A DNA stretch of 64,000 nt from IMG/VR virus record IMGVR_UViG_3300028591_000136, positions 37,108 to 101,107 of that record; one strand, written 5' to 3'. The stretch is from a virus (taxonomy: Duplodnaviria > Caudoviricetes). Each line of letters starts with the position of its first letter. Position 1 is the first letter of the stretch. The notes under the pieces were generated by a model. It was not told where the DNA came from and did no database searches. It worked only from the letters and a program-made list of their open reading frames with translations. This document shows, in pieces, positions 1 to 64,000 of this stretch. The position numbers were made by a program, and so were the translations under genes.

Positions 1-3000
1 TAAGATCCAAACCTTCTATAGATGACGCTCCAAAAATGAAACATGGTTGCTTGTCTTCGAGCTGAACAAAAGCATCTATCTGTGCTTCTCCGCCTGGAGT
101 AACGCTTGCTTCTGTCAAACCGTCTCCGAGGACCGTAACTATTTCGTCACCCTTAGAACCATACTATGCTTTAAAGAATGTATCGTTTGTAGGATAAATC
201 TTTATAAGGTTATATCCGCTTATATCCTGTGGTTTACTGATACGGAACTATATGGAATGTTTGGTAAAGTCTCCACAAGACCATTTTGCGTCATAATAGT
301 TCATTGACTTACTCAACCACCAGTGTCTATGAGACGTTCTAGCACCATTGAGGTATAATCTATATTTCGGGTTTTTAGTAGCATCGATATACTTATAATG
401 TCCAGATTCGTTATATAAAGTTTCTGACCACTTCTCAACATACTCTTCATCAAACATTTTAGATGCGTTGTCGTAGGTAAGTCCAGCTTGATACAGAGCT
501 TCTGCTACTTCTGGAACAATTGTGTTAGCCCAGTAGTCCCAACATTCCAAGCAATCCCACAGTACGTTAGATTGTGTTGCTGTTCTTCCTGAGAATGCGT
601 ATGTCGTACCTCCAGCTTTGGTGTCACGAGTCAATGGTGGTTCGTATGCAATCACACCATTGTTAGCACAACCAAGTGCAATATCCATATCCCATGGCTC
701 ATAGTGCCAGTGTTGTCCGTCGTATGTTTTTAACTGTGCATTACGTTCAACCGAGTCAATAAGACCGAATCGTAGGAAGAAAATATAGTATGCTGCAAGC
801 TTATATAGATCCAGGTGATCATGCGCTTCGTTCATGAATTTTGTAAGCTCGGCCTGTGTAACACGAGCCTGTGATCCAGTTTCACCAAGAACAGAGCCTG
901 TAGATTTTAACGCGGCAACGTCAGTAATCCAATCCAAGAACTGCATAAACGGTGTAACAGTCTGTTGGAATTCTTCAGGAGAGAAGTTTTCGTTTTCGTC
1001 AACGATATCCTCTTTGTCCGGATATATTAACTCAAAATGTTGTTCCCAATAGTAAGATGTAGCCCTTCCGTTCTGGTCTGTGGTATAAGCATCGTCGAAT
1101 CTGTGCTGTTCGCCTGAAGGAATAAGGTTATCGTTTTCGTCAAGCATATAACTGCTTGCAATATTCTTACTAGAATAACTGGTCAACGGCGAGTTAGGAT
1201 ATACAACTTCTACCTGCAATACGTTTTTGTTATCCCATACTTTGTTTTCAGACTTGTCTTTCTTCTTGTTGTCAATCTTCATGCAGAATGGGTCTGATGG
1301 ATCGTCTGTAAGATATATACTTCTTTCACCATACACGAAATCTGACTTCTTGTCGTCCATAAACACGTACTGTCCTAAAAGCGTAAGCTCTTGATTTTGA
1401 GTAGATGTATCTCTATAGAATACAGTACACGGGAACGAGTCTGCAGCATTTCTTATAGTGTAAGGGAAGTCTACGTTTGCTATTTCTGGCCAAGTCTTTC
1501 CTACGCGATTTGCATTATATCCGTTCTAAGTACTAATTAAATTGTAATATCCGTCTACCCAGCTTCCGTCTTCATTTAGATTAGGATCGTTGTGCGTAAT
1601 CTTCGCACCTGATGTAAACAACTGTGGAGTAGTTCTCAGCTTATATTCTCCGTCAAAACTTGCATTATACCACGTATCTTGAATAAGTCTTAACAGCGAA
1701 CCGTTGTGTGCACCAGAAGAGTCGGCATAGTTTGCTTGCAATACGAACTTGTTTGATGGTATTGCGCCATTCTTCATTATATATCTATTCTTGTTGAGAC
1801 CAAGATATTGTTGAGAACTACATATAAGCTCTGGAACAACTTCCTATGTAACACCACCGCTTTCATAAAACTTATTACTCTTATTCAACCATATCTTCAT
1901 AGAAGTGATTGGATAGGAAAGAGTAGACTGTCCGTGGTTTCTTATTCTACAGTTTGTTACTGTAAAGTTTTTACTTGGATCAATGTTTGATTCTCTACTA
2001 ATATTTACCGTAGCGTTCTCTTTAGCTTGGGCATTGTTTAATATATTATCAAGATCTCCTTCTATCACAATGAGATCTTGTTTGCCCTACATTCCGGCAT
2101 ATGTTATAGAAGAACTATTTCCGTATACATCATTTCTACTTATCAGGGAAGAATCACTAATGTTATCAAACATGTAGTTATCCAATGCCTGTTTTGGAGA
2201 AATATCCTAACGATAAGCTCTGATCGAGTATACTCTAATGCTACTTCTAGACCCTCCGATTTTTATGTTACCAGAAGCACTGTTTATACTTGCATTACCT
2301 TTTACAGCAGCCCTTTCGAGTATACCGTTGTTTATTATATAAATAAGATTGGAGTCGTTTGTTATATCAGAATATCTGTTGAATATAAAACACAACTTGA
2401 TTCTCTCTCCAGCCTTAAAATTAGTTTTTATGGTAGGTGTATTTGAATTCTCGTAGAAAGCCGCACTGTTTGGTGTAATGGCAATATAACCTTTTGTTGT
2501 ATCACCAATGGTAAGTATGACGTCATCTTCACTATTCACCTGTTCTGGTTTAAAGTCTATTTCAAATGCAGCACCATTGTCCAATATATTGTACTAGACG
2601 TTTTCCAAAGTTTCTGGGAACGGACAGTAGTTTATGATGGCATAAGAATCCAATCCTTTTAATACAAGACTGTTGTTATCCCAACCGTTACTGTTGTCAA
2701 AAGATACGCCAGAGCTAAATGTTGTTGTAATATTGTGGTCAAAATCTGTCCAGGAATCCTTTGTCTCAGAAGAGTTTGTTTTACCATATGCAGACAACTT
2801 TAAAGAAAAGTTTCCAGTTTCTGTTACGTTTATAATGTTTTCAGCAATGTTTATTGGGAACTCTTCGACGTCTACTCCGTTAATCCTTGCTACAATGTAG
2901 GAATTGTCAGTTTCGTATGACAATGCTATACTTGGAATAAAGCTCAACGATGTCGGTTTAACACCCTTTGCTCCAAGAATATTTACAAGTTCTGTATACT

Positions 3001-4192
3001 GATATTCTCCAGCAACACCTGTTCGCAAGTACCAGTTTACATCAACCTGTTGGTCGCCAGCGTCTGTATAATAACCCCAATCGAATGTAAACGGAATGTA
3101 TTGTGTGGCATGTAATATAACCTTTCCAGAATCCAAATAGCTGTAGTTTGAATTTGAAGCTGAGTATGCACAGTTTACAAAACCGTTTACAAGGTCTCCA
3201 AGATTTGAAGCAACCTCAAATTCGTATACAAGAACATTACTGTCAAACGTTGTCTAGCTTTCAGCATCACTCATCTGACTCTTTATGGTCATCCTATATT
3301 TTCTAGGAGTATTGTAGTCGCTAGCCAGATACGGATTCTGTATCTCAAAACGCTTTGATGGGTTTGATCCAGTATCAGTGTATCTCCAATCTGCTACCAA
3401 TGTAGACTGAGATGTTCCTGCTTCCGAGATATATACGTTTGTTGTAACCGGAAGGTTTGTAATACTTCTCTTAACTGCTACATCGAAAGAAAACGCTCTG
3501 TTGTTTGATACGCCAGTGTAATATCCTGAGAAATTACTAGATATAGAGAATGTTACCAAGAAAATACTAAACGTTCTAGTAGTTTTGGCATTGTGGTTAT
3601 TAGCCACAGCTTTTATTGTAACCTTGTTTTCTCCAGATCTTAAATACTGATATATGTTTTTAGTAACCGAATCACCAGTAGTTATTTGATATCCTTCACT
3701 GTATGTTACATTTTCAGAACTATCTTTTATCGTATATGTTACAGAAACTACGTCTGAGTCTGGTTCGCCGAGAGAATCTTCTAGTCCAAGTGTATATGAC
3801 AATATTGCGTTGTTGGAAGTAGAGTTACCCTCTATTATATAGCGAGCCTATAAGAATGACTCCAAACCCGTAATCTTGTACGTAGCTGGAAGATCCATGC
3901 TGTACAGTACAAAATCTTCGGCTTTTTCTGGATCATATAAAGGACTGTCTGATTTAGCATATTGCTGCCACAACGTTTTTGCTGCTTCGCTGCTAAAAAA
4001 TCTAATCTGTCCAGCGTCATCATCTTTGTCTGTAACAAATGGTGTTTTTAGTTTTTCCTAAAGAAGTTCACGAATTGATTTACCAGAGATAGGATGGTCT
4101 TGATCCACTCCAGATATAGTATTACCGGTGATACTGTTTACCCCACTGACCCAATCTACGAATTCATTTATTTTTCCTTGATATGTTTCCAT
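1..4192 (-). CDS. Large virion/tail-associated protein with LamG-like and CotH kinase-like domains; TAG-recoded; 3' end outside the window (>1390 aa)
   Basis: ATG at 4192. ORF fragments 3254-3802, 2594-3136, 2207-2584, 1844-2068, 1526-1777 and 248-1366 share one frame and are separated only by TAG (4058, 3848, 3254, 2594, 2207, 1844, 1526, 248, 164). CotH-like motifs LQANYADSSGAHN, GQYVF and IDSVERN...WDMDIALG. Confidence 0.85.
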
Positions 4193-4203
4193 TATATTTT
4201 GTT

Positions 4204-4401
4204 TTAATCAGTCCAAGGTGTGTCATCTGTCCATGGGTATTTATCTATCCAATAACCCATAGCATAACAACTAAGTATCTCTTCTATAATTGGGGGTATA
4301 TCTTCAGGCCAGATAAGTTGCCCCCGCGTGTATACGGCGACAATAGGTAGATCTTTATAGTATATTTGATTTACCTTTCTACCGTTTATATATATTCCCA
4401 T
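4204..4401 (-). CDS. Small hypothetical protein of the tail module (65 aa)
   Basis: Compact ATG-TAA ORF filling the gap between two larger genes. Confidence 0.75.
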   Translation of the reverse strand: MGIYINGRKVNQIYYKDLPIVAVYTRGQLIWPEDIPPIIEEILSCYAMGYWIDKYPWTDDTPWTD

Positions 4402-4412
4402 AATTTAATGTA

Positions 4413-6179
4413 TTATCCAACTGTAGGATTTTCACCAGGGGTTACTTGTGTAACTGCAGTAAATCCGTTACCAACCCATTCTAACTCTTCTTTATCAGCA
4501 ATAGCTTGAGAACTCCAAGGACCAAAACCAGTACCTTTAGCCCAGTTTACAAACATTATAATATCGTTTATACTACAACTAGCAATAGTCTGTGGAGTAT
4601 ATGTATTAGCTGATATTGTTTGTTCGGCTACAGGTATAACATAATCCTGTACAGTACCATCAGAAGGACTAGCAGTTGTAATAGTAAGTGTATTTGTAGT
4701 ACTATTATTTATACCTATAACTTTTAATACACCACAATCCTTTGGGTTATTCTTTTTTGTGAGTTTATATTGTACCTCTATACCGTTGTCTGTCTCACCA
4801 AAATTGAAGCTAGAACCAAAATCAAGGACACCTCCAAGTTTTAATTCACCACCAGATTCAATCTTAATAGCAGGAGCAGGAATTTCCGTAAACGTAATAT
4901 AAACGCCAGTACCAGTATATATCTTAGTTGTATCTGGAAGTGTAGTAAAATCGCCTTCGTTATATATTCCGTCAAGTATATTTTGTGCTAAATCATCATA
5001 TACCTTTTGAGAAATTGTATCAACTGAAATTACTCCATTGTGATTTTCTGGTTCGCTTGTTTCAGAAACCTAATACGTAACATTAGTAGCAATTTCAACG
5101 GCACCTTTGTTTGTAATCTTAGTATGACGATCTTTACCACCATTCATTGCATAAGCAGTCTTGATGATATCTTTCGTTTTGCACTGTTCGTCAGAAGTAT
5201 CGATAAAATCATAAAAATCGTCTGCCGATTCGTATGTCTTTCCAGTCTGTGTAGCAAGAGCACTATTATTTGCGATAGTGTTCTTTTTGTATTTTAATGC
5301 ACCTGTTGCAGGAAGTGCTCCAAGATCACCTTCTATTTCATCTACAATAGTCTTTCCGGAAGGTTCTGTGGTACGATTTGACATCTTCCAAATACCTTCT
5401 CTATTGAATCTGTATTCATCAGTAAAGATAGATGTTTTTTCTGCATTGAACGTACCAAACTCAAGACCGTCACCTCCACCGTGTTCAAATTTAATCTTAT
5501 TCATGTTGCCATCAGAATCATATCCTTTTGGCTGAAGTGCAATTCCACCGTGTTTTTCACAGCGAAGATCGATAGCTTGTGCACGAACTTTTAGGTAACC
5601 GCGCTCCTCACGTTCAGAATTCGTGCCAGAATCAAGAGTTTCTCCAGTAAGAATGCGAACATCCATTACCTTTGCATCGTCAGATTTAAACAATGGTTCT
5701 GCAGAGATATCGCTACCGCTATTTTTATCTTTCTTTCTGGTAGCAGTTTTTGGATTATTTGCAGTACCTACAGCAAGATCAAGTTCTCCAGCAACAACTT
5801 GTAATTTTACAGGATTGTCGCTACCATCAATGTTTTTAACGACAACTTTATCTCTCTTTTTTGGTTCTCTGTGATGAGAACAGAATTGAATGTCGTCTCC
5901 AGACTTTAGTGCAATATCACCATAGTTTCCAGAATAAGAAGCCGTGTTGTTATCCCAAGCAGGCTCAATGTTTACGTTCTTATTGCTTCCAACGGTAACA
6001 TTTCCTTTTGAACTTACAGAGATTACACCATTGGTATCTATTACAGTAGAAGCTGTACCTCCACCACCATTATTGATAGCATCAACAGCTGCGTCTACAT
6101 CTTGAGCTAGGTTATTCCATTCGGTATGGGTTAGTTGGTCCCCAGCATGTTTTTCTGAATATGTAAATTTTTTTGTCAT
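4413..6179 (-). CDS. Putative tail/fibre structural protein (588 aa with one TAG read through)
   Basis: ORF 5070-6179 ends at TAG 5070-5072. The frame stays open to TAA at 4413-4415. Gly/Thr/Ser-rich composition. Confidence 0.75.
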
Positions 6180-6210
6180 ATTATGTTAAATTAATAGGGA
6201 ACGTACCTAG

Positions 6211-6606
6211 TCATTCACCAGCAAGTACAACTGGGAACGTGCCACCAAATGTCCAATTTGTTTTTGCTTCAGGCTCTAATATAAAGTATATTGCATTGTC
6301 TTGATAATTTTGTAAAGCCTGATATTCTTCTAATGTTGTAAATATATGTTTAGTACCGTCTTCACTTATTATAGTAGAACCTGAATGATTATTTTCTAAA
6401 TCAGTAATTCTTTCTGTAAGCTATTCTATTAAGTTTAATATATTACCATCTATAGTAATATCTCCCGATACTGCGCCGTAATATTGTCCGTGTGTCCAGA
6501 TTAAGTGTTTATCCTATATAAACACAATACTCTATCTGTCTATTTCGGATAATTTACTTTGAAAATCTGTTAAAGTTTTAAAATATAAAAACCGATATTT
6601 AATCAT
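6211..6606 (-). CDS. Hypothetical tail-module protein, TAG-recoded (absent from the ORF track)
   Basis: ATG 6606, MIKYRFLYFKT...IWTHGQYY..., in-frame TAGs at 6532, 6514 and 6421. TGA at 6211-6213; the frame continues to TAA at 6181. Confidence 0.75.
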
Positions 6607-6644
6607 ACGACGTACTGTCTTTAATTTTACATATTTATATATAT

Positions 6645-6677
6645 GGTTAAAGGGGCCCATTACTGGGTCCCTGAACC
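6645..6677 (-). terminator. GC-rich hairpin after dUTPase (possible terminator or processing site)
   Basis: Inverted repeat AGGGGCCCA-TTAC-TGGGTCCCT; weak U tract. Confidence 0.35.
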
Positions 6678-6734
6678 TCATGAAGCATTGCCAGACTTAT
6701 GTACGCCGCTTCTCAGGCTTTTATTACGTAATTA

Positions 6735-7289
6735 TTATGCCTGCTCAGGGATGCTTTGTTCCCCGCCGCTACCCTCGTTTGCAGTCTCTTGAGCTTGTTC
6801 CTCCTCTATAGCGGGAGACTCAACAGATCCTGTGGGCGCGCTCTCTGTACTCGTCTCATCTGTACTACCAAATCCTTCATTACCACGATCACCGTTGGAA
6901 AGTTCAGAAGTTTCAGTGAATGTGAATTCTGGACAAGGAAGTATCAGCAACTGAGCAAATTTTTCACCTGGTTTGTATACAGCAGGTACAACATCTGTAG
7001 TTGACCTAAACTTAGCCATTACCTCACCTCTGTAACCAGCGTGTACTACACCTGCATGATTTGTAAGCATAAGTGACTTCTTGTATACAGAAGATCTTGG
7101 TATAAGGAGACCAAAGTAACCCTCTGGAATCTCAATAGCCAAACCAGTATGGTAAACTAAAATAAGTTGTCCGCACTCATTTACCTCTGTAGTAATATCA
7201 GTGGCAACTAAATCAAATCCTGCGTCACTTTCGTGAGCACGTACCGGAGCTACTGCTCTCTGGTCAAGTTTCTTAAAATTTATATTCAT
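6735..7289 (-). CDS. dut: Trimeric dUTPase
   Basis: Motifs AGFDL, HTGLAIEIPEGYFGLLIPRSS, AGVVHAGYRGE, AQLLI and RGNEGFGST. Confidence 0.95.
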   Translation of the reverse strand: MNINFKKLDQRAVAPVRAHESDAGFDLVATDITTEVNECGQLILVYHTGLAIEIPEGYFGLLIPRSSVYKKSLMLTNHAGVVHAGYRGEVMAKFRSTTDVVPAVYKPGEKFAQLLILPCPEFTFTETSELSNGDRGNEGFGSTDETSTESAPTGSVESPAIEEEQAQETANEGSGGEQSIPEQA

Positions 7290-7312
7290 GTCTAAATATT
7301 ATTTTATTCAAG

Positions 7313-7410
7313 TACTGGCGGTGGGAGTTGCACCCACTTTTGACTGTATACTATCAATCGCTCTTCAAGGTTTTACGTATACCTATTATCCTGTCTTGAG
7401 TTACGCCAAT
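7313..7410 (-). ncRNA. tRNA-like element with expanded D-loop and 8-nt anticodon loop
   Basis: Acceptor ATTGGCG/CGCCAGT, T-arm GTGGG-TGCAACT-CCCAC, anticodon stem GATTG/CAGTC with loop ATAGTATA, and a D-loop of about 34 nt. Abuts the CCA end of the suppressor tRNA. Confidence 0.6.
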
Positions 7411-7485
7411 TGGTCCCGGCGACCGGTTCGCTCCAGTTATTTTGGGGTTAGAGCCCAATGTGTTAGCATCATACACCACACCGAA
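7411..7485 (-). tRNA. Amber suppressor tRNA (anticodon CUA)
   Basis: Reverse complement folds as TTCGGTG / GTGT..ACAC / TTGGG-CTCTAAC-CCCAA / ACTGG-AGCGAA-CCGGT / CGCCGGG-A-CCA. Anticodon CTA at 7451-7449. Non-canonical 6-nt T-loop. Confidence 0.85.
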
Positions 7486-7489
7486 GGGG

Positions 7490-7726
7490 TGGCTCTTTTA
7501 ACGACTGAGCCAGAAGATGTCTAAATACTCATATTAGATGAGCCCTACTGCAGTCGCGATCTGCTGTACTCTTTGTATGTAGGGCTAGGCCTCAGCTCGC
7601 AAGCTGAGCACGTAGGTTAACTCCTACGTTAGTTATACGGCCTGGGTGCTGTTCTCGTATGTCCAGCCAACCTCCGCGACAACCCGAAAAACATGTCGCT
7701 ACATACTCTGCGGGAAGCATCCCAGG
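7490..7726 (-). ncRNA. Structured intergenic RNA upstream of the suppressor tRNA
   Basis: GC-rich tract with stems CCTGGGATGCT/AGCACCCAGG, GCGACA/TGTCGC, ACGTAGG/CCTACGT, CTCAGC/GCTGAG, AGCCCTAC/GTAGGGCT and TGGCTC/GAGCCA. Confidence 0.5.
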
Positions 7727-7738
7727 AACTGTTATTTC

Positions 7739-8089
7739 TTACTTTCTACGAATCCAATTCCAGAAGCGCTTGAAGATATTAGGCTTCTTGATTTTATAGT
7801 TACCCTTAGAATCAAAGATGAGTTTCTCATCACCCTTAACTTCAATCTTTGCACCAGGTACATTCATGAATGTATCTACTGCTGCAGCAGCAATCAGATC
7901 GATACTCTCATAAACTGCATTATCTTTAGCAAGCTCAAGTTCCTCTGTAGTAATTGGTTTGCCTGCACGAACCTTAGCGCTTACAACTTCGTTGTAAAGT
8001 TGTGCTGGAGTAGTGTTATCTACACAGTTCATAATGAACTCAGGTTGTACAGTCTTCTTTGTAGTTTTCTTTGTATCTGTCTTTTTCAT
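7739..8089 (-). CDS. Hypothetical protein
   Basis: 116-aa ORF in an operon; basic amphipathic C-terminus. Confidence 0.8.
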   Translation of the reverse strand: MKKTDTKKTTKKTVQPEFIMNCVDNTTPAQLYNEVVSAKVRAGKPITTEELELAKDNAVYESIDLIAAAAVDTFMNVPGAKIEVKGDEKLIFDSKGNYKIKKPNIFKRFWNWIRRK

Positions 8090-8110
8090 AATTGTATATT
8101 TATATTCTGA

Positions 8111-8482
8111 TTAACACGACTTACAACAATTCTCGCAATCACAGCAACTAGGACCATCAATGTTCTGTCCCATCGCTTCAGCGTTCTTAAGTCTAGCTTC
8201 CTCCATTCGCTTCTCGTAACTTTCGAGATTCTTGATCCACTCTTCACTCTTTACAACGATCATTCGCTTATCGAACTCGTCAGTATAGAATGTAACAATA
8301 ACATCATTCTTCTCTACATCAGCCTCTTCTCTATGTTTACCAGTCTGATAGATTACGTGCATCTGTTCTGGAGCTACATAAATGCGCTGGATTGCTTCAC
8401 GTGCAGAAGGAATACTGCTAACTTCATTAGTATCAAAATCTACTGTCATATTGATACCTTCCTTAATAAACATCGTCTTCAT
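8111..8482 (-). CDS. Hypothetical protein with Cys-rich C-terminus
   Basis: 123-aa ORF; ATGA overlap with the upstream gene. Confidence 0.8.
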   Translation of the reverse strand: MKTMFIKEGINMTVDFDTNEVSSIPSAREAIQRIYVAPEQMHVIYQTGKHREEADVEKNDVIVTFYTDEFDKRMIVVKSEEWIKNLESYEKRMEEARLKNAEAMGQNIDGPSCCDCENCCKSC

Positions 8483-8691
8483 GTTGTATAACCTTTAGAT
8501 TTATTTTCTTTATATCTACGTTTCAGCTTAAACTTGAATAGTTGATTGAATAGGATGTCTTGACTTGCTTTATCGTCTTTCATCAATTCTACTGTTTGTA
8601 TGAATGGATGTTTACATACTACTTCAACTGTTTCTTTATCTATTCCAGTTCTCTTAGAAACTTCTTTTATGACTTGTTCAATATCAATCAC
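8479..8691 (-). CDS. HU/IHF-like DNA-binding protein
   Basis: IEQVIKEVSKRTGIDKETVEVV...ILFNQLFKFKLK resembles the HU/IHF helix-helix-beta pattern. Confidence 0.6.
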   Translation of the reverse strand: MIDIEQVIKEVSKRTGIDKETVEVVCKHPFIQTVELMKDDKASQDILFNQLFKFKLKRRYKENKSKGYTT

Positions 8692-9101
8692 TTCTCAATA
8701 CCAAGTATATCGTATTGTCTCAGAAGTCGACTGTCTTTAAGCAAATCAAAACGAAGTCCTGCTGCGTCTCTAAAGATTACCGTATCACCAACATTTATAT
8801 GTCTAATAATTGTATCAGCAGACTGTTCATTATAGTATAATGGACACTTGATAACTATTCCTCTACGATAATCAGAATCAACTTCTTTAACCTCTGTCTC
8901 AACATTTTCGAAGTCTTGTGCCTCGACTCCATTTGCATCTTTTGCGGGTGTACCAGTTGCGACAGGTTTACTAAACTCTTTCTTAACTTTAACCGGATCC
9001 AGGGGCTTTACAAGGAAGAAGTCAAGGAATTGGTATTTAACTCCATTGGCTACACTCTCTGCCAGCTCCGATTGGTCAATCATTTCATTTGTTTCGTTCA
9101 T
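8688..9101 (-). CDS. GroES/Cpn10-like co-chaperonin
   Basis: FLVKPLD...RRGIVIKCP...INVGDTVIF...LLRQYDILGI matches the GroES pattern. Confidence 0.65.
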   Translation of the reverse strand: MNETNEMIDQSELAESVANGVKYQFLDFFLVKPLDPVKVKKEFSKPVATGTPAKDANGVEAQDFENVETEVKEVDSDYRRGIVIKCPLYYNEQSADTIIRHINVGDTVIFRDAAGLRFDLLKDSRLLRQYDILGIEK

Positions 9102-9511
9102 TTCTTCAAGCTTTTAAGGTGCTCAAGTAATGTAATCATATTCGTCAGTACTGTCTGACGCTCTACCTTCACACATACTGGAAGGTCGGCCATATCCTGC
9201 TCGATGGTCTCCAAACCTTTCTTGTACTTAGTAAGTAAAGAATCAATCTCGTCGAATATATTAACGAAAGACTTATCACTTACTTCAGTAGCTTCCTCAA
9301 GGTAACCCTCTTCAACAAGAGCCTTTGCATATTCTACAGAGATCTTGAATTCTGAGGTGTATGAAGATTTCACATCGTTAGCAGTATCATCTGCCTTATA
9401 GAATTCCTCATTGTGTTTAGAGATATACATCTTCTCTTCATTCGAATATTCGAAGACATCTCCCAAATTCACAACAAGAAATGGTTCAACAACTCGTAAT
9501 ATTTTTGCCAT
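9098..9511 (-). CDS. Hypothetical protein (first gene of the leftward late operon)
   Basis: 137-aa ORF with ATGA overlap. Confidence 0.8.
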   Translation of the reverse strand: MAKILRVVEPFLVVNLGDVFEYSNEEKMYISKHNEEFYKADDTANDVKSSYTSEFKISVEYAKALVEEGYLEEATEVSDKSFVNIFDEIDSLLTKYKKGLETIEQDMADLPVCVKVERQTVLTNMITLLEHLKSLKK

Positions 9512-9545
9512 ATTGTTTAATTTTATTTTGCAAATTACAACGGCG

Positions 9546-9625
9546 TAACGTAATGTAACATAAAGTTGGTTGCAAATACTTATAAAATTTTTTATTTTGC
9601 AACTTTTTGGGCTATTTTAACGTTA
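9546..9625. promoter_or_regulatory. Divergent ECF-sigma-type promoter pair (TGCAAC-N17/18-CGTTA)
   Basis: Plus strand: TGCAAC 9598-9603, 17 nt, CGTTA 9621-9625. Minus strand: TGCAAC 9574-9569, 18 nt, CGTTA 9550-9546. Lies between divergent operons. Confidence 0.55.
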
Positions 9626-9692
9626 TGGGAGAGATAGTAGAGAGGGCGAACATCCCCCTAAGAACCCCCTAATATATATTATATACATTAAG

Positions 9693-10112
9693 ATGAACAA
9701 TAATAATAAGACTAAAAAGAAGAGTAGAATAGACACATATGAGACTATATACTACGTAGATTTAGTAGTAGCAAATCAATATACAACATTAGAAGAACTA
9801 AAGAAATTGTATATCTATTCAGATGGAGTAGAACTAGATGAACAAATAATGAATAATATATGTTCAACTAGTACTATAAGACGTAAATCAGATGATAAGG
9901 ATTGTATATTAGTCAAGTATAATGGCTATGTAGATATAAAATTTGTAGACAAAAAGATTGATTTACTTAACACCATAGCCCATGAAGCTGGTCATGTTTG
10001 TATAGATATATACGATCATATGAGACAGAATATCTGCTCATGTAGTCAAGAACCTTTCTGTTACTTACTAGGTTGGGTAACTCAATGTATATACAAAACG
10101 CTTAAAAAATGA
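9693..10112 (+). CDS. Zincin-like (HExxH) putative metalloprotease
   Basis: TIAHEAGH...QEPFCYLLGW. Confidence 0.7.
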   Translation: MNNNNKTKKKSRIDTYETIYYVDLVVANQYTTLEELKKLYIYSDGVELDEQIMNNICSTSTIRRKSDDKDCILVKYNGYVDIKFVDKKIDLLNTIAHEAGHVCIDIYDHMRQNICSCSQEPFCYLLGWVTQCIYKTLKK

Positions 10113-10648
10113 CGAATATTGAGCTAAATGCCATATTGTTTTACGCAGATTACATGTCTTTAAGAGAAACTTGTCAGCCTGTAACTGACAATTGTAAGTA
10201 TTTCTACATACACGGATGCCCTATAAATGCCGCATATATCCTAGATTTAGAACCTGAATACGACGAAACAAACCCTTATTTCATCCAAGCATACGCTGAA
10301 TACAGTGCAATCAGAGATAAATATGGTGATGAAGGTATTGAGAGTTTTATTGATGATATATGTGCTATCAGGGCTTGTGGAAGTGTTGATGCTAAGTAGA
10401 TGTTGACTCGTATACATCAGTTTAGTGATAAAAAATCCCGTAAGTTAGCATTTAGCAAGTATTACGAATGGAAAGAAAACTAGTTTTATTCTCATGTTAC
10501 AATCAATGAAGATGGATACCCCCAAGAAACACCGTGTACACGCTATGTGTCACACACTGAGAGAATGCTTAACAGACGAGGAATATTTAAAAGCACATAG
10601 AAGAATGGAAGAAATACAGAAAAGACACCTTAGAATGTTGAAAAATGA
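10109..10648 (+). CDS. Hypothetical protein, TAG-recoded (179 aa)
   Basis: ORF 10109-10399 continues through TAGs at 10397, 10481, 10598 and 10631 to TGA at 10646-10648. Confidence 0.6.
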
Positions 10649-10688
10649 AGATATTGAACCACTAGAATGGGACGATATAGACTTCTAA
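10494..10688 (+). CDS. Small hypothetical protein overlapping the previous gene in another frame
   Basis: Protein-like helical sequence ending WDDIDF; probable start at 10512. Confidence 0.4.
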   Translation: MLQSMKMDTPKKHRVHAMCHTLRECLTDEEYLKAHRRMEEIQKRHLRMLKNEDIEPLEWDDIDF

Positions 10689-10710
10689 ACAGTATTTAAC
10701 CCCCTAAATT

Positions 10711-11175
10711 ATGGCAAAAATAGACCCAAATGCTAATCTATATGATATTGATGGTAATTTAATATCTAAAGCACCTTTAAAGAATAAAACCATCAGTGAA
10801 GTAGAGCAATTAGTTGATGATTTAACTAAAAAAGTTGAAGAAAATCCTGATAATGAAGTATACAAAGTATACTTAAATAACGCTCAGTCCTTCCTATTTG
10901 CTATGTATAATAACATGAGTAAGGAAGATTTAATCTCACGTATCTCAGCCCTACAAAGCAGTGTAGAAGCAGCTAAAACTGAGGTAAATGAAGCAGAACA
11001 AAAGCAGTTAGAAGAAACAAATAAGGCATTAGATGAACTTAAAAAGACGATTGAAAGCCAAAATGGAAGCTCAAAAGAGCCAGGAACAGAAGCAAGCTCA
11101 GAACCTGAACAAGGATCCAAAACAGTGACACCTGAGGAAATGGATCAGTATGTAGAGTATGAAGAAATACTATAA
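10711..11175 (+). CDS. Hypothetical coiled-coil acidic protein
   Basis: 154-aa ORF. Confidence 0.8.
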   Translation: MAKIDPNANLYDIDGNLISKAPLKNKTISEVEQLVDDLTKKVEENPDNEVYKVYLNNAQSFLFAMYNNMSKEDLISRISALQSSVEAAKTEVNEAEQKQLEETNKALDELKKTIESQNGSSKEPGTEASSEPEQGSKTVTPEEMDQYVEYEEIL

Positions 11176-11281
11176 ATAGAAAATTAAACAGCTAGAATAC
11201 GAAAGATATCTATTATATCAAGAATTATTTACAAGATAGATAGAATCATTATGTATTGAAAGTTATCTTAAATGTCGTTAA
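11159..11281 (+). CDS. Small TAG-recoded ORF (40 aa)
   Basis: MKKYYK(Q)KIKQLEYERYLLYQELFTR(Q)IESLCIESYLKCR-TAA, ending just before the terminator. Confidence 0.4.
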
Positions 11282-11296
11282 AAATAATAAAGAATA

Positions 11297-11330
11297 TAGC
11301 CCTGGGAGAAATCCTGGGGCTAATTTTTTT
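11297..11330 (+). terminator. Rho-independent terminator
   Basis: TAGCCCTGGG-AGAAAT-CCTGGGGCTA followed by a T run. Confidence 0.8.
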
Positions 11331-11681
11331 GCAAAATTTTTTATTTTATGAATACGGAAAGGAGAAATTTTATAATTTTTTATTTTATTATAGGTGCAAA
11401 AACACGAAACAGTAATGAACTGACTCCCCATCATCGATTGAAATGGAAACCACCCCCCAGCACAATCTAAGTCTCTTCTAGTATTCAGGCAAGAACAGTA
11501 CTTGCCTTAGGCCATCGCAGCGGTAGCTAACGGAAACGTTAGTCTTAGAAGAGTCCGTCTGACATCCGGGGAGAGAAACGCAACGTGTACCATACACTGA
11601 CGCCTCTCTAGGATCGGCCATGTACATTGCGCTGAGCACAATCTAAGTCTCTCGTAGATAACAACCAAATACACATATATT

Positions 11682-11873
11682 ATGGCACAAACATCTACAA
11701 CCGCATTTTTCTGCACGTACTGCAATCGTGCAGACACTAAGGGAGAGTGGCGCAAATCCCGTGAATATCCTTCAGTTGAGGCACTTTTAAAGGCAATGAC
11801 ACCATACCTTGCCAAGTACCATAACACACAGGTAACGTATCAGACACGCACAGTGTATTCCCTTCAGCCGTAA
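11682..11873 (+). CDS. Small early hypothetical protein
   Basis: 63-aa ORF just downstream of repeat copy 2. Confidence 0.7.
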   Translation: MAQTSTTAFFCTYCNRADTKGEWRKSREYPSVEALLKAMTPYLAKYHNTQVTYQTRTVYSLQP

Positions 11874-11940
11874 GGCTGTTGGGTATACGCTTGGCTCAAA
11901 CTAAATATCTCATAGATGACAGTAACAAATACAAGATATT

Positions 11941-12099
11941 ATGGCAGCAAATAAGGCTTATTTAGAACAGCTACTTGAAACCAATAGGTTTTATGGTGGC
12001 AACAATACTGTTGAACAGTGTATTAGGTTGAACGACTACGACACATCATACGATGAGTCAGGTGTCAGAGATGATGTGCTTGATGCGTTTGGCGTGTGA
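11941..12099 (+). CDS. Small early hypothetical protein (52 aa)
   Basis: MAANKAYLEQLL...DAFGV-TGA, downstream of repeat copy 3. Confidence 0.55.
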   Translation: MAANKAYLEQLLETNRFYGGNNTVEQCIRLNDYDTSYDESGVRDDVLDAFGV

Positions 12100-12285
12100 G
12101 TTAGGGTTTTATACAAAATCCGCTTACGCGCTACCGCACAAGCACAAACTAAATCTCTCCTAGTATTCAGCATACAAACAATAAGGGAATGCGAAACTGT
12201 ACAGTGAGGTAGCGGGAAGACCATAATCCTCCGCCTGAGCAGATACGGATTCCCTTAATATATAGCGTAATCAATACAGAACAAT

Positions 12286-12663
12286 ATGAAGTACAAATTA
12301 ATTTCAGCAAAAGAGGTATACATTCCTCATTATGGTTTGAAAACAACAGCCATTTATAAAATGGTAACAGAAAATGCGCTAGTGTTCCCGCAGCACGTAA
12401 CGTTTTGGCACAGACATGCTCCAGTAGAACTGGAAGCAGACTTAGTACAAGTCAAATTGGATGTGCCACACGTGTGGATTGGTAATGACGGCTGTATGAT
12501 GCGGACAGCAACAGGTCATCTGATGTTGACCCAAAACGAAATACTGTTTTGCCCTAAAACAAAGGAAGGACTGTATTTTATGGGTTACTCTCCACAAGAA
12601 CAAAAAGCACGTCTAATGACACGCTTGTTGCCATGTAAATGGGCAAGACCAGAGGAGGCATAA
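12286..12663 (+). CDS. Hypothetical protein
   Basis: 125-aa ORF with A-rich leader. Confidence 0.75.
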   Translation: MKYKLISAKEVYIPHYGLKTTAIYKMVTENALVFPQHVTFWHRHAPVELEADLVQVKLDVPHVWIGNDGCMMRTATGHLMLTQNEILFCPKTKEGLYFMGYSPQEQKARLMTRLLPCKWARPEEA

Positions 12664-12718
12664 CAGCCTCCTTTCTTTTGACAATTCATTTAAGTTCCAC
12701 AAATAAAATCGTATTATT

Positions 12719-13255
12719 ATGTTGTACAATGTAGTTTCATTCGTAAAACAAATCGTGCCACAGGGTAAGCAAAACGCAGGCACACAGTATGCAGTTGTAA
12801 CCATCGAAGACCCTGAAGATGGTGAACGTCGCGAAGTACCAGTATTTGATGCTGAAGCAAAGCGTTATTTAGACCTTGTACCAAATGCAACTGTCGGACA
12901 AGTAAATCCACTTCCCGATACTGCACCAGACAATCTCAAAGTATGGAAGAATTGTTTCGACAAAGAATTCACATTCCCCGAGACAATGGTACGAGTTAAC
13001 GCACAAGGTCAGCCTGAACTGAATAAGTTCAATCAAATGCGTGTACGAAATTCAGTCCTCGTCATGACACGATACAAGCGTGATAACGAGACTGGAGAAC
13101 TCGCAATCCGAAGAGGTTGGGACTTGACCACTCGTGGCACAAGTATCATGAACGCATTCTACATGCCTCTTCGTGTATTCAACAACACAGCGGGTGGTGG
13201 TGAAGCACTATCCCTTGAAGAGCAGGCGAAGAAAAACGCAGATTTGCCTGTTTAA
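12719..13255 (+). CDS. Hypothetical protein (beta-rich, ADLPV tail; possibly ssDNA-binding)
   Basis: 178-aa ORF. Confidence 0.75.
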   Translation: MLYNVVSFVKQIVPQGKQNAGTQYAVVTIEDPEDGERREVPVFDAEAKRYLDLVPNATVGQVNPLPDTAPDNLKVWKNCFDKEFTFPETMVRVNAQGQPELNKFNQMRVRNSVLVMTRYKRDNETGELAIRRGWDLTTRGTSIMNAFYMPLRVFNNTAGGGEALSLEEQAKKNADLPV

Positions 13256-13430
13256 TTATCTACGTAGCGTACGTGCGGGGTGTAGTTAAGTCTACACTCT
13301 GCACACACGTGTAATTTATTATAGGCTTTATCCAGCGCTCTCCGTATACAACCTGCATATTGCTATGTTATACACAACCTCAATGACTTTGTTATGACGA
13401 TTCTAATAATATAATTAAAAAGAAAGAATT

Positions 13431-13646
13431 ATGTGGAAACCAGGTCAAATAAAATGGCTCAGTAGTAGAAGATACAGAATAAAAAAGGCTAACGAATATG
13501 TAAGCACAAGAAAAAATATATGTAGCTTATGTAAATTGTCTTGCAATTTGAATACACCGTGTGAATTAAAATTTCACCCAGATTGTGTAAGACAATTGCC
13601 AGTTGACTGTTACTTCAAACTCGATCCTAGAAAACCAAAATTGTAG
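13431..13646 (+). CDS. Small Cys-rich protein (KPG-CxxC paralog family)
   Basis: MWKPGQ...YRI...CSLC...C...C..LP..C. Confidence 0.7.
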   Translation: MWKPGQIKWLSSRRYRIKKANEYVSTRKNICSLCKLSCNLNTPCELKFHPDCVRQLPVDCYFKLDPRKPKL

Positions 13647-13650
13647 TGAT

Positions 13651-13965
13651 ATGAAAAAATCAACACGAATCCTTGCAATTATTGTGCTTTTGCTTGGGTT
13701 CTTTGTGCTATCACAGCATTTACAAGCACAAAATGTGGTACGTAATGGGAAGGTATTTGTACAATCACAAACATCAGGTGATTCAACAAAGACTGACTAT
13801 GAGTATCAGGATAAAGATGGCAATAAATATGTCATCTATCTCTCATCAAAAGGCAAGGCATATTGCTGGATGAAGTCTAAAAAGACTGGCAAATTATACA
13901 AGCGATATTTGCCGAAAATAACTGCAATGCTTAACGACATTGATAATGGAAAATATTCTCGTTGA
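13651..13965 (+). CDS. Secreted or membrane-anchored hypothetical protein
   Basis: N-terminal hydrophobic signal MKKSTRILAIIVLLLGFFVLSQHLQAQ; ATG 13651 is more plausible than 13603. Confidence 0.75.
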   Translation: MKKSTRILAIIVLLLGFFVLSQHLQAQNVVRNGKVFVQSQTSGDSTKTDYEYQDKDGNKYVIYLSSKGKAYCWMKSKKTGKLYKRYLPKITAMLNDIDNGKYSR

Positions 13966-14000
13966 GTACGCAGGGTTTGATTGTTTAAACATTATAACAA

Positions 14001-14114
14001 ATGAAACAGTTAAAACCAAGAGTAGTTCGAGACTTCAGAGGTCAAGACTACGTTCAAACAAGTAATGTATGTGGTAATACCACGTATGTTCGTAATTATC
14101 AGGTTGAATATTAG
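14001..14114 (+). CDS. Small hypothetical protein (37 aa)
   Basis: ATG-TAG ORF with A-rich leader. Confidence 0.4.
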   Translation: MKQLKPRVVRDFRGQDYVQTSNVCGNTTYVRNYQVEY

Positions 14115-14116
14115 GT

Positions 14117-14245
14117 ATGTGTGCAAATATATCAATTGACGAAACACTTGGTTTAGAACTCTTAAAACAAATGGCATTTGATTTAGGAATAGTTTTACCA
14201 GAATATGAACAAGAACAAAAAACCAATGATATTTGGTACACATAA
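14117..14245 (+). CDS. Small hypothetical protein (42 aa)
   Basis: MCANISIDETLGLELLKQM...-TAA, directly after the previous ORF. Confidence 0.4.
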   Translation: MCANISIDETLGLELLKQMAFDLGIVLPEYEQEQKTNDIWYT

Positions 14246-14249
14246 ACTC

Positions 14250-14900
14250 TCTCGCACCTGAGCATGTGAATAAACTGCTCACATCTCTATCAGAGAATGG
14301 TAAGACTAATCGATATAGTCATAGAGAACAAAAACATCACATCTACATGTGCTTACAGTACTATCTGGTACGATATCTATAGTCCAACGACTTGAGTGTC
14401 ACATTCAAGGATAGATATGAGTCAGATGTGTGATGATACTCCTGCAGTCCTAAAAACCTTAAGGGGACAGAGGTGCAACATGTGCGTAGTATACTATGCA
14501 GTCAGGTCATGTGAAGAATATATGATACAAAATCCTGGTTTGAGCAATCACCTTGAGCTCATATATTATCTATGTATCAGTCGACAGTTCATGGATATAA
14601 CAGGCGTTTAATCGTTGAATTAATGTAGTACGTAAAGCTACAAAGCTCCTTAGGAAAGAGCGAACCTTACATTGTACTGTGTAAGGTAATGTAAACGTGC
14701 GGGGATTTGTGAGGCTTATAGTGCAATCACTGGCTATCGGCTAACCACATTCCCCGCTTTTTAGTCGAATAACCACATCTCCTACATATAAATCAGCTCT
14801 TTTCACTCGCGAGCTGTAAGGGTCAGCGGATTGTGATCAGGATAACATTCGCGTATTGAACAATTTTCGTTTAGTCTCATCTAGCTGGCCCTTTTTAATT
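14250..14900 (+). ncRNA. Structured non-coding tract ending in two terminator-like stems
   Basis: Small pseudoknot at 14255-14280 and many hairpins. Stems GCGGGGA/TCCCCGC+T run (~14699-14762) and AAGGGTCAGC/GCTGGCCCTT+T run (~14818-14896). Confidence 0.35.
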
Positions 14901-15095
14901 GATTATGTTAAATATATATATACCAATAGTCATTACGTACGGCGGGCTTAAAGCATGTAAAACAGATATCTACGGAGTATTCAAATTATTTGACTGTTCG
15001 TCAATATGGATATGGGATGTAGATATTATTTCGCCTTTTAATACCTAGGCAAGGGGGTTGACCTACCAAGTAACTAATTTTAAATCATTATCAAA

Positions 15096-15197
15096 ATGAA
15101 AAAGAGACTTGACAAAAGAGTGAAAGACTTACTATTAGCTGTAAGTATATTCACATTCTTATTTCTCATTTACACAATTATTCTAATATTCCATTAA
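15096..15197 (+). CDS. Small membrane peptide (33 aa)
   Basis: Basic N-terminus plus one TM helix; TTATCAAAATG start context. Confidence 0.5.
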   Translation: MKKRLDKRVKDLLLAVSIFTFLFLIYTIILIFH

Positions 15198-15198
15198 T

Positions 15199-15417
15199 AT
15201 GAGTAAGATGAGAGTTGGCCAAAACCTCGAGATTGGCACAAAGAAGTATCGGATAACTCGAGCTAAGAATAAAAACATCCGATGTCGTGTATGCCAGGAA
15301 CATAACAAATGTGTTCCTTGCGTGAATCCTGATCCAACAGTAGACAATCCTATTGTATGGACTACTAAAGATTGTCATGAGAAATTACCTGATAACGCTT
15401 ATCCTTATCCTTTATGA
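15199..15417 (+). CDS. Small Cys-rich protein (KPG-CxxC paralog family)
   Basis: MRVGQ...YRI...CRVC...C..C...DC..LP. Confidence 0.7.
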   Translation: MSKMRVGQNLEIGTKKYRITRAKNKNIRCRVCQEHNKCVPCVNPDPTVDNPIVWTTKDCHEKLPDNAYPYPL

Positions 15418-15596
15418 AGAGTATCAAAGGAATATTCATTGGAACTGTCAAAGCGTGCCTCTATATAGGAACATTAATTGGATTGTATTGGGCTTTAAAT
15501 GGTTTTAAAACACTTGCACAAATTGACATTATAGGCATTTTAGCAGTCGGTGCTATAATCAGACATTTTGTAGATAAAGAACAACATTATGAGTAA
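15414..15596 (+). CDS. Small membrane protein
   Basis: Two hydrophobic segments; ATGA overlap. Confidence 0.65.
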   Translation: MKSIKGIFIGTVKACLYIGTLIGLYWALNGFKTLAQIDIIGILAVGAIIRHFVDKEQHYE

Positions 15597-15753
15597 AATT
15601 TGGACTTGGATTAGTGGTTTTGCTGTACTGTTAAGCGCTTTTTGTACGTTAGAACGTGCATTAGATGGTGACATATCAGCTTCATTAGCTTGGGGAGCAT
15701 TGACATTATATAACGTAGGTTTTATAATGTCAAGAATTAAAGACAAAGCATAA
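15589..15753 (+). CDS. Small membrane protein (54 aa)
   Basis: MSKIWTWISGFAVLLSAF...; fills the operon gap. Confidence 0.6.
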   Translation: MSKIWTWISGFAVLLSAFCTLERALDGDISASLAWGALTLYNVGFIMSRIKDKA

Positions 15754-15754
15754 T

Positions 15755-15988
15755 ATGTGGAAACCAGGAAATTTAGTAACGATTCAAGAACGCATCCCTA
15801 TGGATGGTTCATTCTTAATTGTGTCGACAAAGTGCAGAGTCGTACACAACAGTGGACATCACAGATGTTTAAATTGTCCAATGCAACAAAAGTATTGCAA
15901 TATAGACAAATGTGAACAAATGCTCCCACAAAATTGCACACTCAAAAAAGCTCAAATAGATCCTGAGCAAGTAGTGGATCTAAATTAA
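15755..15988 (+). CDS. Small Cys-rich protein (KPG-CxxC paralog family)
   Basis: MWKPGN...CLNC...C...C..MLP.NC. Confidence 0.7.
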   Translation: MWKPGNLVTIQERIPMDGSFLIVSTKCRVVHNSGHHRCLNCPMQQKYCNIDKCEQMLPQNCTLKKAQIDPEQVVDLN

Positions 15989-16002
15989 AACATTTATCAA
16001 AA

Positions 16003-16506
16003 ATGAAAAAGAACGAAATCAGATTTATCTCAACTGAGAATGGTATCAACTGTGAAGGTAACGTCACATTATCACAAGCAGACAGAAAAAAAGCAGAAGA
16101 AATGTTCGATAAAGTACAGGATGCTGCAAAAAACTGTGGTACAACACTCTCGCTGTCACCAGTAGGTATTCAGCTTGGATTTAATGTAGCGTTATCTTGT
16201 GATACTAAATGTATCAACGAAGCTGATGCACGTATGAAATGCATTATTGAAGAGATGCGTGAATTCATCGGTAAGCTGGAGCCAGAGAAGGACGAAAAAA
16301 CTTCTGAAGACGAGCTTATTGCCAAACAACAGCATGAAGCAATAGACAAGTTCTTCGACGAGATGCATGAAAAATATCCAAACGCCAAACTCACAATTGT
16401 ATGTGACGATAATGATTGGACTGCTGTCGCTAGCAATATGCATCCTATGCATGTGTTACATTGTATGGTTGGAGCAATAGCCAATGAACATGGAGAAAAT
16501 CAATAA
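16003..16506 (+). CDS. Hypothetical protein
   Basis: 167-aa ORF with TTATCAAAAATG start context. Confidence 0.8.
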   Translation: MKKNEIRFISTENGINCEGNVTLSQADRKKAEEMFDKVQDAAKNCGTTLSLSPVGIQLGFNVALSCDTKCINEADARMKCIIEEMREFIGKLEPEKDEKTSEDELIAKQQHEAIDKFFDEMHEKYPNAKLTIVCDDNDWTAVASNMHPMHVLHCMVGAIANEHGENQ

Positions 16507-16717
16507 AACATCACCTCCTCGCCCTAAAAATGGGCGGGAGGTTGTACTCAACAAACCGTGTACTATTTTAAAGAAAGATGGTACAACTACATCTGTTGCA
16601 GGATATGGGCCACAAAAGGCCTGTGAAGCGTTTGTGTTCTCTATGAAGAATAATGCAAAGAATCTTAATATCAAACTTGTTGGTAATTATATTGTTAAAA
16701 AGACAATCATAAAATGA
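16484..16717 (+). CDS. Hypothetical protein
   Basis: 77-aa ORF overlapping its neighbours. Confidence 0.65.
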   Translation: MNMEKINKTSPPRPKNGREVVLNKPCTILKKDGTTTSVAGYGPQKACEAFVFSMKNNAKNLNIKLVGNYIVKKTIIK

Positions 16718-17115
16718 GGTATCGAAAGGTGGTAAATCCACATTTTGTATCAAATGAAACATCTAAGATATTAAGAACTCTTGATATCGATGATGATGAA
16801 ATTGATGCAGTAATTGACCATATACGCATAAAGTACAATGTACATGTGTATAATTATGCAGCCCCATTTGTGTCAAAAGAAACAGAAACCAAAAACGTAG
16901 TATTATACGGCTTTGGTGTAAAATTCTGCAATCTTAAACATGGATGGAATCATCGTGTATATATTGGTAAAACACCGTGGATTAAAAATATTTATGATGC
17001 TAAAAGAAAAGCAATAAATATCGCGATTAAGTGGATCTTGAGCCACAAGTCTCAGGAAAAGTGTAAATTTATACGCATAAAGAAAAATGGTACCAGCAAA
17101 ACAAAATCGAATTGA
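16714..17115 (+). CDS. Hypothetical protein
   Basis: 133-aa ORF with ATGA overlap. Confidence 0.75.
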   Translation: MRYRKVVNPHFVSNETSKILRTLDIDDDEIDAVIDHIRIKYNVHVYNYAAPFVSKETETKNVVLYGFGVKFCNLKHGWNHRVYIGKTPWIKNIYDAKRKAINIAIKWILSHKSQEKCKFIRIKKNGTSKTKSN

Positions 17116-17178
17116 TCCAGGTTTCTGGATAGGTCTTTTACTGATTGCAATTTTACTTTACTGCACAATTAAATGTAA

Positions 17179-17592
17179 ATGATTATGCAAAAAGGTCAAA
17201 TTGTAAGAAAATGTCTCTCAAATGGCACAATAGTCGGTGCTTATTGGATGGTTATAGGAGTTAAACGTCCAAATTTAGTTAATGTACAATCTCTCGCAAG
17301 CGAAAAAATAAGAGAATTTGTACGAAAAGACAGACTACATGTGTGTAAAACAGTAAAATTGATTATCTCACATCGTGTATACGATCGTGTAGAAAAAGAA
17401 GTACAAAACGCCATTATTCATGATTCAACTAAAAAATGGTTGGATTTGTTTGAAAAACAACCTGACATTGTTCAATTACGCTCAGAACTATATGAAGAGC
17501 GTACCATGTTATTCTGTGTAGATCAAACTATAAAGATCCAAACAGAAAATGGTATTCGAATACGACTAGACTTGGGCGAAAAGATATTATGA
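17179..17592 (+). CDS. Hypothetical protein
   Basis: 137-aa ORF. Confidence 0.75.
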   Translation: MIMQKGQIVRKCLSNGTIVGAYWMVIGVKRPNLVNVQSLASEKIREFVRKDRLHVCKTVKLIISHRVYDRVEKEVQNAIIHDSTKKWLDLFEKQPDIVQLRSELYEERTMLFCVDQTIKIQTENGIRIRLDLGEKIL

Positions 17593-17786
17593 CTACAATA
17601 TTAAAACCAGGACGACTAATTACTCTTAATAATACTGTATATCAGGCTAAATTAGGAGAAAATGGTTGTGAAGGGTGTGATAGAAATAGTATAAATCTAT
17701 GTCCAATGATAGTCGATAGAAGATTTGAAGAACCAAGGTATGATTGTAAAACATATGGCGTTATATTGAAACGAATTAAACAATGA
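17589..17786 (+). CDS. Small Cys-rich protein (KPG-CxxC paralog family)
   Basis: LKPGR...YQA...CEGC...C...DC. Confidence 0.7.
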   Translation: MTTILKPGRLITLNNTVYQAKLGENGCEGCDRNSINLCPMIVDRRFEEPRYDCKTYGVILKRIKQ

Positions 17787-17811
17787 TAGTTTCATAAAAT
17801 TCTGATTTTCT

Positions 17812-18435
17812 AGAATCAACGGTTCGTGAGAATAGTTGATTCAAATTATTTAGCGCATAGAACTCACCAGATAGCAGGAAACCTCAAGGCCTGCCAGGTT
17901 ACGCTCCACCAAAAATGACAGTTTAAGTCTGAAGAGAGAAGGATGGTCGCGAACAGGTGTAACCCAATGAGGAGAGGGTGCGCGCACGGCATGTATACAG
18001 GAATGGCAGAGTGTCCGAACTGCCTATACATGCCTTATTGGCCAAAAGGCCCCTAATTGATGGGTAAAATCTTTCAAGTGACGGCTCACAAGGCGCGAAT
18101 AGTCACAAGTCAGACGCAGGGCTGACACAGTTGTGAAGAATTATACAAGTGAATCAGACTCCATGGAAATTCCTAGGGATCTAGTATGATTTTAGCAACC
18201 CCACAGTCGTGTCATGACCACTCATTTGAGAAGCGCCTATTGATAACGTACGCCGTGAGTGCAACTGTGGGAACAATATACGTCCGAGGTGGTTTGGAGG
18301 ATCCCGAAATCAAGCTTGCAGAGAATAGGGAGTGTAGGACGTTATTTTATGAGGTTTAGTGCTGTACCGTATGACGATTCGGGAAACGTCCCAAAGGTTA
18401 TAATGGTTGCCTTTTATGCTTGCGTCAAACAGCAC
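17812..18435 (+). ncRNA. Candidate ~620-nt structured RNA upstream of tRNA-Glu
   Basis: No credible ORF. H-type pseudoknot at 17874-17900. Stems GGCATGTATA/TATACATGCC, GTGAC/GTCAC, CCCACAGT/ACTGTGGG and ACGTCC/GGACGT. Confidence 0.45.
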
Positions 18436-18439
18436 ACAC

Positions 18440-18511
18440 GGCCGCATCGTCTATCGGCTAGGACGAGAGATTTTCATTCTCTAAAGAGGAGTTCGACTCT
18501 CCTTGTGGCTA
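18440..18511 (+). tRNA. tRNA-Glu(TTC)
   Basis: Acceptor GGCCGCA/TGTGGCT, anticodon arm AGAGA-TTTTCAT-TCTCT, T-arm AGGAG-TTCGACT-CTCCT. Confidence 0.9.
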
Positions 18512-18645
18512 CAAATTATTAAAACGGATGCTGTGGTATGGATGTTACGAAACCGGGGTCGCGCAAGAAGCAGCTTATAAATCATGACCCGCTGCTAGGA
18601 GATACAGAAGTATCCACAGTTGTCGCCAGACGTCTATAGGCGACA

Positions 18646-18718
18646 GCGTTGTTAGCTCAGTTGATAGAGCACCGGCTCAATAAGCCGGAGGTCGTTGGTT
18701 TGAGTCCAACACGACGCA
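18646..18718 (+). tRNA. tRNA with atypical anticodon loop (TCAATAA; nominal AAT/Ile, C at position 33)
   Basis: Full cloverleaf GCGTTGT/ACGACGC, GCTC/GAGC, CCGGC/GCCGG and GTTGG-TTTGAGT-CCAAC. Confidence 0.7.
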
Positions 18719-18757
18719 CAATGCAATATTGCAGAAAATGATCAAAACATTATCAAA

Positions 18758-19117
18758 ATGGCAAAGAAACTTGTTTTTGCAAGCAACGACGAGTGCAAAA
18801 AAGCATCTTCAATTCTAAAACAAAACAACATTGAACATGTTCTCGTCACCTACAAACACGAAAAGAACGAAAAAGTTTTTATCGTTGTACGAAATGTGAT
18901 TCTGAAAGATGTAAATCAGATAAATCTTCGGATTTCACGAGTAAAATCTATGCGACACTTTGAGAACACGGCTAATAAGCATAATTACTTTGAGCCACAG
19001 TTTGTATGCAAATGTAGAAACTGTGGCAAAGAGTTTAAACATCGCATAAAAGAGGCTGTGTGGTGCTCAAAAGAATGTCATAAAGCGTTTAGAAACGCAA
19101 AACGACAAGTTAAATAA
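18758..19117 (+). CDS. Hypothetical protein with C-terminal zinc finger
   Basis: CRNCGKEF...WCSKEC. Confidence 0.8.
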   Translation: MAKKLVFASNDECKKASSILKQNNIEHVLVTYKHEKNEKVFIVVRNVILKDVNQINLRISRVKSMRHFENTANKHNYFEPQFVCKCRNCGKEFKHRIKEAVWCSKECHKAFRNAKRQVK

Positions 19118-19186
19118 GGTCTATTCCAAGTCTTCCTCAAAGACTGGATGTTAACTAAAGTTTAATCTCAAAAATTATCAAAGTTT

Positions 19187-19729
19187 ATGAGAAAATTATT
19201 AAGCTTAATGCTTGTAGCAGCAATGGGAATTATACTTCTCGGAAGCTGTGAACGTTTGGGTATCAAAAGTCCAGGAGACAACTATGATACCTCTGATTCT
19301 GCACAAGTAGCAGAGTATGTAAATCATGCAGTAAATCCATCTATTATGGATATTGCAGAAGCGCTCTCTCTGAAGCAACAAATGCTTGAAAAACAGTCTA
19401 TCGACTCTGCGTTTGTATCTCTTTCTGATGCTACAATAAGAAATGTTGCATCTGTGTTACTGAAAAAGAACAGTTTTATACACAAGAAAGATATTATAGA
19501 CGAGTATCGACGATGTCAAAACGTATACGACAATCTTCCGACTGACATAAAAGCAACTGCCGTTGATAAAACTGCTACTGATTTAGGCACTAGGCAGTCT
19601 GGAGGAAATGATTCAACTGATCCTGCTAGTTCCAGCAATGTTATTAGCAATAACCTTAGCTTTAGGACTGACACTATCGCTGGCAAGCCGACTAGAGTCA
19701 AAATTCAAACGATAGAAAGTTATGAATAA
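19187..19729 (+). CDS. Putative lipoprotein
   Basis: Signal peptide with lipobox LLGSC. Confidence 0.75.
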   Translation: MRKLLSLMLVAAMGIILLGSCERLGIKSPGDNYDTSDSAQVAEYVNHAVNPSIMDIAEALSLKQQMLEKQSIDSAFVSLSDATIRNVASVLLKKNSFIHKKDIIDEYRRCQNVYDNLPTDIKATAVDKTATDLGTRQSGGNDSTDPASSSNVISNNLSFRTDTIAGKPTRVKIQTIESYE

Positions 19730-20381
19730 GCACGCTATAGTAATATTATATTCAGGCGCAGATCGTGATCCTGGGTATGATGTGATTGAGAGTATTGCTA
19801 GTGTTATAACACAAGCAGGATTAGCTGTACCTGAACTGATAGAAATTAAACATTTCAACTCAGATTCTATTGGTAAAGCATTGCTTACGAAGAGCGCTGA
19901 AGATTCGAAGATCTCTTTTACAAAAAATCTTGATGCAAAGAAAGTATGCATTACACTTGATACACAAGATTGCGAAAACAAACTCCAAGTTGTAAAATGT
20001 ATTAAGGAATTCCTTGATTGTGGTCTTAAAGAGGCAAAGGATATGTTCGATTGTGGCAAGGTTTATATTCCTAAATCCTGGACCGATAACAGAATCTATG
20101 CCTTTATAGAAGACCTTCACATCCACAAAGCCGCTGTAACAAGCGGCATAGAAGACATTGCTATGATACAGGCAGCTATCTTCTTGAACGGTACTTATCG
20201 TACAAAAGACAGTATCATTTTCGTGAGAGATTTTGCTGCAGCAACGTATCACTTTCATACCAATGGTGCTAATGAAGAAGAACGAGCGTTGTTGACAGCT
20301 GTTGAATTGGTTAAAAACAATCCAAAAAGCGCCGTTAGGTGGGTATCATCAGAGTTAGTAAACGTAATCAACTCGTTGTAG
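19722..20381 (+). CDS. Protein containing a ribosomal L7/L12 C-terminal-like domain
   Basis: ENKLQVVKCIKEFLDCGLKEAKDMFD resembles the L7/L12 signature K..VIK.VR..TGLGLKEAKDLV. Confidence 0.7.
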   Translation: MNKHAIVILYSGADRDPGYDVIESIASVITQAGLAVPELIEIKHFNSDSIGKALLTKSAEDSKISFTKNLDAKKVCITLDTQDCENKLQVVKCIKEFLDCGLKEAKDMFDCGKVYIPKSWTDNRIYAFIEDLHIHKAAVTSGIEDIAMIQAAIFLNGTYRTKDSIIFVRDFAAATYHFHTNGANEEERALLTAVELVKNNPKSAVRWVSSELVNVINSL

Positions 20382-20382
20382 T

Positions 20383-20517
20383 ATGTGTTGGCATCAAGAT
20401 TATCGTACGGGTAAAACAGTTCGTTATAAGGCGTCTGACAAGTCAAAACACGCTAATGCTGTTCCCTACAAACGTGCTGAAAAGCATAAAATGTCCACTA
20501 AGGACTATGTTCAATAA
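20383..20517 (+). CDS. Small basic hypothetical protein (44 aa)
   Basis: Fills the operon gap; ATG 20383 to TAA. Confidence 0.5.
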   Translation: MCWHQDYRTGKTVRYKASDKSKHANAVPYKRAEKHKMSTKDYVQ

Positions 20518-20551
20518 ACTTTAAGTTAAACAATTAAAACATTTATCAAAA

Positions 20552-21208
20552 ATGACAGACAAAACAAAAAAGGAGACAAAACCTGTAGTATTAACACAAG
20601 ACAACGTCATCGAACAGGCTAAAGCTGGTAACATCATGACCACTGACATGGTCAACAAGATGAACGAAGAGTTAAAAGATGAGCAGAACAAACAAGTAAT
20701 TGCTGAAACCAAGCGTCGTTACACCAAGATTGCATATGTTCGCAGCATGTCTTTGGTGCACAAGCGTAAGTCATCAGACTATGATAACATGAGCACGTAC
20801 AATATACGTCAGCTCGGTCGTCTGGAGAGATTCTTGTGTGGTTTTGTAGTAACCGACATCATCGTCGACGAGTTTGCTCGTACGAAGGATGATATCCTTG
20901 AGCTGGAGGTGCTTGATGAGAAGAAGAAGACTCTTACCATCAAGATTCCTAACGCTGATGGCAAGCGTGAGGCTAAAGAATTCAAAGTCGGTGATAGCGT
21001 TCCTCCTGTGATCAGCTATATCGAGTTCGACGAAGCCGTCGAGAAGCTCGAGAAGAAGCTGCGTGAGAAACGCACGGAAATCGAGAATAAGCACACCGAA
21101 GAGGTTAAGACCATCAAGCAGGCAGCTGGTGAATACTACTGCAGCGACTGGTCATACAACCTTAAGATTGTGACTATGGACGGTTTCCAGAGTGCTCGTG
21201 GTTGGTAA
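20552..21208 (+). CDS. Hypothetical protein (codon bias suggests high expression)
   Basis: 218-aa ORF. Confidence 0.85.
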   Translation: MTDKTKKETKPVVLTQDNVIEQAKAGNIMTTDMVNKMNEELKDEQNKQVIAETKRRYTKIAYVRSMSLVHKRKSSDYDNMSTYNIRQLGRLERFLCGFVVTDIIVDEFARTKDDILELEVLDEKKKTLTIKIPNADGKREAKEFKVGDSVPPVISYIEFDEAVEKLEKKLREKRTEIENKHTEEVKTIKQAAGEYYCSDWSYNLKIVTMDGFQSARGW

Positions 21209-21227
21209 CCACAGTGATTCACTTATC

Positions 21228-21565
21228 CACACAGTTCGAGCCTAGAGCCAATACTGTGTAAAACAGAGAATGCAGACTACGTTATGGATAATCCGTATAA
21301 TACAGTGAAGTGGGTATTGCACCGTGATTCTTCCAAGCATTAGTACGGTAGGGTATCGACACTCGCATTCAACAAATTGTAGAATTAACTACACATACTA
21401 AAGAGCCTAGAGCCATGTATGGGATAAAAACGCCGTCCACACGGTGTAAAATATGTGGTCATTTGATCAAAATCACGAATCATGTTGAGCCTTGAGCCAA
21501 CATTATGTTGCATGATGATTTCAAGAATGCAGATATGACCTATTTCCGAGCCTTGAGCCAGCATT
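21228..21565 (+). repeat. Array of four GAGCCTWGAGCCA motifs, mostly in hairpin loops (candidate sponge sRNA)
   Basis: Copies at 21238, 21403, 21487 and 21548. Flanking stems CACAGT/ACTGTG, CATAC/GTATG and ATGTTG/CAACAT. Confidence 0.75.
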
Positions 21566-21732
21566 TAGACCACCATATCACCTAATTTTAAGGTTTCAAG
21601 AAAAGCCTTTCTAAGCGTTTTTAAAGCTTGAGTGGATTAGCTACCCACGAGAGTAGAGAAAATGTCTCAGAGAGCCTAGAAATGGCCTTAAATCGAATGT
21701 TTTGACTGATCATCTTAACATTCACAACAAGA

Positions 21733-22010
21733 ATCTTAGCGTGTCCCAGGATACGTCGTTCGGACGGGGGTTCGATTCCCCCCAGGTCCACCTGTACGGT
21801 TCTTTTACGTAGCGACCGATGGGTACAGCCGGTGAATTTTCTACCTAAAAAGAAAAGCTACAATCCGGGCTTGAATGGTTTAGACGGCGACAGAAAGTAA
21901 GACATTAAGCGCTTTGATATAAAAATTAACTGGCAATATTAAAATTGCAGACTACACGGGTCTCAAGGAGGCAGCGTGAAGTCGGTGTACAGGCTACCTA
22001 AGTGCCTGTG
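21733..22010 (+). ncRNA. ssrA: Circularly permuted (two-piece) tmRNA; tag (A)GNIKIADYTGLKEAA*
   Basis: The 3' end GGAC-GGGGG-TTCGATT-CCCCC-CAGGTCC-ACC (21762-21792) precedes the 5' end GGGCTTGAATGGTTTAGACGGCGAC (21867). G3:U70 acceptor pair. TAACT resume motif, then tag frame 21932-21979 ending AA-stop. Outer ends are approximate. Confidence 0.85.
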
Positions 22011-22016
22011 AAACGA

Positions 22017-22091
22017 GAATGAGTTGAGTGAGAGGATAACTGTCCTGCAGCTTTGCCGGATCACGTGGGTTCGAATCCCACACTCATTCCA
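22017..22091 (+). ncRNA. tRNA-like element with non-canonical D and anticodon arms
   Basis: 8-bp acceptor GAATGAGT/ACTCATTC and T-arm GTGGG-TTCGAAT-CCCAC; no standard 7-nt anticodon loop. Confidence 0.55.
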
Positions 22092-22190
22092 AGCGCGAGA
22101 GCGTGATTTGGTATCCTTTGGCATAATACAACAAATTGTTTTTTTAGTTATTTAAGGAATGATTTCTAGCCCTACGGTGGTAGGGCATCT

Positions 22191-22264
22191 GGACTTGTAG
22201 CTCAGCTGGTTAGAGCACATGACTCATAATCATGGGGTCCCAGGTTCAAACCCTGGCTGGTCCA
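22191..22264 (+). tRNA. tRNA(CAT), Ile2- or elongator Met-type
   Basis: Anticodon arm CATGA-CTCATAA-TCATG with canonical D and T arms. Confidence 0.9.
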
Positions 22265-22363
22265 CGAGTTTTATTACCTATTCTCATTAAAACAACGGGT
22301 AACTCTACATTTCGAGGGCAAAATGCGCGTGGCCACATTCAAGCGAAATAATGTGGCATGCTT

Positions 22364-22437
22364 GGTTCCTTAGCTCAGCTGGATAGAGCATGACACTTCT
22401 AATGTCAGGGTCAAAGGTTCGAATCCTTTAGGAATCA
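22364..22437 (+). tRNA. tRNA-Arg(TCT)
   Basis: TGACA-CTTCTAA-TGTCA; canonical cloverleaf. Confidence 0.92.
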
Positions 22438-22439
22438 CT

Positions 22440-22973
22440 ATGAAAAAATTAGGATATCGAGAAATGTTACGGGACAGATGTCCCAAAGTTGTTAGTCATG
22501 CTCTCAAATGGCAAAAAGCCAAAGAGAAATGGATTGACCATGTGTATTCTTATTTTGTTAAAATACTTGGCGATGAAGTCGACATTGATGATAAGATTGT
22601 AAAAACAGCAAAAGATAACAAACGAACTGTTATTAGCTTCTTATTAGGAATGAAGAAAGGAAAAATCAAGAATTTTAACTTTAAGAATACAATTGATTGG
22701 GACAACTTATCAGATGAAGAGACTAAATATTGGGAAACGGTCTCAACATGGGTAAGATGGTTCAGTACTAAGTATGGGTATATAGAAAACCTATACGATA
22801 TCTCTAAAAAGGTAGGTAAAGATGAAGAGACTATTAAAATCGAAATCATCAATAGCTATCTTGGTGCACTAATGCCGTCTCGCGACGCACCTGAGGAGGA
22901 AAAACAAGCTAAATATAATTATGTAGATAGATTTGTTGAATTCTTAATTAGGTGTTTTGAAGGAAAAATATGA
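22440..22973 (+). CDS. Hypothetical protein
   Basis: 177-aa ORF starting 2 nt after tRNA-Arg. Confidence 0.8.
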   Translation: MKKLGYREMLRDRCPKVVSHALKWQKAKEKWIDHVYSYFVKILGDEVDIDDKIVKTAKDNKRTVISFLLGMKKGKIKNFNFKNTIDWDNLSDEETKYWETVSTWVRWFSTKYGYIENLYDISKKVGKDEETIKIEIINSYLGALMPSRDAPEEEKQAKYNYVDRFVEFLIRCFEGKI

Positions 22974-23395
22974 TTAGTGTATATTCCCACTATTTAGACC
23001 CCATAGACGGGGAAACTGATGCATTTGAAAAACCTAGTACTACAATATGCAGGCTACGTAACGCATACAATCAAGGCGTAGAAGGTATATTACAAAATGC
23101 TAGAGTTTTTGCATTGAACGATGGCGAAATTGATGATGAAATTTTATATGAAGTTTGGAGGAATGAATATCTTCATGATATACTAATGTGGATAAACAAG
23201 AAAATTGTAATCTTATTAGATATTGCTGATTATCGAACCATAGGTGTTCGAATGCGTATTGCGATCGGTAGACTAAACAAATTAGTCTATGAAGGTAAAT
23301 TATCTGAAAAATTGAGTAGAAAAATTCACTACAATTTCGTGACTACAATTAACGGAGAAATCTCAGCTATAAATACTGAAGATTTACCGTTTTAG
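22970..23395 (+). CDS. Hypothetical protein with SSB-like EDLPF tail
   Basis: 141-aa ORF. Confidence 0.75.
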   Translation: MISVYSHYLDPIDGETDAFEKPSTTICRLRNAYNQGVEGILQNARVFALNDGEIDDEILYEVWRNEYLHDILMWINKKIVILLDIADYRTIGVRMRIAIGRLNKLVYEGKLSEKLSRKIHYNFVTTINGEISAINTEDLPF

Positions 23396-23598
23396 GGCTG
23401 ACAACTTAATCTGGATTAGTATTCCAGCAGCCCGCAATACTTGACGAGGGTGGGTGGAATAAATCTCTCACACAGTACTGAGAGGCAGTAGGCACCACTA
23501 TGGTAGGTAGTACGAAAGTGGAGTGTAGTCAAGTAAACTTATACAGCACCGTCTGTTACGCGAGTGACACGCTAATAACCGGTAAAATTGTTTTGATT

Positions 23599-24156
23599 AT
23601 GAACCCACGTATTACCCCAGAGGAGGTTGGGATAATCAAAAGAGCGCAAGCAGGTGATGAACTTGCTTTTAATGCACTTTATCATAGGTACAAAGGATTC
23701 GTGGAAAATCTCCTTTTTCATTATCTTAAAGATATGGATGAGGCCAAGGAAATTGCAAATGTAGTTTTCTTAAAAGTGCATGAGAAACTCTCTAAGTTCA
23801 CAGCTTATGACTCCTTTGGAGGATGGCTGAGAATTTTAACAAATCGAACTGCTATCGATTATCTTCGTAGTATAAAGAACAAGCAAACAGCTTCTGACGT
23901 GAAAGAAGAACGACTTACTTCTGACATTCAGGGTTCTACAGAAAATGATCTAGTCAATCATTTGACCTATAAAGCTTTGTTGCGTGAATTCTTAACGTTT
24001 CCAGAGGTCACTCGTAAGATCTTTGAACGTTTCTACATTGATAATATGACAGTAGAAGAGATTAGTGAGTCGTTCAATCCTAAAATCCCAACTGGAACTA
24101 TTAAGTCAACGTTGTCTAGGACTAGACGAAAATTGAAAAAACGTTTAAAACTCTAA
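23599..24156 (+). CDS. ECF-type sigma-70 factor
   Basis: AQAGDELAFNALYHRY; region 2 EAKEIANVVFLKV...FGGWLRILTNRTAIDYLR; region 4 MTVEEIS...TGTIKSTLSRTRRKL. Start at 23599 preferred over 23500. Confidence 0.92.
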   Translation: MNPRITPEEVGIIKRAQAGDELAFNALYHRYKGFVENLLFHYLKDMDEAKEIANVVFLKVHEKLSKFTAYDSFGGWLRILTNRTAIDYLRSIKNKQTASDVKEERLTSDIQGSTENDLVNHLTYKALLREFLTFPEVTRKIFERFYIDNMTVEEISESFNPKIPTGTIKSTLSRTRRKLKKRLKL

Positions 24157-24160
24157 GAAA

Positions 24161-24571
24161 ATGACATTAGCTTTGTTCATTTTTGCGATTGCACTTGCTC
24201 TTGGTATAGCTCGCTATAACAATAGCAACAAGCTATTTTGGACGTTATTGACGTGCTTTATACTTGGCATCGCATGCACTAAGATTGTCCATGACACTCT
24301 TAGTGAGAAGGAACAGAGTGAACAGTCGCTCGATCAGGCGTATCCCACACAGGGGTTAGCAGTTACGGGGAACACATTTATGTTGTTCACAAATCCCGAT
24401 AACTGTTTAACAGACGTGAAGGTAACTTCAAAACCTGTGAGTCAGGCTATTACGCCTGATTATATCGAGTTACTGAACACTCTAAGTAATGTCTCTGGGG
24501 TGACTCAGGGATTATATCTTCATACCCTACCTAACCCACCAAATAAGGTAGAACTCGTAGATACATCATGA
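24161..24571 (+). CDS. Membrane protein downstream of the sigma factor
   Basis: Two N-terminal TM helices. Confidence 0.75.
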   Translation: MTLALFIFAIALALGIARYNNSNKLFWTLLTCFILGIACTKIVHDTLSEKEQSEQSLDQAYPTQGLAVTGNTFMLFTNPDNCLTDVKVTSKPVSQAITPDYIELLNTLSNVSGVTQGLYLHTLPNPPNKVELVDTS

Positions 24572-24654
24572 AAATATCTATATGAAGAAAATATAGGTCA
24601 CAGTTAAGTAGTTTGACCGGCTACAAGTAAATAATTCTAAATCACATTATCAAA

Positions 24655-26079
24655 ATGGGAAATAACAAAAAATCTGCAGCTCAGAAGGCAGCAGAACAGC
24701 AGGCAGCTGCACAGCAGGCTCCTGCAGAAGGAAAGGTAGAAATGCCTACCACAAATGTAAACCCTCAAACAAAGGGTCTTACACAGGGCGAGAAGGTTGC
24801 TTATCTAGGTGCTCTCCAGACGGAGCGTGCTTATATGATGAACAACATAGAGAAGCCCTCTAAGGTGTTTATCGATGGTCTCACTATGCTTGCTCATGCA
24901 ACTATCATCGATATTGGTATTGGTGAGATAGCTACTGGCTGTAGCGCAGTTGGTTATATCTCAACCATCAACGAGCAGAATTACGGTTTCTTCCGTGATA
25001 TGGCTGCTGAGATGGGTGTGAAATTGCCAGAGTTCAAAGCTCTACCTGCTCCCACAGAGGAACAGTTGCAGAAAGCCGGTATCGCTGGTATTTTGCCCAA
25101 TGCTAAGATGATTACCATTGGCAAGAATAACGTTGAAAAGAGCGTTATTGACAAGAAGAAGGAAGAAATTCGTGCTACCGAAAAGGCCGTCGAGAACCCA
25201 GCCGACGTAAAGAGCGATGAGCAGCTGAAAGCCTCTCTTACAGCTATGCTTATCAAGCCAGTAGGTAACGACGAAGCAAACAAGAACAGACCTGATCCTC
25301 GTGTTCAGCGTACTATCAACTTCTATAATGGTTATCTGACTATTCAGGCTAACAACGCCGAGAATAAGGAGGAAGCCTTGAAGAAGGTGAAGGAGAAGAG
25401 CCGCATTCAGCTGCTCACTGAGATTTCGGAGATTGTAGGTCCATGTCCGTTCGCTCTGAGCGGTATTGCCAAGTTTCTTCGAAACCGTGCCTTTGAGACC
25501 GGTTCTCCTATCTCATCTTACTGCTTCTATCGTCGTTGTGCCATTGAAAAGGGTAAGGATGCCGATGATCAGTACGTGGCTGACCTGGTTCGCACCATTC
25601 TAGTATGGTCTTGTAAGAGTAATATCGCAGAGTTTAATAAGCTTCTCGAGACTCAGGAAAAGAACGTAAAGAATGAGAAGGGTGCTGCTAAGACAGCTAC
25701 TGAGTCCGCTATTCGTTACAATAAGACTCAGATTGAGGAGATGAAGCGCATCATCGATGAGGTTTCTGAACCTAACTTCGATTGTGTTGATTCTCTGATT
25801 GAGGATTATAACAGCGATGAAAAGAGCGAGAAGTACAGATTGTCTCATCGTGTTGTAGATGATATTATGAAGACATATTATCCTGAGGTGGATCGCACCA
25901 AGGTTGATGAAATGTCTATGCTCGCAGCTGTTCAGCAGCGTGCTGGTATCATCATCAATATGTTCCGCAGTCCTCTCAACCAGAATCAGGCATATTGTGA
26001 GGCTAATCTCAGCAATATTGTCGAGAAGAAGGTTGAAGAGAAACCTGCAGAAAGTGCTGAGGGTGAGTCAAAAAACTGA
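24655..26079 (+). CDS. Large hypothetical protein (474 aa, high-expression codon bias)
   Basis: Long TAG-free ORF. Confidence 0.85.
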   Translation: MGNNKKSAAQKAAEQQAAAQQAPAEGKVEMPTTNVNPQTKGLTQGEKVAYLGALQTERAYMMNNIEKPSKVFIDGLTMLAHATIIDIGIGEIATGCSAVGYISTINEQNYGFFRDMAAEMGVKLPEFKALPAPTEEQLQKAGIAGILPNAKMITIGKNNVEKSVIDKKKEEIRATEKAVENPADVKSDEQLKASLTAMLIKPVGNDEANKNRPDPRVQRTINFYNGYLTIQANNAENKEEALKKVKEKSRIQLLTEISEIVGPCPFALSGIAKFLRNRAFETGSPISSYCFYRRCAIEKGKDADDQYVADLVRTILVWSCKSNIAEFNKLLETQEKNVKNEKGAAKTATESAIRYNKTQIEEMKRIIDEVSEPNFDCVDSLIEDYNSDEKSEKYRLSHRVVDDIMKTYYPEVDRTKVDEMSMLAAVQQRAGIIINMFRSPLNQNQAYCEANLSNIVEKKVEEKPAESAEGESKN

Positions 26080-26157
26080 TTAAGGTCCTCATAGACTGGT
26101 TTAAGGATATGTGGGACCGATACTACTGGCTTCATTGGTAATTTAAATCTATCAAAG

Positions 26158-26604
26158 ATGAAATACGTAATGACAATTTTGTGTTCCTTTGCATTTGCCA
26201 TCGCTGGTATATGCTTAGCAATACAGAATAATAGTAGCAGTCCTGGTTATAATCAGAATGCTATTCACGCATCTACGCTTCCCAAATATGGGACGCCAAA
26301 GTTGCCACTTGATCTCCAATTGGATTTGGAGAAGAAGTACTCTAAGACAGACACTGTGTATTTGCCTTCTGACACGGTGTTTGTAACGAAACAACAGAAG
26401 GCCAAACCTAAAGTCCGTAGAGCGCATACACTCAAATCGGCTTCGATGAGTCGTCAGAGTTTACGCAGTCCAGCGTATAATCCTGACTCCATTGTGAAAA
26501 ACAAAGTATGTGGGGATCGTGAGGAGCATACCCCAGACACTATTGGACTTCCTAAAAGTTCCATTATCCTCGTTGTCGACGGCGAGGAAGTCTACAAACG
26601 TTAA
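26158..26604 (+). CDS. Membrane-anchored or secreted hypothetical protein
   Basis: N-terminal hydrophobic helix; DTVY...DTVF repeats. Confidence 0.75.
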   Translation: MKYVMTILCSFAFAIAGICLAIQNNSSSPGYNQNAIHASTLPKYGTPKLPLDLQLDLEKKYSKTDTVYLPSDTVFVTKQQKAKPKVRRAHTLKSASMSRQSLRSPAYNPDSIVKNKVCGDREEHTPDTIGLPKSSIILVVDGEEVYKR

Positions 26605-28770
26605 TAGCTCCGCAGGGGGACAGTATGAGGATTTGTACTGTCCCACCCCGTTGGGGACCTGGTCAGCATTCGTCTAAGGAATTGGTCCCATTAGCCATAG
26701 AATGCGAAATAGTACAACTTGATCCGAGAATATGTCAGCCTTCTCAAAAGGTGAGAAACCCAAAAGGTAGGATGAAATGCTGCATTGTATACGTACTATA
26801 TACCGAAAAGTTTGCAGTAAGAGGACAGAGCGTTTGTATCAAGTCCTTTGGCCATTGAGAACCGTCTGGAGAATGGGTGACCATAAAAACGCGTAAGTCG
26901 CAAAAAGCGCAAAATGATGCCGTATTCGACATGCTATTCGATGATACATAAGAATAGTATAACGTTACAGGAGCCGCAACATTGAGTTTGAAGCCAATCC
27001 CTCAATGATGTATCAATAAGCTGTAGTCTAGTGTTCCACGTCTCCACAACGTGTATGAAGGGATGAAAAATATCTGAGCATATGTGCCTAGCAGAAGGTT
27101 TGACTGTCTGCGCTGTACCGTAACTATGGTCCTTTTAAGAGTCCTTGCAGTTCGATTCTGCACAACTCCGTTGAAGGGGTGCCAGGGATGGGGTATAAAG
27201 GAAAATGTGATGAAGATGACCGCCAGGCTTTAGTCGTTCAAGCGGGATATAAAAGTAAATGACTACAAGTGGATGCAACACTTAATTCGTAAGGTTCTGG
27301 AGCCTACGATACGCGGATGAAGCGCGCGGAGAAACGCTATTTCAATTGAGGATGAGCACTGGTAAGCGAGTGTTATGTTCGAAGTAGGAAATGCTTTTGG
27401 GTGACTCCCTGACAGTCAAAATTCTTATCCCAGTGGTCGATTCGAAGCCTGTACATTCCAGTATAGAGAGAGATCGCTACTGTCAAAAACATTAAATAAT
27501 TAGATGATTACCTTATGTTGCTAAATCACCATTCCCTACAGAGTATTAAGCTGGTATATTAGGTGTGAATAACATATCGTATGGAGTAGATTCTAAGTAA
27601 AAAGATGTGAGTAGAGAACAATCCTTTTATAGTGTTTTTGCACTTTATAATTAACATGTTTAACAAAAATTGATGTCCCCTGGCTGGGAGAAAATAAAGT
27701 GTAAGCCGAAGACCCCGTTTGTAATGTTTGTGGGTGCTTTCACGCCAGAAATCGAGTGCCAACCGTTCCTGAGAAGCAAATTGACAAGATGAATCCTGTT
27801 TGAGTATGGACTGCAAATCCATATGATCGGCAGAGACCATGAAGTCGTATACATTTAATCGATGGGCAGCTTATCGTGAAATTAGTAGCCACCTCCTTGT
27901 CTCGGAGGGGTAAAGAGAATGAGTAATTAGTCTGTCGAAAGACAGTTCGCTGATGAAAAGGATTCGGTGAATATGAATCTTTAAGTGGGTGACAAGAAGC
28001 GATGTATGAGGTGGAATTCCTCCAGTATTCGTGCACTATAAACAAATGAGGATGAGCAAACATCCAACAGAAGTAATTAAAGCCGTAGGGTCTGAGAAGA
28101 GTTTTGGAGCTCTGAGATCGTCCGATAACGAAACGTACTCCTCACGTACACCACACGCAAGGTGTATAAAAGCAGGAAAAGGTAAACAGTTAGTATACGC
28201 CTTAAAGTATGCAACATCAGAGAAAATCTGTGGTTAAGTAACAATCACGGTAGTTATTCGTTTTTGTTTCTGGGAATTACACTAACGAAGAAATACCAAC
28301 TTTTGTGGGCGCTGATATGTACTATGAGCATTAGTTGGCTTTGCCAAAATTTTGTCAACGTACATTGAGGCATTGTAATATTGGATTTAGTACGTAAGGA
28401 AAGTATTCAATAAATGTTTTACGAAAAATAAACATCAATAAGATATGACTCAAGTAAACTTAGTGTTTGATTACACAAATTCAGCATTCAAAGCTTTGGG
28501 TTCTATTAATGATGATGGGCCTGGATAATCCTACCGTTGGATTCCCGTTATACGAGTTGAGCTTCATGTAAAGGAATATAGAAGTATAACTAGTCATTGA
28601 TAAAAGCGTTGCTTCCCATTAGCACAGCAACTGAGAAATAAGTTGAACAAGCGCATCCTTGAGAGCCTTGAGCCGGATGTAAAATATTTTCAAGGTTAAC
28701 CTACACCGTAGAAGTAGGAAGTAAATAATCTTATCGTTGGTGGATCAACCACGATATCAAAAAGGATAAG
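26605..28770 (+). ncRNA. ~2.1 kb hairpin-dense non-coding tract (candidate large ornate RNA or RNAs)
   Basis: No convincing protein ORF and more than 20 visible stems, several with GAAA or T-loop-like loops. Confidence 0.5.
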
Positions 28771-28775
28771 AATAA

Positions 28776-29432
28776 ATGAGTAAAAACGTAGAAATTAACC
28801 TCAATGAGGTTATTGCGAATACTCGCCAATCAGCGAGTTTCATTGGAAGTCTTCTTGGTAAGACTTTTGGTAAGGTAGAATGTCAGATGACATGGCCTGG
28901 TGGTAAAGACAAGTTTGAAGAGGCAAAGAACATTGCAGCAGCCAGCAACTCACTGATGCTCAATATGTCTCCTCGTCGTTATACCATCCGTCTGATCGAC
29001 ATCAAGGGTGTGAACTATGTAACAGAGGGTCTGGGTGATTCCCAGCATGTTGCTATTGCTGTTAACCTGAAGGCGAACGGTGAGAGCGACTTCAAGTGTC
29101 CTCTGAACGGTGTGAACCCCGTCGTTGTTGAGAAGTCAATGCGCGATGCTATTAACGACGCTCTGAAGGGTACTGGTAAGAACTTCTTCGTCGCAGTTGA
29201 CGAGGCCGTTAGCTGCCTGAATGAGGCTAATAAGAGCACTCTGAGTGAGATTGATGCTCTCATCAAGACCTTGCAGGGTCAGCGCCAGTCTGTAGAGACC
29301 GCTATTACGGAGAATCTTCGTAAGGCCTCTGAGTATAAGCGCCAGTGGAACGAGTCGAAGGTTGAAAACCTTGACTTGAAGACAGATGGTGTTAACGACG
29401 CAGTTATTAACGTTCATACTACCGACGAATAG
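28776..29432 (+). CDS. Hypothetical protein
   Basis: 218-aa ORF with strong codon bias. Confidence 0.85.
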   Translation: MSKNVEINLNEVIANTRQSASFIGSLLGKTFGKVECQMTWPGGKDKFEEAKNIAAASNSLMLNMSPRRYTIRLIDIKGVNYVTEGLGDSQHVAIAVNLKANGESDFKCPLNGVNPVVVEKSMRDAINDALKGTGKNFFVAVDEAVSCLNEANKSTLSEIDALIKTLQGQRQSVETAITENLRKASEYKRQWNESKVENLDLKTDGVNDAVINVHTTDE

Positions 29433-29434
29433 TC

Positions 29435-30022
29435 ATGAAGACAGCCCTCACAATGGAATCCATAAAATATATGGAGATCCTAATGTGCAATGAAACTATT
29501 GCCAACAAAGTTAAAGCCGCTGGCAAAGAGGGCAGATCATACAAATCCTATCGTATAGACGACACAGACGGAACTGTAACGTTGGGTGAAACTACGTTTT
29601 GGTTCTGGAATCAGCTAATCGGATGTAAGCGTGAACTTACGTTCGAAAGTTGGGCACTCGCTGTATGGGATGCCCTTGTAGACCTTTCCTCTGGTATAAA
29701 TGCGAAAGCATTGGAGGAAGGTTTAAGTGTTGAAATCGCTAAAGAAGCGCAGCGTGAGGAGAAGTACAACGATGTAGTATCACGTCTTCATACTTGCTAT
29801 AAACATGTGTGTAACGGTGACGGACAATCGTCTCTTGCGGGAGACCAGAGGAAGTCAGGCTCAAGGGTTGTAGTTACCGAAGCACCAGTTGATAGCGAAA
29901 CAAATGTGATACTAAACGTCAATGGAAAACATATCCACACGTATCGCCTTTTGGATGCAACTGGACGAGCATCTATCGATCTTGAATGTGGTATAATTGG
30001 AGCTCATATTAGCCGAGACTAA
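29435..30022 (+). CDS. Hypothetical protein
   Basis: 195-aa ORF. Confidence 0.8.
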   Translation: MKTALTMESIKYMEILMCNETIANKVKAAGKEGRSYKSYRIDDTDGTVTLGETTFWFWNQLIGCKRELTFESWALAVWDALVDLSSGINAKALEEGLSVEIAKEAQREEKYNDVVSRLHTCYKHVCNGDGQSSLAGDQRKSGSRVVVTEAPVDSETNVILNVNGKHIHTYRLLDATGRASIDLECGIIGAHISRD

Positions 30023-30187
30023 TAAATCTTGCGGGATTTAGTTGTTATATTATCGAGGTAGTATAATGACATCAAGGTGAACAGAGTAACGGTTATATCG
30101 TGTCTTTATCGATACGCTTTTTATTTATAAAACTTATCTCGCTTAAAACTCTTGCGGGAGTTAGGGGATGGAGTCTTGCGGGACTCC
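29830..30187 (+). repeat. Four hairpins with invariant TC-TTGCGG-GA apex and variable stems
   Basis: 29830-29845, 30023-30040, 30147-30162 and 30170-30187. Confidence 0.8.
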
Positions 30188-30302
30188 TCCCCACAGAGAT
30201 TTGTTTTAGCTTTATATTAGGTTATACTAATATAGAGCACGTAGGTAATCTCGAATTCAATATTAATTAACGGAAGTCTAACTAAAATCAAGTGTTATAA
30301 TT

Positions 30303-30845
30303 ATGACGAAATCAATTAAGTTGAATTCAGGTAAGATCATCGCTATGCGTGATGAGATTAATAGTAAGAAAAAGAAGTACTGGAACTATATTAAGGCAGA
30401 GAATCTGCTCTCTAAGAAGGAGATTAAGAATGGTTACCGTACACACGATCTGAAGGAGCTCTATAATGAGATTACTCAGATGGCAGAGAAACTTGTCTAC
30501 ATTAAGGGTATGTTGTTCTATTTGAATATGGGCATGACCGAGTTTGACAAGGAGGAGTTTAAGAAGACAAACAACTATAGTATTTTTATGGCTTGCGAGA
30601 TGAAGGAGGCTATTTGTCAGTTGAAGATGATTCCTACTCTCGATTCCAAGACTAAGGCTCAGAAGGGTCTTAAAGCTATGAGTAAGGATGAGATTTTTAC
30701 TTCAGCTAAGATTGCTGCCTTGATTAAGGATTTGCAGTTGAAGGCTAATAAGTTTGATGCTGATATGGAGAACTTTAATAACAATACAGAGATCTCTATT
30801 GATGAGACAACATCAGACATGTTTAAGACTGATATCACAGCATAA
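30303..30845 (+). CDS. Hypothetical coiled-coil protein
   Basis: 180-aa ORF. Confidence 0.85.
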   Translation: MTKSIKLNSGKIIAMRDEINSKKKKYWNYIKAENLLSKKEIKNGYRTHDLKELYNEITQMAEKLVYIKGMLFYLNMGMTEFDKEEFKKTNNYSIFMACEMKEAICQLKMIPTLDSKTKAQKGLKAMSKDEIFTSAKIAALIKDLQLKANKFDADMENFNNNTEISIDETTSDMFKTDITA

Positions 30846-30972
30846 AATACATATAGATCAGATAAGTTGGTGCATATGTGTAAAAGCGTATGAGCGGATC
30901 GTTCCCGCACTGATCACTATTAATTCCCAAATTAATTAACATGTATAACAATTTAAAATATTTATCAAAAAT

Positions 30973-31683
30973 ATGACTAAGAATAATACAGTAGACACTG
31001 CCCAGAAGGGTCAGACTACAATAGATAAGACTCCTACAGGTAAAGTAAAGACTTTAAAGACTGCTGAAGAGCGTCGTAAAGTACGTGAAGAACAGTATCG
31101 TAACTTCCGCATCAATGCACTACGTCGTCGTTGTAAGCGTTATGGCTTTGATGAGGAGAAGACGGAAGAGTTCGTTAAGAAACTCATCGAACAGATGGAT
31201 GCTCCTAAAGAGTACTCTATTCTCATCATGTTGTCTGTAAAAGACGGTTCTATGATGAAGGAAGCGCTTGCAAAAGCAAACATTACCTATAAGTATCACG
31301 GAGATACATATTTCTCTATAGACGGCAACCAGAAAGTACTAGCTAAAATACGAGAGATAGCACCACCGAGTGCTAAAATCTACCCGTATTCCAAGAAGAT
31401 GGAATCAGTCTTGCCTAAGCAAGAGAAGGAGGTTATAAAGAAGCCTACTAACAATACTGCAGAGAAGAAGGCAGCAGCTAATCCGAAGCGTCCTATGCAT
31501 AAAGCTGTAAAGTCTACACGATACTTTCACCGTATGCAGAAGGGTCGTTATAAGAATCTACGAGAGGTTTTTCTCGCCCACAAGCGTTCAAAAAAGCACA
31601 AGGCTACAACTGTCCAGCTTAATGCTAAGAAGAGCTCTACGGGCTCGAAAAAGGCCTCTACGAACCTCAAAAAAGCTGCATAA
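30973..31683 (+). CDS. Hypothetical Lys-rich basic protein
   Basis: 236-aa ORF. Confidence 0.8.
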   Translation: MTKNNTVDTAQKGQTTIDKTPTGKVKTLKTAEERRKVREEQYRNFRINALRRRCKRYGFDEEKTEEFVKKLIEQMDAPKEYSILIMLSVKDGSMMKEALAKANITYKYHGDTYFSIDGNQKVLAKIREIAPPSAKIYPYSKKMESVLPKQEKEVIKKPTNNTAEKKAAANPKRPMHKAVKSTRYFHRMQKGRYKNLREVFLAHKRSKKHKATTVQLNAKKSSTGSKKASTNLKKAA

Positions 31684-31698
31684 GAAAGGAGGTAAGCT

Positions 31699-32484
31699 AT
31701 GAAAGATAGTAGACAACGTGCAAAAATAGTTCGTAGAAGAAAAGTAGCGAACCTTGCAGCCTATAGTCGTCAGCACACCGTTAGAAATTGTGTAATTCCT
31801 AAAGCTGCAGAAGACTGGAAAATTATTCCATTTGGTAGTAAAATACAGCAAGACTTCAAGAATAAGTATCCATCTATACAGTCTGGATGTGGAATTGCTT
31901 ACAGAATAGATGATAAAGGCAATATACATTTAAAAGATGATAGTTGGAAGGATCCGGATGAAGGATATCCGCAGTATAAACCTATGATGAAGAAGCATGT
32001 TGAGTGGATTTATAACAAAGAAACTCATATGACTGAGAAAGTACATGTAGCTTCAACATTCCCAACGAAGAAGTATGTTGACATACAGAAGTCGCTGTGG
32101 AAAAATCTAGGCTCAGCAGCCAAGATGGAGCTTTATACTCAAGATAAGCTCAAGAAATGGGAAAAGAAACATCCAAAGCCATGTCCTAACGACGATTTGT
32201 TCAAGGACGAATTCATTCCTCAGTGGGAACACGAAAGGGAAGAGGCTTTGATTCGCATCAGAGACTTCGTTGTCTCAATGTTCGACAAACTAAAGGTAAC
32301 AGCGTCATTGATACCACCACTTCCAGCAAAAGAAATATTGTTGGCAAAAATAAAAGACCGTGGTAACGATAAAAATGTCGAAGTTGCTACAAAAATTGCA
32401 AAGCAAGCAATGAAGAACAATAAACACATTCTTCATTGTCAGTTGCTAGACCACAAAGAGAAATCTTATCGTCTAGTAGCATAA
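31699..32484 (+). CDS. Hypothetical protein
   Basis: 261-aa ORF. Confidence 0.8.
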   Translation: MKDSRQRAKIVRRRKVANLAAYSRQHTVRNCVIPKAAEDWKIIPFGSKIQQDFKNKYPSIQSGCGIAYRIDDKGNIHLKDDSWKDPDEGYPQYKPMMKKHVEWIYNKETHMTEKVHVASTFPTKKYVDIQKSLWKNLGSAAKMELYTQDKLKKWEKKHPKPCPNDDLFKDEFIPQWEHEREEALIRIRDFVVSMFDKLKVTASLIPPLPAKEILLAKIKDRGNDKNVEVATKIAKQAMKNNKHILHCQLLDHKEKSYRLVA

Positions 32485-32597
32485 AAATTACAAAGCCGCA
32501 TAATGCACAGTAAAGCCTCTAGATAGTATTCGGGAGTTTGTGAAAACACCTTTGAGTGCAACACTATACGTGACGCTATCTATGTAACTGTGTAAAA

Positions 32598-32722
32598 GAG
32601 TGAGTTGGCGAAATAGGTAGACGCGGCTCTGCAACTATCAGCGTAACGTTGACGGAAGTCATTAAATGATAGTATTGTGGGGCTGTCGAAAGACATATGG
32701 GTTCGAGTCCCATACTCACTCC
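32598..32722 (+). ncRNA. tRNA-Leu-like element whose anticodon arm is replaced by a long branched stem
   Basis: Acceptor GAGTGAGT/ACTCACTC, Leu-type D arm GGCGAAATAGGTAGACGC, variable arm TGTC-GAAA-GACA, T-arm ATGGG-TTCGAGT-CCCAT. Confidence 0.65.
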
Positions 32723-32749
32723 TAGTATTAACTAAAGAACCTTTGAGTC

Positions 32750-34774
32750 ATGTGGATACGAGATCGTAAAGTCGTTGTTTTCGACATAGAGATCTTCCAG
32801 AATTGTTTCCACTGTTGCTGTAAAGACACAGAAAGTAAAAGAATAATAAACTTTGAAATATCAGAAAGAAAGAACCAACTAGAAAATTTAGCTGGTTTCT
32901 TTTATTATAATGATTATGCATCACAATGTATGTTTTGTGGTTATAATAATCACCATTACGATGATGTTATAATTAATTATATAATAGATTACAAAGATAA
33001 ACTGACAGGTCTGCCTTACTGGAGGATCTGTCAGTCTCTTTTCAATCTTTCACAAACTATAGTGGAAGACGAGGAGGGAAGTCGTGAGAAAGTCAAACGA
33101 TGGAAGTATGCACATTATTTTCAATCTATGGATTTACTCACAATGATGTTTAGTCAAAAGCTTCGTGTAGGTCTTAAAACTATGCAAGCTACGATGCACT
33201 ATCATAATGTATATGAATATGAAGGAGACTTTAATAAGCCTATACCTCCTACTGAAATAGACAATATGATAGGGTATAACATCAACGATGTCGAATCAAC
33301 AGAAGAGTTATTAAACCAGTTGAAAGAGCAAATCGATTTAAGATTATTCATCGAAAAAGAACACGGCATAGATTGTCTCTCTATGGACAGTGTTAAGATG
33401 GCAGAGACCTTTCTATTAGAAGAATATTCTAAGAGATCAGGTATTCCTAAAAATGTTATAAAGGAAATGCGTTCTCCAATGGATTATATACCGTTGAAGG
33501 ATGTTATTCTGCCATTTATAAAATATAAAAATCCAAAGTTACAAGACGTTCTAGAGGATATGAAGAAACAGATCGTATACTCTAAAGAGCGCAAAGGCTA
33601 TGAGAAGAAGTTTGTTCTCTCAAATGTGGTGTATTCTGTGGGTGTAGGTGGAATTCATTCCATTCATAGTCCACAAATATTCCTCCCTAAAGATAACGAG
33701 CACATTGGACACGCCGACGTTACGTCCATGTATCCGTCTTTGTTGATTAAATATCAGCTTGGACCTCGTCACTTAGGAAAATTATTTTGCGATATATTCG
33801 AAGGTATTTACCACGAGCGAGTAGAAGCAAAACGTACTGGTCAAAAAATTAAGAATCTGTTTCTAAAGATCGTGCTTAATTCTCCTACAGGAAAAATGCA
33901 ACAGGAGGTGAGTTGGATGTATGATCCGTTCAACGTTTTTAAGATTAGAATAAACGGTCAGCTAATTCTTTTAATGCTCGTAGACAGGCTTTTAGAGCTT
34001 GGCTGTGAAATTATTCAGGTCAACACTGATGGCGTTGTCTACAGAGCTAAAAACAGCCTTAGAGAAGGAATTGAGAGAGCCATCTCAGAGGTAGAACAGA
34101 TAACCCAACTTGGTTTTGAAGTAGATGAGTACGAAGCCTTCTATCAGTATGCTATTAATGACTACTTTGGGGTCTTAGCAAACGGAGAGATAGAAGAAAA
34201 AGGTATGTTTATTACGAAGACAAAACTTGGAAAAGGATTGTCTCCAGTGGTAATTCCAAAAGCAGTAATAAACTACTTTGTCCATCATATACCAGTGACA
34301 GAAACTATTGAGAAGGACAGAGACATCCGGGATTTCTTAATGTCACAAGCAGTAGATAAGAAATTCAAAGTTATACATGGTGATAAACCTGTACAACGTA
34401 TCAATAGATTTTATGCAAGTACAAATGGGCCGTATTTGTTCAAAGGTCTTGTAGACCCAATGCGTGTTGTACAATTCGTAAAGATTACTTTTAAGGACGG
34501 TACAACAGTAGAGGCACCTAGAAGCGAAGTAGAAGAACAAGGAAGATATTGGTATAATTCCGATATTGCTTCTATTGAAAATATAGGTACAAGAACTATA
34601 AATTTGAATGAAGTAGAAGGCTTACAAAATATGCTAACTAAATCAGGAGTAACAATCCTGAATAAGTTTGATGATCGCCCGATAGAAGATCGTAAGATTA
34701 ACTATCGTTACTATATCAGTGAAGCCAAGAAAGTGATAGCGGACTTTACTGAACAACAGCTATCATTATTTTAG
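32750..34774 (+). CDS. Family B DNA polymerase
   Basis: ExoI FDIE, GYNNHHYDD, YNINDV; polymerase motifs DVTSMYPS, KIVLNSPTGK and NTDG; C-terminal QLSLF. Confidence 0.92.
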   Translation: MWIRDRKVVVFDIEIFQNCFHCCCKDTESKRIINFEISERKNQLENLAGFFYYNDYASQCMFCGYNNHHYDDVIINYIIDYKDKLTGLPYWRICQSLFNLSQTIVEDEEGSREKVKRWKYAHYFQSMDLLTMMFSQKLRVGLKTMQATMHYHNVYEYEGDFNKPIPPTEIDNMIGYNINDVESTEELLNQLKEQIDLRLFIEKEHGIDCLSMDSVKMAETFLLEEYSKRSGIPKNVIKEMRSPMDYIPLKDVILPFIKYKNPKLQDVLEDMKKQIVYSKERKGYEKKFVLSNVVYSVGVGGIHSIHSPQIFLPKDNEHIGHADVTSMYPSLLIKYQLGPRHLGKLFCDIFEGIYHERVEAKRTGQKIKNLFLKIVLNSPTGKMQQEVSWMYDPFNVFKIRINGQLILLMLVDRLLELGCEIIQVNTDGVVYRAKNSLREGIERAISEVEQITQLGFEVDEYEAFYQYAINDYFGVLANGEIEEKGMFITKTKLGKGLSPVVIPKAVINYFVHHIPVTETIEKDRDIRDFLMSQAVDKKFKVIHGDKPVQRINRFYASTNGPYLFKGLVDPMRVVQFVKITFKDGTTVEAPRSEVEEQGRYWYNSDIASIENIGTRTINLNEVEGLQNMLTKSGVTILNKFDDRPIEDRKINYRYYISEAKKVIADFTEQQLSLF

Positions 34775-34803
34775 TAACCAACTTAGAACCGAGAGTCAAT
34801 AGT

Positions 34804-35370
34804 ATGATTATTGAAGTAAACACAAAAATTCTGGATGAAAATCCAGAGCTAAATTCAAATCAGTTATTGTTCCTAAGTATTGTATTGGATAAGAATCAAC
34901 CCAAATATCAAGACGTCCGCAAGATTGTCAGCCTAATCAGCGACGACGAGATACAATACTTAGTCGATCAACATTTGATCACCTCGATAGGGAGAGATGA
35001 TTCAGTTACATACGAAGCAACGGATAAGTTAAAAGAACAAATAGCACCTAAAAAGGACTACTTTGACTTATTCTATGATATGTATCCTGTGTATGTTGTT
35101 AGAGCGGATGGTAGTAAATCTTATTTGCGTGCAAATGTGAATAAGTGTCGTCATTTCTTTAACCTCAAATGTGGTCGTAGCTCAGCTATGGCAGAACATA
35201 TAATTAAGTGTCTAGATTACGAAGTCTCTAAGAGAATGCGTGAAGGAAGCTTAAGTTATATGATGACTATGTGGAATTGGTTAACCCGTAGTCAGTGGGA
35301 AGCAATTGAAGATGAAATGAATGATAATACTAAACAATCAGTGAACTCTTATGGAACAGAACTTATCTAA
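34804..35370 (+). CDS. Putative replication initiator or helicase-loader-like protein
   Basis: Lies between PolB and the helicase; FDLFYDMYP...WLTRSQWE pattern. Confidence 0.55.
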   Translation: MIIEVNTKILDENPELNSNQLLFLSIVLDKNQPKYQDVRKIVSLISDDEIQYLVDQHLITSIGRDDSVTYEATDKLKEQIAPKKDYFDLFYDMYPVYVVRADGSKSYLRANVNKCRHFFNLKCGRSSAMAEHIIKCLDYEVSKRMREGSLSYMMTMWNWLTRSQWEAIEDEMNDNTKQSVNSYGTELI

Positions 35371-36274
35371 TATTCGACCTATGTCAGTTGTAGCTCAAGA
35401 AGCTATCAACTATATAGCAGGACGTAGAGAACATTCTATTGCGTCATTGAAGACTAGATGGGTTAAGTTTAATAAGCAGTGTATGGGAGGTATTGAACCA
35501 AATACCGTTTACACCATAGCTGGTATATCTGGAACAGGTAAATCAAGTTGGGTTAACAGCTTGACAACCGATTTAATTGATTTGAATCCAACTGAAGAGA
35601 TAGTTATTCTAAATTTCTCATTAGAGATGGTTGGATTTAGGCAAGTTGGAAGAACGCTTTCGAATAAACTTCGTAAAACGACTTCTACCTTGTATAGTTC
35701 GGAGACGGACCTTGATGACGAAACATTTAAAAAAGTCATTGCAGTATCTAATCAACTGAAAGAGTATCCTATCTATTTTGTAGATAATCCAGGTACTCCT
35801 TCAGAGGTAGAAAAAACTATTCGATCTTTCTACGAAACCTATGTGAAAGGCACTAAAAAGCATTTCATTATAGTGTACGATCATACATTGCTGACGAAAC
35901 AAGTTGGTTCAGTTATTGAAACAACATCAGAGCTTGAGCGAGTATTTATACAAGCTAAGAAGTTCCCTTTAACGTCTGTGGTGCAGATTGCACAAATGAA
36001 TAGAAATATCGAGTCTTCAGAGAGGATAAATAACCCATCGAGTCATTACCCGATGCGCAGTGATTTATCGTCATCTGATGCAATGTTTCAAGCGAGCGAT
36101 TATGTGCTCGTGATGCATAGACCAGAAATATTGAACATTCAAGAGTACGGTCCAAACCGTTTACCTACACAAAATAAGGTCTACATGCACATGTTGAAAA
36201 ACAGAGATGCAGGTAAACCTTGTATATTGGAATTCGAGAACGATTTGATGTACAACAATCTGATCGAGAGTTAA
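35351..36274 (+). CDS. DnaB-like replicative helicase
   Basis: AGISGTGKS, FSLEM, YDH, QMNR, SDLSSS..FQASD and KNRDAG. Confidence 0.9.
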   Translation: MEQNLSNIRPMSVVAQEAINYIAGRREHSIASLKTRWVKFNKQCMGGIEPNTVYTIAGISGTGKSSWVNSLTTDLIDLNPTEEIVILNFSLEMVGFRQVGRTLSNKLRKTTSTLYSSETDLDDETFKKVIAVSNQLKEYPIYFVDNPGTPSEVEKTIRSFYETYVKGTKKHFIIVYDHTLLTKQVGSVIETTSELERVFIQAKKFPLTSVVQIAQMNRNIESSERINNPSSHYPMRSDLSSSDAMFQASDYVLVMHRPEILNIQEYGPNRLPTQNKVYMHMLKNRDAGKPCILEFENDLMYNNLIES

Positions 36275-36315
36275 TGCTCAGATGACAAGTATTAACTTAA
36301 AAATTAGGCTGAATT

Positions 36316-36786
36316 ATGATTACGACATACACTTTTGGTAAGAAGAACAATAATAATAATTTTAACTTTTTTCACACTAGTAGCAAACCCGATTATTCTA
36401 AGATCCTTGATGATATTATCATTACTGATATAATCGATAAGAATGATTTCTTGACTAAGGATTATAGTACTAAGAAGGCTGACGCTGATTACTTCATGAG
36501 TAAGACTTCTAGTCCCGCTCTGATTAACGCTACTAAGTTCCTCGCCAATTATAAGACGTATTCAAAGAAGTATACTCTGCCGTATATTATCGGTAAGTGC
36601 TATACTCTTTCCGATGGTACTCCTATTGTGTTCTACGAGAACAATATTCAGATTGGTTATGATTTCTTCGATTATGATGATTTCAACGACCTGTCTTTCT
36701 TTGATTCTCTGACGAAGAAGAACAAGAAGATTATCATCGATATTTACTTGAAGGGTGCTAAGAATATTAATATTAACATCCTTTAA
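36316..36786 (+). CDS. Hypothetical protein
   Basis: 156-aa ORF. Confidence 0.8.
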   Translation: MITTYTFGKKNNNNNFNFFHTSSKPDYSKILDDIIITDIIDKNDFLTKDYSTKKADADYFMSKTSSPALINATKFLANYKTYSKKYTLPYIIGKCYTLSDGTPIVFYENNIQIGYDFFDYDDFNDLSFFDSLTKKNKKIIIDIYLKGAKNININIL

Positions 36787-36811
36787 TTAATCATTAGAAC
36801 TATAAGTCAAT

Positions 36812-37555
36812 ATGATAACTTTACCTACTCAAAAAGTTCCTGCAACTTCAACGAATCCGCAGTACTTGGTCTTATACGGTCTACCTAAAGCTGGTAAGAC
36901 TAGTGCTGTAGCACAGTTGGAGAATAATCTCATCATAGACCTTGAAGGCGGATCTAAGTTCATTGATGCGCTAGCTGTTCAGGCACGTACCATCAATGAT
37001 CTTGGAGAGATTGCACAAGCCATTCGAGCTAAGAACGATGAGTTGGGACATAATTTTTATAAACACATTACAATAGACAATGCTACACGTCTTGAAGACA
37101 TTTGTATGTCTTATGCTTGCACTCTTTATAGACAAACGGAGCTTGGTAAGAATTGGAAAGGAACAGACGTTACTACGCTCGCCAGAGGTGCAGGTTATAA
37201 GTACCTACGAGACGCCGTTAAAAAGGTGATAGATATGTTTAAAGACTTGTGCGATGAATTTATTTTGATAGGACATGTCAAAGATAGTATCACCGATAAA
37301 GACGGGGAAGAGGTCAATGCAAAAGAAATCGACCTCGTCGGAAAACTTGGGAAAATTGTGTGTGGTATGGCCGACGCTGTCGGGTACGTCTATCGCAAAG
37401 ATAATGAAACTCACATCAGTTTCAAATCTGGAGGAGACGGAACGATTATGGAAGCAAGAGCTAGGCATATCGCGGGTCAAGATATTGTTATAGCTACTGG
37501 AAACGAAGACGGTAGTATAACAACATATTGGAATCGTGTTTATAAACCTGAATAA
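36812..37555 (+). CDS. AAA_24/Sak4-like ATPase
   Basis: YGLPKAGKT, IDLEGG, ITIDNAT and LIGH. Confidence 0.85.
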   Translation: MITLPTQKVPATSTNPQYLVLYGLPKAGKTSAVAQLENNLIIDLEGGSKFIDALAVQARTINDLGEIAQAIRAKNDELGHNFYKHITIDNATRLEDICMSYACTLYRQTELGKNWKGTDVTTLARGAGYKYLRDAVKKVIDMFKDLCDEFILIGHVKDSITDKDGEEVNAKEIDLVGKLGKIVCGMADAVGYVYRKDNETHISFKSGGDGTIMEARARHIAGQDIVIATGNEDGSITTYWNRVYKPE

Positions 37556-37581
37556 GAACCTAGAGTCAATATCAGAAAATT

Positions 37582-38175
37582 ATGTATAGTACAAAAACAG
37601 CAACAACAAATAACGAGGAATTTAGTTCCTCATATATGCCTGTAGGCATCAACGAAAATGTTACTTTGAAAGAAGTAAATGTAAACAAAACTCCTCAAGG
37701 TCGTGATTTCTTAGAGATTATCTTTGAGAATGAGGACGGCCAGACAGCAACTATGACTGAGTGGAAGAACGAAAAGAATATGTGGATTACTACAGACGAA
37801 GATTTACAGCGTCGTGATAATCAGCAGTTTGGTCGTATTCTGCAGGTTATTGATGCAGTTAAAGGTGGTCATAACGATTTTGAAGGCTCTTCATTTATCG
37901 AGATGATTAACTGGGTGAAGAGTTGTCTTAATGATGGAGATAATGACCAAGTACGTCTTAAGGTTGTTTACGACAAGAAGGGCTTTACGAAAGTTAGCTC
38001 TCTTGGTACTTTTGTTGAACCTATGAGTGTAACAGAGTCTCAGATTAAGCTTTGGAAGAACGATCTTCTGGAGCGTCCAGTAGTAGCGGATAAAGAACCC
38101 GCTGCTGATCCGCTCAGTGTAACAGCTGCTCCGGTGACTGCAGACTCTACAGGTGCTGACGACCTGCCGTTTTAA
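37582..38175 (+). CDS. Putative single-stranded DNA-binding protein
   Basis: Follows the Sak4-like ATPase; beta-rich with acidic GADDLPF tail. Confidence 0.7.
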   Translation: MYSTKTATTNNEEFSSSYMPVGINENVTLKEVNVNKTPQGRDFLEIIFENEDGQTATMTEWKNEKNMWITTDEDLQRRDNQQFGRILQVIDAVKGGHNDFEGSSFIEMINWVKSCLNDGDNDQVRLKVVYDKKGFTKVSSLGTFVEPMSVTESQIKLWKNDLLERPVVADKEPAADPLSVTAAPVTADSTGADDLPF

Positions 38176-38301
38176 TCATCTTGTTTGGTGGAGGGATAAA
38201 CCATACCATCCAAGTATATTAAGACAGATAATAATGGTCAGTGGTGGAGGACTGATAGGTTAATCCTGTCAGCCCCTAACAAGATTTTTATTCTTCATAT
38301 T

Positions 38302-38714
38302 TGCTATGGCGAGAAATCCCATAGTAGAATCTCCCTAAAACGGTGAAAATCCTTATACGAGATAATTTTGGTGTAATAGGAAACACGTCACTTATAGTGA
38401 AGACCAAGGTTCGAGTCTGCGACTTTATCTCGACACTAACCAATAATGTGTAAGGATAATACCGTGCTAAATTGAATTATAATCTAGCAAATTACGTTTT
38501 AATACTAGTATACGTGTAAAGATTTGCATAATTCATAAATGTGTAGAGAGTATATAGGAGATACCTAAGTTGAAATTTATTAAAAGACTGGTCATGACCA
38601 ACCGTTATTACCTTAAAGTGTGGGGTATGAGGAATACTAAGCTGTTAAGAGAGGTGTTGTGCGGCAGGGTGCATTTAATATCTTGCAAGAATTTCAATAT
38701 GGTAAAAATACTCT
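38302..38714 (+). mobile_element. Group I intron catalytic core, intergenic; exons not identified
   Basis: P3 ATCTCC/GGAGAT, P4 ACGGT/ACCGT, P5 ATCCTTA/TAAGGAT, J6/7-P7 GTGTAGAGAGTA pairing with TACTC (38709), and P8 TACC/GGTA. Confidence 0.65.
38358..38432 (+). ncRNA. Degenerate tRNA-like domain inside P5 of the intron core
   Basis: CGAGATAA/TTATCTCG, D-arm GTGT-AATAGGAA-ACAC, TCACT-TAT-AGTGA and GGTTCGAGT. Confidence 0.45.
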
Positions 38715-38717
38715 TTG

Positions 38718-38798
38718 GAAATCAGTAGTCTAGAGGTTATGACGATCAACTACAAGATAATTGATGGACTGTGGGGTTCGATTCCCCATCTGATTACA
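38718..38798 (+). ncRNA. tRNA-like element with 11-nt anticodon loop
   Basis: AATCAG/CTGATT, GTC..GAC, ATCAA-CTACAAGATAA-TTGAT and GTGGGG-TTCGATT-CCCCAT. Confidence 0.65.
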
Positions 38799-38819
38799 AT
38801 AATTTTAATTTTTTAAAAC

Positions 38820-38930
38820 ATGAGCAAAGAATTTAAACTTAATTTTGAATGGAATACACGCGATAATAAAAATGATGCACGTGTAGGAGCAATGTACTGT
38901 TTTAAGTACTGCGACATTTGTAAAAACTAA
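38820..38930 (+). CDS. Small hypothetical protein (36 aa)
   Basis: ATG with A/T-rich leader. Confidence 0.4.
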   Translation: MSKEFKLNFEWNTRDNKNDARVGAMYCFKYCDICKN

Positions 38931-38931
38931 A

Positions 38932-39084
38932 ATGGAAGAAAAGAAGTTCAAACATGGAACAAAAGAGTACTGGATGGACTGGTACTGGAACAGAGGTGGA
39001 CGAGAAAAAGTCCAAGCTAAACGTTATATACGAGAGTATGAACGTGAAAAGAAAAAACGGAGGGCACGTACCTCAGTTGAATAG
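38932..39084 (+). CDS. Small basic protein (50 aa)
   Basis: MEEKKFKHGTKEYWMDWYWNRGG...; its TAG stop lies inside the next tRNA-like element. Confidence 0.5.
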   Translation: MEEKKFKHGTKEYWMDWYWNRGGREKVQAKRYIREYEREKKKRRARTSVE

Positions 39085-39139
39085 AGGTCTGGCGCGAAAG
39101 TTAGCCGGAAAGTCGTGGGTTTGAGTCCCACCGTGTCCA
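39062..39139 (+). ncRNA. tRNA-like element with Ala-type acceptor (G3:U70, A73) and 10-nt anticodon loop
   Basis: GGGCACG/CGTGTCC-A, CCTC/GAGG, CTGGC-GCGAAAGTTA-GCCGG and GTGGG-TTTGAGT-CCCAC. Confidence 0.7.
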
Positions 39140-39257
39140 CAAGAGGTCAAATCATATCGCTCCTCTTAGAAATAAACACGGCGGTATGTGGGTTGGAAGT
39201 TTTATTCAAACTGTGTAAAAGACAAAGAATATACAAAAGAGTTTAAGATGACCTAAA

Positions 39258-39317
39258 GTGTGATCCTGGAGGCTGCGTATGAAAAATTACGTAATAGGGT
39301 TCGAATCCCTACACACA
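39258..39317 (+). ncRNA. Minimal tRNA-like element with reduced D arm, upstream of primase
   Basis: GTGTG/CACAC, TGCGTA/TACGTA and TAGGG-TTCGAAT-CCCTA. Confidence 0.45.
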
Positions 39318-39341
39318 ACAATACTAAGAGCTTATAAGCCA

Positions 39342-40325
39342 ATGTATAGTACAAAAACAGCAATTACAATGAGTCTTAGAGACTTATTGGATAAAGTTGA
39401 TGACTATACTATCTATTCTTATTATCTAGGCCCATTTAAGCCTGGAAAACTAATGAATAGTCCTTTACGAAGTGATGATAAAATGCCATCATTTGCAATA
39501 TTTGCAACTAAAGATGGTGCTTTATTATTTAAAGATCATGGAACTGGAGTAGCAGGTAATGCACTTAAATTCATGAAACTTTATAGAGGTATTCAAACAA
39601 GAGAAGAACTTGAACGAGAATTGCTGAAAATTGTAAGAAGAACAAATCCAGAATTAAACGCTACAACTGTAACAAGAGGTAGATTAGTTACATCTGGATT
39701 ACCAGCAGATATCGGAATAGTTCGTCAACCATTTACGGAAATAGACAAGAAATATTGGAAACAATTTCATATTTCTATCGACACATTAAAACGATTCAAT
39801 GTGTTTAGTATTAAATATTATCTTTGTAATAGAGTCGTCAGAGGAACCTACAAAGATAACAGCCCTATGTATGCCTATAAGGTTTATGATAAGTTTAAAA
39901 TTTATAGACCTTTAGCCTCAAAGTATACTAAATGGCGTACCAATCTGACAAATCGGCACGTTCAGGGGTTAGCCGAGTTGCCCTACGAGGGGGGTAATCT
40001 GCTGATAATCACTAAGTCTTTAAAAGACGTTATGTGTTTATACGAGATGGGATTTAATGCTATATCTCCGTCTAGTGAGACTACATTTATACCTGATGAT
40101 ATATTGAAGTCTCTTAGATATAAATGGAAGCATATTGTTATACTATTCGATCGAGATGCAACGGGAATGAAAAAAGCTCGTGAATATAGTAAACGATATA
40201 AGATAGATGCTATATTTGTCAATAAAAAGTTTAAAGCGAAGGACATATCCGACGCTGTTCGAGATAATTCGTTCTTCGCAGTAAAAGAATGGTTAACAAA
40301 AACAGTAGAAAGATATGATAGCTAA
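39342..40325 (+). CDS. DNA primase (crAss-type, TOPRIM)
   Basis: SPLRSDDKMPSF, FKDHGTG, IITKSLKDVM, LFDRDATG and KDISD. True start probably 39342 (MYSTKTA). Confidence 0.88.
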   Translation: MYSTKTAITMSLRDLLDKVDDYTIYSYYLGPFKPGKLMNSPLRSDDKMPSFAIFATKDGALLFKDHGTGVAGNALKFMKLYRGIQTREELERELLKIVRRTNPELNATTVTRGRLVTSGLPADIGIVRQPFTEIDKKYWKQFHISIDTLKRFNVFSIKYYLCNRVVRGTYKDNSPMYAYKVYDKFKIYRPLASKYTKWRTNLTNRHVQGLAELPYEGGNLLIITKSLKDVMCLYEMGFNAISPSSETTFIPDDILKSLRYKWKHIVILFDRDATGMKKAREYSKRYKIDAIFVNKKFKAKDISDAVRDNSFFAVKEWLTKTVERYDS

Positions 40326-40455
40326 CATATTAATTGCAATAGGTTTCTTCTTCGTAGGTCTTACTACAGGCATTTGTTTAACAGCAAATGCTTATCGTAA
40401 AGCCTTAAACGAATGGAAGAAGGAGATGAAACACTTAATAGTGTATGAACTCTAA
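40315..40455 (+). CDS. Small membrane protein (46 aa)
   Basis: One TM helix; bridges primase and nuclease genes. Confidence 0.5.
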   Translation: MIANILIAIGFFFVGLTTGICLTANAYRKALNEWKKEMKHLIVYEL

Positions 40456-40846
40456 AGGTAAAGTAAAGAACGCGACAGCTGTCGATGCGTATGGAATACA
40501 TTTTCGAAGTAAACTTGAACTCTATACGTATGAAGCTTTTATGAAAGCTGGAATCCCAGTTAAATATGAGCCAAAGCACTTTACTTTATTACCCAAGTTT
40601 ACTTACCTTGGAGAAAATATACGTGCTATTACTTATCTGCCTGACTTTATTGGTCGTGGATTTGTAGTAGAGTGTAAAGGCTTAATGGGTGATTCGTTTC
40701 CATTAAGATATAAACTCTTCAAGTATTACTTAAAGCGTCATCATTCCAAGATGCGCTGCTACCTGGTGAGAAATCATAAACAGGTAGATGAAATGATTGC
40801 AGAACTAAAAGTCAGACAAGAAAATGGAAAAAATGAAAAACAATAA
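40445..40846 (+). CDS. PD-(D/E)XK endonuclease (DUF1064 / T7 endonuclease I-like)
   Basis: FRSKLE...YLPDF...VECKG. Confidence 0.8.
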   Translation: MNSKGKVKNATAVDAYGIHFRSKLELYTYEAFMKAGIPVKYEPKHFTLLPKFTYLGENIRAITYLPDFIGRGFVVECKGLMGDSFPLRYKLFKYYLKRHHSKMRCYLVRNHKQVDEMIAELKVRQENGKNEKQ

Positions 40847-41606
40847 CAATTTCGTTAATAGTAATGGTCACATAATTCCTAAACCTTCCGGTATAGATTA
40901 CGAGCTTAAACCTGGTAAAGTTTACGCTTTGGTACATGATCGTGATTTGTATATGGATTATTTAGAGGAGGATAAAGATTTTGAATTCCCTAAGACATAC
41001 TATTTGAATGATAAAGATAATAAGTTTATAAACAAGACTATTGATACATTCAATAAGACTGAGAAGATGACAACAGGTATCTTACTTAGTGGTATGAAGG
41101 GTTCAGGTAAGACTCTTATGGCTAAGAAAATAGCTAAGGAATCTGGTCTTCCTATAATTGTAGTAGACAGTAAGGTATCATCTGATGATATCGAGCCGTT
41201 CTTTGCAAAGATTACGGATGATGTGTGTGTTATTTTTGACGAAATAGACAAATATTGGACTACTCGTTACCTTCTTACTTTTCTTGATGGTGTAAAACCA
41301 ACTTGTAAAAAGATGGTTATTGCAACATGTAACGATGAAAAGGAAATTAGTTCGTATTTGAACGATAGGTGTTCACGTATACGCTATAAGAAGCGCTTCG
41401 GCGGTCTTTCTAAGGATACCGTAGAAGGAATTATAAATGATATTGTTGGAGATAAGAATAAGGCTAATGCTGCTGCAGAATATATTTGTAGCAACGTTGA
41501 GACTATATCTTACGACAATGTTATTATCTTCGGTGAGGAAATAAAGAATAATCCCGATGATTCCTTTGATGATATCATCGAGTTCCTTAATATTGCTAAG
41601 AGGTAA
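40824..41606 (+). CDS. AAA+ ATPase
   Basis: GMKGSGKT, IFDEIDK, ATCN and RCSRI. Confidence 0.88.
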   Translation: MEKMKNNNNFVNSNGHIIPKPSGIDYELKPGKVYALVHDRDLYMDYLEEDKDFEFPKTYYLNDKDNKFINKTIDTFNKTEKMTTGILLSGMKGSGKTLMAKKIAKESGLPIIVVDSKVSSDDIEPFFAKITDDVCVIFDEIDKYWTTRYLLTFLDGVKPTCKKMVIATCNDEKEISSYLNDRCSRIRYKKRFGGLSKDTVEGIINDIVGDKNKANAAAEYICSNVETISYDNVIIFGEEIKNNPDDSFDDIIEFLNIAKR

Positions 41607-41737
41607 TGTTGTTGTTATTACAAATATTAGGTTTTGCAGGAGGTTTCTTTGGAGCCATGTGGCTTCTTAGATGGTCAATGAACAAAGATATAGTTATTAC
41701 CTTTAAACCTTTTTCTGTAAAAATTGAGAAACGATAA
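41606..41737 (+). CDS. Small membrane protein (43 aa)
   Basis: TAATG overlaps on both sides. Confidence 0.55.
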   Translation: MLLLLQILGFAGGFFGAMWLLRWSMNKDIVITFKPFSVKIEKR

Positions 41738-42750
41738 TGGATATTAGTATTCCATACTACGAGGACCTTTCTAGGATCTCGAATTCGAACATAGGCTGGT
41801 TTCTAAACAAGGGGCCAGCCTATTTACATAAGATGCTTACAGATCCTCCACCTGAGGAAAAGAACCCAGTGTTGGAGCGTGGAACTATGATCCATGAATA
41901 TTTGTTGCAGCCAGAAGAGTTCCAAAAAGACTATGTAGTCTGGAGCAAAAGTAGACCTTTTTCTGCACAGCAGGAGAAGTTCTGTCAGGCCTTAGCATCT
42001 TCATTAGAAATAGAGCCAAATAGAGCCATTCTAGACGCCTATAAACAGGCATATAGTACAGCAGGAAAGTCAGAAGACAAAATGCTGTCAGAAGGCCTTA
42101 AAATAGCCTCTACGTTGAAGGATTATATCGACTTCCTTAAGTCAGATGATAAGAGGATTATGATTACTCCTTCAGAAGCAAAAATGCTTGAGAAAATCAA
42201 GCAAAACATACTTGCTCACAAACTTGCTTATCCTATAATAGAAGCATCTAAAGTATTACGAGATAGTAATGATAATGTGATATTTGAAAACCATCATGAG
42301 TTTCACATCAATTGGACATACTATGTAAAAATGGCAGCTGGAGTAGAATGTAAATCATTGTTAGATGGTCTTATGTTAGACTTTAGAAATAAAAAAGCTA
42401 CAATATACGATCTAAAGACTACAGCTAAACTGTGGCACTTTGAAGAAAGTATAGAGATGTATGACTATTGCAGACAGCTATGTTTCTATTATCAAGCAGT
42501 TGTTTGGTATTTAAAATACGAACTAAAAGAAGATCCTAATAGTTGGACTTATGATTGGTATATTATAGGAATTGATACTACAGGATCGAATGAAATTCGT
42601 GTATTTAAACTTGACTACTACATGATTGATTCTCGTAAAGAAACAATAATGAATGCGATGAAAGAGATTATGTGGCATCAAGATCACAATTTGTGGGAAC
42701 ATAGTAGAGAATATTATGAAGGCGATGGCTCAGAGTCATTGAACCTATGA
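41737..42750 (+). CDS. PD-(D/E)XK exonuclease (RecE/ExoVIII-like)
   Basis: ISNS, GTMIHEYLL, KSLLD...DLKTT and YCRQLCFY. Confidence 0.85.
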   Translation: MDISIPYYEDLSRISNSNIGWFLNKGPAYLHKMLTDPPPEEKNPVLERGTMIHEYLLQPEEFQKDYVVWSKSRPFSAQQEKFCQALASSLEIEPNRAILDAYKQAYSTAGKSEDKMLSEGLKIASTLKDYIDFLKSDDKRIMITPSEAKMLEKIKQNILAHKLAYPIIEASKVLRDSNDNVIFENHHEFHINWTYYVKMAAGVECKSLLDGLMLDFRNKKATIYDLKTTAKLWHFEESIEMYDYCRQLCFYYQAVVWYLKYELKEDPNSWTYDWYIIGIDTTGSNEIRVFKLDYYMIDSRKETIMNAMKEIMWHQDHNLWEHSREYYEGDGSESLNL

Positions 42751-43187
42751 GCAATATATACAAAGTAATTATACCTTTGATTGATGAGAATATATCACTT
42801 GATGATATTCAGGATGATACATTTGTTGATTGTTATGTAGAGGATATAAATCGTCCCTTTCTTGACAATCATATATTTCTCATGTACAAATGGGATAATA
42901 AAAAATCGTCAAAGGTTTTCTATAAGTTCAGAGATATAAAATCTTTTTATGGATATAAAATTGTGTATATTAATGGAAAAAGCTATATAATATACACGTT
43001 TACGTCTAATGCTAATATACGGCGTTTAATAAATGGAAATGTATTATTAGGTGATTTGACTAAACTGCGTATTTTACGATTTTGGCAGTTTACAGATAAA
43101 TGGGTCATGTTTAATATCATGCGTGGAACCGTGATGTGTGACCCACCTAATAATATTTTGCCAGAAGAAGATTATATCGAAGAATAA
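42747..43187 (+). CDS. Hypothetical protein
   Basis: 146-aa ORF; last gene of the plus-strand block. Confidence 0.8.
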   Translation: MSNIYKVIIPLIDENISLDDIQDDTFVDCYVEDINRPFLDNHIFLMYKWDNKKSSKVFYKFRDIKSFYGYKIVYINGKSYIIYTFTSNANIRRLINGNVLLGDLTKLRILRFWQFTDKWVMFNIMRGTVMCDPPNNILPEEDYIEE

Positions 43188-43235
43188 AATAAAAGGACAG
43201 GTGTGCAGAAATAGCACACTTGCCCTTTTTTATTT
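43186..43235. terminator. Bidirectional terminator between convergent blocks
   Basis: A-tract, GGACAGGTGTGC-AGAAATA-GCACACTTGCCC, T-tract. Confidence 0.8.
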
Positions 43236-43292
43236 GTATATATTTTAATACAACAATACATAAGATACGCGAGATTTTTGCGTACTTATTTG

Positions 43293-46200
43293 TTAATAAA
43301 CAATTTTGTTTTTCTTTCCTCCGCTTTTACTTGAAGATTTTATTCCTTGTTCTTTTTCCCAAGTAGATTTATTAGGAATTAAGAAATTGTTAGGAGATAC
43401 ACCTTGGTACCAGTTTAAAGTAGACTTAATACCAGAAGTATGCCAGTTACGAATAACATTATCTAAACCAGTTGCTCCTGTAATCTTCATTATATCTCTA
43501 GTACCTCTTGTCATACCTTTATATCCTCCAGAACGAACCATTTCGTTTCTATCGTGTCCATTTATCTCGAACAAATCCATAAATAGTTCAAGCGAATATC
43601 CTAAATCATCAAGATAAGATTTTGCTGTTGATGGAGAACTAATCAACTCTGTAACTGTACCAGGCCAATAGAACGTTGAACGCTCTGTGAAAGTTCTAGT
43701 AGCAAGTAAAGCTAATTTCCAACGTGTCCAGTTTAACATTTTATCACCAGCATTATTACCGTTGAACTCAAGTATACCTCTATCTTCTCCTTCTGGATCA
43801 AATATATTTAATGTCCACATAGGTTCCTTATCGTCGTCATAATCGTTTGTTCTAGCAAACGCTATAGACCATACCATTAAGAAAGCACAAGCTCCGATAA
43901 TAGCTACTTCAGTTAATATACGATTTACAGCATATTTTTGATCATTTGTTAGCTGTCTAATATCTTTGTGCGTAATTAAAGCTTTTACATTCTGAATATA
44001 TTTGTAAAATCCTTTTAATGCACTAAACCACAAACCGTTACCAAATTCTCCAGTTTCAAAATTAACAGAACCAGCAGAATCAGAAGTATACATATTAAAT
44101 TTATTTGATTCAATTTCTTCTTGGGTAGCATAATCATATCCAGTTCTTGCTCTTTCCCAATATGTATTTACATAAAAGTTGCGCATAAGAGTTAAGAATG
44201 AACCAAATACATTCTGTTGAATAGCTGCTTTTTCTGTTTGAGGGATTATACCATTATACACAGAAGTTCTATCTCTAAGTCTACCAGCTATTTGATTTTC
44301 AAGTTTTTTATTTATATACTGTTTAAAATCATCTTTAATTTTTAATAAACCATCTTCTTGATAATAAGCCTGACGTAGAGTTGTTTTTTCTGATTCCCAT
44401 TTATCTATAGCATCTTTTTCAGTATATCCGTGTTTAGTATATATATCAATAGCGTCTGTCTTAGACATAAATTTTTTAGATTTCCCGTCTGGCATCTATA
44501 CGAGTCTATAATGATTGTATGTTGCACCAAGAATCATAGTATTTATAAGATAATCAGCCATTGTATAACCACCCATTCTAGTTTCAGAAAGTAATCTGCT
44601 CCATCTAGATTGGTCGGTTCTACCAAATATATCAGAATTACTTTTAGATAATTGATTATACTACATAGCAGCTACCATCCAATCATCTACAACAGGATTA
44701 CCTAAATTAGCTATTACGTTAGGTAACGATTTAAATGCCTACCAATAACCTTTTCGTAAATCTTCGGTTGTAAAATATTTACCACCTACAGCGTCTGCTA
44801 TTGATCCAAGTAATGCATCAAGATAACCTACTTCAATTGTAGTAAAATTCAATGCAAGCATTGACATCGATGCTAAGCTTCTAAATTTCTTAGAAATCTA
44901 CATTGTTGACTTCTAGAATTTAGAATACGTTTTAGTTTCATCTCCACCAAGTTTAGATTCTTTACCATATATTCTATAATCCATAAGCTACTTCATTTTC
45001 TGATACTGTTTTGGTAGCTTATTTTTATCAGATTGTTTAGATTTTGTATTAGGATTAATGGCTTCTTGTATAAGCTCAAATGCTGGTAGTTTTTCGGACT
45101 TTAGTTTATAATTAAGTGCCATATCATAATATAATAATACAGAACCTAACACATCAGAAGATATAATAGAAGGATCCTACAATCGCTTTACAAAACGTAC
45201 AGGTATATTATTTACTATAGTACCGTCTGGACGTCTTGGTAAATCCCAATTCGTAGAAACATCAGTATCCTGCTACATCAAACTATCATCAAATTCTGGT
45301 TTACCATCTTTGCCGAACTTTAAACCAGTCCAATCCTATAAACCATAGTTTAACGAAGCAAATAAATCAGCAGAACTTCTACTTCTACCAAGTATAGACA
45401 TACCTCTACCTGTTATTTGAGGAAGTAAGAAACGACGTTCTATAGCCTTAGAAGGAATCATGTCGTTAGCTTTTTCCATAAGCTATATAAGTTTATCATA
45501 TAACTTTTTATATCCTTCATTTTCTAATATCTTTTGATAGTTATCGTTAGTATAATCTACAGTACCCTAAACTCGTTTCGTACCTTCTTTTCTAACTTTT
45601 GGCTACATGGAGTATTTAATCTCCTTTTTGTATTTAGTATTTACAAAATCTGAAGATTCATCTAATTCTGAAAATTGACTAGAATATTGATATATAGTGG
45701 TAGGTATAGATTCTCCTCCTTCTTTCTTTATGCTAAAAGAATTAGGAGAAGTCATACTGAATACTTTAAGATAACGCTGCCGTCCTTTATAATCTGTGTA
45801 CGTGAATAATTTCTTAAATTTTTCAGCAGCAGAATCGTCTGCGTCTATTTCATAATTCCAACGTTCTCCAAGCCAGTCTAAGAATTTTTTATCAGTTTCT
45901 TTAGTAGAAGATACTAAGAATGAATGTATATACTCTTCAGTTTCCTACTTTTCTTCTGGACGAATTTTAATTTCTTCCATTTGTTGTTCAAGACGTTGTA
46001 ATTCTTCCCATACGCTTGTGTCTGTATTTATACCGAATCCAAGTAAATCAAGATTAGGTTGAGTAAAACCACCACGTCTCTTTATATGCTCTATAATAGC
46101 TCTATGTCTATCAGCAAGTTCTCTATACTCTTGTTTTTGTTTAGGAGCTTTACGTAATATATATTTCCAAAATTCTGGATTAATTACCTGTATACGATTA

Positions 46201-48287
46201 TCTGCTAAAAATTGCTTATATTCAGGACTATCTTTTTCAAATTTACTTAACGCAGCATTAAACTTTTCGTCGTTTTGCTTATATTTAACATGGTCAGCTA
46301 TATATCTATTCCAATTAGTTATCTATCTTGCAATCTCAGCATCTTCTCCTTGTTTTTCTTTAAGAGTTACAGTGCCGTCAGATAAACTATTGAATATATA
46401 AGGACAAGCTAACTCTCTCTTTTCTTTACGTAAATCAGCTAAACGTTGACGTTCTACCTGAGTAAGTTTTGAAGAATCTATAAATCCATCTTCTGTCATA
46501 CCTTTCTACGAAAGTATATCAATCTGATGTTGTATTAATTGTTGAGCTTGTAAGGCAGCGGGAGATAGGAATCTACGCTTTTTCTTATAGTATTCTAATT
46601 TATAACGACGTTCACAATGTGTATTTAGCCATTCATCTAACTCGTCATAATATTGATTATATATAGAATTATCAGCTGTATGATCCTCTTCTGGAAATAT
46701 TAAATCATAACCATCATTGTATTCGTTATATTTCCATTTAAGACCTTTCTTAGCATATTTATCTCTTAATGAAGCTTCAAATGTATCTTTATCTTTATAG
46801 AACTTACCATAGTTTCTGTCGCGAACAAAATATCCTGTGAATTTACCAGAGGTTCCATCTTCACCATCCATTTCCATAAATAGTTTCTGGAAGTTTTTGA
46901 AATCTACTTGCGAACCTGCCGGTCTTACTTTGTTGTATAGTCGTATAAGTTCGTTACCTTTTTTAAGTATTTCTCTATTCTTTTCAAACTCTATATCAGA
47001 CATCATTTTCTCAACAATGTTGATAACAGAACTTCTAGAACGAGATGCCATACCTAAAGCTATTTCACCAGCAGCAAGATCGCCATATACAGTATCTTGT
47101 TCTATCCAACGTATCATATTACGAATAAACGTATCTTTATCCTTAACTGCATCAGATTCATATACAAAATCAGTTAGAACTTTCTTAGCGTATGGAATAG
47201 CAACTTTGTCTTGGTAGTCTTGTTGCATACTATCTACCACACGCTATAGAGATGTTGTAAGCTCTAAAAGATCTTGAGAATACATTGTTTCTTGATCTTC
47301 TTTACTCAGTTTTTGTTTCTCTTCGTCAGATAAAGTAGATAATTCTAACGCTTTCTGCGCACGTAGCTTATTTAACTCTCCTACCTTAGAATCGTTTGTA
47401 AACAGTTTATATAATTGAGATAGAATGCCATCATAATATCCAAGAAGATCATAGCGAATGTAATTAATCTGTTGAGGATCCCATGTAGATATATCTTTAC
47501 TAACAAGTTGCTCGTCTATAAATCTACGAGTCTTAAGAATTTCTTGTTCAGCATTAATTAAGAATTGTTCAATCTATTTGAACATTTCATCAATATCTTC
47601 CGGATTTACATTCTCTATCTGAGCTAATTGATCTTTCAAATCATTAATAAGCTTTGTTTGCTTAGTTGTACGATTTAAATGAGAACGTAATCTAGTTTTA
47701 GTACCCTCCTTGATAATGTTAAGAGTTTCTTTATCTAAGTTCTTCTGTATAGACTCTGCATGCTGCAAACCAGTAACTATTTCAAGATCTCTATACAATA
47801 AACTTAAAACTACTTGTTTTTCTTGATTTGATAAATCTTTTCTGGTTTTAAGTTTACTTATTTCGTCTAAATCAAACTGTTTGCGAGCATTATCCTTGAC
47901 TTTTAAAATAGCATTAGACAACTCGTCTTCTTTTAATTCAGAAGATTTTTTATATTGTTCAATTACAGATTTAATATACTCTTCTCTATGTATATTTATG
48001 ACCTATAATAATTGTTGAGAATCTTGAAATTGTATAGGAGTTTCTGTCTTTTTATTAAATATTATTTCAGAAGATAATTTAGATATAGTAGTTTTTCTAT
48101 CTCCATTATTCTAAGAAAGAGCTTCCGTAAATTCCGAAGAATCGGAAAGACCTGGATGATTTCCAAGTCCTTCCCCTTCGGTTTTATTCCATATATAATA
48201 CGCAAGATCTTCTCCAAGCGCATCTACAATCTCTTCAAACTCTTTCTTTATATTTTTATTGTTTAAATTTGGACAAAATGCTTGCAT
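43293..48287 (-). CDS. Giant virion (probably ejected) protein adjacent to the vRNAP, TAG-recoded (1664 aa)
   Basis: ATG 48287 (MQAFCPNLNN...). Fragments 47574-47921, 46506-47240 and 43293-44495 are in one frame, with TAG interruptions in the stretches read. TAA at 43293. Confidence 0.8.
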
Positions 48288-48289
48288 AA

Positions 48290-51200
48290 TTATTGATTTT
48301 TACAGTAACCTTTAATTTCTTCTCCGTCTTTCTCAGCGTTCTCTTTAACTTCTTGTTCATACAAATGATCATTTAATTCATGCATCTTTTGTACAAGATA
48401 ATTAAATAATTTTGGAGTTCTTTGTTTTGTTATTTGAGATATTTTACCATTAAATATTCCGTTAAAATATTCTCCGTTATTGCTTCCTAATGGGAAATAG
48501 ATATATTCGTATTTTCCAGTATCCCATTCAGATATAATATCTTGTATTTCAGCATCAATAACTTTCTTAAACTCTTCGAAATCAGAATCGTTCCATCTAC
48601 CAGACTCTCCTTTTGCACCATCATGATACCATCTCTATGTACTAATTGGTCTTGCATTATTTAAACCCCTTACTACTGCAGATGTGACGGACGGATAAGA
48701 TTTTCCTTTACCATATCTACTAGAATACCACGAATTGTCTGATATAACTCCTTTACCAGACGTTCTATCTGTATTGTCGGTAAATACATATAAAACATTA
48801 GTATCGTTTTCCGCAGTAGATCTGTTATATATTTGAAATTTTATCTTATTAGTCTAACCATTTGTACTAGAAGGATTGCTTAAAGCTTTATTAAATTCTC
48901 GCATATTACCTTCAAACTTATCTATAAATGTATTGTAGTTATTTAAATATTCTACAATATTAGCATAATTCTAACTCCATTTATTAGTCATATCTTGTAC
49001 AACTTGTCTACTTATAAAGTCTCCAAGTTTGTATGCTTTAGATAAAGCTTCTTTTTTCGGAGTATATTCACTTACTCTAGCGTCACTTCTACCATACTCA
49101 GTCATTAAGTAGTTACCTTTAAGCTGATTACCCTTAGGTTCTACCTTAATGTATATTGGGAATTTAATCCAATTACCTTGTTTATCTTGCTTCATACCGG
49201 TGTCAATCTTCTCATATACAGTATATGCACGTTGACTATCCTTAGCAGCTTTATAATTTGTACGAGGTACTTTGATAAACATTGGAGCATTATTAGCATC
49301 AATAGATGGTTCATATACACCTTGCTCATTTAAAGCCAATGCTGCAAGTATTAGTGGATTGTACTATGGTCCTGGGAACGCAGCTGTCTCCCCACTATAT
49401 GTGATAAATTGAGGCAATTTAGTATTACCATCTTGAGTGGTCTTTGTAGAATAATACGTTCTTACAATATCGTTATCGAACCAGTTATTAAGAATAGCAT
49501 CTCTAAGAACTTCTCTACTTATTTGTTCAGATCCAAAGTTACGTATCTTATCTCTTATAAAATCACCATAACCAGATTCTTTTCTCCAAGAGAATGGAAC
49601 CTACTTAAACATTTTAGTAAAACCACCTTGGTCTCCAGATGTTACAAACGCATACACAACAAGATCTTCCGCAAATTCTTTCAATAGTGGATGTTTATTA
49701 TCGTGTAATAATTCATCCCATCCATCGATGATATAGTTAGATTCTACTCCATTCTAATCAAGAGCGTTGAATAATTTCAAGAATTTGAGATTTGCATACG
49801 TGTCAGGCATCTCCCTATAAATATTTGTTATAGGAGCATTATAATCAAACGTACGACCATGTACAAGACTTCTAAGTAACATATTAATAGGTTCTCCGGC
49901 TTGATCTAAAACATCCGTGTATTGAGGATCGTTTTTTATATCAAATAAAAGTCTATCGAATCTATCGTAAATAGTATTCTTTCCTTTAGTAAGTCTAATT
50001 GTACCTGTAGATGACGTTTTTCTTGTTATAGGTGTTGTAATTTCGTTAAGCTCTTCATTTACACCTGTAACAGGAGCACTAAGTGTATAAGTAGACGTAT
50101 CTTTATTATTTACAACATTTATTACTATAACTCCGCCATCAAACGTTTGACCAACTTTCATAACACCTTTCGTGGCATCAAATGTAATCAATGCTCTACC
50201 TCCGATATACGAAGATAAGTTATAATTGGATTTAGATCTTAACGATATATCATTCTAACCAGCTGGTTGTGAGAATTCAAATGTTTCTTCGCTTTCACTT
50301 ACAAGATCTCTAATATACGTAGGATTGTTTGGTCTTAAATTAGCCGCATAATCATTAATAAATTCTGATTTAACAGCCGCCATTATAATTCTAGAGATCT
50401 TATTATTTAAATCTACATCTTTAGAACCGCTTCTACCTATTGCAGATAATATATACTATACAGCATCATTGAATGCCGGAGTAGCTTGTAAGAATTGTCC
50501 TTTTAAGATATTTTCTGTCATCGCAATAGCATTTCTAGTCTTAGTTTCAATATAAGACTCTCTAGCCATTCTTCGAATGCCAAATTCATCAAACAATCCT
50601 GTTCCATTTTTATCGAAAAACAATTCCTCAAAACCTTGTTCGTATAATTTCTGTTCTGTATAACTCTTACCGTGTTTCTTTGTGTCAATCTTCGAATATT
50701 TAACAAGGTTTGATACGGAACGAGCATACGGATCAAACTGCATATTAACCAAATAAACAATGAACTGAATCTGTTCTCCAGTTAATTGCAAATCCTCTCC
50801 GTTTGCATTTATTGTAGATCCTATACTATATTCTTTATTAGCGTTTTTGCGTAATATACCTTCGTCTACAATGGTTTTAAATATATTATTAATATATTCT
50901 CTCATTTTAGATCTTTCCGGATTTACAATATCTATAAGATCTTCATACTTATACTTACCTATTTCCATGTCTCCAAAATGAACTTTGGCCACTTCTTCTA
51001 CAGCTTCTTTTTGTAGCTGATATTGAGATTTGTTCTTATTAGCCATATAACTGCTTGCAGCATTCATATAAGCTTGTGCAAGTTCTTTCATTATTGGTTG
51101 AGTGGTGAAGTAGAATGTATTCTTACCAAATCCTGTGCGTATTAATGTATTTACAAGATTGTATGTGTATGGATTTACATTCAATTTACTTATATAAGGA

Positions 51201-54200
51201 TCTTTAGCAATATCTACGTGAGCGTTAATCAGTGCAGAAATCCAAGACATTACGGAATTATGGTCAACATCTTCTTTACTTGCAAGATTAGTAAGACCTA
51301 ATGTAGACATTATAGTCCCTGGAATATCCTTAAATCTAACATCATACAACATCGTAAGAATGTGGTTGTTGTTATTCAAAGCGAACGGACCTATACCAAT
51401 CTTACCAGTAATGTAATCATTCTTGCGTTCTGTTTGCGTAGACAACGAATAGAAACTATATGGTGTTTCTTTTGTTGCAGCGCCACCTTCAAGTTCTTCT
51501 ACTATATCTGTAAGCAATTTAGTATCGTTATCGATAGATCTATGTAATATGTTTATAGTATTCTTATCAAGTAATAACGTAATAAAGTCTCTAATTAATC
51601 TATTTTGATAGTATTGTTCAGTACCTTCTTCAAATTCATCAGATGCTATATTTTTATTATCTACATTCCAATTTATAGTAGAAAGACCGAGTTTGTCAAT
51701 ATCAAAATCGGAGCCAGTAATCTTAGTAAATTCTTCTGGTAGTATTACAGTATCTCTAACTACAGGTAAAACATCTACACAACGTAAAGCATGTATAGAA
51801 GACTCGGCCTGTGTAGGAATACGATATGCAATTATATTGGCAGTTCCTCCGATTATACCATTATCTAAAAGCCATTGTCTAGCCTCATCAAATGACATTT
51901 CTCGCATCTTACGCTTTGCTATATAATTTCCATATTTATCTTTCTTATACTGACCATCATTACCTTTTACATATACATAATCGCCGTTGCTATCTAATTC
52001 GTATTCGTCAGATTGTACTTTTGGTAATATGTGAGAGAAATAATCTAGAGATAACACACAATCCATAGACCCTTCTTCATTTATCATTTGAAGACGTTTT
52101 CCATTGTATAATTGTCTGCCTACAATATTACCTTTATCTTGACTATACATACGTTGACCTTGCATAGCCCATACAGAACGCTGAATAAAGAATGCACCTG
52201 GAGTATTGACATCTACTACATCCTTATTGATCATAGAAATAAGAACACTTTCAAGCCACGAAGCATTTGATATAGCTCCAAGCGGTATAGATGTTTCTTT
52301 GCCTGTAGCAGTAGATATTACTTCAAGAGCTTTCATTACATTCTTATCCGCCCCTCTATCACTCATTAGACGACTAACTTCCTTAGCGAATTTCTCTATA
52401 TCTATCTATCTATCTGGAGAATTTTGATCTGTTATAATATCTCCAGCAGCATTTAATAGATTACCTTCATTATCAGTAACAAAGAATCGTTTATTAAGTT
52501 TTTGTACTCCTAAATCTGATAATGAATTCATAGAGCTCATAATACGCTGTTGTAAAGCTTCTCCACGTATTTCTTCACCAGACTGTGTTTTGTACATTCT
52601 ACCTTGGAATAAGTTGGAAAATATAATCTTTTGAGCCTGCGTACCCATTCGTAACATCTCGTCTTCTTTAGGATCAGTATTTAGCTGTTTTCTGAGATAT
52701 GAGAAATCTACGTCGTATGTATTGAAATTAAATGACTCTTTAAATGTAGGTTTCCAACTCCATCCGTCTATTCCGTGATCAGTAAAGTTGTTAGCGTTTT
52801 CAGCATTATCATCTTCTCTAAATTCAGACCAAACAATTGGTTTTGAACCTTGAGAACCTACTTTTACAGCAGAATTGACTAACAACATATCTACTCCCTG
52901 TTCTTTCATCTTATCAAATATATTACTCATCTTACCTGTAGCAATACATTCAAATATTGGGAATAGAGCCATCTTATGATAGTATGGTATAGATACTCCG
53001 TTATTTAGCCTTCTACCAAAAGCTGTATATTTTTGATTACCTATGACCGTAGTAAGTACTTTTTGATAAGCTTCAGATTTACCTAAATAATCAGCTTTTT
53101 TACGTCCTCTAAGAATATCAAAAGCTTCTTCGACTTCTTTTGACCAAGAACCCTCCATTCTTAGCAACATTTCACACATCTCATCAGTAACATATGCACC
53201 ACCGTCTGCAACGTCAATTTTGCCTGCAAAGGAGTTAGCAGCAACCTCAGCTTTCTATTTGCTCAAATTAAGCAATTCTGAGTCTTTGTAAGCGCTTTCT
53301 ATCTACTCGATGGATTGTTTATCCACCTAGTCTGTAATTTCCTCTCTAAGAGCCTTTAAATCGTCTGTAAACAGTCTTCTACGCTCATTAACAGCAGCTT
53401 CTTTCTCTATAGGCGTCATTTCTCTGTCTCCGCGAATAGTTTTTATATCAAAATCGAGCTGCTATTGCATTAAGTTTCTCTCTTTTTCAAGTCTATCATA
53501 TATGACATTTTGTCGCAGTTCTGAAGCATACATATTCTCACGCAAATAGTCTAATTGAGGAGATGCAATCTCTTCATTATCAACTTCTGCACAGCGGTAT
53601 TTACCTTCTTTATATTTATCAGGTATATTTTCAAGCTCTGTAAAGTTATTAGTACCAGTAGAACCAAGACCACCAAGACGTTTTAATTCATCTACCGTAC
53701 GATCTACAAGCTCTCCTTTACTATTATACTTCCATTTGTAGAATGCAGGATTTCCAGACATTAAACGTTCCATCTCTTGTCCAGACATTATAGCTTTATT
53801 GGATATATCATTTAGATATACTACAACAGCTATAGATTGTGCTATATCTTGTGATATACCTGGATATTTAGTCATATAAGCATTTGCTAGAGAAGAAATA
53901 GCTACATTATTTAAACCGATGTTCTTATAATTCAAATAGTTATTTTTGTTATTTCCTACCTTTTGAATTAAGCCTAAACTTTCAGCAGTAGCGAGTTCTT
54001 TATCAAGTATCTTGTTAAGATTACGTTTAATAAGAGCTTTCTATTCATCTTCTGTTCTATCAAAGAAATAAGCTTCTGCTATACCAAGGTTCTCTTCCCA
54101 AGACTTAGTATTATCGTTGAAAGAAATAAACTGTTCTCCTGTATAGTTATCATCTTTATCGTATGTATCTTCCCATACACCCAATAACGAAGAGAATCGT

Positions 54201-57200
54201 TTACCTTGTTCTTTATAATTCTTTACGTTTACTGGATCTGTTGCAGCTTTCTTAATGGATTCATATTCGGACTTAGCATAAGATAAGAACTAAGTTACTA
54301 CAGAATCAAGCTGATCAATACCTCCATCTTCTTCAGAATGGGTTTTTTGAATAGCGTTCTGTGCACTTGGTATTATATTACCATCTTGATCAAGTACATT
54401 AGAATAGTCTAATCCAGGTAACTTTATTCCCTAGAAGTAAACATACTTCTTTTTATCAGATAAAGTAAGTGATAATATACCACCAGATTCAAGTATAGCA
54501 ACTTTAGATAGATAGTCTTCTCTTCTACTTATCTCAAAATAATCTTGTCCAGTATCTCCTTGTTTATCAGTCTTAAAGCCTATTAAGTGATGTAATTGTA
54601 GTTTTAGTTCTGGATTCTTTGTAAGCTAATCTAACACATAAGAGCCATACGAATGATGATCTCCATTTGCATCTGGCATAGGATCTATATAGTAGTTATA
54701 TACATCAGCTTTAAGATCTTCATACCACTAAGTACGTTTATTTAATGACCTAATTGTATCTGAGAATAAATCATTATCGGACATCTCATAGAATCGGTTA
54801 TTGCCTGTAGCAAGTACAGTAAGTTCATCTTTAGAGTGTCTATATTGATATTTCCAGTTACCAAGCTCTTTTACAAATGCGAGATTTTCAAATACATTTT
54901 CAAACTTAACAGTTTTACCATTCTTCAGTCGTATATTTCCATCCTTATCTATATTTAGAGATTTTCCATTAGATATAGTATTCAAGAAATATAAGAAGCT
55001 ACTTATAGAATCCTTTTCGTCTATAGAATTTACCATCTATCTAAGAGCATCTGCATCAGCGGATCCGTATTTATGAGTAAGCATATAATCAAACTCGTGA
55101 ACATGTATATTTATTCCTATAGCGTTCAACGATTCACAAATAGCTCTTTTAACTTTAGCAAGTTGTACTGGATCGTTAAGATCAGTAATTGCTCTAGTTG
55201 TAAAATTACGTTTTGGTTTTGGAGAAGCGGCTATCATTTCTGGATCAGAATACTCACTGAACACATAATCTTCAGTACCAACTACATCCCATAGTACAAG
55301 TACCTTCTTCTATTTTACAGGAGCATCAGATAACATCTGTTTTAATCCAACATATAGTTGTTTTCCGTCCTTGGAAACTGCACTAAAATCAAACAGTCTA
55401 GCTATCTTTTTAAATGCTATAGCTGCTTCCGGATTGTTCGGATTAAATACAAGTTGTCCGTTTTTGTTTACCTTTAATATATCAGATCCACCTTTTGATA
55501 ATACTTGACTCCATTGTATAGGATATTCTCTAGCGTTATAATCAGCATCAGACGTCTACATATTAATAGTATATACACCTTCGGAATTCTCTACAGCTTT
55601 AGCTAACATGAACGTATGTCTATTAGAGCGTATAGTGTTCATCAACTATGTTAATAGAGCTTCAACGTCTGCATCACTTCTCTTAGTAAGCAAATTCTAT
55701 ATTCTAAGAGCTATTACAGACCACATAGGATCTTGATGAGATAATTTCCACAAACGTTGAACTAATTCATCAAGCGTATCAATATCCCAAAGATGAGAAA
55801 GAGCTTCATTAAATACGTATTTCATAGGAAGCATCTGTGGCATTCCTAATCCGTTTGTAGAAGCAATAAGATTATGATGTTCATCATAGTACATATCTGG
55901 AATGCTAGCGAAGAAGTATTTTACTCTTGAAGTAGACTTATCAAATCTACTAAATTCGTAATCCCATTTAAAGAAATTATCATCCCAAGCAGATGCTATA
56001 CTTACTTCGTCGCCATCTAAATCTTCTTCTGTTTCTTCTCTACGAGTTTTCTTATAATCTGTAGATATATTTGCAAACATTGCAGCAATATCATCAGAAA
56101 CAGCTTCAAATTTAGAATATAACTCTGACATTACTAATTGACCAGGTGTCTTTTGATCTGGTTCTACCTGAGTACCAAATATATCATATCCTTCCTTGAG
56201 TAATCTATCTGCACCTTTCATGAATACCTGTCTATTGATCTTGGTATTAGTTACGCTCTTGCCAGAAACATCTATATCTTGGCCGAGCATTATACAATAG
56301 AATGCTGTATTTTTAGCATCTTCGTACATAGGATCGTTCATGAGATGTGTAAACCCTTGACCATGTACCTCGTAATTGAGTTCGCCAAACAAATCTTTGA
56401 AACGTTTCTTTTCGGTATCATATTTACCTTTACGTCTTTCGCTACGATATTTACCACTATTCACGTCTCTGAATATTTGATACATCTGTCGATCACTAAT
56501 TCTAAAGAACGCGTTAGCAAAATCGCGAAGCCAATTAAAGACTTTATTAACAAAAGAGAATCTGGTTTTCCATTCTCCGGCTTTATAGTCCATATACCAA
56601 TCAGCAACATGTTCAGCTACAAGTCTATGTCCAATGTAGTCGTTATCTTTACTATCTTTGCTGAGATCTAAACCTAAATCTTTAGATACTTTATCGTATA
56701 TTTTATCTCTTATTTTAGCTGGTACAAACAATTCAAATATTCTGTGGAAAGCCTCGTGGTATTCTACACCTTCAAAAGCACCGCCATATAATACAATTCC
56801 ATCAGAATGTGCTAGACCAACAACAGAAGCAGTTTCTAATCTTGGATCTGTAGCAACAGTAATTATAATTTTTATAATAGCTGGATCATCAACTTCATTA
56901 CCTAATATTGGCCTAAGATTCTTTTTAATTTGCTCTTCTGTTAATTTAGGTTTATTCTTATCTTTACCTGCAAGTCGCTTCTCTAATCTGCTATCCGGTA
57001 AATCGTTGAACTGAATATCTATTATATCATTATCTTCTGGTTTTCCAAATTCTTCAGATATAGTAGGTACTTTATTTATCGGAGTATCTGTTTTAGTTTC
57101 TCCAAAATATCCAGCATCACCTACACTAACAAGAGGAGCTTCTATATCTTTAAAGTCTGTAATAAGTCTTCCATTTTTTATATACCATGCAAAACCGCTT

Positions 57201-60200
57201 AATCCATTACCTTGTATATCAGATCTATCAAACTTTATGTCTGGAGTTATTACAAGTGAATTTGTTTCTCCATGTTGTCCGAAAAACTTCTTTACTTCTT
57301 TAAATATACTCAGTGTATTGTTTGTATCTTTACCGATTCTAGAAACAAGAACCTTATTATGTAAAGGCATATCTGTATTCTGTAAGAACTATTTGAAGTT
57401 ATTTACAGACTACGGATCAAGCATATTTACAGATATAATTGGAGCTTGCTGAGATCTTATTACTACATGGAATGTACTAGGATTAACAGTATCTCTAAGT
57501 AAAGCATAACTTTCAGCACTTTCTATATTTTTTACTATTGGTAATAACAACGAAAGGGATTGCTTTCTACTTATTCCAGTACTAACAGATTTACCTTTTA
57601 TTGTAGTTATAATAGGTTGATCAATAGCGTCAATTTGTTTAAGTGACTCAATAATAAAATCAGCACTATCTTTAAATGTCTTCCTAGTTACAGTTATTGG
57701 CGTTGTATCAGTTGGATTCTCCTTGTGATTTAAATTTTTCCGCATCACAATAGTTCCATTTGGCTACTTCATACCACTCTGTAGTATTCTTATCTGATTT
57801 GTATCTCCATTGTCGAATGTAAAAAGGTTTCCGTCTTTTACAAATCCAAATCGTCCGTCAGCTGCAGAAAATTCAAGATCTTGCAGGTTTACTCCAGCTA
57901 ATAATGAAGTTTCTGTAAGAGCTACAGATTTACCACCATCTTGATTAACAATCTTACCGCCTGTACGTTTAAGCGCTGTTGCTACAATTCTTTGTCCTTC
58001 TTTCTTATCTTTTTCTAAACTTTGTACTTTCTATAAAAGTGCAGGAGTTGACCATATAAATATGCGTTCGTATGTTTTACCATTATATGTAATTCTAGCG
58101 TATACTTCAGGTTTTCCTTTTACTTCTTCTGTATAAAGTTCAATAAGACCTTTCTGTAGACAGTCACTTATAAACGTAGGAGACGCTGTTAGTTTTGCTA
58201 ATTCTTTATCTCGCTCAATTAAAGTTGGATTTATATTTGAATAACCAAGATGTTCTGCAGATGCTGAAGTTGATTCGTTTGGAGCAACAGTAGTTTTCTT
58301 TGGTACAAGTTTGTCATTATTAACAGCTTCTTCCTGTTGTGTTTGAACTATAGTTTCAGCCTCTTCTTTAGCTTCTACTACTTCAACATTCGGTTTTTCT
58401 ACAGGTTGAACAGCAGTACCTTCATTGTTAAGAATACCTTTCATTTCATCACTGAAAGATACTTTTATTCTAAATGGTTTACCGTTAACCTAATTCTCTA
58501 ATACAGAAACTTCTACGAGATTATTCTTTTCATCTGTTGTATAAGTTGTTCTAAATCCTACAACTTCTAGATCTACTACATTCGTAAGTTGCTTCTATAT
58601 CATCTCAGCATATGCAGTAAGCTAATATGAGTATTCGTTAGACTTAGGACCTTTTCTGAAAGAAGAATTATTATTATAATAATTAGAATTGGCATATATC
58701 AATACTGCTTTACCATTCTCCCATGTTATAAGTATATTTTTATTACGGCCTTCTGCTTCTCTTATTTGTTTCTTTATATCTCTAGCAGCTTTACTTAACC
58801 CCTTACCTCTAGGACCAGCTTTGAAGTCATCTTCTGTAAGTGTAGAAAGTAAATCTTGATATTTATTTGTACGATATACATCAGCATTTGTATATCTCTC
58901 AAACGGGCGTAATCCTTTGGCTGTTTTAAAGTCAATGATATGTATATTACCATATTTATCTACAGCTACCATATCTGTTTCTCCAGCAACCCATCCAGAT
59001 TCGAATTCTGAGTACCATACAATCTTGTCTGTAGATAGCATCCAACCAAGATCTCTATACTATTTAGCTAGTTCGTAGAGGTCTTTTATTGTATTAGCAA
59101 ACGCTTCTTTACTTGTATATAAAGAATTATACGTTTTATCTAAACTATTTGGATTATTAGGATCTTCTGATACTGGCAGATTAAACCATTCGTTTACAAA
59201 CTTTTCTCTATCGTATTCATACAATTCTATATTCCTAGGATCTCCAAAGAACATTCTGGCAAGATTATCAAACACGTTTCCTAATTGTAGAGCAGCTGCA
59301 TAATTACCATCTTGATACCAGTATTTAGGCATTACAGAGTGTACGCGAGGCATTTGTATAAGCTCGTCTCCTACTTCTATGAGATAATATTCTGATGTAA
59401 CTTTCTTTACACGAGATTTAGATGCTTCTGCGCGACGATGTAATTCGTCTATTATTTTTTGTTGGTTTGTATTTTTATTTGTCTGTTTTCTGACAAGTGC
59501 AACCTCCATTTTGTCAATACTACCGTCATCGTATTTAACAACAACAGTAGCGGTAGCTTTATTTTCACTTTCTCGTAATTCGTGAACACCGAGAACTTCT
59601 ACTCCATCTGGAATATATCCTTCTGCAATTTCGTATTTTTCAGGAAGCGGAGTTCTAGAAAAAGGATTTGTGCCGCGTTTTTCTGTCTTTTCTGATGCTT
59701 CTGGAACAACTGTAGTCTGAGGGACAGAAACGGTCTCAGAATGGCTCTAAACGGCCTCTACAGGCGTTTCTTGAACTGTTTCTACAGGTTGTGCAGCAGG
59801 TTGTTCTGTAGTTGTAGTTTGTGGTTGATTTTCTACACCAGATGCAGCCAATATTTCTTCTTTAAACTCTTGCTCTGGATCATTTGAAAGAGGAGCTTCT
59901 TCGATTTCCTCTTTCTCTTCTGGAGATATTATTTCGTTACCTTCATCATCCGTACGATCTTGGAAGTCCTGAAGAACAACAGACATAAAATCATCATCGT
60001 CATTGATAGTATCCTATGTACTCTTCATTACTTTCTTAGCTTGTCCACCCTTAAATATAATACGATCGATATCATTATTCATATCAAACTTTGTGCCAGG
60101 TGTCAACTCTTTGTCGTCTAAATAAGCTTTTCCTGTTATACGATCATATTGTTCTTTAGCTAAGTCGTAATCGTCTGTAGCAAGGAGAACTTGCCTATAA

Positions 60201-63142
60201 AGATCTACTAATTCATCGTGATTAGTACGATCATTTATCAAATCTCGTTCTACATCTTCAACATCGTCTAGATTAGTAGTTTCGGCAGCATTTGTAAGTT
60301 TAGCTACAGCTGGTTTGCTAATTTTAAGTCTATTATTTACATTATTTAGCTATTTCTAAAGTACCTTTTCAACGTTCTTCTTTTTAGATCTTTGTGCGTT
60401 TTCTATACAAATTTCTAGCTCCTATTTACGCTTAAGCAATGCTGTATACTCTGCGACTGTTCTGGTGCGTACGTAATCATTTACTGTTTTTAATAAATCT
60501 TCTCCAGATAATTCTTCAGCTTCTTCTACTTCTTTTTGCTCTTCTCCTGGTATTAACGCAGAACGTCTTTGTAACTCTTGTGTAAGGAATGAAGTTTGTA
60601 CTTCATCGTTTTTAGCGTTGTAGTTCTCACGAGCAATATTAAGAACTTCAGTTTCTTCCTCTAAGTGTTTTTCCGCAAGTGCTTTATGAGCTACAAAGTT
60701 ATTATATTCTTCCGTTCCCCTAGATATTCCTTGAGCGACTGCTTGTTTTATTGTATATGCGTCATTGGCTATCTTTGCTACACGTTCAAATTCTTTTTCT
60801 TCTTCGTCAATATATTCTTTTCCAATGGCATATTCACCAGTAGCTTTGTATTCATCTTCGTTCTTCTCTCTAAGAACATTAAACGCATCTTTTATATGTT
60901 GGAATGAAGAACTACTTTTAGATGCTTCTGCATATATACGACCTTTATTTAAAGCATCTATAGCAGAAGCTTTTTCTGTAAGTACAGTATTAACTATAGC
61001 ATCTCTTGCAGACATTTCTGAACTATAAGGAGCATATTGACTGGCTGTATTAACAACAGCAGTCTGAAGTCCTCCAAGCAGCATACCACCCTTTATTTCT
61101 TTGAGAGTTTCTCTATCAGAAAGAGGCAATAAGCTTTCCATTCCAGTAGTCATAGCAAGCATCAATCCTGCGCTCTTAGAACCTGCTAAGAAATCATCGA
61201 GGAATGTTTCCCCCATACTTTTTATAACATCCGAAGTATATTGTCCGGATTTATATTTTTCTGAAGATATATGTTGTTTTCCTTCTTCAATACCTTCTTC
61301 AACACTAGACAGTATCCATCTACCGGTAATATCCTTTAGGTAACGTTTTCTAGGTTCATTTAAGAACTTTTTAGCAAATGTTTGTTCTGGTATAAATTTA
61401 GATATTCCTGTAGCTTCAGATATATTATCTAAAACGACTTTTCCTACGCGACCAGCTTTATTTAAAATAGGTTTTACTATAATGTGCGCTGGAGCATATA
61501 CTGCACCCATTATAGGCCCTACTGTAGATCCGACAACAAATCCTTCTTTTAACCGGTTTATTGTTTCTCCGCGCATAAATTTACGACCTTTCGAAGTTCG
61601 TAATGCTGCATATTTCAATGCTCTTGGTGCAGTTATTACTTTTCCAAAAGGAACGACCTCCAAAGCACTTTCAAATAATGCTCCATATGTAGTTGCCATC
61701 ATATCGTCTTGAAATTGATTTTCAATACCTGTAGCCAACTGCATCATTTTTTTATTTACAGCAACATTGTTTGTATCATAAGAACCACGTCTAAATTGTT
61801 CAAATACCTAGTCGTCTGTTGCATTTTTTAAATTAAGCTTCTTACGACCTTCTAAAACAATATCATCATATAATGTTCCATTTTGACCTTTTTGACTCTA
61901 TAAATAATCTTTTATTCTCTCGTTATACGATTCAGATACTTCTGCATTATTTTCTGCTATTCCTGCACCATAGTTGAATGCCGTAGTTGCCAAAAAACCA
62001 GTCGTACCTGTGGCAAGCGCACCAAGTGTTCCATACGCTGCACCAGCTGCAAGAGTTCCTCCACCAGTTGCTATACCTAGCAACATAGCAGGTATAATTT
62101 TTGACATACCAGAAGTAGAACCGGCTATCAAACCAGGCATTCCATAAAGCCATGTATCAGCACTAAAAAAATCAGTGCCACCTTTATCGAATTTTTGCTG
62201 ATAATAATCGCTCACCTTTGGATATTTTTCTCTATCCTTTATATTGAGATCTATACCATTCTACCACTCTGCTATTTTATTATCTGCAGTCTATAATGCT
62301 GTTTTAAGGATTTCTTTTTGACGCTATCTAGTAATACCAGGAGTATATAGTTGCGATGTAAAACGCAAAAAATCTCCCATTTCGTCATGCATTTGAGAGG
62401 TTCTTCCAAATATTTTATTATTTGAAAATATATTAGCCAATCCGCCTTTACTTGCATTTCCAGATACAAGATCGTAATATCTAGATTTTAATCCACTTGG
62501 TATATAACTATCAAATGCGTCTCGAACTGGCTTTAACTCCTCATGCTCTTTTTGAAGAGTTTTCTATTCAAATAACAAATCTTCTATCTGTTGATTTACG
62601 TTTAACACATCCTCATTAGAATACATTTTTAATGATTCTAATTTACGTATTTCATCATTTATTTGATTTACGCGCTCTTCTATTTCCCAAGATCTACTTA
62701 TACCTTTCGATAATTCCTTCCAATGATTTGTACGATCTATGTAGCCTTGAAAATCTCCAATTTGGAAATCATTCATTTTTCTACCAAGATACGCCCAAGC
62801 ATTTTTAACATAATTGGAAGCAGTTGGATGTTTTTCTCCAATGTTGTCTTGATTGAATGTTTCTACAGTTTTATTGAATTCATCCCATTCAGAAAAACGT
62901 GTAGAATTTTCATTCTATTTTTTACTAAGATATCCATCTGGATCTGCTTCATAAGCTCTGCGCTCATCTTTCATTCGCTATATATCGTTTAAGATATCGT
63001 CAGTACGATCTATAGAAGCCTATGTTTCAGCTTCTATAGATCTTGTACCTGCGTTTATATCTGATATATTTTTTAAATTTAGCGATTCGTTAGCATATTG
63101 GCCAGCCCACGAAGTTCTTATTTTTTGTTTATTTTTAGCCAT
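48290..63142 (-). CDS. Virion RNA polymerase polyprotein (~4950 aa) with PD-(D/E)XK, zincin and double-psi beta-barrel RNAP domains; TAG-recoded
   Basis: Seventeen ORF-track fragments share one frame. The gaps read through contain only TAG (about 45 by manual count). Motifs GSDFDIDK (51695-51709), RIPTQ, DVADGGAY, HEAFH (56744-56758) and GETDMVAVD...IIDFKT. Confidence 0.88.
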
Positions 63143-63153
63143 TGTTTAATACA

Positions 63154-64000
63154 TTAATATGTACCTAATTTTTCAGATTGACCAGCTTTTAGATTTTTAT
63201 TTGTTTCTCTTGTATCCCATACACCAAAGCCAGTCCAATTATTATAATCTGGATATACATTAAACTCTCTCATTCCTGTAGAAGGGGTAATAGTACTTAA
63301 ATCATAATGTACTTCATTAGGTACAAAAGAATTAGTAGTACGATCATAATGTGAACCTACTTTTCCAATCTGCGTTGGACCAGGGCCAATATTTTCTTTA
63401 TACCCGCTCAAATAAGCACCACCGCTAGTACTTGCACTTTGTAAGTTTATGTCATAATAAGCATCTTTCTTAAATACAATTTTTCCTGAATTATCTGTTA
63501 TAGTAACTCTAACTTTTGGCATAACACTAAACGATCCTGTATCCTTTCTTAAAGAACTATATCCTGTACCAAGCGGAGTAATAGTAGTATTTGAAGCTCC
63601 GTATGTATTTATAGCTCTTCTTATAGAATTTGTAGTAGAATTTCTATGCTCTTTTGTAAATCCTGCGGTATTTGAAACTATATCGTATACTCCGTACAAT
63701 TTATTTACATCTTCTAGAGTAGCCTATACAACTCTATCGTTTCCAGAAATAGTATCTCCAATTGCACCAGCAACTGATTTAGAATCCATAGGAATTGAGA
63801 ACTGCTTTTCGAATGCAATCATCATATTTCCAGAGCTCTTACCATTTTGCTGTTTTCCAAAATCAGTAAATACTTTATCTGCCTCTTTACCAAACTATCC
63901 ATAAGAATTATACATGTCCTTCCAATGTTTGGTAATTCCGTTTGCACTCCAAGCATTTGCCATTCCTTTATCATACCATCGCTACGCTAACGATAGTCCA
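63154..64000 (-). CDS. Virion-associated protein, TAG-recoded; 5' end outside the window
   Basis: ORF 63154-63699 extends upstream through in-frame TAGs at 63724, 63895 and 63982. Confidence 0.7.

Follow-up and report, generated by a model that had tools for sequence, protein, structure and literature searches.

tRNA-shaped elements with altered decoding arms at gene boundaries of a crAss-like phage: candidate signals for RNA processing

In plant mitochondria, tRNA-shaped t-elements at mRNA ends are taken as RNase P/RNase Z cleavage signals (PMC1920247). The 101-kb genome of a crAss-like phage from the rumen or ruminant gut, whose late genes recode TAG as an amino acid, carries elements of a comparable kind in the 64,000-nt part analysed here (the window). 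As with t-elements and organelle punctuation, these are non-decoding folds in sense orientation, or real tRNAs, at gene and RNA boundaries in polycistronic transcripts. Unlike t-elements, they belong to a bacteriophage with bacterial enzymes, their cleavage is predicted from sequence, they also have a tmRNA, a suppressor tRNA and an intron-bearing RNA among their neighbours, and some families keep a G3.U70 pair or an 8-bp stem, which processing does not require. Besides, theta (minimal HDV-like) ribozymes adjoin tRNAs and define tRNA 3′ ends in TAG-reassigning Bacteroidota phages, and also occur away from tRNAs, in sense orientation within non-coding regions (PMC10879173). Both kinds of device would act in cis, yet theta ribozymes self-cleave, whereas the present elements are predicted to be tRNA-shaped substrates for protein or RNA enzymes; Rfam found no HDV-like match here. 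Phage tRNAs with altered anticodon loops, in turn, reportedly evade tRNA-targeting defences, as described in eLife in 2023. One tRNA of the window (18646) and its homolog in the relative L197 resemble these in keeping an altered loop (C33) while being of decoding type; the other elements differ in having no 7-nt anticodon loop and therefore cannot stand in for a host tRNA after its cleavage.

Acceptor/T-arm elements are real and occur far above chance: a strict scan of the window (5-bp T stem, T-loop motif and 7-bp acceptor) returned 9 distinct acceptor/T-arm ends, whereas 30 shuffles averaged 0.83, and every element lies on the strand of its flanking genes. Six of the eight tRNA-shaped elements in the original prediction proved to be real tRNA-like folds (7313-7410 on the minus strand, 22017, 32598, 38719, 39062 and 39252); of the other two, that at 18646 is instead a tRNA-Ile of working type, and support is lacking for 38358. 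Judged by alignment with relatives, the six are sense-strand, tRNA-derived folds kept through compensatory changes. The eight are not the single family once proposed: even with 18646 and 38358 set aside, no fewer than five lineages unrelated to one another are left. The odd decoding loops, too, mostly turn out to be longer stems with a tetra- or pentaloop at the tip, 8-nt loops being present in 7313(-) and 39258 (39252-39319). None of the elements has a regular anticodon arm (5-bp stem, 7-nt loop, U33 and purine 37), and a 7-nt loop occurs in 18646 only, with C33. The D/anticodon part can be as short as 15 nt or as long as a branched arm of 60 nt, and members of the acceptor/T-arm families span 48-125 nt; their middles are unrelated and often carry a GAAA, GGAA or UUCG cap. 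The constant parts are the top half formed by acceptor and T arm, the discriminator and a C(A/T)A trailer like that after the phage's true tRNAs. An acceptor coaxial with a 5-bp T stem and a TTCRANY-type T-loop is found in 18646, 22017, 32598, 38719, 39062 and 39258; the T-loop of 7313(-) reads TGCAACT, and the T stem of 38358 is weak. Against the Rfam tRNA model (RF00005, gathering threshold 29 bits), 18646 scored 63.4 bits, 39062 39.7, 38719 29.4 (borderline) and 38358 19.9; 7313(-), 32598 and 39258 had no Rfam tRNA match, and 22017 matched tRNA-Sec only (21.1 bits).

With a confidence slightly short of even, we read the non-decoding elements as cis-acting RNase P/RNase Z punctuation, like the plant-mitochondrial t-elements. 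The six have lost the decoding loop and retain the coaxial acceptor/T-arm helix, T loop, discriminator and tRNA trailer, the very parts that tRNA-end-processing enzymes read. Transcribed within early/middle polycistronic RNAs, they would be cut on their 5′ side by host RNase P and after the discriminator by RNase Z or an equivalent. Such cleavage may release the coding piece of the tmRNA at its 3′ end and part the dUTPase message from the amber suppressor tRNA before it. The messages for dUTPase, DNA polymerase and primase would then each start with a short, defined leader (14-27 nt). What the data establish are the folds, how well they are conserved, where they lie and the trailer they share; cleavage and its effect on expression are our inference from these. 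Of the three roles first proposed, this one fits best, with minihelix, discriminator and trailer kept at boundary positions. A decoy role towards anticodon nucleases fits poorly with an anticodon loop that is the least conserved part, often a stem closed by a GNRA/UNCG-type loop, or missing. No phage-encoded tRNA-processing enzyme was found within the window, and the processing model is thus wholly dependent on host enzymes.

The permuted tmRNA and the amber suppressor tRNA each have an element on their 3′ side, and the dUTPase, DNA polymerase and primase starts each follow one at a distance of 14-27 nt; relatives carry interchangeable tRNAs or other tRNA-likes in identical slots. Of 75 distinct primase loci, 54 have a T-arm hairpin ahead of the ATG, compared with a density of 0.034 per 190 nt elsewhere. 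Its implied 3′ end falls 14-27 nt before the primase ATG in 49 of these 54, and canonical tRNAs number only 9; about a quarter of primase loci have no T-arm hairpin by the strict rule. Among the canonical tRNAs of this phage group, 34 of 41 have CAA or CTA directly after the discriminator, as do 56 of its 81 non-canonical elements, the background being 2% for CAA and not counted for CTA. Canonical tRNAs may fill the same role at other slots, which would account for the interchange of tRNAs and tRNA-likes at one slot among relatives. An example is the canonical tRNA-Arg(UCU) at 22364-22437 (plus strand), which abuts ORF 22440: in four of five genomes its discriminator and the start codon (ATG) of this conserved ORF (MKKLGYREMLRDRCPK) are 2-4 nt apart, resembling the organelle punctuation that yields near-leaderless mRNAs.

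The element at 7313 has the 8-nt loop (AUAGUAUA) and large D-loop (a 31-nt D insert) originally described, but lies on the minus strand (7313-7410), where the MFE fold is a cloverleaf with acceptor ATTGGCG/CGCCAGT and T arm GTGGG-TGCAACT-CCCAC. The suppressor tRNA ends 3 nt upstream, and the dUTPase ATG (7289) follows 23 nt downstream. Its counterpart in the relative L162 (776-875) shows compensatory changes, with acceptor U.G replaced by U-A and T stem GTGGG/CCCAC by GCGGG/CCCGC. The neighbouring non-canonical amber suppressor tRNA(CUA) (7414-7485, minus strand; Rfam tRNA 32.3 bits) has a 6-nt T-loop, AGCGAA, and a D loop without GG. Its ortholog in L161/G001 is a canonical tRNA-CUA, and L162 has the same unusual form, with an anticodon stem altered by compensatory changes.

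Ahead of the primase gene, all on the plus strand, lies a conserved hairpin (CTGATAGG-TTAAT-CCTGTCAG; 38231-38285) with matches in more than 20 loci; it precedes tRNAs or tRNA-likes in many relatives at varying positions and has a compensatory change in L020. It is followed by a group I-like intron (38290-38712, boundaries approximate) of four conserved blocks with variable spacers. As with the group IA-type self-splicing introns of phages, a gene is interrupted: blocks homologous to these divide the cr116_1 primase gene at residue 186, with residues 24-186 on one side of a 587-nt insert and 186-322 on the other; the L020 junction is without the intron. Of a P1-P10 core, P7-like and P8-like helices were the only ones discerned, by eye, and they covary between the window and cr116_1. 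Unlike group IA-type introns, this one has no Rfam match up to E = 10 (the group I model RF00028 included), sits within the window in non-coding RNA just 5′ of the tRNA-like 38719, and has undefined splice sites. The element predicted at 38358 folds as a cloverleaf, yet with z = -1.6, an E-value of 0.36 for its 19.9 Rfam bits and no counterpart in relatives; as 38358-38432 falls in a variable peripheral region of the intron, it is probably not an element of the tRNA-like kind.

The element first placed at 38718 (38719-38797) was confirmed with canonical D and T arms, although its supposed 11-nt loop is an 8-bp stem with a pentaloop. Among 13 distinct sequences, 98.3% of cells over 23 pairs are paired, 7 pairs have changed on both sides, compensatory changes touch every helix, and 0 of 500 shuffles did equally well; G.U pairs are confined to the sense strand. 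Closest to the primase gene, the reduced element at 39252-39319 has, as predicted, a reduced D arm, together with a 5-bp acceptor, a T arm and a 5-6-bp middle hairpin. In four distinct sequences, pair 49:65 is A-U, U-A, U.G or C-G, and an acceptor G-C changes to A-U. The likely true primase start, 39342, is about 22 nt downstream; primase matches of relatives start at residue 22 of ORF 39279.

Two elements score well above the Rfam tRNA threshold. The gene at 18646-18718 (plus strand), also recognised by ARAGORN, is a genuine decoding-type tRNA-Ile variant with anticodon AAU, C33 for U33 and the 7-nt loop UCAAUAA; ORF 18758 begins 39 nt downstream. The L197 homolog has anticodon GAU, C33 likewise and compensatory acceptor changes, and a more distant one in G003 has an irregular loop. 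The element at 39062-39139 (plus strand; fold z = -3.1) bears the predicted Ala mark, G3.U70, and a CAA trailer, while the 10-nt loop ascribed to it folds shut into a GAAA tetraloop. Versions in L012/L014 are 88% identical; that in L010 has a shorter anticodon arm and a compensated change at pair 7:66, and G3.U70 is constant in all three versions despite the changing anticodon arm. Like the tRNA-like domain of tmRNA and synthetic tRNA-Ala minihelices, 39062 combines G3.U70 and a canonical T arm with no anticodon; unlike the tmRNA domain, it has a normal D arm and neither a tag reading frame nor a partner piece, and although both ends align to the Rfam tmRNA model it stays below threshold (23.5 bits against 47). 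The suggested kinship of 18646 and 39062 is plausible, if not strong (70% identity, 55 of 79 columns; score 74 versus 43-59 for the window's three other tRNAs). Of note, the G3.U70 of 39062, like the D arm and long middle helix kept in the 38718 family, goes beyond the needs of a cutting signal.

The remaining family has an 8-bp acceptor. A permuted two-piece tmRNA (21731-21979, plus strand; tag GNIKIADYTGLKEAA; RF04321, 65.5 bits; ARAGORN), conserved in G001-G004, is directly followed, 3′ of its coding piece, by the element at 22017-22090 (plus strand), which was borne out with acceptor GAATGAGT/ACTCATTC, discriminator C and trailer CAA. A homolog fills this slot 3′ of the tmRNA in 11 of 11 relatives examined; the acceptor sequence is invariant, the T stem covaries and the middles (15-45 nt) are unrelated. 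The same acceptor (GAGTGAGT/ACTCACTC plus C) recurs at 32598-32722 (plus strand; fold z = -3.8), where the branched stem predicted in place of an anticodon is indeed a 16-bp helix with a branch; D and variable arms are of tRNA-Leu type, the latter GAAA-capped, and the DNA polymerase ATG (32750) is 27 nt downstream. Its G001/L084 counterpart has 74 nt and an identical acceptor, and other relatives carry different tRNA-likes ending right before the conserved DNA polymerase leader CTAGTATTAAC... Pairing in the family is 100%, with 3 of 5 T-stem pairs covarying, and GAGTGAGN/NCTCACTC then C is found in 13 members at two genomic slots. RNase P/Z need no particular acceptor sequence, yet the 8-bp acceptor and its C are invariant while the T stem drifts, which points to an additional sequence-specific reader.

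Such acceptor constancy also suits another explanation, unlikely in our view, in which the small RNAs are themselves the product and their cis position is secondary: anticodon-less, CCA-bearing mimics would be charged, 39062 by AlaRS through G3.U70 and 22017/32598 by HisRS through an eighth pair like G-1:C73, or would bind and titrate a tRNA-binding factor, of the host or of a defence system, that recognises the acceptor end or the elbow. AlaRS and HisRS are reportedly the synthetases for which acceptor marks are known to suffice in the charging of minihelices (work of Francklyn and Schimmel, 1989/1990). G3.U70 persisting while the anticodon arm changes, the sequence-specific acceptor reading suggested by the 13 members, and the full L-shape of the 38718 family with D and T loops of canonical sequence speak for it. 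As in tRNA-His, the 22017/32598 acceptor has a predicted extra G-1 paired with C73, but these elements are otherwise unlike that tRNA, with unrelated hairpins or nothing in place of the GUG anticodon arm. Among the first 80 genome matches listed for a loose pattern, no tRNA had the 8-bp acceptor, which therefore mimics no sampled host tRNA. Besides, a role in trans leaves unexplained the tight spacing to start codons and the exchange with ordinary tRNAs.

Alternatively, the elements might be by-products of fast tRNA-gene turnover in hypervariable intergenic islands, deleted or rearranged genes of little or no function, which we consider very doubtful. Canonical tRNAs (Leu-UAA, Trp, Lys, Val, Thr, Gln) do occupy the same or nearby slots in relatives, the islands are mosaics with the intron, small ORFs and HNH-like genes, tRNA-Leu-type arms are still visible in 32598, and 38358 has no conserved counterpart. 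Turnover would not, however, predict compensatory substitutions and near-perfect pairing in every multi-member family, anticodon regions swapped for stable capped helices instead of degraded, a retained trailer signature, or a 22017 slot filled in all relatives. Most elements thus have stems under selection and are not decaying pseudogenes, as originally proposed, and the covariation sought in relatives appears in the 38718 helices, the 22017/32598 T stem, 7313, 39062 and 39258. That the hairpins or cruciforms act as DNA, as virion RNA polymerase promoter-like sites of early genes or as recombination/homing sites of mobile cassettes, is highly improbable. In favour of it, the cassettes are mosaic, the elements lie just upstream of replication genes, and in the crAss-like phage phi14:2 early transcripts of the virion polymerase, which works on single-stranded or denatured DNA, have no common upstream motif (bioRxiv 10.1101/2020.03.07.982082). 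Against it, sense-strand G.U pairs would be A.C mismatches on the opposite strand, acceptors pair with covariation across 50-125 nt, and T-loop sequences and trailer are those of real tRNAs.

Returning to RNase P/RNase Z punctuation, an extended form of this reading, which we hold to be quite unlikely, makes the tRNA module an obligatory, exchangeable part of the early replication-gene expression signal and of tmRNA maturation, with the GAGUGAGN/NCUCACUC-C type read by a dedicated sequence-specific factor, either a synthetase or a phage protein. If true, this acceptor-reading factor would couple 3′-end formation of the tmRNA to expression of the DNA polymerase.

Comparison across relatives, which covered 80 primase-homolog loci, 80 DNA polymerase-homolog loci, two dUTPase loci, four complete relatives (G001-G004) and a few pattern matches, uncovered compensatory base changes in the multi-member families of tRNA-like elements, the conservation and covariation that the original prediction had proposed to look for. 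The family of the element at 38719 comprises 13 distinct sequences, in which the pair cells were 98.3% paired, a level reached by none of 500 shuffles, and sliding the partner strand left only 26-52% pairing. Seven pairs had changed on both sides, spread over all four helices. Since G.U pairs occur on the sense strand, these sequences argue for a structure at the RNA level in the sense orientation. The elements at 22017 and 32598 belong to a second family of 13 distinct members (48-125 nt), whose 8-bp acceptor, GA(G/A)TGAGN/NCTCA(C/T)TC followed by C, is nearly invariant. In its T stem, three of the five pairs have changed on both sides and one position shows four pair types; the middle is unrelated among members, ranging from a 15-nt linker over UUCG or other short-loop hairpins up to a near-cloverleaf. 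Eleven members directly follow a tmRNA tag frame and its hairpin; the other two, 32598 and a 74-nt version in G001, lie ahead of the DNA polymerase gene. When 185,579 species genomes were searched for a host tRNA with such an 8-bp acceptor, the strict pattern returned none and none of the 80 loose matches listed overlapped a tRNA. The permuted tmRNA itself (21731-21979, plus strand; ARAGORN, Rfam) is kept in all five genomes compared (the window and G001-G004), with tags of the form GN(I/Y)(K/N)IADYTGL(K/Q)EAA, an acceptor G3.U70 that covaries across the five and an inter-piece spacer of ~15 to >100 nt.

The smaller families behaved similarly. Among four distinct sequences of the 39252 family, pair 49:65 was A-U, U-A, U.G or C-G and one acceptor pair changed from G-C to A-U. 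Homologs of 39062 included two that were 88% identical (L012/L014) and a third (L010) with a middle arm shortened by 5 nt, in which G3.U70 was kept and pair 7:66 compensated. Locus L162, which shares the 7313 element, has a compensated T stem and U-A for an acceptor U.G. Pattern scans of viral contigs yielded no new 7313 homolog and just one new homolog of 18646. For the latter, homolog L197 carries anticodon GAU, shares C33 and compensates two acceptor pairs, and a more distant relative in G003 has an irregular loop; its sequence relatives mark 18646 as a selected tRNA-Ile lineage and not as a mimic that lacks an anticodon. Besides, a 59-nt minihelix (acceptor GCATAG/CTATGC, T arm GTAGG-TTCGATT-CCTAC) is present on the minus strand of the window's own record (G000:C1:33270-33328), 3.8 kb before the window and inside a minus-strand gene block.

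A strict scan (5-bp T stem, T-loop motif and 7-bp acceptor helix) recovered nine distinct ends in the window, where shuffles gave 0.83. Seven of the eight proposed elements had cloverleaf-like MFE folds as described, the exception being 18646, which holds a strong Rfam tRNA score. This confirms the first observation in part: of eight tRNA-shaped elements, six hold, 18646 is a real tRNA variant and 38358 is unsupported. The last folds weakly (z = -1.6), its Rfam score stays below threshold (19.9 bits, E 0.36) and none of ~200 related loci has a counterpart. One correction concerns the element at 7313, which lies on the minus strand (7313-7410), 3 nt after a CUA tRNA. As to the abnormal anticodon arms, several elements indeed lack a decoding loop, but several of the supposed loops are closed stems: in 38719 the middle arm consists of an 8-bp helix topped by a pentaloop, that of 39062 is capped by a GAAA tetraloop, and 32598 has a branched 16-bp helix with GGAA/GAAA caps. 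ARAGORN, with introns allowed, modelled intron-bearing tRNAs at 7312-7485 (minus strand), 32599-32722, 38720-38797 and 39062-39140, which we rejected because the 4-78-nt 'introns' reflect the program absorbing extended stems or two adjacent elements. Likewise, a hidden amber suppressor with CUA in the loop of 38718 was rejected; the region forms the covarying 8-bp helix, leaving a pentaloop.

The window forms bases 37108-101107 of a 101,107-bp virus record. The phage's nearest public records (cr273_1, cr272_1 and cr124_1) are crAss-like phages that came from the feces of pigs and humans, and the DNA and RNA runs containing the window came from the gut of goat, sheep and cattle. Its late genes are TAG-recoded, since three minus-strand frames (1-4207, 43293-48299 and 48290-63145) are open over 1402, 1668 and 4951 codons, when TAG is read as an amino acid. 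ARAGORN and Rfam detected four ordinary-looking tRNAs (Glu 18440, 'Ile-AAT' 18646, Met 22191 and Arg 22364), with weaker matches at 39062 (39.7 bits), 38719 (29.4 bits) and 7414-7485 on the minus strand (32.3 bits, anticodon CUA). The last of these, missed by ARAGORN, is a non-canonical amber suppressor tRNA with a 6-nt T-loop (AGCGAA), a D loop without GG and three acceptor G.U pairs. G001, G002 and G004 carry a canonical tRNA-CUA; the odd form persists, with compensatory changes, in L162. This tRNA bears on recoded Crassvirales reported to be 'without' a suppressor tRNA. Pfam and PHROGs searches of 32 plus-strand ORFs returned no CCA-adding enzyme, RNA ligase, RNase or synthetase, and locus searches with the proteins of 20552-21208 and 24655-26079 found no relatives. 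The early/middle region also encodes an ECF-type sigma factor (23500-24156; Sigma70_r2 E = 1.3e-10, r4_2 E = 2.1e-7). Further, the ~2 kb of 26589-28770 have no long ORF in any of three codes tried, and contigs of a sheep RNA library (X9) were far deeper there than on adjacent genes; this could be a large non-coding RNA or an intron-rich region. The RNA data consist of assembled contigs, whose summed depth does not rank loci, and the gaps around 21706-22453 in long X9 contigs identical in strain to the window carry no weight as evidence.

Every element lies on the same strand as its flanking genes. A T-arm hairpin precedes the primase ATG in 54 of 75 distinct loci, a count of which part is a different, not tRNA-like hairpin (the 38231 type, e.g. 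in L034) that the rule also catches, and the implied 3' end falls 14-27 nt before the ATG in 49 of the 54; as background, hairpins of this sort occur at a density of 0.034 per 190 nt. Only nine were canonical tRNAs by ARAGORN, with six different anticodons. In the window, primase matches of relatives begin at residue 22 of ORF 39279 and an in-frame ATG at 39342 starts MYSTKTA. This makes 39342, rather than 39279, the probable true start and would place 39252-39319 in the leader and not within the gene. MYSTKTA also forms the first seven residues of the upstream ORF 37582-38175, and the two genes therefore have duplicated start regions. At the DNA polymerase gene, unrelated tRNA-like elements of different relatives all stop just short of a conserved leader, CTAGTATTAACTAAAGAACCTnnGAGTCATG; a motif scan for a replication-gene leader was dropped as too permissive. 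In two loci (L083 and L090) an HNH-type ORF (motif CCxxCNxMK) fills the DNA polymerase slot that holds a tRNA-like element elsewhere, and ORF 18758-19117, beside 18646, matches HNH weakly (PHROG E = 2.5e-4). The minus-strand 7313 element ends 23 nt before the dUTPase ATG. At the canonical tRNA-Arg(UCU) (junction 22437-22442; compared with G002, G003 and G004), the gap from discriminator to ATG is 2-4 nt in four of five genomes, and the conserved ORF that follows begins MKKLGYREMLRDRCPK; 3' processing of this tRNA, if it occurs, would yield a near-leaderless message.

The bases directly after the discriminator are also shared. Among 122 distinct strict acceptor/T elements from all related loci (L001-L207), a CAA or CTA trailer followed 34 of 41 canonical tRNAs and 56 of 81 non-canonical elements (~70-80% of cases), against a background of ~2% that covers CAA alone, not CTA. 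Because true tRNAs and look-alikes have this 3' context in common, one 3'-end pathway for both is suggested, for which the trailer is a possible processing determinant.

Just 5' of 38719, in non-coding RNA, lies a stretch (38290-38712) with four blocks conserved in several relatives and variable spacers between them, the first of which contains 38358. Block 3 shares 87-96% identity with the distant crAss-like phages cr116_1 and IAS virus, and has a weak match to Lak megaphages. The cr116_1 primase gene is interrupted at aligned residue 186 by a 587-nt insert, which is the region homologous to this stretch, and two helices differ from those of the window by compensatory changes (GAGTAT/ATACTC vs GACTAT/ATAGTC and TTGAAATT/AATTTCAA vs TTTAAGTT/AACTTAAA). 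We read this stretch as a putative group I-type intron, though neither 1-45000 nor 38150-39350 matched a group I, HDV-like or any other ribozyme model of Rfam. Four rumen RNA libraries contained many deep contigs with these blocks and differing spacers; as the depths are summed over organisms, they show only that the blocks are common to abundant sequences, not that the window locus is highly expressed. Upstream, 38231-38285 forms a conserved 8-bp hairpin (CTGATAGG-TTAAT-CCTGTCAG, flanked by GGAGGA and CCCC). Over 20 related loci share it, at positions that vary but for the most part immediately precede a tRNA, a tRNA-like element or the leader of the primase. One locus (L020) has an intron-less arrangement, in which the hairpin is followed immediately by a 38719-type element.

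As a substrate, RNase P, RNase Z and the CCA-adding enzyme need no more than a minihelix, and the parts of the elements that are under selection make up such a minimal substrate. The freest parts are those needed for decoding or anticodon-nuclease recognition. Moreover, the elements occur at borders of functional RNAs and at a fixed short distance ahead of start codons, and real tRNAs are interchangeable with them. For these reasons we favour cis-acting processing punctuation, in which cleavage itself is what we infer; of the non-decoding roles originally envisaged, this retains the RNase P/Z processing signal. The released RNAs might in addition be charged or bound by a specific factor, a reading compatible with punctuation, which we keep alive because both the invariant 8-bp acceptor and the retained G3.U70 exceed what punctuation would explain. 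Decoys for anticodon nucleases, also among the roles first envisaged, are disfavoured because no anticodon loop has been conserved. A role at the DNA level is disfavoured as well, given G.U pairs on the sense strand and the long-range pairing of the acceptor. Pure decay of tRNA genes is contradicted by the covariation.

Crassvirales, whose genomes yield many 'pseudo-tRNA' predictions, rank with the most abundant phages of the gut. For the t-elements, tRNA-like folds at mRNA ends in plant mitochondria, the same role of cis-acting processing punctuation has been proposed (PMC1920247) as for the phage elements, whose cleavage is presumed. Recoded gut phages are also known to shape tRNA ends with cis RNA devices, the theta ribozymes (PMC10879173). 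For one amber-recoded Crassvirales genome, a preprint of 2026 listed low-scoring tRNA-like loci simply as pseudogenes. Our literature search found no paper connecting crAss-like phages with tRNA-like processing elements. For annotation, the present work corrects gene calls, moving the probable primase start to 39342 and recognising the intron-like RNA and the non-canonical suppressor tRNA. If the elements are processing marks, they would account for the 'pseudo-tRNA' annotations of Crassvirales, provide a rule for locating transcript boundaries in uncultured phages and supply biochemists with naturally occurring tRNA mimics that lack an anticodon and bear acceptor marks of the Ala and His types. 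It would also mean that tRNA punctuation exists outside organelles.

Follow-up and report, generated by a model that had tools for sequence, protein, structure and literature searches.

In a rumen crAss-like phage, the starts of seven DNA-replication genes and five non-coding sites carry a short signal that is a helix, not a linear consensus. The signal is real, is kept across the subfamily Oafivirinae and is stronger than was stated in the original prediction, which had been made from a 64,000-nt stretch of the phage genome (the window). We tentatively read it as an RNA operator that binds a dimeric factor, together with an array of decoy copies; this is the best of the readings considered. 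The signal has no description in Rfam or in the searched literature, and Rfam covariance models run over 21-33 kb and 37.5-39.5 kb (E ≤ 5) returned tRNA and tmRNA matches only.

All copies named in the original prediction were recovered at their positions on the plus strand, and the copy ahead of the AAA ATPase gene is additional to them. The copies at gene starts are as follows.

32737..32749, plus strand: copy at PolB, abutting ATG 32750, with a tRNA-like element (32599-32721) ahead
34786..34797, plus strand: copy at the gene for a replisome-organiser-like, ScpB-like protein, 6 nt before ATG 34804
36797..36808, plus strand: copy at the Sak4/RecA-like ATPase gene, 3 nt before ATG 36812
37556..37567, plus strand: copy at SSB, 14 nt before ATG 37582 and directly 3' of the preceding gene's stop codon
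39328..39340, plus strand: copy at the primase gene, 1 nt before ATG 39342, with a tRNA-like T-arm ahead
40802..40813, plus strand: copy at the AAA ATPase (clamp-loader-like) gene, 10 nt before ATG 40824
42733..42745, plus strand: copy with swapped halves, 1 nt before ATG 42747 (146-aa protein of unknown function)

The copies at 40802 and 42733 lie within the 3' ends of other genes (40445-40846 and the exonuclease gene, respectively), and the start codon of the Sak4-like gene sits in an ATCAT/ATGAT stem that flanks its copy. At gene 42747 a variant motif had been proposed at 42741; a copy is indeed present near this ATG, but it is the swapped-half copy at 42733-42745 rather than a variant. Within the plus-strand early block from PolB to gene 42747, 7 of 11 genes have the motif within 15 nt of the ATG, compared to none of the 16 genes upstream of PolB.

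Patterns with 2-nt and 3-nt spacers together gave 14 matches in the window against approximately 2.3 expected. The 2-nt pattern contributed 11 of these and the 3-nt pattern 3, each with an expectation of 1.14, and at least 11 matches of the former were reached in none of 100 shuffles. Matches were also confined to one strand, with 11 strict matches on the plus strand and 0 on the minus strand of the whole 101-kb genome, and with 147 on the gene strand against 1 on the opposite strand of 81 related loci (~1 Mb). Enrichment over background and conservation in relatives, which had been suggested as checks, were thereby both observed.

The single-stranded loop motif of the GGA kind that a Csr-like system would use was not found, as the two halves pair with each other and contain no GGA core. 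The motif follows the rule n1-B-x-z-y, 1-5 nt, y'-B-z'-x'-n1', in which four Watson-Crick pairs form a mini-helix and each half leaves base B unpaired at its second position, which places two bulges on opposite strands, two pairs apart. This rule is obeyed by more than 20 different helices, including the swapped-half copies, and the order of the halves is interchangeable among copies. Base B is A, T or C and is identical in both halves. An unbiased test of the unpaired bases counted 172 A/A combinations (8.9 expected), 16 T/T (4.6 expected) and 7 C/C (1.6 expected), whereas mixed pairs stayed at background level. Perfect helices were present within 45 nt of the orthologous ATG in 31/42, 33/54, 32/60, 38/58, 31/40, 12/20 and 14/22 distinct upstream sequences, against shuffle counts of 1.6-3.5. 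Covariation of the closing pair y-y' persists even where the spacer is 2 nt long, a distance across which pairing is sterically awkward in an RNA hairpin and easier in DNA; this speaks against the RNA operator. Within the mini-helix itself G.T was seen 3 times and A.C once, which are few counts. Folding energies showed no improvement over shuffles, as is expected for a protein-dependent operator; a lone mini-helix is too weak for stability.

The non-coding copies and their neighbors are listed below.

21229..21259, plus strand: array hairpin 1, mini-helix 21238-21249 in a 7-bp outer stem (21229-21235 / 21253-21259; z -3.6)
21394..21421, plus strand: array hairpin 2, a 5-bp outer stem around mini-helix 21403-21414
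21482..21503, plus strand: array hairpin 3, mini-helix 21487-21498 directly flanked by a 5-bp outer stem
21548..21559, plus strand: array copy 4, a symmetric mini-helix with a weak outer stem here and clear stems in relatives
21731..21979, plus strand: permuted (two-piece) tmRNA gene (RF04321, 65.5 bits), directly 3' of the array
22191, then 22364, downstream of the tmRNA gene: tRNA-Met and tRNA-Arg
28654..28679, plus strand: 5-bp hairpin holding an isolated symmetric copy (28663-28674), the fifth non-coding copy

The array copies are of the perfectly symmetric form, with four in 320 nt at spacings of 61-165 nt. Three of them had been described as lying in loops closed by unrelated stems, which is correct for copies 1-3, and copy 4 is closed weakly. 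The CATCC/GGATG hairpin around copy 28663 is present as predicted, where a 1.9-kb non-coding island ends, ~100 nt ahead of gene 28776, and this copy is retained in relatives with a different, compensating stem. Stem sequences also differ among the orthologues of hairpin 1. Across relatives, 77% of array outer-stem positions are paired, compared to 62% for shuffled (0/500) and 29-41% for slid controls, with changes on both sides at every outer-stem pair, so that the proposed covariation of the array stems is upheld by compensatory changes and by a paired fraction above that of shuffles. G.U outnumbers A.C by 17 to 5 in the registered outer stems, suggesting that the sense strand, not the template strand, folds. 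RNAalifold returned no consensus structure for the array on energy grounds. Metatranscriptome contigs from four studies, assembled without strand or transcript ends, cover the array.

All Oafivirinae genomes tested, those from the human gut among them, have the layout with the array upstream of tmRNA, and the order of 3-4 copies followed by tmRNA is kept in 15 genomes plus cr131_1 and cr7_1; it is absent from one Boorivirinae phage and one Steigviridae phage. Members of the Oafivirinae come from rumen, pig, primate and human samples. Per genome, array and gene copies agree in unpaired base and loop length, while both properties differ between genomes: G013 and G015 have 5-nt loops, and cr7_1 an unpaired T, at all copies, and the array of G012 is T-type. 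This matching implies one common reader and bears out the proposal that the array and the start-codon copies form one system. On the opposing side, gene-proximal copies are few in G011 and G012, which both keep the array, and L056 and L058 mix A- and T-type copies. One further match in the window lies outside the gene starts and the array:

24095..24107, plus strand: match in the ECF-like sigma gene, coinciding with the codons of a conserved GTIKS peptide

This match is interrupted in three close relatives, with broken versions in G001, cr131_1, G011 and all T-type genomes; it is probably fortuitous and outside the system.

The distance from helix end to ATG ranges from -4 to 21 nt across relatives (commonest, 0-6 nt), and at the seven replication genes of the window the gap between helix end and start codon is 0-14 nt or the two overlap. 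At PolB and primase, the ATG adjoins the helix in all lineages. In more than 10 relatives the start codon of Sak4 falls within the spacer, the second half of the element forms codons 1-2, and an in-frame stop lies just 5' of the start. Since the element overlaps the ATG and first codons in these relatives, it is there part of the mRNA, in agreement with the translation-initiation placement originally proposed.

Following the operator reading, the sense strand would form a very small, two-fold pseudo-symmetric helix, most likely in RNA, whose two identical unpaired bases would be held by a dimeric trans-acting factor, probably a phage protein. A bound factor would cover the ribosome landing site and thus act through a translational operator, with repression, rather than activation, the presumed outcome at replication-gene starts. 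The symmetric version in the array is presumably the tightest-binding one; its four copies would be displayed on hairpins upstream of tmRNA, and the array RNA may serve as decoy or timer by drawing off this factor. The candidates for this factor that had been suggested earlier found no support. A six-frame search of the 101-kb phage genome gave no CsrA-family (PF02599) match at E ≤ 1, nor was a RegA-family (PF01818) match found in the phage genome; most array-bearing relatives have no homologue of gene 20552, and gene 28776 is poorly conserved. Pfam and PHROGs gave no assignment for most early proteins, and two conserved basic early proteins had all-helical bundle folds without an informative match.

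Alternatively, though we regard this as less likely, the virion-packaged RNA polymerase that serves the early replication module of crAss-like phages could use the element as a promoter or initiation signal. A small extruded hairpin with flipped-out bases would then be recognized, with initiation at the helix or immediately past it and mRNAs that have a short leader or none, and the array would comprise strong early promoters for tmRNA and tRNAs. In phage phi14:2, virion RNAP gp66 transcribes the replication module early and in a rifampicin-resistant manner; this enzyme works on single-stranded or denatured DNA only. In the sole experimental study, early transcript starts had no motif in common; the searched literature likewise reports no promoter motif for a crAss-type virion RNA polymerase. 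Such a role would also suit a motif that keeps to one strand and to the early module and, like phage-RNAP promoters, varies between genomes as a whole set, and an ATG that directly adjoins the helix fits leaderless mRNAs. The giant DFDxD protein is present in relatives and was matched in this phage genome, and its gene splits into two deep clades. Motif variants of the T-type and long-loop kinds occur with clade I polymerase only, and non-standard variants in 5/6 genomes with one clade and 0/10 with the other. However, G006 has the standard A-type motif, although its clade-I polymerase shares 70% identity with the one in T-type G012. The range of helix-to-ATG distances, together with a start codon inside the element in more than 10 relatives, does not fit a fixed start point. 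The precedent for hairpin promoters is N4, which shares a virion-packaged polymerase needing single-stranded templates, small 3-nt-loop hairpins and clustered early promoters. In contrast to the phage element, with its 4-bp bulged stem, favored sense strand and abutting or overlapping ATG, the N4 hairpins have perfect 5-7-bp stems on the template strand with a start ~5 nt past the stem, a geometry that would remove the PolB and primase start codons, and the two-barrel DFDxD polymerase belongs to a family unrelated to that of N4. The G.U excess in the outer stems also speaks for folding of the sense rather than the template strand, internal loops and bulges make such hairpins ill-suited to being extruded from a DNA duplex, and a two-fold symmetric signal has no direction.

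Cleavage by a dimeric endoribonuclease of the phage or host, with the symmetric unpaired bases marking the cuts, appears less probable still. Polycistronic early RNA would be trimmed to mRNAs with very short leaders, as at T7 RNase III sites or by T4 RegB, and the array RNA would be cut into small pieces, with release of the tmRNA precursor. The geometry would be a miniature of the archaeal bulge-helix-bulge, whose two bulges on opposite strands have two-fold symmetry and are read by a dimeric enzyme, although there 3-nt bulges lie 4 bp apart and here 1-nt bulges lie 2 bp apart. The opposed, two-fold symmetric unpaired bases agree with this, as do sites at gene boundaries of a tightly packed operon, adjoining both the ATG and tRNA-like elements that are themselves processing signals, and an array ahead of a two-piece tmRNA, which needs processing. 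Conversely, no nuclease candidate was found (the DUF1064 protein at 40445 is DNA-junction-resolvase-like), and on geometric grounds the stagger of the unpaired bases would leave 5' overhangs, opposite to RNase III. Very improbable is a set of DNA iterons, with the array as a replication origin bound by the organiser 34804 and the gene copies as its operators: the non-coding region does hold four repeats in one orientation, replication genes are the targets and the organiser-like protein's own gene carries the motif, but the halves covary as a bulged hairpin, being complementary only in the bulged register and forming neither palindrome nor direct repeat, the spacer varies from 1 to 5 nt and the array copies are 61-165 nt apart, and sense-strand restriction and start-codon adjacency would go unexplained. 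A tRNA sponge, in which base-pairing of the loop TAG and its flank would hold the phage amber-suppressor tRNA by its anticodon arm, has a negligible chance of being correct. Two TAG-form array copies offer 7-nt complementarity, but pairing requires the tRNA anticodon stem to open, and comparison with relatives contradicts the idea, as the spacer is not conserved (TT, TTT, CCC, TGA, TATTA and others; TT in two of the four copies here).

Returning to the operator reading, its closest likeness is to CsrA/RsmA with CsrB/RsmZ, where a short motif recurs at the ribosome-landing sites of several mRNAs and on non-coding hairpins and a dimeric reader is implied. The Csr/Rsm layout proposed originally thus stands for the motif at ribosome-binding regions and the multi-copy hairpin array, but not for a CsrA protein or a GGA motif; unlike that system, the phage uses a base-paired mini-helix with two unpaired bases, has 3-5 decoy copies, and its signals are phage-encoded. 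T4 RegA controls a set of phage replication genes through operators that overlap their start codons, a placement seen here at PolB, the organiser, Sak4, SSB, primase, the AAA ATPase and gene 42747. The sites bound by RegA are unstructured and AU-rich, and RegA is not known to have a decoy RNA. The levivirus (MS2/PP7/Qbeta) operator is a weak start-codon hairpin in which a purine is left unpaired, bound by a symmetric coat-protein dimer that takes two adenines in equivalent pockets. Leviviruses have one operator per genome with one bulge and one loop base, whereas the present element has two equivalent bulges, many operators and an array, and no coat-like protein was identified.

For crAss-like phages, no cis-regulatory signal for early gene expression had been described before, and the element provides a sharply defined, testable mark on the replisome genes of the whole subfamily Oafivirinae. 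The helix rule supplies ready-made mutants in the form of compensatory pairs, unpaired-base swaps and half-order swaps, and the natural A/T/C variants give a handle on the reader through co-evolution. Each of the leading readings would be new for the crAss-like phage order. A promoter would reveal the recognition target of the virion RNA polymerase, and an operator with decoy would represent a new mode of RNA-protein recognition and a viral sponge circuit. It is possible, if doubtful, that the phage runs its own post-transcriptional circuit, in which a dimeric factor acts at replisome start codons and is titrated by a non-coding RNA of tandem perfect copies; such a circuit, kept in a subfamily of the dominant gut phage order, would amount to Csr-type sponge regulation in a viral and structurally novel form.

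The window is the right-hand 64 kb of a crAss-like phage genome of 101,107 bp, whose nearest named relatives belong to the Suoliviridae, subfamily Oafivirinae (cr272_1, Buhlduvirus; replication genes ~76% identical at the nucleotide level). Metagenomes and metatranscriptomes from the guts of goats, sheep and cattle contain near-identical DNA. The early module occupies ~18.7-43.2 kb of the window on the + strand and includes small uncharacterised genes as well as the following features, with single coordinates denoting gene starts:

21731-21979 (stretch 21699-22070), + strand: permuted (two-piece) tmRNA with a tag ending in AA; tRNA-Met and tRNA-Arg come next
23500-24156, + strand: ECF-like sigma factor, regions 2 and 4
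26860-28770, + strand: non-coding island of 1.9 kb without a + strand ORF of at least 50 aa
32750, + strand: PolB
34804, + strand: replisome-organiser-like gene
35351, + strand: DnaB
36812, + strand: Sak4/RecA-like gene
37582, + strand: SSB
38362-38429, 38719-38796 and 39062-39139: tRNA-like elements, with a T-arm near 39295
39342, + strand: primase
40445, + strand: DUF1064 gene
40824, + strand: AAA ATPase
41737, + strand: exonuclease

A tmRNA is also annotated in the relatives cr131_1 and cr7_1. Downstream of the sigma factor comes a protein of 136 aa whose N-terminus has hydrophobic stretches (both within 23500-24571), and the two may be a sigma/anti-sigma pair of the early module. Upstream, 19722-20381 encodes a protein of 219 aa that matches the C-terminal domain of ribosomal L7/L12 at borderline strength (25.8 bits against a cut-off of 25.9). 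RNA contig depth over the non-coding island was 500-1250 in one sheep metatranscriptome versus 50-150 at flanking genes. Between SSB and primase, non-coding 37676-39009 reached a summed metatranscriptome contig depth of 1e4-5e4 (three runs), 20-100x that of neighbouring genes, and its segments 38353-38453, 38475-38533 and 38577-38682 are replaced by many alternative sequences; the stretch resembles a cluster of abundant, stable RNA interrupted by hypervariable inserts.

The original prediction described one motif at replication-gene start codons and in a non-coding array, and every copy it listed was recovered at its position on the + strand. The copy reported as a variant at 42741 is real, its true form being one with swapped halves at 42733-42745, and a further copy was found at 40802, ahead of the AAA-ATPase gene. 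Enrichment over background was borne out for the pattern with a 2-nt spacer (11 matches versus 1.14 expected; 0/100 shuffles), and the 3-nt-spacer pattern gave three matches versus 1.14 expected. By strand, the strict pattern was distributed 11:0 over the entire genome and 147:1 in 81 related loci totalling ~1 Mb.

Orthologous upstream regions of relatives drift in sequence while the pairing rule stays. Half 1 reads n1-B-x-z-y and half 2 y'-B-z'-x'-n1', separated by a spacer of 1-5 nt, giving four Watson-Crick pairs and an unpaired base B at position 2 of either half. With one unpaired base on each strand and two pairs between them, the object is two-fold pseudo-symmetric. More than 20 different helices obey the rule, including GAACC/GAGTC, GAACT/AAGTC, GAGCT/AAGCC and GAGCC/GAGCC in the window's genome, and relatives add others, among them lineages in which B is T or C; the reversed half order of several lineages leaves the helix unchanged except that loop and open end trade places. 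Perfect rule matches within 45 nt of orthologous ATGs were present in 31/42, 33/54, 32/60, 38/58, 31/40, 12/20 and 14/22 distinct sequences, compared with 1.6-3.5 in shuffled controls. When B was left free, like pairs alone were enriched (A/A 172 versus 8.9, T/T 16 versus 4.6, C/C 7 versus 1.6) and mixed combinations stayed at background level. The observation is confirmed and sharpened: the motif is a covariation-supported structural element, which is absent from Rfam and for which the literature searched held no description. Covariation contradicts a duplex palindrome or direct repeat, and an ECF-sigma promoter was rejected because the halves are 1-5 nt apart, not 16-17, and covary as pairs. 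A match at 24095 was set aside, as it consists of codons for the GTIKS peptide of the sigma factor, and three A-type relatives (those with unpaired A, the standard motif) lack an intact copy.

The element occurs at 7 of the 11 genes from PolB onwards and at none of the 16 early genes upstream of PolB. Its distance from helix end to ATG is characteristic of each gene and conserved among relatives, being 0-3 nt for PolB, 0-1 nt for primase, 2-8 nt for the organiser gene, -4 to 3 nt for Sak4 and 9-21 nt for SSB. For Sak4, the start codon of more than 10 relatives lies within the spacer, with the second half forming codons 1-2 and an in-frame stop just 5', so there the element must belong to the mRNA. 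PolB and primase are preceded by a tRNA or tRNA-like element that terminates 10-25 nt upstream, and the flanks at Sak4, SSB and primase are able to pair as a short outer stem containing or nearing the AUG. An apparent second motif 5' of Sak4 in motif-less relatives proved to be coding sequence, from the end of the gene before it.

Other sequences recur near start codons. SSB and primase have identical first 22 nt (37582-37603 and 39342-39363; peptide MYSTKTA), as they do in nearly all relatives, and a similar string follows array copy 2. Helix-less early genes (18758, 19187, 20552, 24655, 26158 and 30973) carry a second motif, an A-rich run followed by ATTATCAAA, 0-4 nt before their ATGs; it is kept at orthologous genes of cr131_1, cr7_1 and Bohxovirus and may represent a class of conserved leaders or promoters. 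The model crAss-like phage phi14:2 repeats an A-rich string of 20 nt that terminates with an ATG (L161 1959-1986 and 3543-3592), before g003 and inside a highly transcribed early intergenic region; the string resembles the 5' flank of the window's PolB copy (TTAACTAAAGAAC).

Each of the 15 complete relatives examined, as well as cr131_1 and cr7_1, has three to four copies in the interval that separates an upstream gene from the tmRNA. The two halves of an array copy are identical (the fully symmetric version), and most copies are enclosed by an outer stem of 5-7 bp, with internal loops of 2-3 nt on the 5' side and 3-4 nt on the 3' side. Covariation supports these stems: across 37 aligned hairpins the named structure was 77% paired versus 62% when shuffled (0/500) and 29-41% when slid, and 7/7 outer pairs had changed on both sides. 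With hairpins in register, G.T was counted 17 times and A.C 5 times against an expectation of near equality, which favours the sense strand as the folding strand; within the mini-helix and degenerate array copies these counts comprise few cases only. Folding energies were ordinary (hairpin 1 alone beat shuffles; array z-score -0.74), from which we infer that the mini-helix is unstable by itself and needs a partner. RNAalifold returned no consensus structure for the array, and the highly transcribed early intergenic region of phi14:2 contained no such helix. Small ORFs after array copies were dismissed, as their ATGs are outer-stem parts and their frames are not conserved in the relatives' flanks inspected.

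The original prediction interpreted this layout as a Csr-like system of replisome-gene operators and a sponge RNA. We regard this as the best available account, at somewhat short of an even chance; the layout holds and membership of the Csr or RegA family does not. The phage encodes neither a CsrA nor a RegA family protein. Reading at the RNA level is favoured by the overlap of the element with coding sequence in some genomes, by irregular hairpins that suit RNA more than cruciform extrusion, by the G.U bias, and by the position adjoining the AUG at distances that span a ribosome footprint. It is less likely that the element is instead a promoter of the virion RNA polymerase, although the replication module is early, the equivalent phi14:2 module is of the early class and transcribed by the virion-packaged polymerase, this polymerase requires single-stranded DNA in vitro (with N4 as precedent), the complete motif set differs between genomes, and a link to the polymerase gene is suggestive. 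phi14:2 has yielded no early promoter motif. Distances of -4 to 21 nt fit no fixed start point, N4 geometry would cost PolB and primase their start codons, a symmetric signal lacks direction, and the evidence favours the sense strand.

A link between motif type and polymerase gene emerged from a genome-wide screen for proteins with residues common to two T-type genomes (unpaired T) and absent from five A-type genomes. Its one outlier was the part of the giant virion protein that surrounds the DFDVD catalytic motif, joined by the 2,423-aa neighbour of that protein once absent genes were allowed; a 209-aa match was tail-fibre-like. With added genomes, the virion polymerase split into two deep clades, clade I containing every T-type and long-loop genome and clade II showing the standard motif in 10/10. 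However, G006 has the standard motif despite belonging to clade I and sharing 70% core identity with T-type G012, so polymerase clade does not determine the unpaired base and the link stays suggestive. The outlier was accordingly discarded as a T-type-specific reader, its signal reflecting the two clades and not the unpaired base. Clades of the polymerase and its 2,423-codon neighbour have been exchanged among otherwise sister genomes (G012 L137-L139 versus G011 and G009). The G012 polymerase gene has 5,740 codons with TAG read as Q and DFDVD at 4528, and in-frame TAG codons confirmed late-gene amber recoding. Less probable still is a site for a dimeric endoribonuclease, which would agree with the symmetry, with the location at gene boundaries and with the tRNA-like processing signals nearby, but for which no candidate enzyme emerged. 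Near 24.1 kb and 36.8 kb the metatranscriptome contigs break where one briefly overlaps the next, and these breaks may be assembly-graph branch points, not transcript ends.

Genes 20552 and 28776 had been proposed as candidates for the RNA-binding protein of the Csr-like system. Among relatives, retrieved via the tmRNA, 20552 is missing from almost all and 28776 is poorly conserved; peptide-pattern searches for relatives of 20552 and 23500 found none. The conserved uncharacterised early proteins are 22440, 24655, 29435, 30303, 34804 and 36316. AlphaFold models of the basic members 30303 and 22440 were all-helical (pLDDT 93), and neither had a Foldseek match at E<=0.001. VIA-align, applied to 30303, returned generic helical-bundle matches (Z up to 8.3) and nothing informative, and protein atlas look-ups were equally uninformative.

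Array and gene-proximal copies of one genome have peculiarities in common. All copies in G013 and G015 combine 5-nt loops with identical halves, and cr7_1 has an unpaired T in four array copies and also at Sak4 and the organiser gene. G012 has T in 3/3 array copies, its sister G011 A. T-type genomes are polyphyletic. The element was found in all Oafivirinae genera tested (Buhlduvirus, Cacepaovirus, Burzaovirus, Bohxovirus, Dulem virus 42 and rumen lineages) and was absent from orthologous genes of one Boorivirinae phage and phi14:2. The co-variation of array and gene copies within genomes is what would be expected of a common trans-acting reader, and the symmetry of the helix together with its identical unpaired bases suggests a dimeric reader.

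Follow-up and report, generated by a model that had tools for sequence, protein, structure and literature searches.

A family-wide, non-coding locus of crAss-like Suoliviridae phages predicted to specify a large structured RNA of a new class

Large structured RNAs that lack a known function are, to our knowledge, few (among them GOLLD, ROOL, OLE, and raiA), and each of them has revealed an unexpected RNA architecture. GOLLD and ROOL measure about 0.6–0.8 kb. GOLLD, ROOL, and OLE are reported in one published account as RNA-only homo-oligomers (PMC12286853). The locus described here resembles GOLLD (RF01998) and ROOL (RF03087) in that all appear to be large, conserved, multi-helix phage non-coding RNAs whose biochemical function is not known, in genomes that carry tRNA genes. 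It differs from them in having no sequence or structure match, in occupying a gap about 2.5–3.5 times longer, and in lying between protein genes of an operon rather than beside tRNAs, so that the analogy is one of size, phage context, and ornateness only. OLE (about 610 nt, from Bacillota) and the raiA-motif RNA are likewise large RNAs in which many helices covary and single-stranded stretches are conserved, features suggestive of a ribonucleoprotein, but both are cellular rather than phage-borne and are unrelated in sequence. The known protein partners of OLE are encoded alongside it, whereas the proteins neighboring the present locus are of no recognized family or fold. Judged from sequence comparison, the whole family has here a locus for a large, structured RNA that belongs to a new class; the nearest known kind is the ornate phage RNAs, to which it is unrelated and which it far exceeds in length.

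The window, that is, the whole 64,000-nt stretch of DNA analyzed, comes from a complete virus record of 101,107 bp, that of a gut crAss-like phage. Few viruses in the guts of humans and animals are as abundant as the Suoliviridae, formerly the "delta" crAss-like phages. Positions 26605–28775 form a gap of 2171 bases between two + strand genes, 26158–26604 (148 aa) and 28776–29432 (218 aa), both of which are complete, each with its own start and stop codon. The GC content of the gap (0.405) is close to that of coding DNA. Between 10 and 43 kb every gene has the same orientation, and the gap is located upstream of the replication module, whose DNA polymerase gene is found at 32750–34774. An ECF-type sigma factor (23500–24156) is the sole neighboring protein with a Pfam or PHROG family; the other neighbors have neither. 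A 474-aa protein retrieved nothing from the ESM Atlas, Foldseek matched an AlphaFold model of the downstream 218-aa protein (pLDDT 73) to no PDB entry at E ≤ 0.001, and the isoelectric points of the neighboring proteins gave no functional lead. The RNA genes of the same genome include tRNAs and a permuted tmRNA.

An ORF-free gap of 1.85–2.5 kb with the same genes on either side was found in about 70 crAss-like genomes, covering all five Suoliviridae subfamilies (Oafivirinae, Uncouvirinae, Bearivirinae, Loutivirinae, and Boorivirinae). Within the crAss-like phages of the Oafivirinae, blastn returned patchy, collinear matches of 74–82% identity, each in an unannotated gap of 2.0–2.2 kb in a shared gene order, in which a sigma-like factor and two hypothetical proteins precede a protein of about 140 aa; the gap follows, then two proteins (about 200 and 190 aa), with the DNA polymerase further along. 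A search with a pattern derived from one invariant loop recovered 76 IMG/VR loci, and the gap is ORF-free and 1974–2255 nt long in the 62 IMG/VR and GenBank loci that cover the full region; an apparent gap of 1.59 kb in five near-identical contigs resulted from a chance low-complexity ORF of 109 aa. Iterated blastn from divergent members reached the Uncouvirinae, Bearivirinae, Loutivirinae, and Boorivirinae, with gaps again of 1.85–2.5 kb. A short covariance model (R1) gave significant E-values in the Oafivirinae only; with filters off, its best weak match fell in the gap, on the + strand and at a similar offset, in four of the five loci from other subfamilies, these matches being individually non-significant (E 0.5–3). 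The flanking proteins are 23–36% identical among the phages, and the RNA blocks are 75–100% identical. The conserved domains are collinear in every subfamily, and no gene is inserted between them in any of these genomes. Taken as a comparison of sequences and gene order, these data show that 26665–28775 is an RNA locus homologous across the family. The share of columns at least 80% conserved divides the gap as follows:

26605–26680, variable spacer, 0% of columns
26680–27480, Domain I, 31% of columns
27480–27650, linker 1, 10% of columns
27650–28130, Domain II, 23% of columns
28130–28480, linker 2, 5% of columns
28480–28775, Domain III and operator, 20% of columns

The gap does not behave as coding sequence. 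As an earlier note on this DNA had claimed, it holds no protein-like ORF: no frame in 26605–28775 exceeds 107 aa under code 11, under TAG read as Q, or under code 4. Mismatches to the closest relative, which is 72% identical over the gap, have no three-nucleotide periodicity on either strand (p 0.66–0.94), and the same test applied to the two downstream genes gave p = 1.5e-16 and 5e-7. Minus-strand ORFs are frequent in the gap because the + strand is purine-rich, and they are not conserved among the relatives. The minus-strand CDSs annotated within the gap in the GenBank records of Bohxovirus, cr7_1, and Dulem virus 42 are therefore considered spurious, and public records should be read as carrying false proteins at this locus.

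Evidence for a structured RNA comes from compensatory change. The main alignment contained 24 non-redundant sequences, 43–72% identical to the window. In alignment A2 (window positions 26660–27500 plus 23 relatives), 155 pairs were placed in 33 helices, with 85.4% of cells paired vs 35–41% when the partners were slid, and double-change cells numbered 584 vs 108–165 in the slid controls; none of 500 shuffles reached the observed values. RNAalifold found double compensatory changes in 54 of the 74 consensus pairs of A2. The remaining pieces repeated the pattern with fewer pairs. In the piece covering Domain II (27480–28300), 89% of cells were paired vs 31–51% in slid controls, with 122 vs 22–34 double-change cells, and in that covering Domain III (28240–28775) the values were 84% vs 32–45% and 84 vs 12–26. 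G:U pairs outnumbered A:C pairs on the + strand (530 vs 135 in the alignment of 24 sequences), which indicates that selection acts on the + strand transcript, and the RNAalifold consensus energy was −210.6 kcal/mol on the + strand vs −173.9 on the − strand. The description of the gap as hairpin-dense was not borne out for the single sequence, whose minimum free energy lay near that of dinucleotide shuffles (z −0.12 for 26665–27480 and +0.25 for 27650–28130), and the case therefore rests on comparison with the relatives. The comparisons show 26665–28775 to be a + strand, non-coding locus constrained by RNA structure, and it is very probably a functional one. Three conserved domains, two fast-evolving AT-rich linkers, and a closing 55-nt candidate operator can be recognized, with the following features:

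26605–26664, + strand, variable spacer after the upstream gene, no column 80% conserved
26665–27480 (about 815 nt), + strand, Domain I, the best conserved and most densely paired, supported by the covariation in A2
26669–26705, + strand, 5' hairpin of Domain I, loop UCCCAUUAG
26719–26725/26770–26776, + strand, helix of Domain I
26850–26878, + strand, hairpin of Domain I with the invariant loop GAGAACCGUCUGG (at 26857) and a covarying stem
27037–27053 and 27112–27130, + strand, hairpins of Domain I
27141–27193, + strand, three-way junction with closing stem GUCCU/GGGAU
27218–27267, + strand, H-type pseudoknot with an A-rich third strand, its stems S1 and S2 separated by AUAUAAAAG
27316–27343 and 27402–27418, + strand, hairpins of Domain I
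27481–27650, + strand, variable AT-rich linker 1, in which covarying hairpins persist (e.g., 27530–27561)
27651–28130 (about 480 nt), + strand, Domain II, seven helices supported
27653–27679, + strand, conserved AT-rich block AACAUGUUUAACAAAAAUUGAUGUCCC of Domain II, a single occurrence in the 64-kb window
27752–27766, + strand, CGAGUGCCAACCGUU in Domain II
27804–27824, + strand, hairpin of Domain II, followed by GAUGGGCAGC and by the hairpin 27931–27949
27984–28044, + strand, AAGUGGGUGACAA...GAGG-UGGAAUU-CCUC...UAUUCGUGCACUAUAAACA in Domain II
28084–28124, + strand, hairpin of Domain II
28131–28480, + strand, variable AT-rich linker 2, GC about 0.34
28481–28715 (about 235 nt), + strand, Domain III, containing CAUUCAAAGCUUU
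28528–28545, + strand, hairpin UCCUACCGUUGGAUUCC of Domain III
28606–28631, + strand, hairpin GUUGCU-UCCCAUUAGCAC-AGCAAC of Domain III, with a UC(Y)CAUUAG loop as in the 5' hairpin
about 28652–28695, + strand, hairpin followed by an A/U-rich tail in Domain III
28716–28775, + strand, candidate translational operator of gene 28776, a long covarying hairpin

The spacer that follows the upstream gene folds into a strong hairpin in the window (about 26617–26649, GGGGGACAGTA...TACTGTCCCACCCC), of which the sequence is unconserved; per-genome folds of most relatives place a different strong hairpin at this position, often with a YUUUGCGC loop and with no U-run. The stem GGGACAGTA/TACTGTCCC listed in the earlier note marks a real hairpin directly past the upstream stop codon, but one within the unconserved first 75 nt. 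In three lineages (L046, L068, and L063), the first conserved hairpin is only 21, 10, and −9 nt, respectively, away from the upstream stop codon, too close for a promoter of its own to fit in between, so that the RNA of these lineages would have to be co-transcribed with the upstream gene or start inside it.

Two elements of Domain I point to an elaborate fold. One is the three-way junction, of which the first arm is a T-loop-type hairpin, UGCAG-UUCGAUU-CUGCA (27146–27162), and the second is the hairpin 27163–27181; in helices 22–24 of A2, which make up the junction, 5/5 and 4/6 pairs are compensated. The T-loop hairpin gave the region's only near-match in Rfam, a partial one to cyano_tmRNA at 16 bits vs a gathering score of 70. 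It shares with the T-arm of tRNA and tmRNA a 5-bp stem and a 7-nt T-loop-type loop, but it is here the arm of a three-way junction in a larger fold, with neither an acceptor stem nor an anticodon arm. The other element is the pseudoknot, in which S1 pairs CCGC (27220–27223) with GCGG (27242–27245) and S2 pairs AGUCGU (27232–27237) with A and UGACU (27258 and 27260–27264). S2 has three compensated pairs within the Oafivirinae. S1 is invariant within that subfamily and, as read by eye, compensated between subfamilies (CCGC/GCGG, CUCAC/GUGAG, CUCAG/CUGAG, and GUGAC/GUCAC). A kissing pair between two invariant loops, GUCUGG (26864) and CCAGGC (27223), was considered but is unsupported, its variants (CCAGCC) being uncompensated.

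Pairing between distant parts of the region was sought all against all in a sequence-only alignment. Loose thresholds returned about as many covarying long-range helices as the parallel-strand control (49 vs 39), and at strict thresholds local hairpins alone passed, so that neither a domain-closing nor an inter-domain helix could be demonstrated. Domain II would be enclosed if UGUUUA (27657) paired with UAAACA (28039), but this pairing varies by G-C to G-U changes only. Linker 2 of the window contains a terminator-like hairpin (28228–28250) with a T-rich tail after it, which is unconserved in the relatives, and hairpin and U-run sites occur in linker 2 of some relatives. Simple promoter and terminator scans gave chance-level counts, no site common to the relatives, and no consistent terminator in the linkers, although these poorly conserved stretches may carry signals beyond the reach of such scans. 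The UC(Y)CAUUAG loop is found at 26686 and 28614 in the window, at both of these positions in roughly half the lineages of the Oafivirinae, and also in the gaps of cr125_1 and cr1_1.

The locus falls outside the described RNA families. The Rfam comparison proposed in the earlier note yielded no match of the locus to any of 4227 families, GOLLD, ROOL, HEARO, OLE, RNase P, introns, and small ribozymes included. For GOLLD, ROOL, OLE, HEARO, and RNase P, no match at the gathering score was seen in the window. In 26300–29000, no match to these families, to an intron, or to a ribozyme was obtained at E ≤ 10, and none was obtained at E ≤ 5 when the gaps of seven relatives, which represent four subfamilies, were searched. 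ARAGORN called no tRNA or tmRNA in 26605–28775, and with the T-loop hairpin as the only, partial tmRNA-like match, both were rejected. A group I or II intron was rejected as well, given complete flanking ORFs and no Rfam intron match. Literature searches that paired crAss-like phages or Suoliviridae with non-coding or structured RNA turned up no account of the locus.

The proposal that the region encodes one very large or several new structured non-coding RNAs agrees with its non-coding status, its family-wide position and size, its covariation, and the Rfam result; the support is comparative and does not derive from the stems picked out by eye. Among those stems, CATTGAG/CTCAATG (26982/27001) and CTGTC-GAAA-GACAG (27931–27949) are backed by covariation, as is TGCAG-TTCGATT-CTGCA at 27146–27162, with all five pairs compensated. 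For GGGACC/GGTCCC and for the long-range TGACAGT/ACTGTCA, the partners are unconserved, and both stems are in competition with local hairpins that are conserved. The supposed tRNA-Cys-like anticodon arm at 27804–27824 is a covarying hairpin, but an ordinary one, of which only the loop GCA recurs and in which neither ARAGORN nor Rfam sees a tRNA. The AACCG(T) motif, described as recurring, has only two exact copies (26860 and 27761), both in conserved blocks, and is therefore not a statistically meaningful repeat.

The explanation we favor, to which we give somewhat better than even credence, is a structured RNA locus that is co-transcribed with its flanks, adopts a large tertiary fold, acts in trans, and carries an operator at its 3' end. 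The region would be transcribed, along with the upstream gene, within a long rightward early/middle transcript of the replication module. The T-loop three-way junction, the A-rich H-type pseudoknot, and the conserved loops on covarying stems are hints of a large tertiary architecture, which may serve the infecting phage as a trans-acting structural RNA or ribonucleoprotein scaffold, by analogy with GOLLD and ROOL. The two UC(Y)CAUUAG loops, one near each end, are possible sites at which one factor could recognize, bridge, or excise the unit. The chance that such an RNA acts as a trans-acting scaffold or ribonucleoprotein rather than purely in cis is put at about even. That the three domains belong to one unit or transcript is, on balance, modestly favored: the domains are collinear, no gene has been inserted among them, the linkers share no terminator, and a loop motif recurs at both ends; against this, the linkers are barely conserved (5–10% of columns) and no covarying inter-domain helix was found. 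A stronger version, in which the whole 2.1 kb is one transcript that is excised at the two UC(Y)CAUUAG hairpins and forms a single RNA machine or ribonucleoprotein particle with a dedicated role in infection by one of the most widespread phage families of the human gut, is offered tentatively and is rather unlikely. If true, it would be the largest structured non-ribosomal RNA known from any phage or bacterium; it might form a scaffold or a cage, act as a decoy for a defense sensor or a host factor, or be a new ribozyme.

The same weak linkers and missing inter-domain helix would be expected if Domains I, II, and III were approximately several independent smaller RNAs in tandem, with their own ends and functions and adjacent through shared transcription only. 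Hairpin and U-run sites in linker 2 of some relatives and the further RNA genes of this genome (tRNAs and a permuted tmRNA) also speak for such an arrangement, and the conserved AT-rich block at 27653–27679 could be a start signal for Domain II; occurring only once in the window, this block is not a reused promoter. The tandem arrangement is nevertheless judged unlikely, as about 70 genomes of five subfamilies keep the domains adjacent, in the same order, and at the same total length, with never a gene inserted, no terminator is shared, and the same loop motif brackets the whole region. Another way to account for the gap is a giant cis-acting intercistronic leader for the replication-module genes, affecting stability, antitermination or timing, or the translation of gene 28776, with no function in trans. 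The probable co-transcription of the region with its flanks, the common strand of the genes from 10 to 43 kb, and the well-supported 3' hairpin sequestering an SD-like region of gene 28776 agree with it. The known leaders of bacteria and phages, on the other hand, run to tens to a few hundred nucleotides, and a 2-kb stretch with a T-loop junction, a pseudoknot, and conserved helices numbering over 40 far exceeds what the gating of one start codon needs; unconserved sequence, moreover, lies between the operator and Domain III. A purely cis-acting leader is accordingly considered quite improbable.

A function at the level of DNA, as a replication origin, packaging site, or protein-binding array, could be read from the position upstream of the replication module and from some palindromic AT-rich blocks inside the gap, but the strand-asymmetric wobble pairs make it very improbable. 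Direct repeats in the gap belong to short two-copy families only, with no iterons or iteron-like array, and the cumulative GC skew runs straight through the gap, turning near 10 kb and 43 kb; together with the coding-like GC content, these observations ruled out a replication origin. As for a protein-coding gene hidden by recoding, frameshifting, or introns, or a self-splicing or mobile ribozyme element, stop-codon recoding does occur in relatives of this phage family and minus-strand CDSs have been annotated in the gap, but the three codes open no frame, codon periodicity is absent on both strands, and the annotated strand owes its unconserved ORFs to composition. Rfam intron and ribozyme models found no match at E ≤ 10, and the flanking genes are complete. 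Such a gene or element is therefore scarcely credible.

On the favored reading of a structured RNA locus, all Suoliviridae would give over about 2% of their densely packed genomes to an RNA whose conservation exceeds that of the surrounding proteins and which is absent from Rfam. It would be about three times longer than the large RNAs of the GOLLD, ROOL, OLE, and raiA kind, and dozens of diverse sequences are at hand for structure modeling.

Conservation within the gap is highest (0.88) in its last 55 nt, which are unique in the window, and unconserved sequence separates the terminal hairpin from Domain III. The outer helix pairs UCUUAUC (28730–28736) with GAUAAGA (28766–28772), and covers part of an SD-like AAGGA; the AUG of gene 28776 lies 4 nt beyond its end. 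The inner stem joins 28737–28741 with 28750–28753, the apical loop has an invariant AUCA(A), and the internal loop AUAUCAAAAAGG has an invariant UCA. Hairpin operators that sequester the SD sequence are known from phage mRNAs, namely those of the MS2 coat protein and of T4 RegA, gp32, and gp43. In 28716–28775, and there only, a conserved helix with invariant loop bases likewise encloses the ribosome-binding region next to a start codon. The likeness to the MS2 and T4 operators is confined to these last 55 nt, where the stems of the hairpin covary, its loop bases are invariant, and the start codon follows directly on the enclosed region; the difference is that two AUCA-bearing loops and an alternative pairing register are found here, and the factor is only putative. 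We infer from this arrangement that the hairpin is a translational operator of gene 28776. It would hold the SD-like region of the gene, so that translation would need a factor bound to the invariant AUCA loops, or refolding. With this conserved 3' element, translational control could be tested directly in phages that infect Bacteroidota, in which initiation signals are poorly understood. In alignment A6, which comprises 25 sequences from all five subfamilies, the 7-bp outer helix was 89.7% paired with 6/7 pairs compensated, and its covariation score was 0.444 vs 0.07–0.14 in slid controls. The alternative register, in which UAUC pairs with the proximal GAUA, was 79% paired.

The genome of this crAss-like phage is unusually rich in RNA genes. 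Beside the putative large structured non-coding RNA region, the window carries a circularly permuted tmRNA gene, recovered by both Rfam (tmRNA_permuted) and ARAGORN, together with several tRNA genes and other features, listed here in window coordinates:

7414-7485 (-), 18440-18719 and 39062-39139: further tRNA genes or matches (ARAGORN and/or Rfam)
21699-22070: tmRNA gene, circularly permuted
22191: tRNA-Met, 3' of the permuted tmRNA
22364: tRNA-Arg, 3' of the permuted tmRNA and tRNA-Met
26617-26649: hairpin following the stop codon of the upstream gene
30973-32484: two very basic proteins, slightly downstream of the RNA region

The tmRNA_permuted match at 21731-21979 reached 65.5 bits, above the gathering score of 47, and the tag peptide given by ARAGORN is GNIKIADYTGLKEAA, followed by a stop. 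Among the three further tRNA intervals, ARAGORN called Glu-UUC and Ile-AAU tRNAs, and two weaker Rfam tRNA matches (39.7 and 32.3 bits) were without an ARAGORN call.

The GenBank records of three related phages, Bohxovirus, cr7_1, and Dulem virus 42, place hypothetical proteins within the RNA region, most of them on its minus strand (L003, 3751-4257 (-); L009, 3773-4255 (-); L011, 1983-3757). Neither conservation nor codon periodicity was found for the ORFs annotated within the region, and they were rejected as genes, arising instead from the purine-rich plus strand.

In most relatives, a long stable hairpin lies directly 3' of the gene upstream of the RNA region, falling within the first 70 nt past its stop codon in L019, L045, L051, L085, L018, and L022. 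Its sequence varies between relatives, and it often bears a YUUUGCGC loop and lacks a U-run; the hairpin may serve as a processing or stability signal. On the other side of the RNA region, the two basic proteins (236 aa, pI 10.2, K+R 24.6%; and 261 aa, pI 9.6) are candidate nucleic-acid binders.

The signature from the invariant RNA loop occurred twice (loci L031 and L081) on one IMG/VR contig, IMGVR_UViG_3300045988_076858. The contig is 162,493 bp long, roughly 1.6-fold the usual genome length, and is possibly a concatemer or chimeric assembly.

The minus-strand ORFs of window 1-9500 and 43300-64000, presumably the late arm, are short and fragmented under code 11, which fits the stop-codon recoding reported for the phage family. 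GC skew changes direction near 10 kb, where the two directions of transcription part, and near 43 kb, where they meet.
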